The position numbers and the translations under genes are program-made. A stretch of 64,000 nucleotides of DNA from Eledone cirrhosa. Taxonomy: Eukaryota. Where the stretch lies: NCBI GenBank assembly GCA_964016885.1, contig OZ024744.1:115506001-115570000 (forward strand), written 5' to 3'. The notes under the pieces were generated by a model, which saw only the letters and a program-made list of their open reading frames with translations, had not been told where the DNA came from and ran no database searches. Numbering within the stretch: the stretch's first letter is position 1; each line of letters opens with the position of its first letter. This document shows positions 1-64,000 of this stretch, one piece after another.

Positions 1-3000
1 CTGTAATGTAGTCTAGGATGTCTGTATGTAACAACACTGTCCTAGATGTGGTAGCAGTACTGTAATGTAGTCTAGGATGTCTGTATATAACAACACTGTC
101 CCAGATGTGGTAGCAGTACTGTAATGTAGTCTAGGATGTCTGTATATAACATCACTGTCCCAGATGTGGAAGCAGTACTGTAACGTGGTCTAGGATGTCT
201 GTATGTAACAACACTGTACCAGATGTGGTAGCAGTACTGAAATGTGGTCTAGGATGTCTGTATATAACAACACTGTACCAGATGTGGTAGCAGTACTGTA
301 ATGTGGTCTAGGCTGTCACTATGTAACAACAGTGTACCAGATGTGGTAGCAGTACTGTAATGAGGTCTAGGATGTCTGTATGTAACAACACTGTCCCAGA
401 TGTGGTAGCAGTACTGTAATGTGGTCTAGGATGTCTGTATGTAACTACACTGTCCCAGATGTGGTAGCAGTACTGTAATGTGGTCTAGGATGTCTGTATG
501 TAACAACACTGTCCCAGATGTGGTAGCAGTACTGTAATGAGGTCTAGGATGTCTGTATGTAACAACACTGTCCCAGATGTGGTAGCAGTACTGTAATGTG
601 GTCTAGGATGTCTGTATGTAACTACACTGTCCGAGATGTGGTAGCAGTACTGTAATGTGGTCTAGGATGTCTGTATATAACAACACTGTCCCAGATGTGT
701 TAGCAGTACTGTAATGTAGTCTAGGATATCTGTATATAACAACACTGTACCAGATGTGGTAGCAGTACTGTAATGTGGTCTAGGATGTCTGTATGTAACA
801 ACACTGTCCTAGATGTGGTAACAGTAGTGTAATGTGGTCTAGTATGTCTGTATGTAACAACACTGTACCAGATGTGGTAGCAGTACTGTGATGTGGTCTA
901 GGATGTCTGTGTGTAACAACACTGTCGCAGATGTGGTAGCAGTACTGTAATGTGGTCTAGGATGTCTGTATGTGACAACACTGTACCAGATGTGGTAGCA
1001 GTACTGTAATGTAGTCTAGGATGTATGTATGTAACAACACTGTCCTAGATGTGGTAGCAGTACTGTAATGTGGTCTAGGATGTCTGTATGTAACAACACT
1101 GTCCTAGTTGTGGTAGTAGTACTGTAATGTGGTCTAGGATATCTGTATGTAACAACACTGTCCCAGATGTGTTGGCAGTACTGTAACGTAGTCTAGGATA
1201 TCTGTATGTAACAACACTGTCCCAGATGTGGTAGCAGTACTGTATTGTGGTGTAGCATGTCTGTATGTAACTACACTGTCCCAGATATGGTAGCAGTACT
1301 GTAATGTAGTCTAGGATGTCACTATGTAACAACACTGTCCCAGATGTGGTAGCAGTACTGTAATGTGGTCTAGGATGTCTGTATGTAACAACACTGTCCT
1401 AGATGAGGTAGCAGTACTGTAATGTGGTCTAGGATGTCTCTATGTAACAACACTGTCCTAGATGTGGTAGCAGTACTGTAATGTGGTCTAGGACGTCTCT
1501 ATGTAACAACACTGTCCTAGATGTGGTAGCAGTACTGTAATGTAGTCTAGGATGTCTCTTTCTAACAACACTGTCCTAGATGTGGTAGCAGTACTGTAAT
1601 GTGGTCTAGGATGTCTCTTTCTAACAACACTGTCCCAGGTGTGGTAGCAATACTGTAATGTGGTCTAGGATGTCTGTATGTAACAACACTGTCCCAGATG
1701 TGGAAGCAGTACTGTAATGTAGTCTAGGATGTCTGTATATAACAACACTGTCCCAGATCTGGTAGCAGTACTGTAATGTGGTCTAGGGTGTCTGTATGTA
1801 ACGACACTGTCCCAGCTGTGGTAGCAGTACTGTAATGTGGTCTAGAATGTCTGTATATAAAACTGTCCCGGATGTCGGAGCAGTACATTAATGTGGTCTA
1901 GTATGTCTGTATGTAACAACACTGTCCCAGCTGTGGTAGCAGTACTGTAATGTAGTCTAGTATGGCTGTATGTAACAACACTGTCCCAGATGTGGTAGCA
2001 GTACTGTAATGTAGTCTAGGATGTCTGTATGTAACAACAGTTTCCCAGATGTGGTAGCAGTACTGTAATGTGGTCTAGCATGTCTGTATGTAACAACACT
2101 GTCCTAGGTGTGGTAGCAGTACTGTAACGTGGGCTAGGATGTCTGTATGTAACAACACTGTCCTAGGTGTGGTAGCAGTACTGTAATGTGGTCTAGGATG
2201 TCTGTATATAACAAGACTGTCCCAGATGTGGTAGCAGTACTGTAATGTGGTCTAGGATGTCTGTATATAACAACACTGTCCCAGATGTGTTAGCAGTACT
2301 GTAATGTAGTCTAGGATGTCTGTATGTAACAACACTGTCCTAGATCTGGTAGCAGTACTGTAATGTGGTCTAGGATGTCTGTATATAACAACACTGTCCC
2401 AGATGTGTTAGCAGTACTGTAATGTAGTCTAGGATGTCTGTATGTAACAACACTGTACCAGATCTGGTAGCAGTACTGTAATGTGGTCTAGGATGTCTGC
2501 ATATAACAACACTGTACCACATGTGGTAGCAGTACTGTAATGTGGTCTAGTATGTCTGTATTTAACAACGCTGTCCCAGATGTGGTAGCAGTACTGTAAT
2601 GTAGTCTAGGATGTCTGTATATAACAACACTGTCCTGGATGTGGTAGCAGTATTTTAATGTGGTCTAGGGTGTCTGAATGTAACTACACTCTCCTAGATG
2701 TGGTAGCAGTACTGTAATGTGGTCTAGGATGTCTGTATGTAACGACACTGTCCCAGATGTGGTAGCAGTACTGTAATATGGTCTAGGATGTCTGTCTGCA
2801 ACAACACTGTCCCAGATGTTGTAGCACTACTGTAATGTAGTCTAGGATGTCTGTATGTAACACTGTACCAGATGTGGTAGCAGTACTGTAATGTAGTCTA
2901 GGATGTCTGTATGTAACAACACTGTCCCACATGTTGTAGCAGTACTGTAATGTGGTCCAGCATGTCTGTATGTAACAACACTATACCAGATGTGGTAGTA

Positions 3001-6000
3001 ATACTGTACTGTGGTCTAGGATGTCTGTATGCAACAACACTGTCCCAGATGTGGTAGCAGTACTGTAATGTGGTCTAGGATGTCTGTATGTAACAACACT
3101 GTCCTAGGTGTGGTAGCAGTACTGTAATGTGGTCTAGGATGTCTGTATATAACAACACTATCCCAGATGTGGTAGCAGTACTGTAATGTAGTCTAGGATG
3201 TCTGTATGTAACAACGCTGTCCTAGGTGTGGTAGCAGTACTGTAATGTGGTCTAGGATGTCTGTATATAACAACACTGTACCAGATGTGGTAGCAGTACT
3301 GTAATGTAGTCTAGGATGTCTGTATATAACAACACTGTACCAGATGTGGTAGCAGTACTGTAATGTAGTCTAGGATGTCTGTATGTAACAACACTGTCCC
3401 AGATGTGGTAGCAGTACTGTAATGTGGTCTAGGATGTCTGTATGTAACAACACTGTCCTAGATGTGGTAGCAGTACTGTAATGTGGTCTAGGATGTCTAT
3501 ATGTAACAACACTGTCCTAGATGTGGTAGCAGTACTGTAATGTGGTCTAGGATGTCTCTATGTAACGACACTATCCTAGATGTGGTAGCAGTACTGTAAT
3601 GTAGTCTAGGATGTCTCTATGAAACAACACTGTCCTAGATGTGGTAGCAGTACTGTAATGTGGTCTAGGATGTCTGTATCTAACAACACTGTACCAGATG
3701 TGGTAGCAGTACGGTAATGTAGTCTAGGATGTCTGTATGTAACAACACTGTACCAGATGTGGTAGCAGTACTGTAATGTGGTCTAGGATGTCTCTATGTA
3801 ACAACACTGTCCTAGATGTGGTAGCAGTACTGTAATGTGGTCTAGGATCTCTGTATGTAACAACACTGTCCTAGATGTGGTAGCAGTACTGTAATGTGGT
3901 CTAGGATGTCTGTATGTAACAACACTGTTCCAGATGTGGTAGCAGTACTGTAATGTAGTCTAGGATGTCTGTATATAACAACACTGTACCAGATGTGGTA
4001 GCAGTACTGTAATGTAGTCTAGGATGTCTGTATGTAACAACACTGTCCCAGATGTGGTAGCAGTACTGTAATGTGGTCTAGGATGTCTGTATGTAACAAC
4101 ACTGTCCTAGATGAGGTAGCAGTACTGTAATGTGGTCTAGGATGTCTCTATGTAACAACACTGTCCTAGATGTGGTAGCAGTACTGTAATGTGGTCTAGG
4201 ATGTCTGTATGTAACAACACTGTCCCAGATGTGGTAGCAGTACTGTAATGTAGTCTAGGATGTCTGTATATAACAACACTGTACCAGATGTGGTAGCAGT
4301 ACTGTAATGTAGTCTAGGATGTCTGTATGTAACAACACTGTCCCAGATGTGGTAGCAGTACTGTAATGTGGTCTAGGATGTCTGTATGTAACAACACTGT
4401 CCTAGATGAGGTAGCAGTACTGTAATGTGGTCTAGGATGTCTGTATGTAACAACACTGTCCTAGTTGTGGTAGTAGTACTGTAATGTGGTCTAGGATATC
4501 TGTATGTAACAACACTGTCCCAGATGTGTTGGCAGTACTGTAACGTAGTCTAGGATATCTGTATGTAACAACACTGTCCCAGATGTGGTAGCAGTACTGT
4601 ATTGTGGTGTAGCATGTCTGTATGTAACTACACTGTCCCAGATATGGTAGCAGTACTGTAATGTAGTCTAGGATGTCACTATGTAACAACACTGTCCCAG
4701 ATGTGGTAGCAGTACTGTAATGTGGTCTAGGATGTCTGTATGTAACAACACTGTCCTAGATGAGGTAGCAGTACTGTAATGTGGTCTAGGATGTCTCTAT
4801 GTAACAACACTGTCCTAGATGTGGTAGCAGTACTGTAATGTGGTCTAGGACGTCTCTATGTAACAACACTGTCCTAGATGTGGTAGCAGTACTGTAATGT
4901 AGTCTAGGATGTCTCTTTCTAACAACACTGTCCTAGATGTGGTAGCAGTACTGTAATGTGGTCTAGGATGTCTCTTTCTAACAACACTGTCCCAGGTGTG
5001 GTAGCAATACTGTAATGTGGTCTAGGATGTCTGTATGTAACAACACTGTCCCAGATGTGTTAGCAGTACTGTAATGTAGTCTAGGATGTCTGTATATAAC
5101 AACACTGTCCCAGATCTGGTAGCAGTACTGTAATGTGGTCTAGGGTGTCTGTATGTAACGACACTGTCCCAGCTGTGGTAGCAGTACTGTAATGTGGTCT
5201 AGAATGTCTGTATATAAAACTCTCCCGGATGTCGGAGCAGTACATTAATGTGGTCTAGTATGTCTGTATGTAACAACACTGTCCCAGCTGTGGTAGCAGT
5301 ACTGTAATGTAGTCTAGTATGGCTGTATGTAACAACACTGTCCCAGATGTGGTAGCAGTACTGTAATGTAGTCTAGGATGTCTGTATGTAACAACAGTTT
5401 CCCAGATGTGGTAGCAGTACTGTAATGTGGTCTAGGATGTCTGTATGTAACGACACTGTCCCATATGTGGTAGCAGTACTGTAATATGGTCTAGGATGTC
5501 TGTCTGCAACAACACTGTCCCAGATGTTGTAGCACTACTGTAATGTAGTCTAGGATGTCTGTATGTAACAACACTGTCCTAGATGTGGTAGCAGTACTGT
5601 AATGTGGTCTAGGATGTCTCTATGTAACAACACTGTCCTAGATGTGGTAGCAGTACTGTAATGTGGTCTGGGATGTCTCTATGTAACAACACTGTCCTAG
5701 ATGTGGTAGCAGTACTGTAATGTAGTCTAGGATGTCTCTATGTAACAACACTGTCCTAGATGTGGTAGCAGTACTGTAATGTGGACTAGGATGTCTGTAT
5801 GTAACAACACTGTACCAGATGTGGTAGCAGTACGGTAATGTAGTCTAGGATGTTTGTATGTAGCAACACCGTCCTAGATTCGGGTAGCAGTACTGTAATG
5901 TAGTCTAGGATGTCTCTATGTAACAACACTGTCCTAGATGTGGTAGCAGTACTGTAATGTGGACTAGGATGTCTGTATGTAACAACACTGTACCAGATGT

Positions 6001-9000
6001 GGTAGCAGTAGTGTAATGTGGTCTAGGATGTCTGTATGTAACAACAATACTGTCCCAGATTGGTAGCACTACTTTAATATGGTCTAGGATGTCTGCATAT
6101 AACACTGTCCCAGGCGTGGAAGCAGTACTGTAATGAGGTCTAGGGTGTCTGTATGTAACGACACTGTCCCAGCTGTGGTAGCAGTACCTTAATGTAGTCT
6201 AGGATATCTGTATATAAAACTGTCCCGGATGTGGTAGCAGTACATTAATGTGGTCTAGGTTGTCTGTATATAACAACACTGTCCCAGGTGTGGTAGCAAT
6301 ACTGTAATGTGGTCTAGGATGTCTGTATGTAACAACACTGTCCCAGATGTGGAAGCAGTACTGTAATGTAGTCTAGGATGTCTGTATATAACAACACTGT
6401 CCCAGATCTGGTAGCAGTACTGTAATGTGGTCTAGGGTGTCTGTATGTAACGACACTGTCCCAGCTGTAGTAGCAGTACTGTAATGTGGTCTAGAATGTC
6501 TGTATATAAAACTGTCCCGGATGTGGGAGCAGTACATTAATGTGGTCTAGTATGTCTGTATGTAACAACACTGTCCCAGCTGTGGTAGCAGTACTGTAAT
6601 GTAGTCTAGTATGGCTGTATGTAACAACACTGTCCCAGATGTGGTAGCAGTACTGTAATGTGGTCTAGGATGTCTATATGTAACAACACTGTCCCAGATG
6701 TGTTAGCAGTACTGTAATGTAGTCTAGGATATCTGTATATAACAACACTGTACCAGATGTGGTAGCAGTACTGTAATGTGGTCTAGGATGTCTGTATGTA
6801 ACAACACTGTCCTAGATGTGGTAACAGTAGTGTAATGTGGTCTAGTATGTCTGTATGTAACAACACTGTACCAGATGTGGTAGCAGTACTGTGATGTGGT
6901 CTAGGATGTCTGTGTGTAACAACACTGTCGCAGATGTGGTAGCAGTACTGTAATGTGGTCTAGGATGTCTGTATGTGACAACACTGTACCAGATGTGGTA
7001 GCAGTACTGTAATGTAGTCTAGGATGTATGTATGTAACAACACTGTCCTAGATGTGGTAGCAGTACTGTAATGTGGTCTAGGATGTCTGTATGTAACAAC
7101 ACTGTCCTAGTTGTGGTAGTAGTACTGTAATGTGGTCTAGGATATCTGTATGTAACAACACTGTCCCAGATGTGTTGGCAGTACTGTAACGTAGTCTAGG
7201 ATATCTGTATGTAACAACACTGTCCCAGATGTGGTAGCAGTACTGTATTGTGGTGTAGCATGTCTGTATGTAACTACACTGTCCCAGATATGGTAGCAGT
7301 ACTGTAATGTAGTCTAGGATGTCACTATGTAACAACACTGTCCCAGATGTGGTAGCAGTACTGTAATGTGGTCTAGGATGTCTGTATGTAACAACACTGT
7401 CCTAGATGAGGTAGCAGTACTGTAATGTGGTCTAGGATGTCTCTATGTAACAACACTGTCCTAGATGTGGTAGCAGTACTGTAATGTGGTCTAGGACGTC
7501 TCTATGTAACAACACTGTCCTAGATGTGGTAGCAGTACTGTAATGTAGTCTAGGATGTCTCTTTCTAACAACACTGTCCTAGATGTGGTAGCAGTACTGT
7601 AATGTGGTCTAGGATGTCTCTTTCTAACAACACTGTCCCAGGTGTGGTAGCAATACTGTAATGTGGTCTAGGATGTCTGTATGTAACAACACTGTCCCAG
7701 ATGTGGAAGCAGTACTGTAATGTAGTCTAGGATGTCTGTATATAACAACACTGTCCCAGATCTGGTAGCAGTACTGTAATGTGGTCTAGGGTGTCTGTAT
7801 GTAACGACACTGTCCCAGCTGTGGTAGCAGTACTGTAATGTGGTCTAGAATGTCTGTATATAAAACTGTCCCGGATGTCGGAGCAGTACATTAATGTGGT
7901 CTAGTATGTCTGTATGTAACAACACTGTCCCAGCTGTGGTAGCAGTACTGTAATGTAGTCTAGTATGGCTGTATGTAACAACACTGTCCCAGATGTGGTA
8001 GCAGTACTGTAATGTAGTCTAGGATGTCTGTATGTAACAACAGTTTCCCAGATGTGGTAGCAGTACTGTAATGTGGTCTAGCATGTCTGTATGTAACAAC
8101 ACTGTCCTAGGTGTGGTAGCAGTACTGTAACGTGGGCTAGGATGTCTGTATGTAACAACACTGTCCTAGGTGTGGTAGCAGTACTGTAATGTGGTCTAGG
8201 ATGTCTGTATATAACAAGACTGTCCCAGATGTGGTAGCAGTACTGTAATGTGGTCTAGGATGTCTGTATATAACAACACTGTCCCAGATGTGTTAGCAGT
8301 ACTGTAATGTAGTCTAGGATGTCTGTATGTAACAACACTGTCCTAGATCTGGTAGCAGTACTGTAATGTGGTCTAGGATGTCTGTATATAACAACACTGT
8401 CCCAGATGTGTTAGCAGTACTGTAATGTAGTCTAGGATGTCTGTATGTAACAACACTGTACCAGATCTGGTAGCAGTACTGTAATGTGGTCTAGGATGTC
8501 TGCATATAACAACACTGTACCACATGTGGTAGCAGTACTGTAATGTGGTCTAGTATGTCTGTATTTAACAACGCTGTCCCAGATGTGGTAGCAGTACTGT
8601 AATGTAGTCTAGGATGTCTGTATATAACAACACTGTCCTGGATGTGGTAGCAGTATTTTAATGTGGTCTAGGGTGTCTGAATGTAACTACACTCTCCTAG
8701 ATGTGGTAGCAGTACTGTAATGTGGTCTAGGATGTCTGTATGTAACGACACTGTCCCAGATGTGGTAGCAGTACTGTAATATGGTCTAGGATGTCTGTCT
8801 GCAACAACACTGTCCCAGATGTTGTAGCACTACTGTAATGTAGTCTAGGATGTCTGTATGTAACACTGTACCAGATGTGGTAGCAGTACTGTAATGTAGT
8901 CTAGGATGTCTGTATGTAACAACACTGTCCCACATGTTGTAGCAGTACTGTAATGTGGTCTAGCATGTCTGTATGTAACAACACTATACCAGATGTGGTA

Positions 9001-12000
9001 GTAATACTGTACTGTGGTCTAGGATGTCTGTATGCAACAACACTGTCCCAGATGTGGTAGCAGTACTGTAATGTGGTCTAGGATGTCTGTATGTAACAAC
9101 ACTGTCCTAGGTGTGGTAGCAGTACTGTAATGTGGTCTAGGATGTCTGTATATAACAACACTATCCCAGATGTGGTAGCAGTACTGTAATGTAGTCTAGG
9201 ATGTCTGTATGTAACAACGCTGTCCTAGGTGTGGTAGCAGTACTGTAATGTGGTCTAGGATGTCTGTATATAACAACACTGTACCAGATGTGGTAGCAGT
9301 ACTGTAATGTAGTCTAGGATGTCTGTATATAACAACACTGTACCAGATGTGGTAGCAGTACTGTAATGTAGTCTAGGATGTCTGTATGTAACAACACTGT
9401 CCCAGATGTGGTAGCAGTACTGTAATGTGGTCTAGGATGTCTGTATGTAACAACACTGTCCTAGATGTGGTAGCAGTACTGTAATGTGGTCTAGGATGTC
9501 TATATGTAACAACACTGTCCTAGATGTGGTAGCAGTACTGTAATGTGGTCTAGGATGTCTCTATGTAACGACACTATCCTAGATGTGGTAGCAGTACTGT
9601 AATGTAGTCTAGGATGTCTCTATGAAACAACACTGTCCTAGATGTGGTAGCAGTACTGTAATGTGGTCTAGGATGTCTGTATCTAACAACACTGTACCAG
9701 ATGTGGTAGCAGTACGGTAATGTAGTCTAGGATGTCTGTATGTAACAACACTGTACCAGATGTGGTAGCAGTACTGTAATGTGGTCTAGGATGTCTCTAT
9801 GTAACAACACTGTCCTAGATGTGGTAGCAGTACTGTAATGTGGTCTAGGATCTCTGTATGTAACAACACTGTCCTAGATGTGGTAGCAGTACTGTAATGT
9901 GGTCTAGGATGTCTGTATGTAACAACACTGTTCCAGATGTGGTAGCAGTACTGTAATGTAGTCTAGGATGTCTGTATATAACAACACTGTACCAGATGTG
10001 GTAGCAGTACTGTAATGTAGTCTAGGATGTCTGTATGTAACAACACTGTCCCAGATGTGGTAGCAGTACTGTAATGTGGTCTAGGATGTCTGTATGTAAC
10101 AACACTGTCCTAGATGAGGTAGCAGTACTGTAATGTGGTCTAGGATGTCTCTATGTAACAACACTGTCCTAGATGTGGTAGCAGTACTGTAATGTGGTCT
10201 AGGATGTCTGTATGTAACAACACTGTCCCAGATGTGGTAGCAGTACTGTAATGTAGTCTAGGATGTCTGTATATAACAACACTGTACCAGATGTGGTAGC
10301 AGTACTGTAATGTAGTCTAGGATGTCTGTATGTAACAACACTGTCCCAGATGTGGTAGCAGTACTGTAATGTGGTCTAGGATGTCTGTATGTAACAACAC
10401 TGTCCTAGATGAGGTAGCAGTACTGTAATGTGGTCTAGGATGTCTGTATGTAACAACACTGTCCTAGTTGTGGTAGTAGTACTGTAATGTGGTCTAGGAT
10501 ATCTGTATGTAACAACACTGTCCCAGATGTGTTGGCAGTACTGTAACGTAGTCTAGGATATCTGTATGTAACAACACTGTCCCAGATGTGGTAGCAGTAC
10601 TGTATTGTGGTGTAGCATGTCTGTATGTAACTACACTGTCCCAGATATGGTAGCAGTACTGTAATGTAGTCTAGGATGTCACTATGTAACAACACTGTCC
10701 CAGATGTGGTAGCAGTACTGTAATGTGGTCTAGGATGTCTGTATGTAACAACACTGTCCTAGATGAGGTAGCAGTACTGTAATGTGGTCTAGGATGTCTC
10801 TATGTAACAACACTGTCCTAGATGTGGTAGCAGTACTGTAATGTGGTCTAGGACGTCTCTATGTAACAACACTGTCCTAGATGTGGTAGCAGTACTGTAA
10901 TGTAGTCTAGGATGTCTCTTTCTAACAACACTGTCCTAGATGTGGTAGCAGTACTGTAATGTGGTCTAGGATGTCTCTTTCTAACAACACTGTCCCAGGT
11001 GTGGTAGCAATACTGTAATGTGGTCTAGGATGTCTGTATGTAACAACACTGTCCCAGATGTGTTAGCAGTACTGTAATGTAGTCTAGGATGTCTGTATAT
11101 AACAACACTGTCCCAGATCTGGTAGCAGTACTGTAATGTGGTCTAGGGTGTCTGTATGTAACGACACTGTCCCAGCTGTGGTAGCAGTACTGTAATGTGG
11201 TCTAGAATGTCTGTATATAAAACTCTCCCGGATGTCGGAGCAGTACATTAATGTGGTCTAGTATGTCTGTATGTAACAACACTGTCCCAGCTGTGGTAGC
11301 AGTACTGTAATGTAGTCTAGTATGGCTGTATGTAACAACACTGTCCCAGATGTGGTAGCAGTACTGTAATGTAGTCTAGGATGTCTGTATGTAACAACAG
11401 TTTCCCAGATGTGGTAGCAGTACTGTAATGTGGTCTAGGATGTCTGTATGTAACGACACTGTCCCAGATGTGGTAGCAGTACTGTAATATGGTCTAGGAT
11501 GTCTGTCTGCAACAACACTGTCCCAGATGTTGTAGCACTACTGTAATGTAGTCTAGGATGTCTGTATGTAACAACACTGTCCTAGATGTGGTAGCAGTAC
11601 TGTAATGTGGTCTAGGATGTCTCTATGTAACAACACTGTCCTAGATGTGGTAGCAGTACTGTAATGTGGTCTGGGATGTCTCTATGTAACAACACTGTCC
11701 TAGATGTGGTAGCAGTACTGTAATGTAGTCTAGGATGTCTCTATGTAACAACACTGTCCTAGATGTGGTAGCAGTACTGTAATGTGGACTAGGATGTCTG
11801 TATGTAACAACACTGTACCAGATGTGGTAGCAGTACGGTAATGTAGTCTAGGATGTTTGTATGTAGCAACACCGTCCTAGATTCGGGTAGCAGTACTGTA
11901 ATGTAGTCTAGGATGTCTCTATGTAACAACACTGTCCTAGATGTGGTAGCAGTACTGTAATGTGGACTAGGATGTCTGTATGTAACAACACTGTACCAGA

Positions 12001-15000
12001 TGTGGTAGCAGTAGTGTAATGTGGTCTAGGATGTCTGTATGTAACAACAATACTGTCCCAGATTGGTAGCACTACTTTAATATGGTCTAGGATGTCTGCA
12101 TATAACACTGTCCCAGGCGTGGAAGCAGTACTGTAATGAGGTCTAGGGTGTCTGTATGTAACGACACTGTCCCAGCTGTGGTAGCAGTACCTTAATGTAG
12201 TCTAGGATATCTGTATATAAAACTGTCCCGGATGTGGTAGCAGTACATTAATGTGGTCTAGGTTGTCTGTATATAACAACACTGTCCCAGGTGTGGTAGC
12301 AATACTGTAATGTGGTCTAGGATGTCTGTATGTAACAACACTGTCCCAGATGTGGAAGCAGTACTGTAATGTAGTCTAGGATGTCTGTATATAACAACAC
12401 TGTCCCAGATCTGGTAGCAGTACTGTAATGTGGTCTAGGGTGTCTGTATGTAACGACACTGTCCCAGCTGTAGTAGCAGTACTGTAATGTGGTCTAGAAT
12501 GTCTGTATATAAAACTGTCCCGGATGTGGGAGCAGTACATTAATGTGGTCTAGTATGTCTGTATGTAACAACACTGTCCCAGCTGTGGTAGCAGTACTGT
12601 AATGTAGTCTAGTATGGCTGTATGTAACAACACTGTCCCAGATGTGGTAGCAGTACTGTAATGTGGTCTAGGATGTCTATAAGTAACAACACTGTCCTAG
12701 GTGTGGTAGCAGTACTGTAATGTGGGCTAGGATGTCTGTATGTAACAACACTGTCCTAGGTGTGGTAGCAGTACTGTAATGTGGTCTAGGATGTCTGTAT
12801 ATAACAAGACTGTCCCAGATGTGGTAGCAGTACTGTAATGTGGTCTAGGATGTCTGTATGTAACAACACTGTCCCAGATGTGGTAGCAGTACTGTAATGT
12901 GGTCTAGGATGTCTGTATGTAACAACGCTGTCCTAGGTGTGGTAGCAGTACTGTAATGTGGTCTAGGATGTCTGTATATAACAACACTGTCCCAGATGTG
13001 TTAGCAGTACTGTAATGTGGTCTAGGATGTCTGTATATAACAACACTGTACCAGATGTGGTAGCAGTACTGTAATGTAGTCTAGGATGTCTGTATATAAC
13101 AACACTGTACCAGATGTGGTAGCAGTACTGTAATGTAGTCTAGGATGTCTGTATGTAACAACACTGTCCCAGATGTGGTAGCAGTACTGTAATGTGGTCT
13201 AGGATGTCTGTATGTAACAACACTGTCCTAGATGTGGTAGCAGTACTGTAATGTGGTCTAGGATGTCTCTATGAAACAACACTGTCCTAGATGTGGTAGC
13301 AGTACTGTAATGTGGTCTAGGATGTCTCTATGTAACGACACTGTCCTAGATGTGGTAGCAGTACTGTAATGTAGTGTAGGATGTCTGTATATATCAACAC
13401 TGTCCTAGATGTGGTAGCAGTACTGTAATGTGGTCTAGGATGTCTGTATCTAACAACACTGTACCAGATGTGGTAGCAGTACGGTAATGTAGTCTAGGAT
13501 GTCTGTATGTAACAACACTGTACCAGATGTGGTAGCAGTACTGTAATGTGGTCTAGGATGTCTCTATGTAACAACACTGTCCTAGATGTGGTAGCAGTAC
13601 TGTAATGTGGTCTAGGATGTCTGTATGTAACAACACTGTACCAGATGTGGTAGTAGTACTGTAATGTAGTCTAGGATGTCTGTATGTAACAACACTGTCC
13701 CAGAAGTGGTAGTAGTACTGTAATGTAGTCTAGGATGTCTGTATGCAACAACACTGTCCCAGATGTGGTAGCAGTACTGTAATGTAGTCTAGGATGTCTG
13801 TATGTAACAACACTGTCCCAGATGTTGTAGCAGTACTGTAATGTGGTCTAGGATGTCTGTATGTAACAACACTGTCCCAGATGTGGTAGCAGTACTGTAA
13901 TGTAGTCTAGGATGTCTGTATGTAACAACACTGTCCCAGATGTGGTAGCAGTACTGTAATGTGGTCTAGGATGTCTGTATGTAACAACACTGTCCTAGGT
14001 GTGGTAGCAGTACTGTAATGTGGTCTAGGATGTCTGTATATAACAACACTATCCCAGATGTGGTAGCAGTACTGTAATGTGGTCTAGGATGTCTGTATAT
14101 AACAACACTGTACCAGATGTGGTAGCAGTACTGTAATGTAGTCTAGGATGTCTGTATATAACAACACTGTACCAGATGTGGTAGCAGTACTGTAATGTAG
14201 TCTAGGATGTCTGTATGTAACAACACTGTCCCAGATGTGGTAGCAGTACTGTAATGTGGTCTAGGATGTCTGTATGTAACAACACTGTCCTAGATGTGGT
14301 AGCAGTACTGTAATGTGGTCTAGGATGTCTATATGTAACAACACTGTCCTAGATGTGGTAGCAGTACTGTAATGTGGTCTAGGATGTCTGTATGTAACGA
14401 CACTGTCCCAGATGTGGTAGCAGTACTGTAATATGGTCTAGGATGTCTGTCTGCAACAACACTGTCCTAGTTGTTGTAGCACTACTGTAATGTAGTCTAG
14501 GATGTCTGTATGTAACAACACTGTCCTAGATGTGGTAGCAGTACTGTAATGTGGTCTAGGATGTCTCTATGTAACAACACTGTCCTAGATGTGGTAGCAG
14601 TACTGTAATGTGGTCTGGGATGTCTCTATGTAACAACACTGTCCTAGATGTGGTAGCAGTACTGTAATGTGGTCTAGGATGTTTGTATGTAGCAACACCG
14701 TCCTAGATTCGGGTAGCAGTACTGTAATGTAGTCTAGGATGTCTCTATGTAACAACACTGTCCTAGATGTGGTAGCAGTACTGTAATGTGGACTAGGATG
14801 TCTGTATGTAACAACACTGTACCAGATGTGGTAGCAGTAGTGTAATGTGGTCTAGGATGTCTGTATGTAACAACAATACTGTCCCAGATTGGTAGCACTA
14901 CTTTAATATGGTCTAGGATGTCTGCATATAACACTGTCCCAGGCGTGGAAGCAGTACTGTAATGAGGTCTAGGGTGTCTGTATATAACGACACTGTCCCA

Positions 15001-18000
15001 GCTGTGGTAGCAGTACCTTAATGTAGTCTAGGATATCTGTATATAAAACTGTCCCGGATGTGGTAGCAGTACATTAATGTGGTCTAGGTTGTCTGTATAT
15101 AACAACACTGTCCCAGGTGTGGTAGCAATACTGTAATGTGTTCTAGGATGTCTGTATGTAACAACACTGTCCCAGATGTGGTAGCAGTACTGTAATGTGG
15201 TCTAGGATGTCTGTATGTAACGACACTGTCCCAGCTGTGGTAGCAGTACTGTAATGTAGTCTAGTATGGCTGTATGTAACAACACTGTCCCAGATGTGGT
15301 AGCAGTACTGTAATGTGGTCTAGGATGTCTATATGTAACAACACTGTCCTAGGTGTGGTAGCAGTACTGTAATGTGGGCTAGGATGTCTGTATGTAACAA
15401 CACTGTCCTAGGTGTGGTAGCAGTACTGTAATGTGGTCTAGAATGTCTGTATATAAAACTGTCCCGGATGTGGGAGCAGTACATTAATGTGGTCTAGGTT
15501 GTCTGTATATAACAACACTGTCCCAGGTGTGGTAGCAATACTGTAATGTGGTCTAGGATGTCTGTATGTAACAACACTGTCCCAGCTGTGGTAGCAGTAC
15601 TGTAATGTAGTCTAGTATGGCTGTATGTAACAACACTGTCCCAGATGTGGTAGCAGTACTGTAATGTGGTCTAGGATGTCTATATGTAACAACACTGTCC
15701 TAGGTGTGGTAGCAGTACTGTAATGTGGGCTAGGAAGTCTGTATGTAACAACACTGTCCTAGGTGTGGTAGCAGTACTGTAATGTGGTCTAGGATGTCTG
15801 TATATAACAAGACTGTCCCAGATGTGGTAGCAGTACTGTAATGTGGTCTAGGATGTCTGTATGTAACAACGCTGTCCTAGGTGTGGTAGCAGTACTGTAA
15901 TGTGGTCTAGGATGTCTGTATATAACAACACTGTCCCAGATGTGGTAGCAGTACTGTAATGTAGTCTAGGATGTCTGTATATAACAACACTGTACCAGAT
16001 GTGGTAGCAGTACTGTAATGTAGTCTAGGATGTCTGTATATAACAACACTGTACCAGATGTGGTAGCAGTACTGTAATGTAGTCTAGGATGTCTGTATAT
16101 AACAACACTGTACCAGATGTGGTAGCAGTACTGTAATGTAGTCTAGGATGTCTGTATGTAACAACACTGTCCCAGATGTGGTAGCAGTACTGTAATGTGG
16201 TCTAGGATGTCTGTATGTAACAACACTGTCTTAGATGTGGTAGCAGTACTGTAATGTGGTCTAGGATGTCTCTATGAAACAACACTGTCCTAGATGTGGT
16301 AGCAGTACTGTAATGTGGTCTAGGATGTCTCTATGTAACGACACTGTCCTAGATGTGGTAGCAGTACTGTAATGTAGTGTAGGATGTCTGTATATATCAA
16401 CACTGTCCTAGATGTGGTAGCAGTACTGTAATGTGGTCTAGGATGTCTGTATCTAACAACACTGTACCAGATGTGGTAGCAGTACGGTAATGTAGTCTAG
16501 GATGTCTGTATGTAACAACACTGTACCAGATGTGGTAGCAGTACTGTAATGTGGTCTAGGATGTCTCTATGTAACAACACTGTCCTAGATGTGGTAGCAG
16601 TACTGTAATGTGGTCTAGGATGTCTGTATGTAACAACACTGTACCAGATGTGGTAGTAGTACTGTAATGTAGTCTAGGATGTCTGTATGTAACAACACTG
16701 TCCCAGAAGTGGTAGTAGTACTGTAATGTAGTCTAGGATGTCTGTATGCAACAACACTGTCCCAGATGTGGTAGCAGTACTGTAATGTAGTCTAGGATGT
16801 CTGTATGTAACAACACTGTCCCAGATGTTGTAGCAGTACTGTAATGTGGTCTAGGATGTCTGTATGTAACAACACTGTCCCAGATGTGGTAGCAGTACTG
16901 TAATGTAGTCTAGGATGTCTGTATATAACAACACTGTACCAGATGTGGTAGCAGTACTGTAATGTAGTCTAGGATGTCTGTATGTAACAACACTGTCCCA
17001 GATGTGGTAGCAGTACTGTAATGTGGTCTAGGATGTCTGTATGTAACAACACTGTCCTAGATGAGGTAGCAGTACTGTAATGTGGTCTAGGATGTCTCTA
17101 TGTAACAACACTGTCCTAGATGTGGTAGCAGTACTGTAATGTGGTCTAGGACGTCTCTATGTAACAACACTGTCCTAGATGTGGTAGCAGTACTGTAATG
17201 TAGTCTAGGATGTCTCTTTCTAACAACACTGTCCTAGATGTGGTAGCAGTACTGTAATGTGGTCTAGGATGTCTCTTTCTAACAACACTGTCCCAGGTGT
17301 GGTAGCAATATTGTAATGTGGTCTAGGATGTCTGTATGTAACAACACTGTCCCAGATGTGGAAGCAGTACTGTAATGTAGTCTAGGATGTCTGTATATAA
17401 CAACACTGTACCAGATCTGGTAGCAGTACTGTAATGTGGTCTAGGATGTCTCTTTCTAACAACACTGTCCCAGATCTGGTAGCAGTACTGTAATGTGGTC
17501 TAGGGTGTCTGTATGTAACGACACTGTCCCAGCTGTGGTAGCAGTACTGTAATGTGGTCTAGAATGTCTGTATATAAAACTGTCCCGGATGTCGGAGCAG
17601 TACATTAATGTGGTCTAGTATGTCTGTATGTAACAACACTGTCCCAGCTGTGGTAGCAGTACTGTAATGTAGTCTAGTATGGCTGTATGTAACAACACTG
17701 TCCCAGATGTGGTAGCAGTACTGTAATGTAGTCTAGGATGTCTGTATGTAACAACACTGTCCTAGATGTGGTAGCAGTACTGTAATGTGGTCTAGGATGT
17801 CTGTATGTAACAACACTGTCCTAGATGTGGTAGCAGTACTGTAATGTAGTCTAGGATGTCTGTATGTAACAACAGTGTCCCAGATGTGGTAGCAGTACTG
17901 TAATGTGGTCTAGGATGTCTATATGTAACAACACTGTCCTAGGTGTGTTAGCAGTACTGTAATGTGGGCTAGGATGTCTGTATGTAACAACACTGTCCTA

Positions 18001-21000
18001 GGTGTGGTAGCAGTACTGTAATGTGGTCTAGGATGTCTGTATATAACAAGACTGTCCCAGAGGTGGTAGCAGTACTGTAATGTGGTCTAGGATGTCTGTA
18101 TATAACAAGACTGTCCCAGATGTGGTAGCAGTACTGTAATGTGGTCTAGGGTGTCTGTATGTAACAACACTGTCCCAGATGTGGTAGCAGTACTGTAATG
18201 TGGTCTAGGATGTCTGTATGTAACAACGCTGTCCTAGGTGTGGTAGCAGTACTGTAATGTGGTCTAGGATGTCTGTATATAACAACACTGTCCCAGATGT
18301 GTTAGCAGTACTGTAATGTAGTCTAGGATGTCTGTATGTAACTACACTGTCCTAGATGTGGTAGCAGTACTGTAATGTGGTCTAGGGTGTCTGTATGTAA
18401 CAACACTGTACCAGATGTGGTAGCAGTACTGTAATGTAGTCTAGGATGTCTGTATGTAACAACACTGTACCAGATGTGGTAGCAGTACTGTAATGTAATC
18501 TAGGATGTCTGTATGTAACAACACTGTCCCACATGTTGTAGCAGTACTGTAATGTGGTCTAGAATGTCTGTATATAAAACTGTCCCAGATGTGGTAGCAG
18601 TACTGTAATATGGTCTAGGATGTCTGTCTGCAACAACACTGTCCCAGATGTTGTAGCACTACTGTAATGTAGTCTAGGATGTCTGTATGTAACACTGTAC
18701 CAGATGTGGTAGCAGTACTGTAATGTAGTCTAGGATGTCTGTATGTAACAACACTGTCCCACATGTTGTAGCAGTACTGTAATGTGGTCTAGCATGTCTG
18801 TATGTAACAACACTATACCAGATGTGGTAGTAATACTGTACTGTGGTCTAGGATGTCTGTATGCAACAACACTGTCCCAGATGTGGTAGCAGTACTGTAA
18901 TGTGGTCTAGGATGTCTGTATGTAACAACACTGTCCCAGATGGGGTAGCAGTACTGTAATGTAGTCTAGGATGTCTGTATATAACAACACTGTACCAGAT
19001 GTGGTAGCAGTACTGTAATGTAGTCTAGGATGTCTGTATATAACAACACTATCCCAGATGTGGTAGCAGTACTGTAATGTGGTCTAGGATGTCTGTATAT
19101 AACAACACTATCCCAGATGTGGTAGCAGTACTGTAATGTGGTCTAGGATGTCTGTATATAACAACACTGTACCAGATGTGGTAGCAGTACTGTAATGTGG
19201 TCTAGGATGTCTGTATATAACAACACTGTACCAGATGTGGTAGCAGTACTGTAATGTAGTCTAGGATGTCTGTATATAACAACACTGTACCAGATGTGGT
19301 AGCAGTACTGTAATGTAGTCTAGGATGTCTGTATGTAACAACACTGTCCCAGATGTGGTAGCAGTACTGTAATGTGGTCTAGGATGTCTGTATGTAACAA
19401 CACTGTCCTAGATGTGGTAGCAGTACTGTAATGTGGTCTAGGATGTCTATATGTAACAACACTGTCCTAGATGTGGTAGCAGTACTGTAATGTGGTCTAG
19501 GATGTCTCTATGTAACGACACTGTCCTAGATGTGGTAGCAGTACTGTAATGTGGTCTAGGATGTCTGTATATAACAACACTATCCCAGATGTGGTAGCAG
19601 TACTGTAATGTGGTCTAGGATGTCTGTATGTAACAATACTGTCCTAGATGTGGTAGCAGTACTGTAATGTGGTCTAGGATGTCTCTATGTAACGACACTG
19701 TCCTAGATGTGGTAGCAGTACTGTAATGTAGTCTAGGATGTCTCTATGAAACAACACTGTCCTAGATGTGGTAGCAGTACTGTAATGTGGTCTAGGATGT
19801 CTGTATGCAACAACACTGTCCCAGATGTGGTAGCAGTACTGTAATGTGGTCTAGGATGTCTGTATCTAACAACACTGTACCAGATGTGGTAGCAGTACGG
19901 TAATGTAGTCTAGGATGTCTGTATGTAACAACACTGTACCAGATGTGGTAGCAGTACTGTAATGTGGTCTAGGATGTCTCTATGTAACAACACTGTCCTA
20001 GATGTGGTAGCAGTACTGTAATGTGGTCTAGGATGTCTGTATGTAACAACACTGTACCAGATGTGGTAGTAGTACTGTAATGTAGTCTAGGATGTCTGTA
20101 TGTAACAACACTGTCCCAGAAGTGGTAGCAGTACTGTAATGTAGTCTAGGATGTCTGTATGTAACAACACTGTCCCAGATGTGGTAGCAGTACTGTAATG
20201 TAGTCTAGGATGTGTGTATGTAACAACACTGTCCCAGATGTTGTAGCAGTACTGTAATATGGTCTAGGATGTCTGTATGTAACAACACTGTTCCAGATGT
20301 GGTAGCAGTACTGTAATGTAGTCTAGGATGTCTGTATATTACAACACTGTACCAGATGTGGTAGCAGTACTGTAATGTAGTCTAGGATGTCTGTATGTAA
20401 CAACACTGTCCCAGATGTGGTAGCAGTACTGTAATGTGGTCTAGGATGTCTGTATGTAACAACACTGTCCTAGATGAGGTAGCAGTACTGTAATGTGGTC
20501 TAGGATGTCTCTATGTAACAACACTGTCCTAGATGTGGTAGCAGTACTGTAATGTGGTCTAGGATGTCTGTATGTAACAACACTGTCCCAGATGTGGTAG
20601 CAGTACTGTAATGTAGTCTAGGATGTCTGTATATAACAACACTGTACCAGATGTGGTAGCAGTACTGTAATGTCGTCTAGGATGTCTGTATGTAACAACA
20701 CTGTCCCAGATGTGGTAGCAGTACTGTAATGTGGTCTAGGATGTCTGTATGTAACAACACTGTCCTAGATGAGGTAGCAGTACTGTAATGTGGTCTAGGA
20801 TGTCTCTATGTAACAACACTGTCCTAGATGTGGTAGCAGTACTGTAATGTAGTCTAGGATGTCTCTTTCTAACAACACTGTCCTAGATGTGGTAGCAATA
20901 CTGTAATGTAGTCTAGGACGTCTGTATATAACAACACTGTCCCAGATGTGGTAGCAGTACTGTAATGTAGTCTAGGATGTCTGTATGTAACAACACTATC

Positions 21001-24000
21001 CCAGATGTGGTAGCAGTACTGTAATGTGGTCTAGGATGTCTGTATGTAACAACACTGTCCTAGATGTGGTAGCAGTACTGTAATGTGGTCTAGGATGTCT
21101 GTATGTAACAACACTGTCCCAGAAGTGGTAGTAGTACTGTATTGTAGTCTAGGATGTCTGTATGTAACAACACTGTCACAGATGTTGTAGCAGTACTGTA
21201 ATGTGGTCTAGGATGTCTGTATGTAACAACACTGTCCCAGATGTGGTAGCAGTACTGTAATGTAGTCTAGGATGTCTGTATGTAACAACACTGTCCCAGA
21301 TGTTGTAGCAGTACTGTAATGTGGTCTAGGATGTCTGTATATAACAACACTGTACCAGATGTGGTAGCAGTACTGTAATGTAGTCTAGGATGTCTGTATG
21401 TAACAACACTGTCCCAGATGTGGTAGCAGTACTGTAATGTGGTCTAGGATGTCTGTATGTAACAACACTGTCCTAGATGAGGTAGCAGTACTGTAATGTG
21501 GTCTAGGATGTCTCTATGTAACAACACTGTCCTAGATGTGGTAGCAGTACTGTAATGTGGTCTAGGACGTCTCTATGTAACAACACTGTCCTAGATGTGG
21601 TAGCAGTACTGTTATGTAGTCTAGGATGTCTCTTTCTAACAACACTGTCCTAGATGTGGTAGCAGTACTGTAATGTGGTCTAGGATGTCTGTATGTAACA
21701 ACACTGTCCTAGATGTGGTAGCAGTACTGTAATGTGGTCTAGGATGTCTCTATGTAACAACACTGTCCTAGATGTGGTAGCAGTACTGTAATGTGGTCTA
21801 GGATGTCTCTATGTAACAACACTGTCCTAGATGTGGTAGCAGTACTGTAATGTAGTCTAGGATGTCTCTATGTAACAACACTGTCCTAGATGTGGTAGCA
21901 GTACTGTAATGTGGTCTAGGATGTCTGTATGTAACAACACTGTACCAGATGTGGTAGCAGTACGGTAATGTAGTCTAGGATGTTTGTATGTAACAACACT
22001 GTACCAGATGTGGTAGTAGTACTGTAATGTGGTCTAGGATGTCTGTATATAACAACACTGTCCCAGATGTGATAGCAGTACTGTAATGTGGGCTACGATG
22101 TCTGTATGTAACAACACTGTCCTAGGTGTGGTAGCAGTATTGTAATGTGGTCTAGGGTGTTTGTATGTAACAACACTGTACCAGATGAGGTAGTAGTACT
22201 GTAATGTGGTCTAGGATGTCTGTATATAACAACACTGTCCCAGATGTGGTAGCAGTACTGTAATGTGGGCTAGGATGTCTGTATGTAACAACACTGTACC
22301 AGATGTGGTAGCAGTACGGTAATGTAGTCTAGGATGTCTGTATGTAACAACACTGTACCAGATGTGGTAGCAGTACTGTAATGTGGTCTAGGATGTCTGT
22401 ATGTAACAACACTGTCCTAGATGTGGTAGCAGTACTGTAATGTGGTCTAGGATGTCTGTATATAACAACACTGTACCAGATGAGGTAGTAGTACTGTAAT
22501 GTGGTCTAGGATGTCTGTATATAACAACACTGTCCCAGATGTGGTAGCAGTACTGTAATGTGGGCTAGGATGTCTGTATGTAACAACACTGTACCAGATG
22601 TGGTAGCAGTACGGTAATGTAGTCTAGGATGTCTGTATGTAACAACACTGTACCAGATGTGGTAGCAGTACTGTAATGTGGTCTAGGATGTCTGTATGTA
22701 ACAACACTGTCCTAGATGTGGTAGCAGTACTGTAATGTGGTCTAGGATGTCTGTATATAACAACACTGTACTAGATGTGGTAGCAGTACTGTAATGTGGG
22801 CTAGGATGTCTGTATGTAACAACACTGTCCTAGGTGTGGTAGCAGTACTGTAATGTGGTCTAGGATGTCTGTATATAACAACACTGTACCAGATGAGGTA
22901 GTAGTACTGTAATGTGGTCTAGGATGTCTGTATATAACAACACTGTCCCAGATGTGATAGCAGTACTGTAATGTGGGCTAGGATGTCTGTATGTAACAAC
23001 ACTGTCCCAGGTGTGGTAGCAGTACTGTAATGTGGTCTAGGGTGTTTGTATGTAACAACACTGTACCAGATGAGGTAGTAGTACTGTAATGTGGTCTAGG
23101 ATGTCTGTATGTAACAACACTGTCCTAGATGTGGTAGCAGTACTGTAATGTGGGCTAGGATATCTGTATGTAACAACATTGTACCAGATGTGGTAGCAGT
23201 ACTGTAATGTGGTCTAGGATGTCTGTATGTAACAACACTGTCCCAGATGTGGTAGCAGTACTGTAATGTAGTCTAGGATGTCTGTATGTAACAACACTGT
23301 CCCAGATGTGGTAGCAATGCTGTAATGTGGTCTAGGATGTCTGTATATAACAACACTGTCCCAGATGTGATAGCAGTACTGTAATGTGGGCTACGATGTC
23401 TGTATGTAACAACACTGTCCTAGGTGTGGTAGCAGTATTGTAATGTGGTCTAGGATGTCTGTATGTAATAACACTGTCCCAGAAGTGGTAGTAGTACTGT
23501 AATGTAGTCTAGGATGTCTGTATGTAACAACACTGTCCCAGATGTGGTAGCAGTACTGTAATGTAGTCTAGGATGTCTGTATGTAACAACACTGTCCCAG
23601 ATGTTGTAGCAGTACTGTAATGTGGTCTAGGATGTCTGTATGTAACAACACTGTACCAGATGTGGTAGCAGTACTGTAATGTAGTCTAGGATGTCTGTAT
23701 GTAACAACACTGTCACAGATGTTGTAGCAGTACTGTAATGTGGTCTAGGATGTCTGTATGTAACAACACTGTACCAGATGAGGTAGTAGTGCTGTAATGT
23801 GGTCTAGGATGTCTGTATATAACAACACTGTCCCAGATGTGGTAGCATTACTGTAATGTAGTCTAGCAGGTCTGTATATAACAACACTGTCCCAGATGTG
23901 GTAGCAGTACTGTAATGTAGTGTAGGATGTCTCTATGTAACAACACTGTCCTAGATGTGGTAGCAGTACTGTAATGTAGTCTAGGATGTCTCTATGTAAC

Positions 24001-27000
24001 AACACTGTCCTAGATGTGGTAGCAGTACTGTAATGTAGTCTAGGATGTCTGTATGTAACAACACTGTCCTAGATGTGGTAGCAGTACTGTAATGTGGGCT
24101 AGGATATCTGTATGTAACAACATTGTACCAGATGTGGTAGCAGTACTGTAATGTGGTCTAGGATCTCTGTATGTAACAACAATACTGTCCCAGATTGGTA
24201 GCACTACTTTAATATGGTCTAGGATGTCTGTATATAACACTGTCCCAGATGTGGTAGCAGTACTGTAATGTGGTCTAGGATGTCTGTATGTAATAACACT
24301 GTCCCAGAAGTGGTAGTAGTACTGTAATGTAGTCTAGGATGTCTGTATGTAATAACACTGTCCCAGAAGTGGTAGTAGTACTGTAATGTAGTCTAGGATG
24401 TCTGTATGTATCAACACTGTCCCAGATGTGGTAGCAGTACTGTAATGTAGTCTAGGATGTCTGTATGTAACAACACTGTCCCAGATGTTGTAGCAGTACT
24501 GTAATATAGTCTAGGATGTCTGTATGTAACAACACTGTCCTAGATGTGGTAGCAGTACTGTAATGTAGTCTAGGATGTCTGTATGTAACAACACTGTCCC
24601 AGATGTGGTAGCAGTACTGTAATGTGGTCTAGGATGTCTGTATGTAACAACACTGTCCCAGATGTGGTAGCAGTACTGTAATGTAGTCTAGGATGTCTGT
24701 ATGTAACAACACTGTCCCAGATGTTGTAGCAGTACTGTAATGTGGTCTAGGATGTCTGTATGTAACAACACTGTACCAGATGTGGTAGCAGTACTGTAAT
24801 GTAGTCTAGGATGTCTGTATGTAACAACACTGTCACAGATGTTGTAGCAGTACTGTAATGTGGTCTAGGATGTCTGTATGTAACAACACTGTCCCAGATG
24901 TGGTAGCAGTACTGTAATGTAGTCTAGGATGTCTGTATGTAACAACACTGTACCAGATGTGGTAGCAGTACTGTAATGTAGTCTAGGATGTCTGTATGTA
25001 ACAACACTGTCCCAGATGTGGTAGCAGTACTGTAATGTGGTCTAGGATGTCTGTATGTAACAACACTGTCCTAGATGAGGTAGCAGTACTGTAATGTGGT
25101 CTAGGATGTCTCTATGTAACAACACTGTCCTAGATGTGGTAGCAGTACTGTAATGTGGTCTAGGACGTCTCTATGTAACAACACTGTCCTAGATGTGGTA
25201 GCAGTACTGTAATGTAGTCTAGGATGTCTCTTTCTAACGACACTGTCCTAGATGTGGTAGCAGTACTGTAATGTGGTCTAGGATGTCTCTATGTAACAAC
25301 ACTGTCCTAGATGTGGTAGCAGTACTGTAATGTGGTCTAGGATGTCTCTATGTAACAACACTGTCCTAGATGTGGTAGCAGTACTGTAATGTGGTCTAGG
25401 ATGTCTCTATGTAACAACACTGTCCTAGATGTGGTAGCAGTACTGTAATGTAGTCTAGGATGTCTCTATGTAACAAAACTGTCCTAGATGTGGTAGCAGT
25501 ACTGTAATGTGGTCTAGGATGTCTGTATGTAACAACACTGTACCAGATGTGGTAGCAGTACGGTAATGTAGTCTAGGATGTCTGTATGTAACAACACTGT
25601 ACCAGATGTGGTAGCAGTACTGTAATGTGGTCTAGGATGTCTGTATGTAACAACACTGTCCTAGATGTGGTAGCAGTACTGTAATGTGGTCTAGGATGTC
25701 TGTATATAACAACACTGTACCAGATGAGGTAGTAGTACTGTAATGTGGTCTAGGATGTCTGTATATAACAACACTGTCCCAGATGTGATAGCAGTACTGT
25801 AATGTGGGCTAGGATGTCTGTATGTAACAACACTGTCCTAGGTGTGGTAGCAGTACTGTAATGTGGTCTAGGGTGTTTGTATGTAACAACACTGTACCAG
25901 ATGAGGTAGTAGTACTGTAATGTGGTCTAGGATGTCTGTATATAACAACACTGTCCCAGATGTGGTAGCAGTACTGTAATGTGGGCTAGGATGTCTGTAT
26001 GTAACAACACTGTACCAGATGTGGTAGCAGTACGGTAATGTAGTCTAGGATGTCTGTATGTAACAACACTGTACCAGATGTGGTAGCAGTACTGTAATGT
26101 GGTCTAGGATGTCTGTATGTAACAACACTGTCCTAGATGTGGTAGCAGTACTGTAATGTGGTCTAGGATGTCTGTATATAACAACACTGTACCAGATGAG
26201 GTAGTAGTACTGTAATGTGGTCTAGGATGTCTGTATATAACAACACTGTCCCAGATGTGATAGCAGTACTGTAATGTGGGCTAGGATGTCTGTATGTAAC
26301 AACACTGTCCTAGGTGTGGTAGCAGTACTGTAATGTGGTCTAGGGTGTTTGTATGTAACAACACTGTACCAGATGAGGTAGTAGTACTGTAATGTGGTCT
26401 AGGATGTCTGTATATAACAACACTGTCCCAGATGTGGTAGCAGTACTGTAATGTGGGCTAGGATGTCTGTATGTAACAACACTGTCCCAGATGTGGTAGC
26501 AATGCTGTAATGTGGTCTAGGATGTCTGTATATAACAACACTGTCCCAGATGTGGTAGCAGTACTGTAATGTAGTGTAGGATGTCTCTATGTAACAACAC
26601 TGTCCTAGATGTGGTAGCAGTACTGTAATGTGGTCTAGGATGTCTCTATGTAACAACACTGTCCTAGATGTGGTAGCAGTACTGTAATGTAGTCTAGGAT
26701 GTCTGTATGTAACAACACTGTCCTAGATGTGGTAGCAGTACTGTAATGTGGGCTAGGATATCTGTATGTAACAACATTGTACCAGATGTGGTAGCAGTAC
26801 TGTAATGTGGTCTAGGATGTCTGTATGTAACAACACTGTCCCAGATGTGGTAGCAGTACTGTAATGTAGTCTAGGATGTCTGTATGTAACAACACTGTCC
26901 CAGATGTGGTAGCAATGCTGTAATGTGGTCTAGGATGTCTGTATATAACAACACTGTCCCAGATGTGGTAGCAGTACTGTAATGTAGTGTAGGATGTCTC

Positions 27001-28549
27001 TATGTAACAACACTGTCCTAGATGTGGTAGCAGTACTGTAATGTGGTCTAGGATGTCTGTATGTAACAACAATACTGTCCCAGATTGGTAGCACTACTTT
27101 AATATGGTCTAGTATGTCTGTATATAACACTGTCCCAGATGTGGTAGCAGTACTGTAATGTGGTCTAGGATGTCTGTATGTAATAACACTGTCCCAGAAG
27201 TGGTAGTAGTACTGTATTGTAGTCTAGGATGTCTGTATGTAACAACACTGTCCCAGAAGTGGTAGTAGTACTGTAATGTAGTCTAGGATGTCTGTATGTA
27301 ACAACACTGTCCCAGATGTGGTAGCAGTACTGTAATGTAGTCTAGGATGTCTGTATGTAACAACACTGTACCAGATGTGGTAGCAGTACTGTAATGTGGT
27401 CTAAGGTGTCTGTATGTTGTAACAACACTATCCTAGATGTGGTAGCAGTACTGTAATGTGGTCTAGGATGTCTGTATATAACAACACTGTCCCAGATGTT
27501 GTAGCAGTACTGTAATGTGGTCTAGGATGTCTGTATGTAACAACACTGTCCCAGATGTTGTAGCAGTACTGTAATGTGGTCTAGGATGTCTGTATGTAAC
27601 AACACTGTCCCAGATGTGGTAGCAGTACTGTAATGTAGTCTAGGATGTCTGTATGTAACAACACTGTCCCAGATGTTGTAGCAGTACTGTAATGTGGTCT
27701 AGGATGTCTGTATGTAACAACACTGTACCAGATGTGGTAGCAGTACTGTAATGTAGTCTAGGATGTCTGTATGTAACAACACTGTCACAGATGTTGTAGC
27801 AGTACTGTAATGTGGTCTAGGATGTCTGTATGTAACAACACTGTACCAGATGTGGTAGCAGTACTGTAATGTAGTCTAGGATATCTGTAATTAACAACAC
27901 TGCCCCAGATGTGGTAGCAGTACTGTAATGTAGTCTAGGATATCTGTATCTAACAACACTGTCCCAGATCTGGTAGCAGTACTGTAATGTGGTCTAGGGT
28001 GTCTGTATGTAACAACACTGTACCAGATGTGGTAGCAGTACTGTAATGTGATCTAGGATGTCTGTATGTAACAACACTGTCCCAGATGTGGTAGCAGTAC
28101 TGTAATGTGATCTAGGATGTCTGTATGTAACAACACTGTCCCAGATGTGGTAGCAGTACTGTAATGTGGTCTAGGATGTCTGTATGTAACAACACTGTCC
28201 CAGATGTGGTAGCAGTACTGTAATGTAGTCTACGATGTCTGTATGTAACAACACTGTCCTAGATGTGGTAGCAGTACCGTAATGTAGTCTAGGATGTCTG
28301 TATGTAACAACACTGTCCCAGATGTGGTAGCAGTACTGTAATGTGGTCTAGGGTGTCTGTATGTAACGACACTGTCCCAGCTGTGGTAGCAGTACTGTAA
28401 TGTGGTCTAGGATGTCTGTATGTGACAACACTGTCCCAGCTGTGGTAGCAGTATTGTAATGTTGTCTAGGATGTCTGTATGTAACAACACTGTCCTAGAT
28501 GTGGTAGCAGTACTGTAATGTGGTCTAGGATGTCTGTATGTAACAACAC
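1..28549. repeat. 59-bp satellite array, left block (continues past window start), with higher-order duplications
   Basis: Seen: monomer CTGTAATGTRGTCTAGGATGTCTGTATRTAACAACACTGTMCYAGATGTGGTAGCAGTA (59 bp), head-to-tail; about 480 copies by length/59. Identical spurious ORFs recur at offsets of 6003 and 3357 bp. Confidence 0.99.
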
Positions 28550-29113
28550 CGAATTAGCAACGGAGGTGGGTGCTCAGAAAGTACAATAACTAGGGTAAGA
28601 ACGGGATGGAAGAAGTTTAGGGAACTACTACCACTGCTAGCTGCAAAAGGCTTCTCCCTCAGAATGAAAGGCAGACTGTATGATGCGTGTATCCGAACAG
28701 CGATGTTGCATGGTAGTGAGACCTGGGCGCTGAAGGTGGAAGACTTACGTAGATTAGAGAGAAACGAAGCCTGCATGCTCCGATGGATGTGTAACAGTAA
28801 TATACGTGAACGACAAAGCATAAAGGAATTGAGAGAGAGACTGAGCATAAGAGGAATCAAATGCTGCGTGTAGGAGAGGCGGTTACGCTGGTATGGACAT
28901 GTGATGCGTATGAAGGATGACAGCTGCATAAAAAGGTGCAGAGTACTACAAGTTGATGGAAACCGCGGAGTGGGGAGACCCAAGATGACTTGGGATGAGG
29001 TGATAAAAGCCGACCTTACCCAACTACACCTCTCAAAGACAATGACACACGACCGTGACTTCTGGCGTCACGCAGTAATACAGGGTACCCGACCTCCCAT
29101 GGGTACATGCTGA
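28550..29113 (+). pseudogene. C-terminal ~187 codons of an RTE EN/RT polyprotein, one in-frame stop
   Basis: Seen: single frame RISNGGGCSESTITRVRTGWKKFRELLPLLAAKGFSLRMKGRLYDACIRTAMLHGSETWALKVEDLRRLERNE...IKCCV*ERRLRWYGHVMRMKDD...GRPKMTWDEVIKADL...MGTC*. The two + ORFs 28664-28873 and 28901-29113 are in frame, separated by TAG at 28871-28873. Confidence 0.92.
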
Positions 29114-29417
29114 AGCATATAAACAATATGCCCCCACTCCCCCCACCACAAGGTGGTCGTGGACGTGCCACGGCAAAAAAAGCACCCAGCCCACACTGTA
29201 AAGTGGATGTGTAGGTACCACGGAAAAAAGCACCCAGCACTCACTGTAAATGAGGTTGGTGTTAGGAAGGGCATCCAGCTGTAGAAATCAAGCCAGATCA
29301 GTTCCTGTATGAGCAAGGCATGGTCAGCCGACCAGACACTGCCCACAACAGGATAACCCGTCTAACCCATGCTAGCGTGGAAGAACGGACGTAAAACGGT
29401 GATGATGATGATGATGA
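28550..29417 (+). mobile_element. 5'-truncated RTE-clade LINE (ORF C-terminus, 3' UTR, (GAT)n tail) inserted in the satellite
   Basis: Seen: satellite stops at ...TAACAACAC (28549) and resumes TGTACCAGATG (29418); the element ends in a (GAT)n tail. Knowledge: GWKKFREL, LHGSETW, RLRWYGHV.R and GRPK.TW are typical of the post-RT region of RTE-type non-LTR retrotransposons. Confidence 0.93.
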
Positions 29418-32400
29418 TGTACCAGATGTGGTAGCAGAACTGTAATGTAGTCTAGGATGTCTGTATATAACAACACTGTCCCAGGTGTGGTAGCAATACT
29501 GTAATGTGGTCTAGGATGTCTGTATGTAACTACACTGTCCTAGATGTGGTAGAAGTACTGTAATGTAGTCTAGTATGGCTGTATGTAACAACACTGTCCC
29601 AGAGTTGGTAGCAGTACTGTAATGTAGTCTAGGATGTCTGTATGTAACAACACTGTCCTAGATATGGTAGCAGTACTGTAATGTAGTCTAGGATGTCTGT
29701 ATGTAACAACACTGTCCCAGATGTGGTAGCAGTACTGTAATGTGGTCTAGGATGTCTGTATGTAACAACAGTGTCCCAGATGTGGTAGCAGTACTGTAAT
29801 GTGGTCTAGGATGTCTGTATGTAACAACAGTGTCCTAGATCTGGTAGCAGTACTGTAATGTGGTCTAGGATATCTGTATGTAACAACACTGTCCCAGATG
29901 TGGTAGCAGTACTGTAATGTGGTCTAGGATATTTGTATGTAACACTGTCCCAGATGCGGTAGCAGTACTGTAATGTGGTCTAGGATGTATGTATGTCACA
30001 ACACTGTCCTAGATCTCATAGCAGTACTGTAATGTGGTCTAGGATGTCTGTATATAACAACACTGTACTAGATGTGGTAGCAGTACTATAATGTGGTCTA
30101 GGATGTCTGTATATAACAAGACTGTCCCAGATGTGGTCTAGGATGTCTGTATGTAACAACACTGTCTTAGGTGTGGTAGCAGTACTGTAATGTGGTCTAG
30201 GATTTCTGTATATAACAAGACTGTCCCAGATGTGTTAGCAGTACTGTAATGTAGTCTAGGATGTCTGTATATAACTACACTGTCCTAGATGTGGTAGCAG
30301 TACTGTAATGTGGTCTAGGGTGTCTGTATGTAACAACACTGTACCAGATGTGGTAGCAGCACTGTAATGTAGTCTAGGATGTCTGTATGTAACAACACTG
30401 TACCACATGTGGTAGCAGTACTGTAATGTGGTCTAGGATGTCTGTATGTAAAACTGTCCCAGATCTGGTAGCAGTACTGTAATGTGGTCTAGGATGTCTG
30501 TATATAACAAGACTGTCCAAGATGTGGTAGCAGTACTGTAATGTAGTCTAGGATGTCTATATGTAACAACACTGTCCCAGATGTGGTAGCAGTACTGTAA
30601 TGTGGTCTAGGATGTCTGTATGTAACAACACTGTCCCAGATGTGGTAGCAGTACTGTAATGTGGTCTAGGATGTCTGTATGTAACAACACTGTCCCAGAT
30701 GTGGTAGCAGTACTGTAATGTGGTCTAGGATCTCTGTATGTAACAACACTGTCCCAGATGTGGTAGCAGTACTGTAATGTAGTCTAGGATGTCTGTATGT
30801 AACAACACTGTACCAGGTGTGGTAGCAGTACTGTAATGTGGTCTAGCATGTCTGTATGTAACAGCACTGTCCCATATGTGGTAGCAGTACTGTAATGTAG
30901 TCTAAGATGTCTGTATGTAACTACACTCTCCTAGATGTGGTAGCAGTACTGTAATGTGGTCTAGGATCTCTGTATGTAACAACACTGTCCTAGATGTGGT
31001 AGCAGTACTGTAATGTGGTCTAGGATGTCTGTATGTAACAACACTGTCCTAGATGTGGTAGCAGTATTGTAATGTAGTCTAGGATGTCTGTATGTAACAA
31101 CACTGTCCTAGATGTGGTAGCAGTACTGTAATGTGGTCTAGAATGTCTGTATGTAACAACACTGTACCAGATGTGGTAGCAGTACTGTAATGTAGTCTAG
31201 GATGTCTGTATGTAACAACACTGTCCTAGATGTGGTAGTAGTACTGTAATGTGGTCTAGGATGTCTGTATAAAACAACACTGTACTAGATGTGGTAGCAT
31301 TACTGTAATGTGGTCTAGGATGTCTGTATGTAACAACACTGTACCAGATGTGGTAGCAGTACTGTAATGTGGTCTAGCATGTCTGTATGTAACAGCACTG
31401 TCCCATATGTGGTAGCTGTACTGTAATGTAGTCTAGGATGTCTGTATGTAACTACACTCTCCTAGATGTGGTAGCAGTACTGTAATGTGGTCTAGGATGT
31501 CTGTATGTAACAACACTGTCCTAGATGTGGTAGCAGTACTGTAATGTAGTCTAGGATGTCTGTATGTAACAACACAGTCCTAGATGTGGTAGCAGTACTG
31601 TAATGTAGTCTAGGATGTCTGTATGTAACAACACTGTACCAGATGTGGTAGCAGTACTGTAATGTGGTCTAGGATGTCTGTATGTAACTACACTGTCCCA
31701 GATATGGTAGCAGTACTGTAATGTAGTCTAGGATGTCACTATGTAACAACACTGTCCCAGATGTGGTAGCAGTACTGTAATGTGGTTTAGGATGTCTGTA
31801 TGTAATAACACTGTCCCAGATGTGGTAGCAGTACTGTAATGTGGTCTAGGATGTCTGTATGTAACAACACTGTCCCAGAGGTGGTAGCAAAACTGTAATG
31901 TGGTCTAGGATGTCTGTATATAACAACACTGTCCTAGATGTGGTAGTAGTACTGTAATGTAGTCTAGGATATCTGTAATTCACAACACTGCCCCAGATGT
32001 GGTAGCAGTACTGTAATGTAGTCTAGGATGTCTGTATATAACAACACTGTCCCAGATCTGGTAGCAGTACTGTAATGTGGTCTAGGGTGTCTGTATGAAA
32101 CAACACTGTCCATATCGGTAGCAGTACTGTAGCAGGTACTATGTTAACTGTATGTACAAGCACACGTACAGTATGGTAGCAGTACTGCAGTATTGTTGTA
32201 ACACACTGTCCAAGGGTCAGTTCTGTATGTAACGACACTGTCCCAGCTGTGGTAGCAGTACTGTAATGTGGTCTAGGATGTCTGTATGTAACAACACCTC
32301 CCACATGTGGTAACTGTACTGTAATGTGGTCTAGGATGTCTGTATATAACAACACTCTACCAGATGTGGTAGCAGTACTGTAATATAGTCTAGGATGTCT

Positions 32401-35400
32401 GTATGTAACAACACTGTCCCAGATGTGGTAGCAGTACTGTAATGTGGTCTAGGATGTCTGTATGTAAGAATACTGTACCAGATGTGGTAGCAGTACTGTA
32501 ATGTAGTCTAGGATGTCTGTATATAACAACACTATCCTAGATGTGGTAGCAGTACTGTAATGTAGTCTAGGATGTCCGTATGTAACAACACTGTCCCAGA
32601 TGTGGTAGCAGTACCGTAATGTTGTCTAGGATGTCTGTATGTAACAACAGTGTTCTAGATGTGGTAGCAGTACTGTAATGTAGTCTAGGATGTCTGTATG
32701 TAACAACACTGTCCCAGATGTGGTAGCAGTACTGTAATGTGGTCTAGGATGTCTGGATGTAACAACACTGTACCAGATGTGGTAGCAGTACTGTAATGTA
32801 GTCTAGGATGTCTGTATGTAACAACACTGTACCAGATGTGGTAGCAGTACTGTAATGTAGTCTAGGATGTCTGTATGTAACAACACTGTACCAGATGTGG
32901 TAGCAGTACTGTAATGTAGTCTAGGATGTCCGTATGTAACAACACTGTCCCAGATGTGGTAGCAGTACCGTAATGTGGTCTAGGATGTCTGTATGTAACA
33001 ACACTGTCCTAGATGTGGTAGTAGTACTGTAATGTAGTCTAGGATGTCTGTATGTAACAACACTGTCCCAGATGTGGTAGCAGTACTGTAATGTGGTCTA
33101 GGATGTCTGGATGTTACAACACTGTCCCTGATGTGGTAGCAGTACTGTAATGTGGTGTAGGATGTCAATATGTAACAACACTGTACCAGATGTGGTAGCA
33201 GTACTGTAATGTGGTCTAGGATGTCTGTACGTAAAAACACAGTCCTAGATGCGGGAGCAGTACTGTAATGTGGTCTAAGATGTCTGTATATAACAACACT
33301 GTCCCAGATGTGGTAGCAGTACTGTAATGTGGCCTAGGATCTCTGAATGTAACAACACTGTACCAGATGTGGTAGCAGTACTGTAATGTGGCCTAGGATG
33401 TCTGTATGTAACAACACTATGCCAGATGTGGTAGCAGTTCGGTAATATAGTCTAGGATGTCTGTATGTAACAACACTGTCCTAGATGTTGGAGCAGTACT
33501 GTAATGTGGTCTAGGATGTCTGTATGTAACAACACTGTCCTAGATGTAGTAGCAGTACTGTAATGTAGTCTAGGATGTCTGTATGTAACAACACTGTCCT
33601 AGATGTGGTAGCAGTACTGTGATGTAGTCTAGGATGTCTGTATGTAACAACACTGTCCTAGATGTTGTAGCAGTACTGTAATGTAGTCTAGGATGTCTGT
33701 ATATAACAACACTGTCCTAGATATGGTAGCAGTACTGTAATGTAGTCTAGGATGTCTGTATGTAACAACACTGTCCCAGATGTGGTAGCAGTACTGTAAT
33801 GTGGTCTAGCATGTCTGTATGTAACAACATTGTCCTAGATGTGGTAGCAGTAATGTAATGTAGTCTAGGATGTCTGTATATAACAACACTGTCCCAGATG
33901 TGGTAGCAGTACTGTAATGTAGTCTAGGATGTCTGTATGTAACAACACTGTCCCAGATGTGGTAGCAGTACTGTAATGTGGTCTAGCATGTCTGTATGTA
34001 ACAACATTGTCCTAGATGTGGTAGCAGTAATGTAATGTAGTCTAGGATGTCTGTATATAACAACACTGTCCCAGATGTGGTAGCAGTACTGTAATGTGGT
34101 CTAGGATGTCTGTATATAACAACACTGTCCCAGAGGTGGTAGCAGTACTGTAATGTGGTCTAGGATGTCTGTATATAACAACACTGTCCCAGGTGTGGTA
34201 GCAGTACTGTAATGTGGTCTAGGATGTCTGTCTGTAACAACACTGTCCCAGATGTGGTAGCAGTACTGTAATGTAGTCTAGGATGTCTGTATGTAACAAC
34301 ACTGTCCTACATGTGGTAGCAGTACTGTAATGTGGTCTAGGATGTCTGTATATAACACCACTGTCCTAGATGTGGTAGCAGTACTGTACTGTAATCTAGG
34401 ATGTCTGTCTGTAACAACACTGTCCCGGATGTGGTAGCAGTACTGTAATGTAGTCTAGGATGTCTGTATATAACAACACTGTACCAGATGTGGTAGAAGG
34501 ACTGTAATGTGGTCTAGGATGTCTGTATATAACAACACTGTCCCAGAAGTGGTAGCAGTACTGTAATGTAGTCTAGGATGTCTGTATGTAACAACACTGT
34601 CCCAGATGTGGTAGAAGGACTGTAATGTGGTCTAGGATGTCTGTATATAACAACACTGTCCTAGATGTGGTAGCAGTACTGTAATGTAGTCTAGCATGTC
34701 TGTATGTAACAACACTGTCCCAGATGTGGTAGCAGTACTGAAATGTGGTCTAGGATGTCTGTATATAACAACACTGTCCTAGATGTGGTAGCAGTACTGT
34801 AATGTAGTCTAGCATGTCTGTATGTAACAACACTGTCCCAGATGTTGTAGCAGTACTGTAATGTGGTCTATGATGTCTGTATGTAACAACACTGTCCCAG
34901 ATGTTGTAGCAGTACTGTAATGTGGTCTAGGATGTCTGTATGTAACACTGTCCCAGATGTGGTAGCAGTACTGTAATGTAGTCTAGGATGTCTGTATGTA
35001 ACAACACTGTCCTAGATGTAGTAGCAGTACTGTAATGTATTCTAGGATGTCTGTATGTAACAACACTGTCCCAGATGTGGTAGCAGTACTGTAATGTAGT
35101 CTAGGATGTCTGTATGTAACCACACTGTCCTAGATGTGGTAGCAGTACTGTACTGTAATCTAGGATGTCTGTCTGTAACAACACTGTCCCAGATGTGGTA
35201 GCAGTACTGTAATGTGGTCTAGGATATCTGTATGTAATAACACTGTACCAGATGTGGTAGCAGTACTGTAATGTGGTCTAGGATGTCTGTATGTAACAAC
35301 ACTGTCCCACATGTGGTAGCAATACTGAAATGTAGTCTAGGATGTCTGTATATAACAACACTGTCCCAAATGTGGTAGCAGTACTGTAATGAGGTCTAGG

Positions 35401-38400
35401 ATGTCTCTATGTAACAACACTGTACCAGATGTGGTAGCAGTACTGTAATGTAGTCTAGGATGTCTGTATGTAACAACACCGTAGCAGATGTGGTAGCAGT
35501 ACTGTAATGTAGTCTAGGATGTCTGTATGTACCAACACTGTCAAAGATGTGGTACAGTACTGAAATGTAGTCTAGGATGTCTGTATGTAACAACACTGTC
35601 CCAGATGTGGTAGCAGTACTGTAATGTTGTCTAGGATGTCTGTTTGTAACAACACTGTCCCAGATGTGGTAGCAGTACTGTAATGTCATCTAGGATGTCT
35701 CTATGTACCAACACTGTCCCGGATGTGGTAGCAGTACTGTAATGTGGTCTACGATGTCTGTATGTAAAAACACAGTACTAGATGCGGGAGCAGTACTGTA
35801 ATGCAGTCTAGGATGTCTGTATGTAAAACACAGTACTAGATGTGGGAGCAGTACTGTAATGTGGTCTAGGATGTCTGTATGTAACAACATTGTCCCTGAT
35901 GTGGTAGCAGTACTGTAATGTGGTCTAGGATGTCTGTATATAACAACACTGTACTAGATGCGGGAGCAGTACTGTAATGTGGTCTAGGATGTCTGTATGT
36001 AACAACACTGTCCCAGATCTGGTAGCAGTACTGTAATGTGGTCTAGGATCTCTGAATGTAACAACACTGTACCAGATGTGGTAGCAGTACTGTAATGTGG
36101 TGTAGGATGTCTATATGTAACAACACTGTCCCAGATGTGTTAGCAGTACTGTAATGTTGTCTAGGATGTCTGTATGTAAGAACACTGTCCCACATGTGGT
36201 AGTAGTACTGTAATATGGTCTAGGAAGTCTGTAGGTAATAACAACACTGTCGCAGATGTGGTAGCACTACTTTAATGTGGTCTATGATGTCTGTATGTAA
36301 CAACACTGTCCTAGGTGTGGTAGCAGTACTGTAATGTGGTCTAGGATGTCTGTATGTAACAACACTGTCCTAGATGTGGTAGCAGTACTGTAATGTAGTC
36401 TAGGATGTCTGTATGTAACAACACTGTCCTAGATATAGTAGCCATACTGTAATGTAGTGTAGGATGTCTGTATATATCAACACAGTCCCAGATGTGGTAG
36501 CAGTACTGGAATGTGGTCTAGGATGTCTGTATGTAACAACACTGTCCTAGATGTGGTAGTAGTACTGTAATGTTGTCTAGGATGTCTGTATGTAACAATA
36601 CTGTCCCAGGTGTGGTAGCAGTACTGTAATGTGGTCTAGGATGTCTGTACGTAACAACACTGTACCAGACGTGGTAGCAGTACTGTAATGTGGTCTAGGA
36701 TGTCTGTATATAACAACACTGTCCTAGATGTGGTAGCAGTACTGTAATATAGTCTAGCATGTCTGTATGTAACAACACTGTCCCAGACGTGGTAGCAGTA
36801 CTGTAATGTAGTCTAGCATGTCTGTATGTAACAATACTGTCCCAGATGTGGTAGCAGTACTGTAATGAGGTCTAGGATGTCTGTATGTTAAAACACTGTA
36901 CCAGATGTGGTAGCAGTACTGTAATTTGGTCTAGGATGTCTGTATGTAACAACACTGTCCGAGATGTTGTAGCAGTACTGTAATATGGTCTAGGATGTCT
37001 CTAAGTAACAACACTGTCCCACATGTGGTAGCAGTACTGTAATGTGGTCTAGGATGTCTGTATATAAGACTGACCCGGATGTGGTAGCAGTACTGTAATG
37101 TAGTGTAGGATGTCTGTATGTAACAACACTGTACCAGATGTGGTGGCAGTACTGTAATGAGGTCTAGGATGTCTGTGTGTAACATCACTGTCCCCGATGT
37201 GGTAGCAGTACTGTAATGTTGTCTAGGATGTCTGTATGTAACAACACTGTCCCAGATGTGGTAGCAGTACTGTAATGTGGTCTAGGATGTCTCTATATAA
37301 CAACACTATCCTAGATATGGTAGCAGTACTGTAATGTAGTCTAGGCTGTCTGTATGTAACAACACTGTCCTAGATGTGGTAGCAGTACTGTAATGTAATC
37401 TAGGATGTCTGTCTGTAACAACACTGTCCCAGATGTGGTAGCAGTACTGTAATGTGGTCTAGGATATCTGTATGTAATAACACTGTACCAGATGTGGTAG
37501 CAGTACTGTAATGTGGTCTAGGATGTCTGTATGTAACAACACTGTCCCACATGTGGTAGCAATACTGAAATGTAGTCTAGGATGTCTGTATATAACAACA
37601 CTGTCCCAAATGTGGTAGCAGTACTGTAATGAGGTCTAGGATGTCTGTATGTAACAACACTGTCCCAGATGTGGCGGCAGTACTGTAATATAGTCTACGA
37701 TGTCTGTATGTAACAACACTGTGCCAGATGTGGTAGCAGTACTGTAATGTGGTCTAGGGTGTCTGTATATAACAACACTGCCCCAGATGTGGTAGCAGTA
37801 CTGTAATGTGGTCTAGCATGTCTGTATGTAACAACACTGTCCCAGATGTGGTAGCAGTAATGTAATGTGGTCTAGGACGTCTGTATGTAACAACACTGTA
37901 CCAGATGTGGTAGAAGTACTGTAATGTGGTCTAGGATGTCTCTATGTAACAACACTGTCCTATTTATGGTAGCAGTACTGTAATGTGGCCTAGGAAGTCA
38001 GTATGTAACAACACTGTACTAGATGCGGGAGCAGTACTGTAATGTGGTCTAGGATGTCTATATGTAACAACACTGTCTTAGATGTGGTAGCAGTACTGTA
38101 ATGTGGTCTAGGATGTCTGTATGTAACAACACTGTCCTAGATGTGGTAGCAGTACTGTAATGTGGTCTAGGATGTCTGTATGTAACAACACTGTCCTAGG
38201 TGTGGTAGCAGTACTGTAATGTGGTGTAGGAAGCCTGTATGTAACAACACTGTACCAGATGTGGTAGCAGTACTGTAATGTGGTCTAGTATGTCTGTATG
38301 TAACAACACTGTCCTATTTATGGTAGCAGTACTGTACTGTGGTCTAGGATGTCTGTATATAACAACACTATCCTAGATGTGGTAGCAGTACTGTAATGTA

Positions 38401-41400
38401 GTCTAGGATGTCTGTATGTGACAACACTGTCCCAGATGTGGTAGTGGTACTGTAATGTGGTCTAGTATGTCTGTATGTAACAACACTGTCCTAGATGTGG
38501 TAGCCGTACTGTAATGTAGTCTAGGATGTCTGTATGTCACAACACTGTACCAGATGTGGTAGCTGTACCTTAATGTGGTCTAGGATGTCTGTATGTAACA
38601 ACACTGTACCAGATGTGGTAGTAGTACTGTAATGTGGTCTAGGATGTCTGTATGTAACAACACTGTCCTAGATGTGGTAGCAGTACTGTAATGTGGTCTA
38701 GGATGTCTGTATGTAACAACACTGTACCAGACGTGGTAGCAGTACTGTAATGTGGTCTAGGATGTCTATATAACAACACTGTCCCAGATGTGGTAGCAGT
38801 ACTGTAATGTAGTCTAGGATGTCTGTATGTAACAACACTGTCCCAGATGTGGTAGCAGTACTGTAATGTGGTCTAGGATGTCTGTATGTAACAACACTGT
38901 CCTAGATGTGGTAGCAGTACTGTAATGTAGTCTAGGATGTCTGTATGTGACAACACTGTCCCAGATGTGGTAGTGGTACTGTAATGTTGTCTAGTATGTC
39001 TGTATGTAACAACACTGTCCCAGATGTGGTAGCAGTACTGTAATGTGGTCTAGGATGTCTGTATGTAACAACACTGTCCTAGATGTGGTAGCAGTACTGT
39101 AATGTGGTCTAGGATGTCTGTATGTAACAACACTGTCCCAGATGTGGTAGCAGTACTGTAATGTGGTCTAGGATGTCTGTATGTAACAACACTGTCCCAG
39201 ATGTGGTAGCAGTACTGTAATGTAGTCTAGGATGTCTGTATGTAACAACACTGTCCCAGATGTGGTAGCAGTACTGTAATGTAGTCTAGGATGTCTGTAT
39301 ATAACAACACTGTACCAGATGTGGTAGCAGTACTGTAATGTGGTCTAGGATGTCTGTATATAACAACACTGTACCAGACGTGGTAGCAGTACTGTAATGT
39401 GGTCTAGGATGTCTGTATTTAACAACACTGTCCCAGATGTGGTAGCAGTACTGTAATGTGGTCTAGGATGTCTGTATGTAACAACACTGTCCCAGATGTG
39501 GTAGCAGTACTGTAATGTGGTCTAGGATGTCTGGATGTAACAACACTGTCCTAGATGTGGTAGCAATACTGTAATGTGGTCTAGGATGTCTGTATGTAAC
39601 AATACTGTCCCAGATGTGGTAGCAGTACTGTAATGTGGTCTAGGATGTCTGTATGTAACAATACTGTCCCAGATGTGGTAGCAGTACTGTAATGTAGTCT
39701 GAGATGTCTGTATGTAACAACACTGTCCCAGACGTAGTAGCAGTACTGTAATGTTGTCTAGGATGTCTGTATGTAACAACACTGTCCCAGATCTGGTAGT
39801 AGTACTGTAATGTGGTGTAGGATGTCTGTATATAACAACACTGTCCCAGATGTGGTATCAATGCTGTAATGTGGTCTAGGATGTCTGTATGTAACAACAC
39901 TGTCCCAGATGTGGTAGCAGTACTGTAATGTGGTGTAGGATGTCTGTATGTAACAACACTGTCCCCGATGTGGTAGCAGTACTGTAATGTAGTCTAGGAT
40001 GTCTCTATATAACAACACTGTCCCAGATGTGGTAGCAGTACTGTAATGTGGTCTAGGATGTCTGTATGTAACAACACTGTCCTAGATGTGGTAACAGTAC
40101 TGTAATGTGGTCTAGGATGTCTATGTAACAACACTGTCCCAGATGTGGTAGCAATGCTGTAATGTGGTCTAGGATGTCTGTATATAACAACACTGTCCTA
40201 GATGTGGTAGCAGTACTGTAATGTGGTCTAGGATGTCTGTATGTAACAACACTGTCCTAGATGTGGTAACAGTACTGTAATGTGGTCTAGGATGTCTATG
40301 TAACAACACTGTCCCAGATGTGGTAGCAATGCTGTAATGTGGTCTAGGATGTCTCTATATAACAACACTGTCCCAGATGTGGTAGCAGTACTGTAATGTG
40401 GTCTAGGAAGTCTGTATGTAACAACACTGTCCCAGATGTGGTAGCAGTACTGTAATGTGGTCTAGGATGTCTGTATGTAACAACACTGTACCAGATGAGG
40501 TAACAGTACTGTAATGCAGTCTAGTATGTCTGTGGGTATCAACACTGTCCCAGATGTGGTAGCAGTACTGTAATGTGGTCTAGGATGTCTGTAACACCAC
40601 TGTCCCAGATGTGGTAGCAGTACTGTAATGTGGTCTAGGATGTCTGTATATAACAACACTGTCCCAGATGTGGTAGCAGTACTGTAATGTGGTCTACGAT
40701 GTCTGTATGTAACAACACTGTACCAGATGTGGTAGCAGGACTGTAACGTGGTCTAGGATGTCAGTATGTAACAACACTGACCCAGGTGTGGTAGCAGTAC
40801 TGTAAGTGGTCTAGGATGTCTGTATGTAACAACACTGTCCCAGGTGTGGTAGCAGTACTGTAATGTGGTCTAGGATGTCTGTATGTAACAACACTGTCCT
40901 AGATGTGGTAGCAGTACTGTAATATAGTCTAGGATGTCTGTATGTAACAACACTCTCCTAAATGTGGTAGCAGTACTGTAATGTGGTCTAAGATATCTGT
41001 ATATAACAACACTGTCCCAGATGTAGTAGCAGTACTGTAATGTAGTCTAGGATGTCTGTATGTAACAACACTGTCCCAGATGTGGTAGCAGTACTATAAT
41101 GAGGTCTAGGGTGTCTGTAACACCATTGTCCCAGATGTGGTAATTATACTGTAATATAGCCTAGGATGTCTGTATGTAATATCAACACTGTCCTAGATGT
41201 GGTAGCAGTACTGTAATGTGATCTAGGATGTCTGTATGTAACAACACTGTCCTAGATGTGGTAGCAGTACTGTAATGTAGTCTAGGATGTCTGTATGTAA
41301 CTACACTGTCCCAGATGTGGTAGCAGTACTGTAATGTTGTCTAGGATGTCTGTATGTAAGAACACTGTCCCACATGTGGTAGCAGTACTGTAATGTGGTC

Positions 41401-42313
41401 TAGGATGTCTGTAGGTAATAACAACACTGTCGCAGATGTGGTAGCACTACTTTAATGTGGTCTAGGATGTCTGTATGTAACAACACTGTCCCAGATGTGG
41501 TAGCAGTACTGTAATGTAGTCTAGGATGTCTGTATGTAACAACACTGTGCCAGATGTGGTAGCAGTACTGTAATGTGGTCTAGGATGTCTGTATGTAACA
41601 ACACTGTCCCAGATGTGTTAGCAGTACTGTAATGTAGTCTAGGATGTTTGTATGTAACAACACTGTCCCAGATGTGGTAGCAGTACTGTAATGTGGTCTA
41701 GGATGTCTGTATGTAACAACACTGTACCAGATGTGGTAGCAGTACTGTAATGTGGTCTATGATGTCTGTATGTAACAACACTGTCCCAGGTGTGGTAGCA
41801 GTACTGTAATGTAGTCTAGGATGTCTGTATGTAACAACACTGTCCCAGATGTGGTAGCAGTACTGTAATGAGGTCTAGGATGTCTGTATGTAACAACACT
41901 GTCCCAGATGTGGTAGTAGTACTGTAATATGGTCTAGGATGTCTGTATATAACAACACTGTCCCAGATGTGGTAGCAGTACTGTAATGTGGTCTAGGATG
42001 TCTGTATGTAACAACACTGTCCCAGGTGTGGTAGCAGTACTGTAATGTAGTCTAGGATGTCTGTATGTAACAACACTGTCCCAGATGTGGTAGCAGTACT
42101 GTAATGAGGTCTAGGATGTCTGTATGTAACAACACTGTCCCAGATGTGGTAGTAGTACTGTAATATGGTCTAGGATGTCTGTATATAACAACACTGTCCC
42201 AGATGTGGTAGCAGTACTGTAATATGGTCTAGGATGTCTGTATATAACAACACTGTCCCAGATGTGGTAGCAGTACTGTAATATTGTCTAGGATGTCTGC
42301 ATATAACAACACT
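29418..42313. repeat. 59-bp satellite array, right block (more diverged monomers)
   Basis: Seen: same monomer and orientation, about 218 copies by length, more private substitutions and indels; ends at ...ATATAACAACACT near 42313. Confidence 0.99.
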
Positions 42314-42570
42314 CTCATCCAGGTTTCTCAAATACTCTGCATTCTAGTTTCTCTTCTATATAGCAATGCAGATTGGACTCAGCTACGATACCATTCATCT
42401 TTCACTCAGAGGGAAAAAACCCATCGTTATCAACGGAGGTAGTAGTTCCCTAAACTTCTTCCATCCAGTCCTTATTCTAGCTATGTTCTCAGAACAACCT
42501 CCTCCGCCACTAATTAGATGACCTAGGTAATAGAAGCTATCAACTACTTCTATGGTACCTTTGTTATCAA
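42314..42570 (-). mobile_element. Decayed RTE fragment (RT thumb to GSET region)
   Basis: Seen: minus strand IEVVDSFYYLGHLISGGGGCSENIARIRTGWKKFRELLPPLITMGF, then frameshifted FSL*VKDEWY..VQSALLYRRET. Homologous to the 28550 element. Confidence 0.88.
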
Positions 42571-42614
42571 CAGAAGTAGTAACTCCCTGAACTTTTTCCA
42601 TCATGTCCTTACTG

Positions 42615-42712
42615 ATGCTTCTGTTCTTTCAGAACACCCAACTCCACTAATTTGATCACTCAGGTAACAGAATCTATCAATTAATTCTGAGGATCCACCT
42701 CAGCATTTGGTT
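42615..42712 (-). mobile_element. Second short decayed RTE fragment covering the same F.YL..IS..GCSE motif
   Basis: Seen: minus translation KC*GGSSELIDRFCYLSDQISGVGCSERTEA. Confidence 0.7.
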
Positions 42713-42824
42713 CATTTTTAAGTATAAATAGTTGGGTCAAGCAACCATGCTTTGCTCATACATTCCATCTCTGGAAACCATGAAAACATGGAATGTATGA
42801 GCATGATGTGGTCATCAGACTATA

Positions 42825-42875
42825 TCAACCTGTCCAACCCATGTCAACATGGAAAATAGATGTAAAATGATGAAA
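42825..42875 (+). mobile_element. Isolated RTE 3'-terminus remnant
   Basis: Seen: CCTGTCCAACCCATGTCAACATGGAAAATAGATGTAAAATGATG aligns to 29357-29405 (CCCGTCTAACCCATGCTAGCGTGGAAGAACGGACGTAAAACGGTGATG). Confidence 0.75.
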
Positions 42876-43189
42876 TAAATAAAACATACCAGTTTGCATT
42901 TGGGAAAAATCCACATTTCTGAAAATGAAGAAAATAAAAATATATTAAAATAAAATAAAGTAACAAGATAGAGTTGTTATTAATGTTATAATAAAAGTTA
43001 ATTAATTTGTTGAGATGACAAGTGTCTCAGTCTTCGCAGCACTCAGCATCACACACCTGTCAAGTGTATGCCAAGTTACATAATACCACCTGATCAACTA
43101 ATTCCATCTGACTGACCCTACATTCACCTGTCTTGATAAAATTCCCACCTGGTTGCACATGTCAGTTCCATTCAGCTGGAATCTGACTT

Positions 43190-43900
43190 CAGATCAGCAA
43201 ATAAAGTGTTCTGACAGACCATCTGCAGACTTCGTAATAAGAAGTCCTCTTTCACCCTTGTTATCATGAACACATCTGGAGTTCTCCTCTCTTCAGAGAG
43301 ATGCATCCTTGTGAGGTGAAGAGAATACTTTGCTGATCTCCTGAACTAGATCACAACAGCATCTTCTGATGTACGTATGGTGCATTTGGGAGTAGTGACT
43401 ACTCTCCCAGAGGCTGAGGTCACAAAAGCAATTAAAGAACTCAAATGTAGCTAGGCCTTAAATAGAGAAGGTATTCTCTGGCTGACTCGTGTGTGCCAGG
43501 TGGCCTGGATATCTGGAAAGACACCTAACCAATGGCAATTGGGAGTGATAATCTCAATTTTCACAAAGGGAAACAAGAGAGATTGTTCAAATTACAGAGG
43601 GGTCTCATTGTAAAGTCTATACTATGTGTCTGGCAATGAGATGTAGGGAGATTGGTGAGTCCAAGCTAGCTGATGTACAGTGTGGTTTTCACCCCGGACA
43701 CAACACAGCTGACCAAATATTCAAACTGCAGCAGGTATTTGAGTATTGCCAAGAGGTGTATTTTGAAGACCTTGCAAAGAGACCTGTTGTGGAAGGTTCT
43801 ACAGGAGTATAGGATCGATGGACAGCTTCTTGTTGCACTGAATGTTGCTATATGCATGCTTTAGTAGTTGTATTTGGATAAATGGTGCTAAATTGAAACA
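43190..43900 (+). mobile_element. Decayed RT-region fragment of a second RTE lineage (Expander/Rex3-like)
   Basis: Seen: F*QTICRLR...GVLLSSERCILVR*REYFADLLN...EAEVTKAIKELK...WLTRVCQVAWISGKTPNQWQLGVIISIFTKGNKRDCSNYRGVSL...KVY..CL...QCGFHPGHNTADQIFKLQQVFE. Knowledge: KG....CSNYRG and Q.GF are N-terminal motifs of non-LTR RT. Lineage assignment is from recall. Confidence 0.85.
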
Positions 43901-44000
43901 CTAAACCTGACACAGGAGATGACAAAGGAATGTAACAAATGGAGGAAAGCAACATTGGAGAAGACCTGGTCAACCCATGCTAAAATAGTGTTGATGATAT
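43901..44000 (+). mobile_element. Short remnant of RTE ORF end and 3' terminus
   Basis: Seen: NLTQEMTKECNKWRKATLEKT resembles HLSKTMTHDRDFWRHAVIQGT near 29030-29090, followed by CAACCCATGCT...GATGAT. Confidence 0.55.
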
Positions 44001-44074
44001 GACATGCACTGTTAGTGTGTATAATGACAGTTATTAAAATCTCTTTTTCTCTCTTACAACCACTCTCTCTCTCC

Positions 44075-45600
44075 CTCTCTCATGAATATCACATATCCAT
44101 CAAAGAATACTCATTTCATTTCTCTCTAGCCATCACATAACCTCTGCATTTACTACACATGTTTCACTTCCATAAAACACTGCACTTTGCACGTAGGCAT
44201 CATACAACCAGTCTTTCATTTGCAGGGAGAAACATTTTGTTGTCAACAAAGGTAGTAGCTCCCTGAACTTTTTCCATCTTCTTATTCTAACTACTATGTT
44301 GAAGTATTTGTACCTTGAATTCCTCACTAAACTCATTTCCTGCTCTCACTTTACTGACAACTCCTCTCTACATGACTGGCACTGCTCTCACAAGCCATTC
44401 TTCTACACCTAGTTTCCTTAAGAACCACCAGATAATAGATTGAGGTACTCTGTCAAAGGCTTTCTCTAGATCTAAATATAGTGTCTTATTTTTAGTTAAG
44501 AACTTCTCTTGTAGTTACCTTAACAAAAAGAGGACATCTATAGTACTTTTCCCAAGCATGAAATCAAACTGCATTTAATTTAATTTGACTCTTTCCCTAA
44601 TTAGCTGTGCTATAACTCCTTCCAACACTTTCATAACTTGGTCCATTAGATATATTCCTCTATAGCTGCTCCTTTCTAGAGCATCACCTTTACCTTTATT
44701 ATTTATGATGGTACTGCTGCACCAGTCATTGGGTATGACACCTTCCTGTATTACCTGATTGATTATGGAAGTTACTAGTTTGACTCCTACCTCTCCTGAT
44801 GCTTTTAGCATCTCAATAGTTAACTCTGAGGGTCCAGCAGCTTTACCACTCCTTCATTTCTTCTATGACCCTATAACTGTCTATTTTAATAGCTGGTCCC
44901 TCTGTTGGCTCAGTTGGGGTTTGTCTCTCTTCCTCCATTCCTTTCTCTCCATTCACCAACCTCTCAAAGTAACATTTCCAGGCCTCTTTCTTTTGAGTAT
45001 CAGTGGTGTTAAGTACACCAGTGTCATTACAACACACTTCCCCCCCACAACATCCTGATTCATACTGACACACTGCCTTGCAATGTGGAACACCTCACAT
45101 CTTTGATCTTCATGTCATAAGACTTTAGCAAAGCTTTCAGTCTCTTTCCAAGCTATGTATACCTGTCATATAGCTTCTCTCTTAGCTACCTGGTATTGGT
45201 CTATGCTACTCCCCATTTCTCCAGTATGCCTGTCTCTTGCCCTTAATGTCTCTACTTACTGTGTTGTACCACCACCAGGTCACCCTCTGTCTGACTGTTA
45301 CTTTGCTCCAAGTCACAAGTCTCTTCAGTAACTTGTAGTAGGTTGTCACATAAGAACTTCCAATTGTCCTCAATGTCGTATATATCTAACTTGTCTCCCC
45401 TCTCATTATATGTATCCCCTAGAGTCTTTTTAAACCTATACTTTATAGAAAACTCCTTTGGTCTCCAAATTCTCCTCCTTTAGATTTTCCTGTTTCTTCT
45501 TGTTCCATCTTGTGCTTCTTTTGATGTCACGAACTGGGAAAGGACTTAACATTCATAACCATCTGCCTGTCTCATTTTCTAAGAAGAAGTTAATATGGCC
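44075..45600 (-). mobile_element. Decayed, internally deleted RTE LINE (endonuclease end, linker, RT N-half, C-terminal motif)
   Basis: Seen (minus, collinear): GHINFFL..DRQMVMNVKSFP; DIEDNWKFLCDNLL; RVTWWW; KKEAWKCYFERLVN; AAGPSELTIEMLKASGEVG...IPNDWCSSTI..KGKGDALERSSYRGI.LMDQVMKVLE; DLEKAFDRVP; then a jump to RWKKFRELLPLL...LYDAYVQSAVFYGSET. No YADD segment found. Confidence 0.92.
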
Positions 45601-48600
45601 TGTGTCTTCACCTGATTGCTAGGTGATCAGGTGACTGGCTCCCTAATTCCAGCTTGTGTCTTCACCTGATTGCTAGGTGATCAGGTGACTGGCTCCCTAA
45701 TACCAGCCTGTGTCTTCACCTGATTGCTAGGTGATCAGGTGACTGGCTCCCTAATTCCAGCTTGTGTCTTCACCTGATTGCTAGGTGATCAGGTGACTGG
45801 CTCCCTAATTCCAGCTTGTGTCTTCACCTGATTGCTAGGTGATCAGGTGACTGGCTCCCTAATTCCAGCTTGTACCTTCACCTGATTGCTAGGTGATCAG
45901 GTGACTGGCTCCCTAATTCCAGCTTGTACCTTCACCTGATTGCTAGGTGATCAGGTGGCTGGCTCCCTAATTCCAGCTTGTACCTTCACCTGATTGCTAG
46001 GTGATCAGGTGACTGGCTCCCTAATTCCAGCTTGTGTCTTCACCTGATTGCTAGGTGATCAGGTGACTGGCTCCCTAATTCCAGTTTGTACCTTCACCTG
46101 ATTGCTAGGTGATCAGGTGACTGGCTCCCTAATTCCAGCTTGTGTCTTCACCTGATTGCTAGGTGATCAGGTGACTGGCTCCCTAATTCCAGCTTGTACC
46201 TTCACCTGATTGCTAGGTGATCAGGTGACTGGCTCCCTAATTTCAGCTTGTACCTTCACCTGATTGCTAGGTGATCAGGTGACTGGCTCCCTAATTCCAG
46301 TTTGTACCTTCACCTGATTGCTAGGTGATCAGGTGACTGGCTCCCTAATTCCAGCTTGTACCTTCACCTGATTGCTAGGTGATCAGGTGACTGGCTCCCT
46401 AATTCCAGCTTGTGTCTTCACCTGATTGCTAGGTGATCAGGTGACTGGCTCCCTAATTCCAGCTTGTACCTTCACCTGATTGCTAGGTGATCAGGTGACT
46501 GGCTCCCTAATTCCAGCTTGTACCTTCACCTGATTGCTAGGTGATCAGGTGACTGGCTCCCTAATTCCAGCTTGTACCTTCACCTGATTGCTAGGTGATC
46601 AGGTGACTGGCTCCCTAATTCCAGTTTGTACCTTCATCTGATTGCTAGGTGATCAGGTGACTGGCTCCCTAATTCAAGCTTGTGTCTTCACCTGATTGCT
46701 AGGTGATCAGGTGACTGGCTCCCTAATTCCAGCTTGTACCTTCACCTGATTGCTAGGTGATCAGGTGACTGGCTCCCTAATTCCAGCTTGTACCTTCACC
46801 TGATTGCTAGGTGATCAGGTGACTGGCTCCCTAATTCCAGCTTGTGTCTTCACCTGATTGCTAGGTGATCAGGTGACTGGCTCCCTAATTCCAGCTTGTA
46901 CCTTCACCTGATTGCTAGGTGATCAGGTGACTGGCTCCCTAATTCCAGCTTGTGTCTTCACCTGATTGCTAGGTGATCAGGTGACTGGCTCCCTAATTCC
47001 AGCTTGTACCTTCACCTGATTGCTAGGTGATCAGGTGACTGGCTCCCTAATTCCAGCTTGTGTCTTCACCTGATTGCTAGGTGATCAGGTGACTGGCTCC
47101 CTAATTCCAGCTTGTACCTTCACCTGATTGCTAGGTGATCAGGTGACTGGCTCCCTAATTCCAGCTTGTGTCTTCACCTGATTGCTAGGTGATCAGGTGA
47201 CTGGCTCCCTAATTCCAGCTTGTACCTTCACCTGATTGCTAGGTGATCAGGTGACTGGCTCCCTAATTCCAGCTTGTGTCTTCACCTGATTGCTAGGTGA
47301 TCAGGTGACTGGCTCCCTAATTCCAGCTTGTACCTTCACCTGATTGCTAGGTGATCAGGTGACTGGCTCCCTAATTCCAGCTTGTACCTTCACCTGATTG
47401 CTAGGTGATCAGGTGACTGGCTCCCTAATTCCAGCTTGTGTCTTCACCTGATTGCTAGGTGATCAGGTGACTGGCTCCCTAATTCCAGCTTGTACCTTCA
47501 CCTGATTGCTAGGTGATCAGGTGACTGGCTCCCTAATTCCAGCTTGTGTCTTCACCTGATTGCTAGGTGATCAGGTGACTGGCTCCCTAATTCCAGCTTG
47601 TACCTTCACCTGATTGCTAGGTGATCAGGTGACTGGCTCCCTAATTCCAGCTTGTGTCTTCACCTGATTGCTAGGTGATCAGGTGACTGGCTCCCTAATT
47701 CCAGCTTGTACCTTCACCTGATTGCTAGGTGATCAGGTGACTGGCTCCCTAATTCCAGCTTGTGTCTTCACCTGATTGCTAGGTGATCAGGTGACTGGCT
47801 CCCTAATTCCAGCTTGTGTCTTCACCTGATTGCTAGGTGATCAGGTGACTGGCTCCCTAATTCCAGCTTGTGTCTTCACCTGATTGCTACGTGATCAGGT
47901 GACTGGCTCCCTAATTCCAGCCTGTGTCTTCACCTGATTGCTAGGTGATCAGGTGACTGGCTCCCTAATTCCAGCCTGTGTCTTCACCTGATTGCTAGGT
48001 GATCAGGTGACTGGCTCCCTAATTCCAGCTTGTGTCTTCACCTGATTGCTAGGTGATCAGGTGACTGGCTCCCTAATTCCAGCTTGTGCCTTCACCTGAT
48101 TGCTAGGTGATCAGGTGACTGGCTCCCTAATTCCAGCTTGTGTCTTCACCTGATTGCTAGGTGATCAGGTGACTGGCTCCCTAATTCCAGCTTGTGTCTT
48201 CACCTGATTGCTAGGTGATCAGGTGACTGGCTCCCTAATTCCAGCTTGTACCTTCACCTGATTGCTAGGTGATCAGGTGACTGGCTCCCTAATTCCAGCT
48301 TGTGTCTTCACCTGATTGCTAGGTGATCAGGTGACTGGCTCCCTAATTCCAGCTTGTGTCTTCACCTGATTGCTAGGTGATCAGGTGACTGGCTCCCTAA
48401 TTCCAGCTTGTACCTTCACCTGATTGCTAGGTGATCAGGTGACTGGCTCCCTAATTCCAGCTTGTGTCTTCACCTGATTGCTAGGTGATCAGGTGACTGG
48501 CTCCCTAATTCCAGTTTGTACCTTCACCTGATTGCTAGGTGATCAGGTGACTGGCTCCCTAATTCCAGCTTGTGTCTTCACCTGATTGCTAGGTGATCAG

Positions 48601-51600
48601 GTGACTGGCTCCCTAATTCCAGCTTGTACCTTCACCTGATTGCTAGGTGATCAGGTGACTGGCTCCCTAATTCCAGCTTGTACCTTCACCTGATTGCTAG
48701 GTGATCAGGTGACTGGCTCCCTAATTCCAGTTTGTACCTTCACCTGATTGCTAGGTGATCAGGTGACTGGCTCCCTAATTCCAGCTTGTACCTTCACCTG
48801 ATTGCTAGGTGATCAGGTGACAGGCTCCCTAATTCCAGCTTGTGTCTTCACCTGATTGCTAGGTGATCAGGTGACTGGCTCCCTAATTCCAGCTTGTGCC
48901 TTCACCTGATTGCTAGGTGATCAGGTGACTGGCTCCCTAATTCCAGCTTGTGTCTTCACCTGATTGCTAGGTGATCAGGTGACTGGCTCCCTAATTCCAG
49001 TTTGTACCTTCACCTGATTGCTAGGTGATCAGGTGACTGGCTCCCTAATTCCAGCTTGTGTCTTCACCTGATTGCTAGGTGATCAGGTGACTGGCTCCCT
49101 AATTCCAGCTTGTACCTTCACCTGATTGCTAGGTGATCAGGTGACTGGCTTCCTAATTCCAGCTTGTACCTTCACCTGATTGCTAGGTGATCAGGTGACT
49201 GGCTCCCTAATTCCAGTTTGTACCTTCACCTGATTGCTAGGTGATCAGGTGACTGGCTCCCTAATTCCAGCTTGTACCTTCACCTGATTGCTAGGTGATC
49301 AGGTGACTGGCTCCCTAATTCCAGTTTGTACCTTCACCTGATTGCTAGGTGATCAGGTGACTGGCTCCCTAATTCCAGCTTGTACCTTCACCTGATTGCT
49401 AGGTGATCAGGTGACTGGCTCCCTAATTCCAGCTTGTACCTTCACCTGATTGCTAGGTGATCAGGTGACTGGCTCCCTAATTCCAGCTTGTACCTTCACC
49501 TGATTGCTAGGTGATCAGGTGACTGGCTCCCTAATTCCAGATTGTACCTTCACCTGATTGCTAGGTGATCAGGTGACTGGCTCCCTAATTCCAGCTTGTA
49601 CCTTCACCTGATTGCTAGGTGATCAGGTGACTGGCTCCCTAATTCCAGCTTGTGTCTTCACCTAATTGCTAGGTGATCAGGTGACTGGCTCCCTAATTCC
49701 AGCTTGTGTCTTCACCTGATTGCTAGGTGATCAGGTGACTGGCTCCCTAATTCCAGCTTGTGTCTTCACCTGATTGCTAGGTGATCAGGTGACTGGCTCC
49801 CTAATTCCAGCTTGTACCTTCACCTGATTGCTAGGTGATCAGGTGACTGGCTCCCTAATTCCAGCTTGTGTCTTCACCTGATTGCTAGGTGATCAGGTGA
49901 CTGGCTCCCTAATTCCAGCTTGTACCTTCACCTGATTGCTAGGTGATCAGGTGACTGGCTCCCTAATTCCAGCTTGTGTCTTCACCTGATTGCTAGGTGA
50001 TCAGGTGACTGGCTCCCTAATTCCAGCTTGTACCTTCACCTGATTGCTAGGTGATCAGGTGACTGGCTCCCTAATTCCAGCTTGTACCTTCACCTGATTG
50101 CTAGGTGATCAGGTGACTGGCTCCCTAATTCCAGTTTGTACCTTCACCTGATTGCTAGGTGATCAGGTGACTGGCTCCCTAATTCCAGCTTGTACCTTCA
50201 CCTGATTGCTAGGTGATCAGGTGACTGGCTCCCTAATTCCAGCTTGTACCTTCACCTGATTGCTAGGTGATCAGGTGACTGGCTCCCTAATTCCAGCTTG
50301 TACCTTCACCTGATTGCTAGGTGATCAGGTGACTGGCTCCCTAATTCCAGATTGTACCTTCACCTGATTGCTAGGTGATCAGGTGACTGGCTCCCTAATT
50401 CCAGCTTGTACCTTCACCTGATTGCTAGGTGATCAGGTGACTGGCTCCCTAATTCCAGCTTGTGTCTTCACCTAATTGCTAGGTGATCAGGTGACTGGCT
50501 CCCTAATTCCAGCTTGTGTCTTCACCTGATTGCTAGGTGATCAGGTGACTGGCTCCCTAATTCCAGCTTGTGTCTTCACCTGATTGCTAGGTGATCAGGT
50601 GACTGGCTCCCTAATTCCAGCTTGTACCTTCACCTGATTGCTAGGTGATCAGGTGACTGGCTCCCTAATTCCAGCTTGTGTCTTCACCTGATTGCTAGGT
50701 GATCAGGTGACTGGCTCCCTAATTCCAGCTTGTACCTTCACCTGATTGCTAGGTGATCAGGTGACTGGCTCCCTAATTCCAGCTTGTGTCTTCACCTGAT
50801 TGCTAGGTGATCAGGTGACTGGCTCCCTAATTCCAGCTTGTACCTTCACCTGATTTCTAGGTGATCAGGTGACTGGCTCCCTAATTCCAGCTTGTGTCTT
50901 CACCTGATTGCTAGGTGATAAGGTGACTGGCTCCCTAATTCCAGCTTGTACCTTCACCTGATTGCTAGGTGATCAGGTGACTGGCTCCCTAATTCCAGCT
51001 TGTACCTTCACCTGATTGCTAGGTGATCAGGTGACTGGCTCCCTAATTCCAGCTTGTGTCTTCACCTGATTGCTAGGTGATCAGGTGACTGGCTCCCTAA
51101 TTCCAGCTTGTACCTTCACATGATTGCTAGGTGATCAGGTGACTGGCTCCCTAATTCCAGCTTGTGTCTTCACCTGATTGCTAGGTGATCAGGTGACTGG
51201 CTCCCTAATTCCAGCTTGTGTCTTCACCTGATTGCTAGGTGATCAGGTGACTGGCTCCCTAATTCCAGCTTGTGTCTTCACCTGATTGCTAGGTGATCAG
51301 GTGACTGGCTCCCTAATTCCAGCCTGTGTCTTCACCTGATTGCTAGGTGATCAGGTGACTGGCTCCCTAATTCCAGCCTGTGTCTTCACCTGATTGCTAG
51401 GTGATCAGGTGACTGGCTCCCTAATTCCAGCTTGTGTCTTCACCTGATTGCTAGGTGATCAGGTGACTGGCTCCCTAATTCCAGCTTGTACCTTCACCTG
51501 ATTGCTAGGTGATCAGGTGACTGGCTCCCTAATTCCAGCTTGTACCTTCACCTGATTGCTAGGTGATCAGGTGACTGGCTCCCTAATTCCAGCTTGTGTC

Positions 51601-52505
51601 TTCACCTGATTGCTAGGTGATCAGGTGACTGGCTCCCTAATTCCAGCTTGTACCTTCACATGATTGCTAGGTGATCAGGTGACTGGCTCCCTAATTCCAG
51701 CTTGTGTCTTCACCTGATTGCTAGGTGATCAGGTGACTGGCTCCCTAATTCCAGCTTGTGTCTTCACCTGATTGCTAGGTGATCAGGTGACTGGCTCCCT
51801 AATTCCAGCTTGTGTCTTCACCCGATTGCTAGGTGATCAGGTGACTGGCTCCCTAATTCCAGCCTGTGTCTTCACCTGATTGCTAGGTGATCAGGTGACT
51901 GGCTCCCTAATTCCAGCCTGTGTCTTCACCTGATTGCTAGGTGATCAGGTGACTGGCTCCCTAATTCCAGCTTGTGTCTTCACCTGATTGCTAGGTGATC
52001 AGGTGACTGGCTCCCTAATTCCAGCTTGTACCTTCACCTGATTGCTAGGTGATCAGGTGACTGGCTCCCTAATTCCAGCTTGTGTCTTCACCTGATTGCT
52101 AGGTGATCAGGTGACTGGCTCCCTAATTCCAGCTTGTGTCTTCACCTGATTGCTAGGTGATCAGGTGACTGGCTCCCTAATTCCAGCTTGTACCTTCACC
52201 TGATTGCTAGGTGATCAGGTGACTGGCTCCCTAATTCCAGCTTGTGTCTTCACCTGATTGCTAGGTGATCAGGTGACTGGCTCCCTAATTCCAGCTTGTG
52301 TCTTCACCTGATTGCTAGGTGATCAGGTGACTGGCTCCCTAATTCCAGCTTGTACCTTCACCTGATTGCTAGGTGATCAGGTGACTGGCTCCCTAATTCC
52401 AGCTTGTACCTTCACCTGATTGCTAGGTGATCAGGTGACTGGCTCCCTAATTCCAGCTTGTACCTTCACCTGATTGCTAGGTGATCAGGTGACTGGCTCC
52501 CTGAT
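45598..52505. repeat. 54-bp tandem array (~128 copies) derived from RTE endonuclease coding sequence
   Basis: Seen: monomer TGT(GT/AC)CTTCACCTGATTGCTAGGTGATCAGGTGACTGGCTCCCTAATTCCAGCT, very homogeneous. Minus strand reads ASHLIT*QSGE(D/G)TS and runs directly into the adjacent RTE. Confidence 0.97.
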
Positions 52506-52519
52506 TTCAGCAGGTCCTT

Positions 52520-52872
52520 TCAGAAGCAACTGTCTCCAACTGGATCCCCAAGTGTGACCAGCCAAGCTCATGGATGTTATCCAAACATCTTGTTCAGGGT
52601 CTACTCCCGGGTCTCCTACCAGTTGGTTTTGCTTTTGCCCATAAAATCTGTCCAGCGATTCTTTCCTGAGATATTTAAAACACATGTCTATAGTATCAGA
52701 GAAGTAGTGGCTCTACCTGGAGTGACTCTCCAAGCTACGCACTCTATCGAGTAACATTACTCCAAAGATCCTTTGGAGTAACCCCATTTTGGCCACTTGT
52801 ATTTGCGATCATATTTCGGTCATTACCCAAGATTCATGACCATAAGGTAAGGGTTGGCACAAAAACTGAATT
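52520..52872 (-). mobile_element. Decayed C-terminal fragment of an Expander/Rex3-like RTE
   Basis: Seen (with frameshifts): SVFVPTLTYGHESWVMTE.I*SQIQVAKMGLLQRIFGVMLLDRVRSLE..LQVEPLLL...SQERIAGQILWAKAKPTGRRPGSRP*TRCLDNIHELGWSHLGIQ. Lineage assignment is from recall. Confidence 0.85.
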
Positions 52873-52873
52873 C

Positions 52874-53592
52874 GGTAGTGATGGTGTCATGATAAAATGC
52901 ACCTAGTATACTCTGTAAAGTGGTAGTGTTGGTGTCATGATAAAATACACCCAGTACACTCTGTAAAGTGGTAGTGCTGGTGTCATGATATAATACACCC
53001 AGTACACTCTGTAAAGTGGTAGTGCTGGTGTCATGATATAATACACCCAGTACACTCTGTAAAGTGGTAGTGTTGGTGTCACAATAAAATACACCCAGTA
53101 CACTCTGTAAAGTGGTAGTGTTGGTGTCACAATAAAATACACCCAGTACACTCTGTAAAGTGGTAGTGTTAGTGTCATGATAATATACACCCAGTACACT
53201 CTGTAAAGTGGTAGTGCTGGTGCCATGATAAAATACACCCAGTAAACTCTGTAAAGTGGTAGTGTTAGTGTCATAATATAATACAACCAGTACACTCTGT
53301 AATGTGGTAGTGTCATGATAAAATACACCCAGTACACTCTGTAAAGTGGTAGTATTGGTGTCATGATAAAATACACCCAATACACTCTGTAAAGTGGTAG
53401 TGTTGGTGTCATGATATAATACACCCAGTACACTCTGTAAAGTGGTAGTGCTGGTGCCATGATAAAATACACCCAGTACACTCTGTAAAGTGGTAGTGTT
53501 GGTGTCACAATAAAATAAACCCAGTACACTCTGTAAAGCGGTACTGTTGGTGTCATGATAAAATACACCCAGTGAACTCTGTAAAGTGGTAG
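52874..53592 (+). repeat. 48-bp minisatellite (~15 copies) expanded from an RTE 3' UTR repeat unit
   Basis: Seen: unit TAAAATACACCCAGTACACTCTGTAAAGTGGTAGTG(T/C)TGGTGTCATGA, with one 42-bp unit near 53300. Matches the 48-bp-spaced units at 29181 and 29229. Confidence 0.95.
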
Positions 53593-53722
53593 AGCTAGGA
53601 ATGGCATATAGGTGTAGAAATCATGCCAAAATGGATTGTGTGAGCAAACCATGTCTAGTTTCAGAACCTGTCGAACCCATGCCAATATGGGAAAATGCTG
53701 TAAAATGGTGGCGGCAATGATA
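53593..53722 (+). mobile_element. RTE (or RTE-mobilised SINE) 3' terminal segment following the 48-bp array
   Basis: Seen: CTAGGAATGGCATATAGGTGTAGAAATCATGCCA...CCTGTCGAACCCATGCCAATATGGGAAAATGCTGTAAAATGGTG aligns to 29262-29402. Confidence 0.85.
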
Positions 53723-53913
53723 ATAATTGTTTCTACTTTAGGCACAAGGCCAGCAATTACCCTGTGCATTACTGGTACTTTATTTTATCGACCCCGTAAG
53801 GATGAAAGGCAAAGTCAACCTCGGCGGGATTTGAACTCAGATCGTAAAGGGACGTAACTATGCTGGAAAGCATGGCGTCCGACCCTCTACCAATACTGCC
53901 AATCCACCGCCCT
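53720..53913 (-). mobile_element. tRNA-derived SINE
   Basis: Seen (minus): GGCGG head, A-box-like TGGCAGTATTGG, B-box GAGTTCAAATCCC, central GTTGACTTTGCCTTTCATCCTTACGGGGTCGATAAAATAAAGTACCAG, 3' GGCCTTGTGCCTAAAGTAGAAAC plus ATT tail. From recall this is an abundant octopus SINE with a conserved (Meta-type) core; unchecked. Confidence 0.8.
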
Positions 53914-53937
53914 TGATAATAATGCATTGATGATGAT

Positions 53938-54095
53938 AAACACTTTAAAACAAACAGTTTTATATCATAGAAGCAGGTGTGTTTGGAACATAACTCACAT
54001 AAAAGTGTGATGGAAGGTTTTTAGGTAAATATAAACAGTTTTATATGATAGAAGCAGGAGTATGGTTTGTGGTAGTTTGCTACCAAGAGGGTTAA
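53938..54095 (-). mobile_element. Possible end of a non-autonomous piggyBac-type DNA transposon (MITE) with internal duplication
   Basis: Seen: minus strand begins TTAA-CCC-TCTTGGTAGCAAAC; the segment AAACAGTTTTATATSATAGAAGCAGG is repeated at 53952 and 54033 (81-bp offset). Knowledge: TTAA followed by CCC is the piggyBac terminus pattern. No second end found. Confidence 0.4.
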
Positions 54096-54338
54096 AAAGG
54101 TTTGTTGTTGTTTTCTTGCCAAGTATAGAGTTTATTGATATATTAATGATCAATAAGAGTTGACAAGTTGGTGAGATACCTGCTCTGTTATATGGTATCA
54201 TAACAATACAATAGTTAGGTATTTAGAAACCTGGACTTTAGCAGTATTGTAGAGTAACAGCAGGCAGCAACAGTTGATTAGCTCTCACTTCATCTCTATA
54301 TAATACTTATTGTTATCATTGTATGTAGCTGTAAACAG

Positions 54339-55117
54339 GTGTAATAAGGGGGCAGAGATCACCAACTACTACCACAACCACTACAACTACCACTACTACC
54401 ACAACCACTACAACTACCACTACTAACACAACCACTACAACAGCTAATACAACCACTACTATCACTACAACTAGAATAGTTACAACCACTACAACTACAA
54501 CAGCTACAACCACTACCACTACAACAGCTACAACCACTACTACAACCACTACCACTACAACAACTACAACCACAACCACAGCTACCACCACTACCACTAC
54601 AACAGCTACTACCACTACTACTACAACTGCTACAACTGCTACAACTACTACAACCACTACCACAACAACAACTACAGCCACAATTATAACCACTACCTCT
54701 ACAACAGCTACAACCTCTACCACTACAACTACTACTACTAATACAACCATTACCACAAACACTACCACTACTACAGCTACAACCACTACCACTACAGCTA
54801 CAACCACTACCTCTACTACAGCTACAACCACTACAACAACAACAACTATTACAACTACTACAACCACTACAACAAGTACAACCACTACCACCACAACAAC
54901 TGCTACAACAACAACAACCACTACAACAGCTACAACTATTACAGCTACAATCATAACCACTACTACTACCACTACAACAGCTACTACTATCACTACTACA
55001 GCTACAACCACTACACAACATTTTTTGTAATGTACAACATCAACTTTTCATTTACCAATATTTTGGTATCAGACTCAGGCCAAATTATCTACTCTGGGGT
55101 CCCAAATGATGGGGATG
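54339..55117 (+). CDS. Candidate mucin-like Thr-rich exon (needs a 1-nt correction near 55015)
   Basis: Seen: AG at 54337-54338; open frame VIRGQRSPTTTT... to TAA at 55028-55030; after a 1-nt shift, TTFFVMYNINFSFTNILVSDSGQIIYSGVPNDGD then G|GTATGG. Exon status is inference only. Confidence 0.35.
54362..55020 (+). repeat. Imperfect (ACN)n trinucleotide tract (Thr-codon rich); possibly coding
   Basis: Seen: ACT/ACA/ACC with interspersed GCT, in strict triplet phase for about 220 triplets. Confidence 0.95.
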
Positions 55118-55152
55118 GTATGGAATAAGTGGGGTGTGGGTGGAATAAGTGG

Positions 55153-58100
55153 AGTGCTACATGGTAGTGAGAGATGGGTAGTAAATGTAGAGGATGTGTG
55201 AAGGGTAGATTGTATGATGTCTGTGTATGTTACATGGTAGTGTGACATGGGTAGTAAATGTAGAGGATGTGTGAAGGGTAGATTGTATGATGTCTGTGTT
55301 ACATGGTAGTGAGACATGGGTATTGAATGTAGAGGATGTGTGAAGGGTAGATTGTATGATGTATGTGTTACATGGTAGTGAGACATGGTTATTGAATGTA
55401 GAGGATGTGTGAAGGGTAGATTGTATGATGTCTGTGTATGTTACATGGTAGTGTGACATGGGTAGTTAATATAGAGGATGTGTGAGGGGTAGATTGTATG
55501 ATGTCTGTGTATGTTACATGGTAGTGAGACATGGGTAGTTAATGTAGAGGATGTGTGAAGGGTAGATTGTATGATGTCTATGTATGTTACATGGTAGTGA
55601 GACATAGGTAGTTAATGTAGAGGATGTGTGAAGGGTAGATTGTATGATGTCTGTGAATGTTACATGGTAGTGGGACATGGGTAGTTAATGTAGAGGATGT
55701 GTGAAGGGTAGATTGTATGATGTCTGTGTATGTTACATGGTAGTGAGCCATGGGTAGTTAATGTAGAGGATGCGTGAAGGGTAGATTGTATGATGTCTAT
55801 GTTACATGGTAGTGAGACATGGGTATTGAATGTAGAGGATGTGTGAAGGGTAGATTGTATGATGTCTGTGTTACATGGTAGTGAGACATGGGTATTGAAT
55901 GTAGAGGATGTGTGAAGGGTAGATTGTATGATGTCTGTGTTACATGGTAGTGAGACATGGGTAGTTAATGTAGAGGATGTGTGAAGGGTAGAGTGTATGA
56001 TGTATGTGTATGTTACATGGTAGTGGGCCATGGGTAGGTAATGTAGAGGATGTGTGAAGGGTAGATTGTACGATGTCTATGTTACATGGTAGTGAGACAT
56101 GGGTATTGAATGTAGAGGATGTGTGAAGGGTAGATTGTATGATGTATGTGTATGTTACATGGTAGTGGGACATGGGTAGTTAATGTAGAGGATGTGTGAA
56201 GGGTAGATTGTATGATGTCTATGTTACATGGTAGTGAGACATGGGTATTGAATGTAGAGGATGTGTGAAGGGTAGATTGTATGATGTATGTGTTACATGG
56301 TAGTGAGACATGGTTATTGAATGTAGAGGATGTGTGAAGGGTAGATTGTATGATGTCTGTGTATGTTACATGGTGGTGTGACATGGGTAGTTAATGTAGA
56401 GGATGTGTGAGGGGTAGATTGTATGATGTCTGTGTATGTTACATGGTAGTGAGACATGGGTAGTTAATGTAGAGGATGTGTGAAGGGTAGATTGTATGAT
56501 GTCTATGTTACATGGTAGTGAGACATGGGTAGTTAATGTAGAGGATGTGTGAAGGGTAGATTGTATGATGTCTGTGTATGTTACATGGTAGTGTGACATG
56601 GGTAGTTAATGTAGAGGATGTGTGAATGGTAGATTGTACGATGTCTGTGTATGTTACATGGTAGTTAGACATGGGCAGTTAATATAGAGGATGTGTGAAG
56701 GGTAGATTGTATGATGTCTGTGTATGTTACATGGTAGTGAGCCATGGGTAGTTAATGTAGAGGATGTGTGAAGGGTAGATTGTATGATGTCTGTGTATGT
56801 TACATGGTAGTGAGACATGGGTAGTTAATGTAGAGGATGTGTGAAGGGTAGATTGTATGATGTCTGTGTATGTTACATGGTAGTGAGACATGGGTAGTTA
56901 ATGTAGAGGATGTGTGAAGGGTAGATTGTATGATGTCTGTGTTACATGGTAGTGAGACATGGGTATTGAACGTAGAGGATGTGTGAAGGGTAGATTGTAT
57001 GATGTCTGTGTATGTTACATGGTAGTGGGCCATGGGTAGGTAATGTAGAGGATGCGTGAAGGGTAGATTGCATGATGTCTATGTTACATGGTAGTGAGAC
57101 ATGGGTATTGAATGTAGAGGATGTGTGAAGGGTAGATTGTATGATGTCTGTGTATGTTACATGCTAGTGGGCCATTGGTAGGTAATGTAGAGGATGTGTG
57201 AAGGGTAGATTGTTTGATGGATGTGTTACATGGTAGTGAGACATGTGTAGTTAATGTAGAGGATGTGTGAAGGGTAGATTATATGATATCTGCGTGTGTT
57301 ACATGGTAGTGTGACATGGGTAGTTAATGTAGAGGATGTGTGAAGGGTAGATTGTATGATATCTATGTTACATGGTAGTGAGACATGGGTAGTTAATGTA
57401 GAGGATGTGTGAATGGTAGATTGTATGATGTCTGTGTATGTTACATGGTAGTGTGACATGGGTAGTTAATGTAGAGGATGTGTGAAGGGTAGATTGTATG
57501 ATATCTATGTTACATGGTAGTGAGACATGGGTAGTTAATGTAGAGGATGTGTGAATGGTAGATTGTATGATGTCTGTGTATGTTACATGGTAGTGAGACA
57601 TGGGTAATTAATGTAGAGGATGTGTGAAGGGTAGATTGTATGATGTCTGTGTATGTTACATGGTAGTGTGACATGGGTAGTTAATGTAGAGGATGTGTGA
57701 AGGGTAGATTGTATGATGTCTGTGTATGTTACATGGTAGTGAGACATGGGTAGTTAATGTAGAGGATGTGTGAAGGGTAGATTGTATGATGTTTATGTTA
57801 CATGGTAGTGAGACATGGGTATAGAATGTAGAGGATGTGTGAAGGGTAGATTGTATGATGTCTGTGTATGTTACATGGTAGTGTGACATGGGTAGTTAAT
57901 GTAGAGGATGTGTGAAGGGTAGATTGTATGATGTATGTGTTACATGGTAGTGGGACATAGGTAGTTAATGTAGAGGATGTGTGAAGGGTAGATTGTATGA
58001 TGTCTATGTTACATGGTAGTGAGACATGGGTATTGAATGTAGAGGATGTGTGAAGGGTAGATTGTATGATGTCTGTGTATGTTACATGGTAGTGAGACAT

Positions 58101-61100
58101 GGGTAGTTAATGTAGAGGATGTGTGAAGGGTAGATTGTATGATGTCTGTGTATGTTACATGGTAGTTAGACATGGGTAGTTAATGTAGAGGATGTGTGAA
58201 GGGTAGATTGTAAGATGTCTGTGTATGTTGCATGGTAGTGAGATATGGGTAGTTAATGTAGAGGATGTGTGAAGGGTAGATTGTAAGATGTCTGTGTATG
58301 TTACATGGTAGTGAGACATGGGTAGTTAATGTAGAGGATGTGTGAATGGTAGATTGTAAGATGTCTGTGTATGTTACATGGTAGTTAGACATGGGTAGTT
58401 AATGTAGAGGAAGTGTGAAGGGTAGATTGTAAGATGTCTGTGTATGTTACATGGTAGTGAGACATGGGTAGTTAATGTAGAGGATGTGTGAATGGTAGAT
58501 TGTACGATGTCTGTGTATGTTACATGGTAGTTAGACATGGGCAGTTAATGTAGAGGATGTGTGAAGGGTAGATTGTATGATGTCTGTGTATGTTAGATGG
58601 TAGTGAGCCATGGGTAGTTAATGTAGAGGATGTGTGAAGGGTAGATTGTATGATGTCTATGTTACATGGTAGTGAGACATAGGTAGTTAATGTAGAGGAT
58701 GTGTGAAGGGTAGATTGTATGATGTCTGTGTATGTTACATGGTAGTGAGACATGGGTAGTTAATGTAGAGGATGTGTGAAGGGTAGATTGTATGATGTCT
58801 GTGTATGTTACATGGTAGTTAGACATGGGTAGTTAATGTAGAGGATGTGTGAAGGGTAGATTATATGATGTCTGCGTATGTTACATGGTAGTGTGACATG
58901 GGTAGTTAATGTAGAGGATGTGTGAAGGGTAGATTGTATGATATCTATGTTACATGGTAGTGAGACATGGGTAGTTAATGTAGAGGATGTGTGAATGGTA
59001 GATTGTATGATGTCTGTGTATGTTACATGGTAGTGTGACATGGGTAGTTAATGTAGAGGATGTGTGAAGGGTAGATTGTATGATATCTATGTTACATGGT
59101 AGTGAGACATGGGTAATTAATGTAGAGGATGTGTGAAGGGTAGATTGTATGATGTCTGTGTATGTTACATGGTAGTGTGACATGGGTAGTTAATGTAGAG
59201 GATGTGTGAAGGGTAGATTGTATGATGTCTGTGTATGTTACATGGTAGTGAGACATGGGTAGTTAATGTAGAGGATGTGTGAAGGGTAGATTGTATGATG
59301 TCTATGTTACATGGTAGTGAGACATGGGTATTGAATGTAGAGGATGTGTGAAGGGTAGATTGTATGATGTCTGTGTATGTTACATGGTAGTGAGACATGG
59401 GTAGTTAATGTAGAGGATGTGTGAAGGGTAGATTGTATGATGTCTATGTTACATGGTAGTGAGACATGGGTATTGAATGTAGAGGATGTGTGAAGGGTAG
59501 ATTGTATGATGTCTGTGTATGTTACATGGTAGTGAGACATGGGTAGTTAATGTAGAGGATGTGTGAAGGGTAGATTGTATGATGTCTGTGTATGTTACAT
59601 GGTAGTTAGACATGGGTAGTTAATGTAGAGGATGTGTGAAGGGTAGATTGTAAGGTGTCTGTGTATGTTACATGGTAGTGAGACATGGGTAGTTAATGTA
59701 GACGATGTGTGAATGGTAGATTGTAAGATGTCTGTGTATGTTACATGGTAGTGAGACATGGGTAGTTAATGTAGAGGATGTGTGAATGGTAGATTGTAAG
59801 ATGTCTGTGTATGTTACATGGTAGTTAGACATGGGTAGTTAATGTAGAGGATGTGTGAAGGGTAGATTGTAAGATGTCTGTGTATGTTACATGGTAGTGA
59901 GACATGGGTAGTTAATGTAGAGGATGTGTAAATGGTAGATTGTACGATGTCTGTGTATGTTACATGGTAGTTAGACATGGGCAGTTAATGTAGAGGATGT
60001 GTGAAGGGTAGATTGTATGATGTCTGTGTATGTTAGATGGTAGTGAGCCATGGGTAGTTAATGTAGAGGATGTGTGAAGGGTAGATTGTATGATGTCTAT
60101 GTTACATGGTAGTGAGACATAGGTAGTTAATATAGAGGATGTGTGAAGGGTAGATTGTATGATGTCTGTGTATGTTACATGGTAGTGAGACATGGGTAGT
60201 TAATGTAGAGGATGTGTGAAGGGTAGATTGTATGATGTCTGTGTATGTTACATGGTAGTTAGACATGGGTAGTTAATGTAGAGGATGTGTGAAGGGTAGA
60301 TTGTATGATGTCTGTGTATGTTACATGGTAGTGGGACATGGGTAGTTAATGTAGAGGATGTGTGAAGGGTAGATTGTATGATGTCTGTGTATGTTACATG
60401 GTAGTGAGCCATGGGTAGCTAATGTAGAGGATGTGTGAAGGGTAGATTGTATGATGTCTATGTTACATGGTAGTGAGACATGGGTATTGAATGTAGAGAA
60501 TGTGTGAGGGGTAGATTGTATGATGTCTGTGTATGTTACATGGTAGTGAGACATGTGTAGTTAATGTAGAGGATGTGTGAAGGGTAGATTGTATGATGTC
60601 TATGTTACATGGTAGTGAGACATGGGTATTGAATGTAGAGGATGTGTGAAGGGTAGATTGTATGATGTCTGTGTATGTTACATGGTAGTGTGACATGGGT
60701 AGTTAATGTAGAGGATGTGTGAAGGGTAGATTGTATGATGTATGTGTTACATGGTAGTGGGACATGGTTAGTTAATGTAGAGGATGTGTGAAGGGTAGAT
60801 TGTATGATGTCTATGTTACATGGTAGTGAGACATGGGTTTTGAATGTAGAGGATGTATGAAGGGCAGATTGTATGATGTCTGTGTATGTTACATGGTAGT
60901 GAGACATGGGTAGTTAATGTAGAGGATGTGTGAAGGGTAGATTGTATGATGTCTGTGTATGTTACATGGTAGTTAGACATGGGTAGTTAATGTAGAGGAT
61001 GTGTGAAGGGTAGATTGTAAGATGTCTGTGTATGTTACATGGTAGTGAGACATGGGTAGTTAATGTAGAGGATGTGTGAATGGTAGATTGTAAGATGTCT

Positions 61101-64000
61101 GTGTATGTTACATGGTAGTGAGACATGGGTAGTTAATGTAGAGAATGTGTGAAGGGTAGATTGTATGATATCTGTGTATGTTACATGGTAGTGAGACATG
61201 GGTAGTTAATGTAGAGGATGTGTGAATGGTAGATTGTAAGATGTCTGTGTATGTTGCATGGTAGTGAGATATGGGTAGTTAATGTAGAGGATGTGTGAAG
61301 GGTAGATTGTAAGATGTCTGTGTATGTTACATGGTAGTGAGACATGGGTAGTTAATGTAGAGAATGTGTGAAGGGTAGATTGTATGATATCTGTGTATGT
61401 TACATGGTAGTGAAACATGGGTAGTTAATGTAGAGGATGTGTGAATGGTTGATTGTAAGATGTCTATGTTACATGGTAGTGAGACATGGGTAGTTAATGT
61501 AGAGGATGTGTGAATGGTAGATTGTACGATGTCTGTGTATGTTACATGGTAGTTAGACATGGGCAGTTAATGTAGAGGATGTGTGAAGGGTAGATTGTAT
61601 GATGTCTGTGTATGTTAGATGGTAGTGAGCCATGGGTAGTTAATGTAGAGGATGTGTGAAGGGTAGATTGTATGATGTCTATGTTACATGGTAGTGAGAC
61701 ATAGGTAGTTAATGTAGAGGATGAGTGAAGGGTAGATTGTATGATGTCTGTGTATGTTACATGGTAGTGAGACATGGGTAGTTAATGTAGAGGATGTGTG
61801 AAGGGTAGATTGTATGATGTCTGTGTATGTTACATGGTAGTTAGACATGGGTAGTTAATGTAGAGGATGTGTGAAGGGTAGATTGTATGATGTCTGTGTA
61901 TGTTACATGGTAGTGTGACATGGGTAGTTAATGTAGAGGATGTGTGAGGGTTAGATTGTATGATGTCTGTGTATGTTACATGGTAGTGAGACATGGGTAG
62001 TTAATGTTGAGGATGTGTGAAGGGTAGATTGTATGATGTCTATGTTACATGGTAGTGAGACATGGGTATTGAATGTAGAGGATGTGTGAAGGGTAGATTG
62101 TATGATGTCTGTGTATGTTACATGGTAGTGTGACATGGGTAGTTAATGTAGAGGATGTGTGAAGGGTAGATTGTATGATGTCTGTGTATGTTACATGGTA
62201 GTGAGACATGGGTAGTTAATGTAGAGGATGTGTGAATGGTAGATTGTAAGATGTCTGTGTATGTTGCATGGTAGTGAGATATGGGTAGTTAATGTAGAGG
62301 ATGTGTGAAGGGTAGATTGTAAGATGTCTGTGTATGTTACATGGTAGTGAGACATGGGTAGTTAATGTAGAGGATGTGTGAATGGTAGATTGTAAGATGT
62401 CTGTGTATGTTACATGGTAGTTAGACATGGGTAGTTAATGTAGAGGATGTGTGAAGGGTAGATTGTAAGATGTCTGTGTATGTTACATGGTAGTTAGACA
62501 TGGGCAGTTAATGTAGAGGATGTGTGAAGGGTAGATTGTATGATGTCTGTGTATGTTACATGGTAGTGTGACATGGGTAGTTAATGTAGAGGATGTGTGA
62601 AGGGTAGATTGTATGATGTCTGTGTATGTTACATGGTAGTGAGCCATGGGTAGCTAATGTAGAGGATGTGTGAAGGGTAGATTGTATGATGTCTATGTTA
62701 CATGGTAGTGAGACATGGGTATTGAATGTAGAGGATGTGTGAAGGGTAGATTGTATGATGTCTGTGTATGTTACATGGTAGTGAGACATGGGTAGTTAAT
62801 GTAGAGGATGTGTGAAGGGTAGATTGTATGATGTCTGTGTATGTTACATGGTAGTGTGACATGGGTAGTTAATGAAGAGGATGTGTGAAGGGTAGATTTA
62901 TGATATCTATGTTACATGGTAGTGAGACATGGGTAGTTAATGTAGAGGATGTGTGAATGGTAGATTGTATGATGTCTGTGTATGTTACATGGTAGTGAGA
63001 CATGGGTAATTAATGTAGAGGATGTGTGAAGGGTAGATTGTATGATGTCTGTGTATGTTACATGGTAGTGTGACATGGGTAGTTAATGTAGAGGATGTGT
63101 GAAGGGTAGATTGTATGATGTCTGTGTATGTTACATGGTAGTGAGACATGGGTAGTTAATGTAGAGGATGTGTGAAGGGTAGATTGTATGATGTCTATGT
63201 TACATGGTAGTGAGACATGGGTATTGAATGTAGAGGATGTGTGAAGGGTAGATTGTATGATGTCTGTGTATGTTACATGGTAGTGTGACATGGGTAGTTA
63301 ATGTAGAGGATGTGTGAAGGGTAGATTGTATGATGTATGTGTTACATGGTAGTGGGACATGGTTAGTTAATGTAGAGGATGTGTGAAGGGTAGATTGTAT
63401 GATGTCTATGTTACATGGTAGTGAGACATGGGTATTGAATGTAGAGGATGTGTGAAGGGTAGATTGTATGATGTCTGTGTATGTTACATGGTAGTGAGAC
63501 ATGGGTAGTTAATGTAGAGGATGTGTGAAGGGTAGATTGTATGATGTCTGTGTATGTTACATGGTAGTTAGACATGGGTAGTTAATGTAGAGGATGTGTG
63601 AAGGGTAGATTGTAAGATGTCTGTGTATGTTACATGGTAGTGAGACATGGGTAGTTAATGTAGAGGATGTGTGAATGGTAGATTGTAAGATGTCTGTGTA
63701 TGTTACATGGTAGTGAGACATGGGTAGTTAATGTAGAGAATGTGTGAAGGGTAGATTGTATGATATCTGTGTATGTTACATGGTAGTGAGACATGGGTAG
63801 TTAATATAGAGGATGTGTGAATGGTAGATTGTAAGATGTCTGTGTATGTTGCATGGTAGTGAGATATGGGTAGTTAATGTAGAGGATGTGTGAAGGGTAG
63901 ATTGTAAGATGTCTGTGTATGTTACATGGTAGTGGGACATGGGTAGTTAATGTAGAGGATGTGTGAATGGTAGATTGTAAGATGTCTGTGTATGTTACAT
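55153..64000 (+). repeat. 73/69-bp satellite array (~120 copies, continues past window end) derived from RTE C-terminal coding sequence
   Basis: Seen: GTTACATGGTAGTGAGACATGGGTAGTTAATGTAGAGGATGTGTGAAGGGTAGATTGTATGATGTCTGTGTAT (73 bp) and 4-nt-shorter variants. Plus strand spells LHGSETWVVNVEDV and VKGRLYDVCV. Confidence 0.97.

What the first reader, a model, noticed from the sequence alone, without database searches (positions are those of the whole stretch)
28550..64000. RTE LINE as a 'satellite factory': neighbouring arrays each amplified from a different part of one LINE family
Seen: three arrays align to RTE copies present in this same window. The 54-mer maps to the endonuclease segment, the 73/69-mer to the KGRLYDAC..LHGSETW..VED segment, and the 48-mer to the 3' UTR repeat. 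The 59-mer may be a fourth. Knowledge: TE-derived satellites are known, usually as isolated cases. Inference: three or four independent births side by side, with similar unit sizes (48-73 bp), suggest a locus- or lineage-specific process that turns decayed RTE sequence into long arrays. Microhomology-seeded duplication followed by unequal exchange or rolling-circle amplification would fit. Such arrays could also produce LINE-matching small RNAs.
Basis: partly seen in the sequence, partly recalled or inferred. Interest (0 to 1): 0.85.

Follow-up and report, generated by a model that had tools for sequence, protein, structure and literature searches.

The report
Satellites born inside decayed octopus LINEs
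In what is likely an octopus genome, three neighbouring tandem arrays are made wholly or partly of pieces of decayed LINE retrotransposons that are still attached to them, likely through ordinary local duplication and expansion in a LINE-littered region rather than a LINE-specific process; the largest array shows no LINE match.

Summary
Mostly real, over-interpreted. The 73/69-mer (123 units) and 48-mer (15 units) match the RTE-type LINE far beyond shuffles (z 7.4, 12.8). The 54-mer (128 units) matches no other copy in the window, but sits in place at the 5' end of a decayed copy and fits the endonuclease at the expected position (p 0.002). About 36 of its 54 nt are endonuclease; the rest probably comes from a neighbouring second LINE family, making it a junction chimera. 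The 59-mer (about 700 units, 41 kb) failed every RTE test. The RTE copy at 28550-29417 is a young insertion into that array, not a template. This LINE family fills 46-55% of the non-array DNA, so 3 of 4 arrays being RTE-derived is unremarkable locally (P 0.26-0.39). Best model: microhomology- or internal-repeat-seeded duplication, then unequal exchange, in a transposon graveyard. No sign of rolling-circle periodicity. Precedents: SINE-derived satellites of squamates, LTR-retrotransposon-derived satellites of Lathyrus, the 'recycling yard' hypothesis. Open lead: all four seeds lie near the 5' ends of their fragments (post hoc p about 0.02), hinting at seeding during insertion.

The parts
1..28549 (+). 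59-bp satellite, left part (485 units, 4.4% from consensus; runs off the window); no detectable LINE origin
   Evidence: negative tests
678..12681 (+). 6,003-bp block duplicated once inside the 59-mer array, 2 mismatches in 6,001 bp (recent unequal exchange or assembly duplication)
28550..29417 (+). R1: 5'-truncated RTE-type LINE (last ~185 codons, one stop; 3' region with a 2-copy ~48-bp repeat; (GAT)n tail) inserted in phase into the 59-mer array with no target-site duplication; member of a young, very abundant subfamily
   Evidence: read consensus identical to 28556-28585 and 28633-28662 in 382,000-460,797 reads per run
29418..42313 (+). 59-bp satellite, right part (217 anchors; same consensus as left part)
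42314..42712 (-). Decayed RTE fragment (post-RT region) holding a 137-bp two-copy tandem duplication at 42426-42688: an unexpanded seed
42712..42885 (.). Inverted pair of RTE 3'-end pieces (minus-strand piece, then plus-strand 3' end with tail)
43173..43866 (+). Fragment of a second LINE family (RT N-terminal half)
43892..43990 (+). RTE C-terminal remnant
   Evidence: tblastn E 2e-5
44038..45605 (-). N2: decayed RTE copy, endonuclease C-terminus through RT with internal deletion; 70% identical to R1 in the shared part; direct continuation of the 54-mer array
45606..52511 (-). 54-bp array, 128 units, 2.3% from consensus, two interspersed variants; about 36 nt are RTE endonuclease (S-H-L-I-T-stop-Q-S-G-E-D-T), about 15-18 nt probably the end of the neighbouring second-family fragment; contains a 9-bp inverted repeat
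52512..52873 (-). 3' fragment of the second LINE family, separating the 54- and 48-mer arrays
   Evidence: tblastn E 7e-8 at 52734-52850; translation
52874..53592 (+). 48-bp array, 15 units: expansion of the 2-copy repeat in the RTE 3' region
53593..53725 (+). RTE 3' end and decayed tail, collinear continuation of the 48-mer array
54361..55015 (+). ACN-type degenerate microsatellite, no LINE match
55085..55157 (+). Degraded RTE piece upstream of the 73-mer (ending W-N-K..E-L), joined to the first unit through a shared CTAC
   Evidence: p 0.025-0.039 against three related copies
55158..64000 (+). 73/69-bp array, 123+ units: RTE segment K-G-R-L-Y-D-x-C-V / M-L-H-G-S-E-T-W..E-D with a 10-nt internal deletion; 74% identical to R1, 76% to N2; runs off the window

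Best explanation
Three arrays (73/69, 54 and 48 bp) and a 137-bp dimer consist wholly or partly of RTE-type LINE sequence and sit attached to the decayed copies they match; they likely arose there by short-homology or internal-repeat duplication and were likely lengthened by unequal exchange or slippage, a generic process acting on whatever DNA fills this likely heterochromatic region. Steps. (1) Shown: nested, truncated LINE remnants of two families make up about two thirds of the non-array DNA. (2) Shown for the 73-mer, inferred for the others: a first duplication between short imperfect homologies (about 11 nt for the 73-mer; a shared Thr codon and a 9-bp hairpin for the 54-mer; a ready-made 2-copy repeat for the 48-mer). 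(3) Inferred: growth by block duplications of irregular length. (4) Shown: the 59-mer array predates R1, which inserted into it; the origin of the 59-mer is unresolved and no RTE link was detected. The LINE supplies raw sequence; nothing found requires LINE proteins for the expansion.
For: Each array continues collinearly into its parent: 54-mer into endonuclease codons of N2, 48-mer into the RTE 3' end, 73-mer from a degraded upstream piece. Family share of non-array DNA 2,970 of 5,432 bp (54.7%), 46.1% without R1, 63.8% with the second family: P(3 or more of 4) = 0.39, 0.26, 0.54; the largest array and the microsatellite show no RTE match. The 73-mer join matches 11 of 14 nt at the parent's start side (R1) and 11 of 13 at the end side (N2). 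A size series of 2, 2, 15, 123+, 128 units is present. Exact internal matches occur at irregular lags (6003, 810, 594, 472, 3716 bp), the 54-mer shows no dominant higher-order period (0.974-0.979 across its top 15 lags), and variants are irregularly interspersed. Precedent: PMC10702118, PMC7004042, PMC12628747; RTE-BovB type greatly expanded in cephalopods (PMC10294476).
Against: Against a genome-wide LINE share of 12.9% (O. vulgaris, PMC13282606) 3 of 4 would be enriched (P 0.008); the local null assumes the region was LINE-rich before the arrays formed. n is 4 arrays at one locus, so the test has little power. The second LINE family (811 bp) seeded no array wholly of its own. All four seeds lie near the 5' ends of their fragments (post hoc p 0.018), which a position-blind process does not predict. 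In human, direct-repeat and slippage models explained only about 6% of TE-derived repeats (PMC3389668). Heterochromatic location is not shown.
Confidence: 0.6

Rival explanations
1. Seeds are made during insertion: the first duplication forms at or near the 5' truncation junction when cDNA re-anneals or switches template, and generic mechanisms then expand it.
For: The 54-mer spans the junction between the second-family fragment and the 5' end of a 1.55-kb RTE copy; the 48-mer begins its fragment; the 137-bp dimer starts within about 20 bp of its fragment's 5' end; the 73-mer within about 160 parental bases. Combined post hoc p 0.018 with hand-set probabilities. None lies at a 3' end in the 3 cases where both sides are visible. 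Precedent: 136 partial-Alu duplications discussed as 5'-end events (PMC3389668); microhomologies and target rearrangements at 5' junctions of R1/R2 (PMC2718515 passages).
Against: Pattern noticed after the fact, 4 cases, driven mainly by the 54-mer. Fragment ends may be later deletions (the 73-mer's first unit is itself deleted). Squamate SINE satellites keep a parent flank on either end. The young insertion R1 has a clean 5' junction.
Confidence: 0.2
2. An RTE-specific or lineage-specific 'factory' converts this family into arrays, for example by rolling-circle amplification.
For: 3 arrays plus 1 dimer from one family within 22 kb; P 0.008 against a genome-wide LINE share of 12.9%.
Against: Local share explains the count; 41 of 58.6 kb of array is the 59-mer with no RTE match; no regular periodicity of variants; monomers are 23-26% diverged from the copies here and carry stops or deletions fixed in all units.
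Confidence: 0.08
3. The arrays are members of dispersed satellite families born elsewhere and carried here with their flanks by segmental duplication, so they are neighbours by collection, not by birth.
For: Summed contig depth in the 59-mer and 54-mer bins (36,635 and 3,834 in run X1) is about 9-36 times what the window's own units would give (1,018-2,106 and 213-441).
Against: The tool states that these sums are no copy number; branching short contigs would inflate them (inference), and the 59-mer runs off the window. An exact 283-bp contig over 42573-42855 has depth 2.9, i.e. low copy. Parent flanks are collinear and nested with each other here.
Confidence: 0.08
4. Array lengths and adjacency are partly assembly artefacts.
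For: A 6,003-bp duplication with only 2 mismatches; no laid contig spans the stretch.
Against: Junctions are biologically coherent (in-phase insertion of R1, collinear flanks); units carry 2-5% structured variation; 59- and 54-mer sequence is present in public contigs.
Confidence: 0.04

Closest known systems
SINE-derived satellites (sSat) of squamate reptiles, PMC10702118 (abstract and passages)
   Same: Units of about 70-290 nt from 5', middle or 3' parts of a retroelement; a few to hundreds of units; a terminal unit continuing into the parent on one side; alternating sub-variants; independent origins.
   Different: Parent here is an autonomous-type LINE, including coding sequence; several different births lie within 22 kb; units are 48-73 nt; multi-locus spread is untested here.
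'TE graveyard / recycling yard' hypothesis for composite satellite monomers, PMC12628747 (section 5 and passages)
   Same: Nested, truncated, degraded TE remnants give rise to monomers; almost any part of any TE can be tandemised; composite monomers with pieces of different TEs; inverted repeats in monomers.
   Different: There it is a hypothesis from monomers whose parents are lost; here the 54-mer appears to be such a composite with both parents still attached on either side.
Satellites from tandem repeats inside LTR retrotransposons in Lathyrus sativus, PMC7004042 (abstract only)
   Same: An element-internal repeat expands, and expansion is favoured by chromosomal region; matches the 48-mer.
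   Different: LTR element in a plant; 9 of 11 major satellites, genome-wide; the 54- and 73-mers here come from non-repetitive coding sequence.
TE-derived minisatellites in human, PMC3389668 (abstract, section 3 part 1, section 3.4)
   Same: 7,276 of 31,472 (23%) minisatellites derive from TEs, mostly single-locus, grown by local duplication.
   Different: Mostly 2-3 units; here over 120 units and kilobases.
LINE-ORF-derived satellites: chicken HinfI (CR1), Phodopus PROsat (L1 ORF2), cetacean common satellite (L1 3' end), as listed in review PMC9659126 (passages)
   Same: Monomer taken from LINE coding or 3' sequence.
   Different: Single satellites, no parent flank described in the passages seen; 'RTE' occurs 0 times in that review.
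RTE-generated microsatellite families in Lepidoptera, PMC2887409 (abstract only)
   Same: RTE elements as a source of tandem repeats; simple-repeat 3' tails as in R1.
   Different: Microsatellites from the tail, not 48-73-bp arrays from internal sequence.

Membership tests
TE-derived satellite / minisatellite | Head-to-tail array of many similar units | tested here: met
   128, 15 and 123+ units, 2.3-4.6% from consensus
TE-derived satellite / minisatellite | Monomer matches a TE segment better than shuffles: 73-mer and 48-mer | tested here: met
   z 7.4 and 12.8; protein profile p 0.0099 for the 73-mer
TE-derived satellite / minisatellite | Same, 54-mer | tested here: met
   positional p 0.002; not significant without the positional prior
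TE-derived satellite / minisatellite | Same, 59-mer | tested here: not met
   0 of 5, p 0.62, 0 of 24 tests
TE-derived satellite / minisatellite | Born in place: array continues into the parent element | tested here: met
   54-mer and 48-mer on the 3' side; 73-mer on the 5' side, weakly, 3' side outside the window
Composite ('graveyard') monomer | Monomer holds pieces of two different TEs (54-mer) | tested here: inconclusive
   First 6 codons score poorly in the endonuclease register and continue the A-x-E-R-x-x-W frame of the second-family flank, but no close second-family C-terminus was found
Classical heterochromatic satellite family | Very long or multi-locus arrays in heterochromatin | not testable with these tools
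   no genome held; read depth is no copy number
RTE clade non-LTR retrotransposon (parent family) | One ORF with AP-type endonuclease and RT | tested here: met
   full-length relatives of about 1,050 aa carry PF03372 + PF00078; window fragments map along them
RTE clade non-LTR retrotransposon (parent family) | 3' end in a short simple repeat | tested here: met
   (GAT)n tail at 29401-29417; feature of RTE per PMC2887409 abstract
RTE clade non-LTR retrotransposon (parent family) | RT phylogeny places it in the RTE clade | not tested
   no named reference set at hand; the label rests on architecture and recall; identity with RTE-2_OV (PMC9115989) not established
Rolling-circle-amplified array | Regular repetition of one variant block | tested here: not met
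   flat lag profile and irregular variants; later scrambling could erase the signal
piRNA / siRNA source locus | Small RNAs map to the arrays | not testable with these tools
   no RNA holder listed

The most novel reading that the evidence does not exclude
LINE insertion itself makes satellite seeds: tandem duplications form at the 5' truncation junction of RTE copies, sometimes fusing target and element into a composite monomer (the 54-mer, with both parents still attached), and regions prone to expansion then grow them to kilobases. Octopus genomes would then hold a directly readable birth series of LINE-derived satellites.
Probability: 0.2. Interest if true: 0.68.

Novelty: new member of a known kind. 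Interest (0 to 1): 0.42.

Why it matters
Satellite monomers usually lose the trace of their origin. Here 2-, 15- and 120+-unit stages sit within 22 kb with parents attached, so breakpoints and seeding homologies can be read directly, and the 54-mer may be a concrete case of the composite monomers proposed in PMC12628747. That makes the locus a good worked example and gives a cheap genome-wide test: do arrays start at 5' insertion junctions? It is not a new class of process. My searches (listings only) showed no paper on RTE-derived satellites in octopus, but the library lacks most subscription journals.

Tried and rejected
No genome is held, so no genome-wide test. 59-mer as RTE-derived: rejected in registers near the 73-mer source, the YADD motif (a tblastn hint at E 2.3, positional p 0.19) and after the adjacent broken copy; 59-mer vs 73-mer p 0.06-0.51; an internal 28/31-bp sub-repeat suggested by TRF is not significant (p 0.34). 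54-mer against DNA of distant element L001: not significant. R1 as template: rejected, it interrupts the 59-mer in phase and monomers are 26% from it. Scans for more host DNA: 1 distant locus in metagenome contigs, none in genome contigs or viral contigs. Word-indexed protein searches for the second family found nothing; the HMMER scan found 162 relatives. Rfam on 42300-55400: one chance hit (E 0.1). No RNA holder listed. RAD-seq reads show about zero depth on the 59-mer, uninformative for reduced-representation data. Copy number from contig depth: rejected as unreliable. Earlier scan notes: 3 look-ups, nothing. The first version of the polarity idea (all arrays exactly at 5' ends) was weakened when RTE sequence was found upstream of the 73-mer.
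Full report
Setting. The window is 91.5% tandem DNA (58,568 of 64,000 bp): a 59-mer (1-42313, interrupted), a 54-mer, a 48-mer, a microsatellite and a 73/69-mer. No genome is held. The host is likely an octopus (inference): among 76 relatives of the LINE fragment at 28562-28870, three named ones are Octopus bimaculoides proteins at 65-70% identity, while named Hydractinia proteins reach 55-60%. Full-length relatives are single ORFs of about 1,050 aa with endonuclease and RT domains. The label RTE rests on this architecture, the simple-repeat tail and recall; I built no tree. Public contigs of run X1 include an exact 283-bp match to 42573-42855, so the species is represented there, possibly by the assembled sample itself.

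What lies between the arrays. tblastn with full-length relatives maps the main family to 28550-29417 (R1, +), 42346-42741 (-), 43892-43987 (+), 44038-45589 (N2, -) and 53596-53653 (+), and a second LINE family to 43173-43866 (+) and 52734-52850 (-). The second family resembles Expander/Rex3-type elements (recalled, not tested). The main family covers 2,970 of 5,432 non-array bases (54.7%; 46.1% without R1; 63.8% with the second family and without R1). These are lower bounds, as some untranslated pieces were not counted.

73/69-mer: confirmed. It beats 300 dinucleotide shuffles against R1 (z 7.4) and N2 (z 5.4) and 100 shuffles against a protein profile. The unit is the segment K-G-R-L-Y-D..M-L-H-G-S-E-T-W..E-D with a 10-nt deletion, 62 of 84 nt identical to R1 and 65 of 85 to N2. 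The join is readable both as the start and as the end of the parental segment: 11 of 14 matches to R1's start side and 11 of 13 to N2's end side, overlapping by about 11 nt. That is the expected trace of duplication between imperfect short homologies; it uses two different relatives as stand-ins for the lost parent. A degraded upstream piece lies at 55085-55157 (p 0.025-0.039 against three related, non-independent copies). The far end is outside the window.

48-mer: confirmed, but not a new birth. R1 already holds two copies of the unit at 29155-29250 (z 12.8), and the array runs straight on into the element's 3' end and tail. It is an element-internal repeat grown from 2 to 15 units.

54-mer: confirmed with a correction. 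It matches no other copy in the window (0 of 5), is not significant in an unrestricted profile search (p 0.089) and not against DNA of the distant element L001. But N2's endonuclease codons begin exactly at its edge, and in the 28-residue register just upstream the monomer beats all 500 shuffles (p 0.002). Residue by residue, S-H-L-I-T-stop-Q-S-G scores well, whereas the six codons before it score poorly and continue the frame of the second-family fragment (A-x-E-R-x-x-W, with the W codon intact in most internal units). A conserved Thr codon fits both registers. I read the monomer as about 36 nt of endonuclease plus 15-18 nt of the neighbour (about 60% likely); no close second-family C-terminus was found to settle it. 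The unit contains a 9-bp inverted repeat (folding z -2.5; the other three monomers lie within 0.7).

59-mer: not confirmed. It failed 5 DNA tests, the profile search, 3 positional protein tests and 21 restricted DNA tests. R1 sits inside it in phase, with no target-site duplication and the same consensus on both sides. Two 30-nt loose-end consensuses carried by 382,000-460,797 of about 12.5 million RAD reads per run are identical to R1 (agreement 0.96-0.99), so R1 belongs to a young, abundant, uniform subfamily. It is a late passenger, not the source of any array.

Is it RTE-specific? With the local share as null, 3 or more of 4 long arrays has P 0.26-0.54, and 4 or more of 6 tandem features P 0.27-0.62. 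Against the genome-wide LINE share of O. vulgaris (12.9%, PMC13282606, first two of three parts read) P is 0.008, so the region is unusual; but what is unusual is a LINE-saturated, array-saturated region, and its biggest array shows no RTE match. Four arrays give little power, and the genome-wide test remains to be done.

How did the arrays grow? Long exact matches occur at irregular lags, including one 6,003-bp block with 2 mismatches. The two 54-mer variants and the 73/69 variants are irregularly mixed. Neighbouring 59-mers are barely more alike (0.060) than distant ones (0.065-0.071). This fits repeated unequal exchange, conversion or slippage (inference) and gives no sign of rolling-circle copying. 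Contig depth over the 59- and 54-mer bins is about 9-36 times the window-only expectation, but the tool states that it is no copy number, so single- versus multi-locus stays open.

One unexplained pattern. All four seeds lie at or near the 5' end of their fragments, and the 54-mer straddles the junction. A post hoc combination with hand-set probabilities gives p 0.018, mostly from the 54-mer. This could mean seeding at insertion or merely later deletion. It is the most novel reading left (20%).

Comparison. It works like, and is a member of, TE-derived satellites/minisatellites (73-, 48-, 54-mer). Squamate SINE satellites show the same anatomy (PMC10702118, passages); 9 of 11 major Lathyrus satellites come from element-internal repeats and expand by region (PMC7004042, abstract); 23% of human minisatellites are TE-derived (PMC3389668); and PMC12628747 proposes that degraded TE graveyards yield composite monomers. 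PMC9115989 (passages and section 6) describes an octopus RTE, but I could not link it to this family. Six searches (listings only) showed no report of RTE-derived arrays in octopus. I opened no supplementary files; repeat libraries there or in the Zenodo deposit of PMC13282606 may already list these monomers.

Verdict. A real and unusually legible cluster of LINE-derived arrays, best explained by generic expansion in a LINE graveyard (60%).

Noticed in passing
window 29256-29290 and L001:480-515: A motif in R1's 3' region (just after the 48-bp repeat) aligns closely with sequence upstream of the ORF in the distant full-length element L001, so this 3' region may have been captured from a 5' UTR, or the 48-mer's parent may be a bipartite non-autonomous derivative. 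An older copy at 43892-43990 ends without this extension.
   Followed up: partly
window 678-12681: 6,003-bp tandem block duplication with 2 mismatches inside the 59-mer array: very recent event or assembly duplication.
   Followed up: partly
window 28550-29417: R1 inserted without a target-site duplication; its subfamily accounts for about 3-4% of reads in two RAD libraries, suggesting very many near-identical copies.
   Followed up: partly
window 42314-42885: Inverted arrangement (minus-strand body, inverted 3' piece, plus-strand 3' end) at the right edge of the 59-mer array; resembles an inverted insertion but with a large gap.
   Followed up: partly
window 53730-53920: About 190-bp element that looks like an abundant octopus SINE (recalled, no call supports the name); no Rfam match.
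   Followed up: no
window 54361-55015: ACN-type microsatellite, open as a poly-Thr frame on + and poly-Val on -; no evidence of a gene.
   Followed up: no
window 32132-32221: 90-bp stretch of strongly degenerate 59-mer units inside the array; also a 40-bp unit near 30091.
   Followed up: partly
window 55158-64000: Extreme strand skew of the 73-mer (C 4%, G 35%), inherited from or exaggerated beyond the purine-rich LINE sense strand.
   Followed up: no
P0075: A protein labelled Herbaspirillum MAG is 82% identical to R1 over 43% of the query: probably host DNA in a metagenome-assembled genome.
   Followed up: no

Follow-up and report, generated by a model that had tools for sequence, protein, structure and literature searches.

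The birth of minisatellites and satellites remains poorly understood. In human, at least 23% of them are reported to derive from transposable elements (TEs), and current models account for about 6% of these TE-derived cases (Ahmed and Liang, 2012, PMC3389668). In the squamate sSats homogeneity rises with array length, loci reach up to 1000 units and several independent origins are described (PMC10702118), and repeated independent origins with local homogenisation are reported for CRM1TR and CRM4TR of maize (PMC3648361). Satellites related to LINE ORF2 include PROsat of Phodopus (L1 ORF2), the HinfI and Cen repeats of chicken (CR1) and the common cetacean satellite (L1 3' end) (PMC9659126, PMC6947457), and according to one review any TE segment can become a satellite monomer (PMC9659126). 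Among octopus LINEs, those of the RTE-2_OV type encode endonuclease, reverse transcriptase (RT) and zinc finger in one ORF of about 1100 aa (PMC9115989).

The array described here lies in a 64-kb window (the whole stretch of DNA analysed) of Eledone cirrhosa, next to a decayed LINE fragment that we call the host. We consider it with good confidence a non-coding satellite of 54-nt units, amplified in place by DNA-level duplication after the LINE had decayed and most likely functionless. The preliminary description gave it about 6.9 kb and about 128 copies, which agrees with TRF (45606-52511, period 54, 127.9 copies, 97% matches, 0% indels) and with a cut in register into 128 x 54 nt plus 2 nt; only its end, placed at 52505, has to be moved 6 nt farther. 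The 128 units follow each other head to tail, as expected of a TE-derived minisatellite or satellite, with a mean divergence of 2.9%. There are 19 distinct unit sequences with scattered private variants, one dimorphic 2-nt site (AC in 65 units, GT in 61 and GC in 2) and three differences in the edge units, none more than 7 nt away from unique flanking sequence. An 18-mer taken from the unit matched 128 times in the window, always inside the array (0.08 matches expected by chance), and the unit had no DNA similarity to other pieces of the window or to its other satellites. Since all six frames contain a stop codon, with no stop-free run longer than 35 codons, the unit cannot encode protein and a coding role is ruled out. 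A structured RNA was dropped as a candidate as well, with no Rfam match at the gathering threshold over positions 42000-56000. An assembly artefact, i.e., a repeat expanded or collapsed so that length or homogeneity would be false, is very improbable: the array does contain an exact repeat of 828 nt (lag 810), and the 59-bp array of the window one of about 4.7 kb (lag 6003), but the 19 unit types, the private variants and the imperfect copies of the duplicated blocks speak against it, and both flanks are biologically coherent. The features are listed in Table 1.

Table 1. Features of the 54-bp array and its surroundings, in window coordinates.
Feature	Positions	Strand	Description
54-bp tandem array	45598..52511	-	128 units + terminal GC, cut in register
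Endonuclease-derived part of last unit, ASHLIT*QSGEDT	45601..45639	-	Profile columns 242-254 (..SHLI/V-TY.SG..)
Host LINE fragment, unique sequence	44067..45600 (3' limit approximate)	-	Profile alignment
C-terminal ORF fragment of second LINE lineage	52510..52872	-	..GRP.TRW.D..LGW..LG...VA.[DE]R..W type; same orientation as host; cut at array
Junction zone in upstream edge unit	52498..52511	-	GC + TGA, then 9 nt explained by neither profile
Internal block duplication, 14 units at lag 15 units (810 bp)	49270..50835	.	0/2000 and 0/500 shuffles
Internal block duplication at lag 10 units (540 bp)	50944..52077	.	0/500 shuffles
Perfect 9-bp inverted repeat, 9-nt loop	45608..45634 (arms 45608-45616, 45626-45634)	.	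Intact in 120/128 units
48-bp array, 15 copies	52874..53592	+	Expanded from short tandem repeat in 3' UTR of same LINE kind
73-bp array, 123+ copies	55158..64000	+	KGRLYD..LHGSETW.VNVED coding stretch of same LINE kind; runs off window end
Reference LINE copy, less decayed 3' end of same kind	28550..29420	+	177 codons, 1 stop, 0 frameshifts; 3' UTR and (GAT)n tail

Evidence for the origin of the unit comes from the downstream edge of the array. A local, frameshift-aware profile alignment enters the LINE at column 242, within the last unit, and leaves it at column 962 (523 bits), at position 44070, so that the terminal unit and its parent fall in one collinear alignment, as the preliminary description had held for the array edge and the LINE endonuclease. 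It had also let the last unit run without a break into the LINE; the reading frame is indeed kept through GHINFFL, but a frameshift follows near 45578, after which the sequence reads RK*DRQMVMNVKSFP. Once the flank had set the register, none of 20000 shuffles reached the endonuclease score of the unit, which supports the proposal that the unit carries the late APE-type endonuclease motif of the adjoining LINE. In a free scan a stretch of 20 codons, unit plus flank, was above all 1000 shuffles by a narrow margin (20.6 against 20.1 for the best shuffle). The collapsed unit alone is not convincing: 35 of 300 and 10 of 300 shuffles scored as high in free scans with the endonuclease profile, hmmsearch gave -4.0 bits (iE 1.9) and Pfam no match. 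Its endonuclease identity is significant only jointly with the flank. The late motif is present in 52 of 120 homologs, and this stretch aligns to residues ~188-208 of the solved L1 ORF2p. The Tyr/Phe codon of the motif is TAG in all 128 units; the invariant Asp codon of the ..QID.. motif, at 45589-45591 and outside the repeated unit, is now Asn. Protein searches and a full HMMER search gave no endonuclease reference for the host family (homologs of the host RT piece reached ~56-58% identity at best), nor did a motif search in part of the supplements of PMC9115989 find anything.

The host fragment contains, in order, the end of the endonuclease, a linker, the N-terminal part of the RT, a deletion that removes roughly 175 codons (columns ~710-887) and the columns up to ~962 of 1059, the last ~97 being gone. 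Together with the last unit it amounts to 521 codons with 10 stops and 7 frameshifts. RVT_1 was detected in the window, and the homologs, proteins of ~1050 aa that combine endonuclease, RT and PHD, carry PF03372/PF14529 and RVT_1 and score 1.6e-29 against L1 ORF2p. The order of an APE-type non-LTR retrotransposon, with an APE endonuclease N-terminal to the RT in one ORF, is found in the host. It is provisionally labelled an RTE, after the preliminary description and an architecture like that of RTE-2_OV.

On the other side of the array there is no endonuclease sequence but a fragment of another LINE lineage, as already stated in the preliminary description; this fragment is the C-terminal end of its ORF. 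The [DE]R..W-type motif of this second lineage is present in 27 of its 53 homologs. Endonuclease homology is lacking over the first ~12 nt of the unit, and its opening codon coincides with a Trp conserved in the C-terminus of the other LINE, so that the unit probably spans the junction of two LINE fragments. The second-lineage profile aligns, with low posterior, through ERTC to 52510, and the next codon, at its conserved Trp position, is TGA in the edge unit and TGG in 125 of the 128 units. By score the position of the junction is ambiguous, the T-C-W codons summing to 3.3 bits for the second lineage and to 4.3 bits for the endonuclease columns.

This last comparison does not favour the other lineage, and so fits the reading of the preliminary description, in which the whole unit stems from the terminal 54 nt of a LINE copy truncated at its 5' end upon insertion and then amplified in place. 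The Thr at 52515, which suits a conserved N-T/S-x-F column, and the absence of columns 1-241, i.e., of the 5' part of the ORF, point the same way. However, the endonuclease register would put TGG/TGA at a column where 69 of 71 homologs have Phe, 2 have Tyr and none has Trp, and an invariant Lys column (71/71) reads CAG/TAG in the unit. Apart from the missing 5' ORF part, the host has none of the marks of a 5'-truncated retrotransposition product: there is no 3' UTR or tail, and neither a target-site duplication (TSD) nor a split target. Its two ends have no common 8-mer or longer, one common 7-mer lying ~120 nt beyond the end of the host, and a search with the C-terminal profile past its far side did not find the rest of the second LINE's C-terminus. 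Decay could have erased the traces of a TSD or split target. We consider an origin of the whole unit from such a truncated copy unlikely. Because the host is without 3' end, tail and TSD of at least 8 nt, and has a large internal deletion, the break at its 5' side may have come about by deletion at a later time and not by truncation during retrotransposition.

The order of events that we propose is as follows. On the minus strand, fragments of two different LINE lineages follow one another head to tail, the downstream one with many stops and frameshifts. A 54-nt stretch across their junction would then probably have been duplicated, the first time perhaps, at somewhat less than an even chance, by misalignment between short, imperfect direct repeats at its two ends, aided by a hairpin. 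The exact repeat at these ends is only 2 nt (GC), and the imperfect one, 8 of 13 nt ending in the common GC, is a match chosen post hoc. From the dimer, repeated unequal exchange, slippage or gene conversion would have led to 128 copies, with the interior homogenised along the way. The blocks of 10 and 15 units that belong to this growth are visible in the array and show the local duplication expected of a TE-derived minisatellite or satellite; rare variants are common to both copies of a block, and the copies are imperfect. A block at lag 2 is marginal (16/500 shuffles), and a regular dimeric higher-order repeat found no support array-wide, where the two main variants switch 67 times against 65.9 expected by chance.

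Since all 128 units have the in-frame TAG, amplification likely came after decay. The host's 10 stops and 7 frameshifts, set against the low divergence among units, and the collinear flank likewise support the earlier proposal of amplification in place on an already decayed LINE. On the other hand, near-homogeneity had been read as a sign that the array is recent, and low divergence dates the last homogenisation or turnover, not its birth. The same data bear on the idea that reverse transcriptase made the tandem copies, slipping or jumping templates at the 5' end during insertion. The position of the array at the fragment's 5' break would fit, and the hairpin of the unit would form in RNA too, but this origin is largely refuted, and scarcely credible, given an inactivating TAG in every unit, little divergence between units contiguous with a heavily decayed host, rare variants common to the block duplications, and a 6.9-kb array about twice as long as the ORF of the full element.

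The 9-bp hairpin is a possible trigger of the amplification. It is matched in stability by 3-7 of 200 shuffles and by 29 of 1685 local windows of LINE debris. Since four other debris loci fold as stably without having given rise to long arrays, and no hairpin occurs in the 73-, 59- and 48-bp units of the other arrays (34, 97 and 66 of 200 shuffles as stable), it is neither needed nor sufficient.

The monomer could also be a satellite family with many loci that arose elsewhere and arrived here. Satellites made of retroposon pieces can occupy many loci (PMC10702118) and about 90% of the window is satellite. Such an arrival is nevertheless quite improbable, as both ends of the array read into unique parent sequence, there is no further copy within the 64 kb and the locus-specific junction would be left unexplained. 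This estimate concerns arrival only; the locus could be the founder of a multi-locus family.

The preliminary description treated the 54-bp array as singular, and in this it has to be corrected: the 73-bp and 48-bp arrays of the window also derive from this LINE kind, which makes the 54-bp array less surprising. The 73-bp unit matched LINE copies better than all 200 shuffles, twice, and its LINE homology reaches ~12-15 nt into the unique upstream flank. For the 48-bp unit against the 3' UTR of the LINE kind none of 200 shuffles scored as high, and the adjoining 3' UTR extends to about 53690. The reference copy, whose closest named matches are UniRef entries of Octopus bimaculoides (65-66% over about 41-42% of the query), sits inserted in the 59-bp satellite and has no array at its 5' break.

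The 59-bp satellite makes up 42 kb of the window and contains the long exact repeat mentioned above. The LINE alignment runs weakly on into its last unit; a LINE origin of this satellite was not significant (DNA best 14/200 shuffles, profile 270/300). There is also a 137-bp dimer, described as stalled.

Debris of this LINE kind likely seeded arrays at least three times in this repeat-rich region. A broader reading, rather doubtful at present, would make the window a satellite nursery, in which at least three independent arrays arose within 19 kb from one LINE kind (54 bp from the endonuclease, 73 bp from the RT C-terminal part and 48 bp from the 3' UTR), together with the 137-bp dimer and possibly the 59-bp satellite, each still joined to its parent and at differing stages of divergence, the 54-bp monomer being chimeric and unique to the locus. 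If this were general in the host genome, birth from LINEs would be the main source of satellites and the rules of birth (microhomology, hairpin, regional permissiveness) would be directly measurable. By itself the 54-bp array reveals neither a new mechanism nor a new function. Arrays that retain both parent flanks intact, together with a locus-specific junction and a readable history of blocks, are useful test cases, and three of them in one window separate a regional effect from a sequence effect.

Compared with known systems, the array resembles the human TE-derived cases in that part of an inserted TE was duplicated and then grew by local duplication; it differs in having 128 units, whereas the human cases outside known models have mostly two (PMC3389668). 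The Haber-Louis model of initiation has flanking direct repeats of 5-10 bp (PMC3389668, PMC6947457); here the exact repeat is 2 nt and the imperfect match 8/13. The squamate sSats are alike in that a piece from inside a retroposon forms the array and the terminal unit passes into the parent element. They are derived from SINEs, however (PMC10702118), while here the parent is LINE coding sequence, the unit probably lies across two elements and the array is known from one 64-kb window. The maize arrays were also born in place from a retrotransposon and are locus-specific, but they are centromeric, come from the LTR/UTR of an LTR retrotransposon and have much longer monomers (PMC3648361). RTE-2_OV (PMC9115989) is similar in architecture to the homologs of the LINE in the window, whose host copy is dead. 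The satellites related to LINE ORF2 likewise have LINE sequence, including ORF2, as monomer; the examples consulted in PMC9659126 and PMC6947457 include no endonuclease-domain or RTE source. What distinguishes the present array from them is a parent still attached in register, a 54-nt endonuclease unit and an RTE-like LINE. Tandem repeats derived from TEs, those of LINE ORF2 included, are already well documented, and the 54-bp array is a new, well-resolved example of them.

Almost the whole of the window consists of tandem repeats (see table), and among them the 54-bp array is probably a LINE-derived array that was amplified in place. Its 128 complete units are followed by a terminal GC, without a single indel throughout, in agreement with the tandem array of about 128 copies reported in the preliminary description. 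Only 19 distinct unit sequences are present, with a mean pairwise difference of 2.9%, or 1.0% when one dimorphic 2-nt site is left aside. An 18-mer taken from the unit occurs 128 times across the window, every time within the array. Stops are present in every frame, an Rfam search of the array region gave no match, and the array is most likely without function.

Table. Repeats and LINE fragments of the window
Feature	Positions	Strand	Remarks
59-bp array	1–42313		interrupted at 28550–29420
5'-truncated LINE copy	28550–29420		UTR and (GAT)n tail; 1 stop in 177 codons
137-bp tandem dimer	42426–42688		76% matches
Perfect 16-bp inverted repeat	42753–42803		19-nt spacer
RT fragment of another LINE lineage	43150–44000	plus	near 43890 it meets the C-terminal end and the tail of a LINE of the host's kind
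Host LINE (putative RTE)	44067–45600	minus	decayed
54-bp array	45598–52511		
Second LINE, C-terminus	52510–52872	minus	
48-bp array	52874–53592		
Trinucleotide-type repeat (ACT/ACC/ACA)	54370–55015		degenerate, ~650 nt
73-bp array	55158–window end		

The last unit reads on the minus strand into the host LINE, whose RT stretch below the array matches Pfam RVT_1 and 283 of 1116 candidate proteins. Among the 120 matches listed, identity to this stretch reaches about 58%, many have endonuclease, RT and PHD domains, and a pattern search found the motif ..F.K..SHL[IV]TY.SG....[IV]DY.L in 52. The motif stretch of one homolog aligns with residues ~188–208 of the solved L1 ORF2p, which we take to be the target-recognition hairpin loop beside the catalytic Asp205. 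Alignment to a LINE profile (built from 52 listed homologs of at least 1000 aa; local, frameshifts allowed) begins inside the last unit at column 242 (ASHLIT*QSGEDT) and reaches column 962 at 44070, covering 521 codons with 10 stops and 7 frameshifts, the first near 45578; a deletion of about 175 codons affects the C-terminal half of the RT and the PHD. In the register set by the flank, none of 20000 shuffled units reached the score of the real one. The origin in the endonuclease motif and the collinearity with the host LINE, both proposed earlier, are thus borne out. The profile search of a single unit suggested at the same time fails with the unit alone (–4.0 bits against the LINE profile; not significant in a free scan, where 35/300 and 10/300 shuffles score as well), but the 20-codon stretch of unit and flank scores above 1000 of 1000 shuffles in a free scan, by a narrow margin. 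The closest named proteins of a less decayed LINE copy in the window are UniRef entries of Octopus bimaculoides (65–66% over ~41–42% of the query). The source animal is accordingly likely an octopus, a group in which RTE-type LINEs are described as expanded (PMC10294476; PMC13282606). One protein with RT and PHD domains that matches a quarter of this LINE piece at 80% identity is labelled Herbaspirillum sp. (MAG) (P0151); an animal sequence wrongly binned with bacteria is the likely explanation.

A different LINE lineage had been claimed upstream of the array, and it is indeed the C-terminus of a second LINE that lies there, supported by 2 of 13 candidates in one protein search by 80 matches in a profile search, and by alignments. 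The second-lineage profile aligns as far as ERTC at 52510, and the unit's first full codon, the next one, coincides with the Trp of that lineage; a [DE]R..W-type motif is found in 27 of the 53 second-lineage homolog segments of testable length. This codon is TGG in 125 units, TGA in two (the edge unit among them) and TTG in one. Read in the endonuclease register, the position holds Phe in 69 of the 71 homologs that bear the motif (out of 148 examined) and Tyr in the other 2; two codons further on, these homologs have an invariant Lys where the window has CAG/TAG. Given this double mismatch and the Trp match, the unit would probably comprise ~5 nt of the second LINE, ~9 unassigned nt and ~40 nt of endonuclease, and we consider it likely to be a chimera spanning the junction of two LINEs. 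Counter to this, the profile sum for T-C-W is 4.3 bits in the endonuclease register and 3.3 in the second lineage, and the ERTC alignment is of low posterior. The preliminary description saw in the unit the terminal ~54 nt of a 5'-truncated copy. Its endonuclease derivation stands, but the unit probably spans the junction, and truncation at insertion is not established, since the host LINE is without 3' end and tail and searches found neither a target-site duplication of at least 8 nt nor, beyond the host, the rest of the second LINE's C-terminus. A later deletion fits the 5' break as well. The junction near 43890 also joins two lineages, with no array there.

Since all 128 units have TAG at the Tyr/Phe codon, amplification most likely came after inactivation of the host LINE. 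A 14-unit block recurs at lag 15 (variant order; 0/2000 shuffles) and another block at lag 10 (0/500), lags 73 and 2 being marginal (15/500 and 16/500); growth is stepwise, not a single burst. Three positions set the edge units apart from the interior, each at most 7 nt from unique sequence, as would be expected of edges escaping homogenisation. By an octopus calibration quoted in PMC13282606 (JC 0.09 = 25 My), and provided that the source is an octopus, unit divergence corresponds very roughly to 1.5–4 My; the low divergence, from which a recent amplification had been concluded, dates turnover, not birth. A perfect 9-bp hairpin in the unit, with its stem intact in 120 of 128 units, is a plausible trigger, but the other three arrays lack one. 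Its stability is matched by 3–7 of 200 shuffles, and when LINE debris close by was scanned in 1685 windows, 29 of them, at 4 loci, proved equally stable. The unit ends have exactly GC in common, within an imperfect match of 8/13 nt. The 16-bp inverted repeat, which overlaps a 61-bp spaced duplication, forms the most stable hairpin of the local debris.

Two sister arrays come from other LINE parts. The 73-bp unit matches the KGRLYD..LHGSETW stretch of the window's LINE copies (0/200 shuffles against each of two copies; 3/300 against the LINE profile), and the 48-bp unit is a repeat from the 3' UTR of the LINE kind to which the host belongs (0/200). From these arrays, and from the 28550–29420 copy from which no array has grown, the common factor would seem to be regional and to lie neither in the 5' break nor in the endonuclease sequence. 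The wider reading of the window as a satellite nursery is doubtful. The 73-bp array (55143–64000) has unit variants of 73 and 69 nt; its unit resembles a duplication between two similar ~12-nt ORF stretches, at MKGRL and just past VED, with a 10-nt deletion, and compared with the 54-bp unit it would be the better fit to a model in which short direct repeats initiate the array. The 48-bp array (52874–53690 with flank) has grown from a two-copy UTR repeat and is still joined to the remaining UTR and tail. The 137-bp dimer duplicates another ORF piece, an old duplication without expansion. For the 59-bp unit, shuffle tests at DNA and profile level gave no significant LINE similarity, though this 42-kb satellite may derive from a LINE. 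Its end (42270–42460) abuts a LINE fragment, the profile alignment entering the last unit weakly near a WMC motif; the 28550–29420 copy is inserted in it, with no evident target-site duplication. Exact repeats at 678–12000 (~4.7 kb at lag 6003; others at lags 3357, 3003 and 2646) reflect either blocks duplicated very recently or effects of the assembly. Among modal-length units, mean divergence was 6.6% (200 sampled of 332) and 7.3% (137) for the 59-bp array, 6.5% (9) for the 48-bp, 4.3% (73) for the 73-bp and 2.8% (125) for the 54-bp array.

The idea of a LINE endonuclease piece amplified in place therefore stands, with corrections on unit origin, truncation and dating. At least 23% of human minisatellites/satellites are given as TE-derived (PMC3389668), and any TE part, LINE ORF2 included, may become a tandem repeat (PMC9659126; PMC6947457). 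TE-derived tandem repeats being already common, the 54-bp array adds a further case of the LINE-derived kind, a clean one whose unit probably spans a junction and which has two sister arrays. In the open-access literature we found no report of RTE-derived or endonuclease-derived arrays in cephalopods, which is not proof of absence. Tandem TE insertion, as described in PMC5932611, is a route unlike that of the 54-bp array. Closer are the squamate SINE-derived satellites, whose terminal unit likewise continues into the parent element (PMC10702118), and the maize CRM-derived repeats, reported as born in place and homogenised locally (PMC3648361).

Follow-up and report, generated by a model that had tools for sequence, protein, structure and literature searches.

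The question raised by this locus is how a piece of transposon coding sequence becomes the repeating unit of a satellite, a first step that can seldom be seen, since decay makes the source unrecognizable. The window, by which we mean the whole 64,000-nt stretch analysed (Eledone cirrhosa, contig OZ024744.1, positions 115,506,001 to 115,570,000), ends in a long array of short units and also holds two LINE copies. The satellite is made of a LINE coding segment, and we consider it probable that an 83-nt stretch of it was duplicated head to tail and then amplified.

A satellite unit and its LINE template

55153..64000, + strand: 73/69-bp tandem array, with units equal to a LINE coding segment (KGRLY...HGSETW...EDV*R) minus 10 nt
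28551..29419, + strand: 5′-truncated LINE copy with a (GAT)n tail, inside a 59-bp array; homologous segment, 28664-28746
44085..44300, - strand: decayed LINE copy of the same family as the 28.6-kb copy; homologous segment, 44137-44219

TRF gives the array a period of 73, with 123.1 copies and 92% matches over 55158-64000, and it is open at the window end after about 8.8 kb. When split, it yields 122 whole head-to-tail units, of which 87 measure 73 bp, 34 measure 69 bp, and one measures 68 bp. They depart from the majority unit by a mean of 2.7% substitutions and include 62 distinct units; near-identical runs of 5-7 units each recur at lags of 20, 36, 42, and 75. The window is mostly tandem arrays, which only suggests a heterochromatic or centromeric setting for this one.

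Derivation of the satellite from a LINE coding segment (the C-terminal part of the reverse transcriptase), as the earlier note had proposed, is borne out by alignment of both DNA and protein. Two real units align with the 28.6-kb copy at a local score of 59 and with the 44-kb copy at 68, and in neither case did any of 300 dinucleotide shuffles reach the score (maxima, 36 and 44, respectively); the translated dimer matches all 3 full-length LINE proteins tested, with 0/200 shuffles reaching the score for each. The 59-bp array showed no LINE match on the same footing, its scores being reached by 64/300 and 44/300 DNA shuffles and by 92-172/200 translated shuffles. One frame of the unit gives VKGRLYDVCV and another gives MLHGSETWVVNVEDV*R, the copy at 28664 (+ strand) reads MKGRLYDACIRTAMLHGSETWALKVEDLRRLERNE, and the 44.1-kb copy (minus strand) reads MKDWLYDAYVQSAVFYGSETCVVNAEVM*WLERNE, all as first described. 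The alignment puts a 10-nt gap after TGTGT, and in both in-window copies, where the segment is intact, the homologous period is 83 nt, so that the unit is that segment minus 10 nt. Sixteen distant related loci (24-78% best-segment identity) are too diverged for a base-level look at the join. A pattern scan of metagenome contigs gave 0 matches, and 2 viral-contig matches to a 17-letter pattern were taken as chance.

Among named relatives, Octopus bimaculoides reverse-transcriptase entries stand closest to the in-window LINE. Of the homologs with the full motif, 6/11 have R at the site of the stop and 5/11 lack it. The full-length homologs P0004, P0010, and P0012 carry PF03372 and PF00078, and the in-window copies, being truncated or decayed, match parts of them; a Pfam search of a 106-aa in-window piece returned no relevant domain. 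LINEs of the RTE clade carry a 3′ tail of short tandem repeats, and the (GAT)n tail at 29400-29419 on the 28.6-kb copy is of this kind. We infer that the source belongs to the RTE clade, a label that comes from the earlier note, homolog names, motifs, and the octopus LINE papers rather than from a tree.

Two joins and a probable order of unit lengths

55198..55209, + strand: first unit join, with GTGAAGG (55198-55204) inside an imperfect 12-mer in which the segment start (VKGR codons) resembles the segment end plus the next LINE codons
55222..55229, + strand: second join of each unit, the site of a 10-nt loss (TGTGT / ATG)
55147..55156, + strand: left-edge relic of the 10-nt piece missing from internal units, matching the 44-kb copy at 9/10
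55160..55301, + strand: edge units 1-2, with A at unit position 24, as in the LINE copies and the contigs of organism A

The first join lies within GTGAAGG, where it had been placed from the outset: the letters upstream are of the segment-end type and the next letter is of the segment-start type. GTGAAGG is present once per unit, and because of this one cannot take its double reading, as unit end and as unit start, for evidence of microhomology in the source. In the two in-window copies the segment start and end agree at 6/12 and 5/12 positions, and neither copy has a 5-10 bp direct repeat at both segment ends; the end in the 44-kb copy (TGA TGG CTA GAG AGA) matches the satellite join at 10/12.

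Four of the 10 coded public runs X1 to X10 (X1, X4, X7, and X8) were compared with the array, and the mapping figures draw on the pieces (21 of 347), loose-end rows (19 of 119), and between-letter rows (12 of 18) that were listed. No RNA run was among those listed as carrying the sequence, which has no bearing on expression. Dispersed copies in at least 16 X1 contigs and at least 5 X4 contigs match as far as 55204, where GTGAAGG ends, and beyond it read CTG GA(G/A) AGA AAT GAA, the LERNE codons. On the start side the evidence is an indirect one, X4 depth being 74 at 55196 and climbing to 391 by 55203; among the X4 rows listed there is no other letter at 55203, and the LINE-type C at 55220 makes up half of the depth. 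The dispersed copies show each end separately, and no single source copy matching at both ends was seen among the in-window copies and the public contigs examined. The proposed microhomology thus has partial support, from the dispersed copies and not from the in-window copies cited for it, and the likeness of the two ends is better described as an imperfect 12-mer.

The second join also departs somewhat from its first description as a loss of the codons for RTA. About 10 nt are indeed missing relative to the LINE, but the M codon is retained, the 73-mer reading ...TGT GT / ATG TTA.... The 69-mers are a derived form, and the later 4-nt loss that made them falls in the TG/TA-rich patch of the same site.

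At the left edge the 10-nt piece can still be recognized: 0/6958 background 10-mers reach 9/10 to the 44-kb copy's piece, and one X1 contig aligns from 55147. The next two units carry the A at position 24, which is T in most internal units; no A>T row at 55183 is found among the contig rows listed. The left flank of the array holds a 20-nt duplication of its own.

Units with the full 83-nt period were also sought in the contigs. "Go back" joints summing to 83 were rejected as tandem units, since an ordinary linear LINE yields an identical joint on the array reference, and 83-type records were retained only if a single piece spans 55204/55205, which left 3 of the 8 X1 records listed. These records (3, 4, and 6, at depths of 10.5, 11, and 17.3) cross the first join gap-free, and joints at matching depths hold a 10-nt piece between the halves, with periods of 80, 86, and 83, that of record 4 being 86 and not 83; the tie between records and joints is one of equal depth values. 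Three low-depth X1 contigs thus appear to carry the satellite join with the 10-nt piece retained. Since this piece apparently stands in the 83-type contigs and survives at the left edge (9/10), the unit likely passed from 83 to 73 to 69 bp.

Contigs from three coded organisms carry the satellite join itself, which goes back 73 in X1 and X7 and 69 in X1 and X4 and reaches a very high summed depth in X1. X8, which consists of RAD reads, holds LINE copies and 0 reads spanning the join, as expected from a reduced library. None of the 4 runs covers the unique stretch of the left flank (55016-55087), and hence the array locus was unseen elsewhere in the runs compared.

Possible routes to the first duplication

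The sequences show directly that the units come from a LINE, where the join lies, that 10 nt and 4 nt were lost, and that units were copied in blocks. In the sequence of events that we favor, slippage or unequal repair, acting at the imperfect 12-nt match centered on GTGAAGG, would have made a head-to-tail duplication of 83 nt in an old and decayed LINE copy; a 10-nt loss would have reduced the unit to 73 bp, a 4-nt slip would have given the 69-bp form, and the array would have grown through slippage and unequal exchange, processes to which the copying of units in multi-unit blocks points.

The most serious alternative, which we regard as unlikely though worth weighing, is that no duplication could take place until CGA had decayed to TGA and so provided each end with a perfect 7-nt GTGAAGG. 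The decay is real in dispersed copies: the codon at the stop site reads CGA CGG in 779 X8 reads and TGA TGG in 665 (RAD read counts, which are not locus counts), contig loose ends also show CAA AGG and TGA AGA, and the 44-kb copy has TGA TGG. TG occupies the site in 119/122 units of the array (the remainder being 2 GCG and 1 GAG). CpG observed/expected is 0.11 in the old LINE DNA against 0.64 in the young copy, and the repeats that flank human tandem repeats are mostly 7 bp in the account of PMC3389668. However, with CGA intact both ends would still share GAAGG and flanking matches, and the T could have been donated by the start-side GTG codon or could have arisen after duplication, which the array cannot tell apart. 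Moreover, in O. bimaculoides transposons are described as lowly methylated and satellites as more so (PMC9476566), a pattern that speaks for decay following tandem copying no less than for decay preceding it. The earlier note's idea that CpG decay completed the match is borne out as to the decay, but the duplication probably did not depend on it: the change may have extended a perfect match of 5 letters to one of 7.

Somewhat less probable again is an origin during retrotransposition, in which a backward jump of 83 nt by the reverse transcriptase at the match was soon followed by a stop, leaving a 5′-truncated insertion that starts inside a duplicated unit. The left edge has the shape expected from this, starting in the 10-nt piece with no recognizable LINE upstream of the relic, where simple in-place duplication would leave some, and the window contains another internal LINE duplication (period 137, 42426-42688); but the left flank, with its own 20-nt duplication, may simply be remodelled. 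A DNA circle, the literal sense of the earlier word "circularised," finds no support, and we think it very improbable that an excised unit was spread or amplified as a rolling circle, with this locus as landing site and not birthplace: the join in three organisms and its X1 depth mean that other arrays may exist, but a single circular unit predicts uniform copies and no source letters at the edge, whereas there are 62 distinct units varying in many-unit blocks and a left edge that retains LINE letters missing from the monomer; a double-stranded circle of 73-83 bp would also be shorter than the usual bending length of DNA.

The array is most likely without sequence-specific function, and it implies none for the host. 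In practice, LINE-derived arrays of this kind inflate LINE counts in repeat annotation. A coding template pins down each join to the base, and what appear to be intermediates are still present, so that with the genome the short-repeat model of satellite birth would be directly testable here. A wider and decidedly tentative reading is that the C-terminal reverse-transcriptase segment is a recurrent satellite seed, CpG decay turning it into TG-rich, match-filled DNA that, across several octopus-like genomes, duplicates repeatedly in registers of 83, ~47, and 40 bp, with every stage from dimer to multi-kb array surviving and 3 of the 4 long arrays in the window (73, 54, and 48 bp) coming from one LINE family. 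If true, such genomes would form a natural series in which the birth of satellites could be followed.

Relation to known transposon-derived satellites

Octopus RTE and RTE-BovB LINEs are an abundant group, and the source agrees with them in the names of its homologs and in domain content (PMC8967140, PMC9115989, PMC13282606); the main texts of these papers describe no satellites derived from them, the word "satellite" occurring 0, 1, and 0 times, respectively. No octopus or RTE-derived satellite of the 73/69-bp type was found in the literature searched, largely the main texts of freely available papers. Satellites from LINEs are themselves well documented: PMC9659126 covers chicken HinfI (CR1 3′ UTR and partial ORF2), PROsat of Phodopus roborovskii (L1 ORF2), seal Pvc 20 (L1 ORF2), and the common cetacean satellite (3′ part of L1). 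As in those cases, ours is a head-to-tail array with a LINE-homologous unit, here of coding sequence; it differs in that the whole short unit is LINE-derived with both joins placed to the base, and in that the source is an RTE-like LINE in a mollusc, the word RTE being absent from the main text of that paper.

In maize, CRM1TR and CRM4TR are likewise arrays made wholly from one retrotransposon (PMC3648361), where similar regions seeded arrays independently and multi-step deletions at short homologies were proposed; those are LTR elements, with units of several hundred bases and a centromeric location that has been shown. A mechanistic parallel is the minisatellite model of Haber and Louis, applied also to Alu-derived minisatellites, in which a 5-10 bp repeat flanks the future unit, the first duplication occurs at that repeat, and growth follows by slippage, conversion, or unequal crossing-over (PMC6947457, PMC3389668). 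In contrast to the model, the match here is imperfect and is deduced from dispersed copies, the unit would have been altered by a second deletion ahead of its growth, and the array, at 8.8 kb or more, is long. Among human transposon-derived tandem repeats, short direct repeats with partial end units are reported to explain only 6% (PMC3389668). The 73/69-bp array joins the known transposon-derived satellites, of which it is a clear but ordinary example, with a probable short-direct-repeat origin.

Origin and composition of the unit

The array, with a period of 73, extends from 55158 up to the end of the window in about 123 copies; of its 122 whole units, 87 measure 73 bp, 34 measure 69 bp and 1 measures 68 bp, and they lie 2.7% from the majority unit. 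The earlier note had read it as a circularised piece of an RTE ORF, and what it observed is real and mostly as described. Its quoted translations are correct on re-reading, and the LINE origin of the monomer is borne out by alignment: two real units score 59 against the LINE copy at 28551-29419 (the 28.6-kb copy) and 68 against the minus-strand copy near 44.1 kb (the 44-kb copy), with 0 of 300 dinucleotide shuffles as high in either case. Four other window targets, aligned with the same units, gave chance-level scores. The unit-to-LINE alignment requires a 10-nt gap, placed after TGTGT, and both intact LINE copies have a homologous period of 83 nt, so that the claim of some 10 missing nucleotides also holds. 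With the intact LINE segment named as A (the VKGRLYDxCV codons), B (10 nt) and C (the MLHGSETW...EDVRR codons), the unit is A plus C without B, and its joins are as follows:

55198-55204, plus strand: C-to-A join, GTGAAGG
55226/55227, plus strand: A-to-C join, the site where B is missing in the unit

A further 4 letters are lost from the same TG/TA patch in the 69-mer, which is probably the derived form, since in the 73-mer the codons for C-V and for M are all retained.

Among 20 longer homologs of the 28.6-kb copy, some are named Octopus bimaculoides reverse-transcriptase proteins, and three are full-length and carry both an endonuclease and an RT domain. An octopus is on these grounds the likely host. 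The source LINE is putatively of RTE type, a label taken from the earlier note, from sequence motifs and from octopus LINE papers (excerpts of PMC8967140 and PMC9115989).

The C-to-A join and CpG decay

GTGAAGG occurs once per unit, and for that reason it could be read as both end and start even without two source copies. Start and end of the segment agree at only 6/12 and 5/12 positions in the two in-window LINE copies; evidence on the claimed microhomology comes from dispersed copies. Four public sequencing runs (contigs for X1, X4 and X7, RAD reads for X8) were aligned to 55016-55236 at 80% likeness, giving 254, 61 and 3 contigs together with 2080 reads; at least 16 contigs of X1 and at least 5 of X4 follow the array as far as 55204 and from there read into the LERNE codons that follow C. 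On the side of the segment's start, depth in X4 increases from 74 (55196) to 391 (55203, where no other letter is listed), and half of the depth at 55220 carries the LINE-type C, which implies, indirectly, that linear LINE copies starting with the same letters as the join exist. The end of the 44-kb copy agrees with the join at 10/12 positions, and its alignment extends through it. Likeness thus reaches beyond the 7-mer, and the crossover lies inside GTGAAGG, as first claimed, within an imperfect 12-mer.

A stricter proposal, that decay of CGA to TGA had to complete the microhomology before duplication, seems unlikely to us, although the decay itself is observed. Among the 11 homologs that have the full motif, 6 carry R at the stop site; dispersed copies, among the matches listed, carry CGA, TGA and CAA, a mix typical of decay acting on both strands; and CpG observed/expected is 0.11 in the window's old LINE DNA versus 0.64 in the young copy. 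A TGA-bearing source copy is therefore plausible. However, decay would not be needed for the join, because GAAGG and flanking matches persist with CGA, and the T could have been supplied by the start-side GTG or have arisen afterwards. An excerpt of PMC9476566 reports low methylation of octopus transposons and more of satellites.

Order of events and growth of the array

Three X1 records (3, 4 and 6, at depths 10.5, 11 and 17.3), among the matches listed, run across the C-to-A join as a single piece with no gaps, and joints at those depths have B between A and C, with periods 80, 86 and 83; records and joints were paired by depth only, with 21 of 347 pieces listed. These look like short tandem forms retaining B. 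They could represent the precursor or have arisen by independent duplication in that register, and both readings would favour a duplication that preceded the 10-nt loss. Joints that go back and sum to 83 were rejected as proof of tandem units, since any linear A-B-C copy yields them. The runs whose contigs carry the 73-bp join are X1 and X7, and those with the 69-bp join are X1 and X4; they represent organisms A, D and B. The window's commonest unit variant is absent from organism A and none of the four runs covers the array's unique left flank; hence the organisms are probably relatives and not the window's own population. Summed X1 depth over the unit, about 30,000-43,000 versus 4-18 for single contigs, indicates high copy number and is not itself a count.

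The array begins with B, not A: 55147-55156 matches B of the 44-kb copy, picked as the closer of the two LINE copies, at 9/10 letters, a level reached by 0 of 6958 background 10-mers. Units 1 and 2 also retain a letter A common to the LINE copies and organism A contigs, where most internal units have T. Given both features, we read the left edge as the older part. Near-identical runs of 5-7 units reappear 20, 36, 42 and 75 units apart, a pattern that fits growth in which multi-unit blocks slip and are exchanged unequally. It does not fit the copying of one small circle, and "circularised" is better read as "circularly joined".

Immediately 5' of the first unit lies a 20-nt imperfect duplication (75%, 55110-55149). 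The region just to the left (53735-53915 and 54360-55015) holds a short interspersed-repeat-like stretch, which may resemble octopus SINE tails, and a decayed (ACT/ACA/ACC)n microsatellite.

Other arrays and known satellites

Two further arrays bear on LINE sequence:

52874-53592: 48-bp minisatellite, 15 copies, matching the 28.6-kb copy in its 3' untranslated part (score 69, 0/300 shuffles)
45606-52511, minus strand: 54-bp array, 128 copies, 97% matches, in register with the adjacent LINE's endonuclease region

The 48-bp motif is already doubled within that 3' untranslated part. Read on the minus strand, the 54-bp array gives SHLIT*QSG; against the endonuclease region, 1/150 and 6/150 shuffles did as well for two proteins, with no gain for a third, and the match to LINE proteins is not significant without positional constraint, so there is modest support for its reading into that region. 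Its other end adjoins the 3' part of another LINE, and the unit may on that account cross the junction between two LINE pieces. For the 59-bp satellite (at least 42 kb, 1-42313), no LINE match was found. Inserted in it is the young, CpG-rich, 5'-truncated LINE at 28551-29419, with no visible target-site duplication and a (GAT)n tail whose final TG overlaps TG of the satellite. An unexpanded dimer, a 137-bp internal LINE duplication (VVDSFYYLG...WKKFRELL twice, minus strand), lies at 42426-42688.

The segment at 55154-55200 is itself duplicated in other registers, of about 47 bp in at least one X1 and at least one X7 contig and of 40 bp in at least 10 X1 contigs. In protein record P0026 (clustered with P0168 and P0169), a 71-residue unit that includes this segment, ...KVYKSFIRSAMLYE..W, is repeated about ten times and makes up the ORF, which is apparently an independent array from the same LINE region.

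The literature searched yielded no satellite of this kind from an octopus or from an RTE element, though repeat libraries or supplements could list the unit; the sections available of a 2026 O. vulgaris repeat annotation (PMC13282606) do not use the word "satellite". Both the derivation of satellites from LINE coding sequence and the origin from short direct repeats are established (excerpts of PMC9659126, PMC6947457, PMC3389668 and PMC3648361). The octopus satellite itself is apparently unreported in the literature searched; most likely without a sequence-specific function, it is an unusually legible case of a known type of origin.
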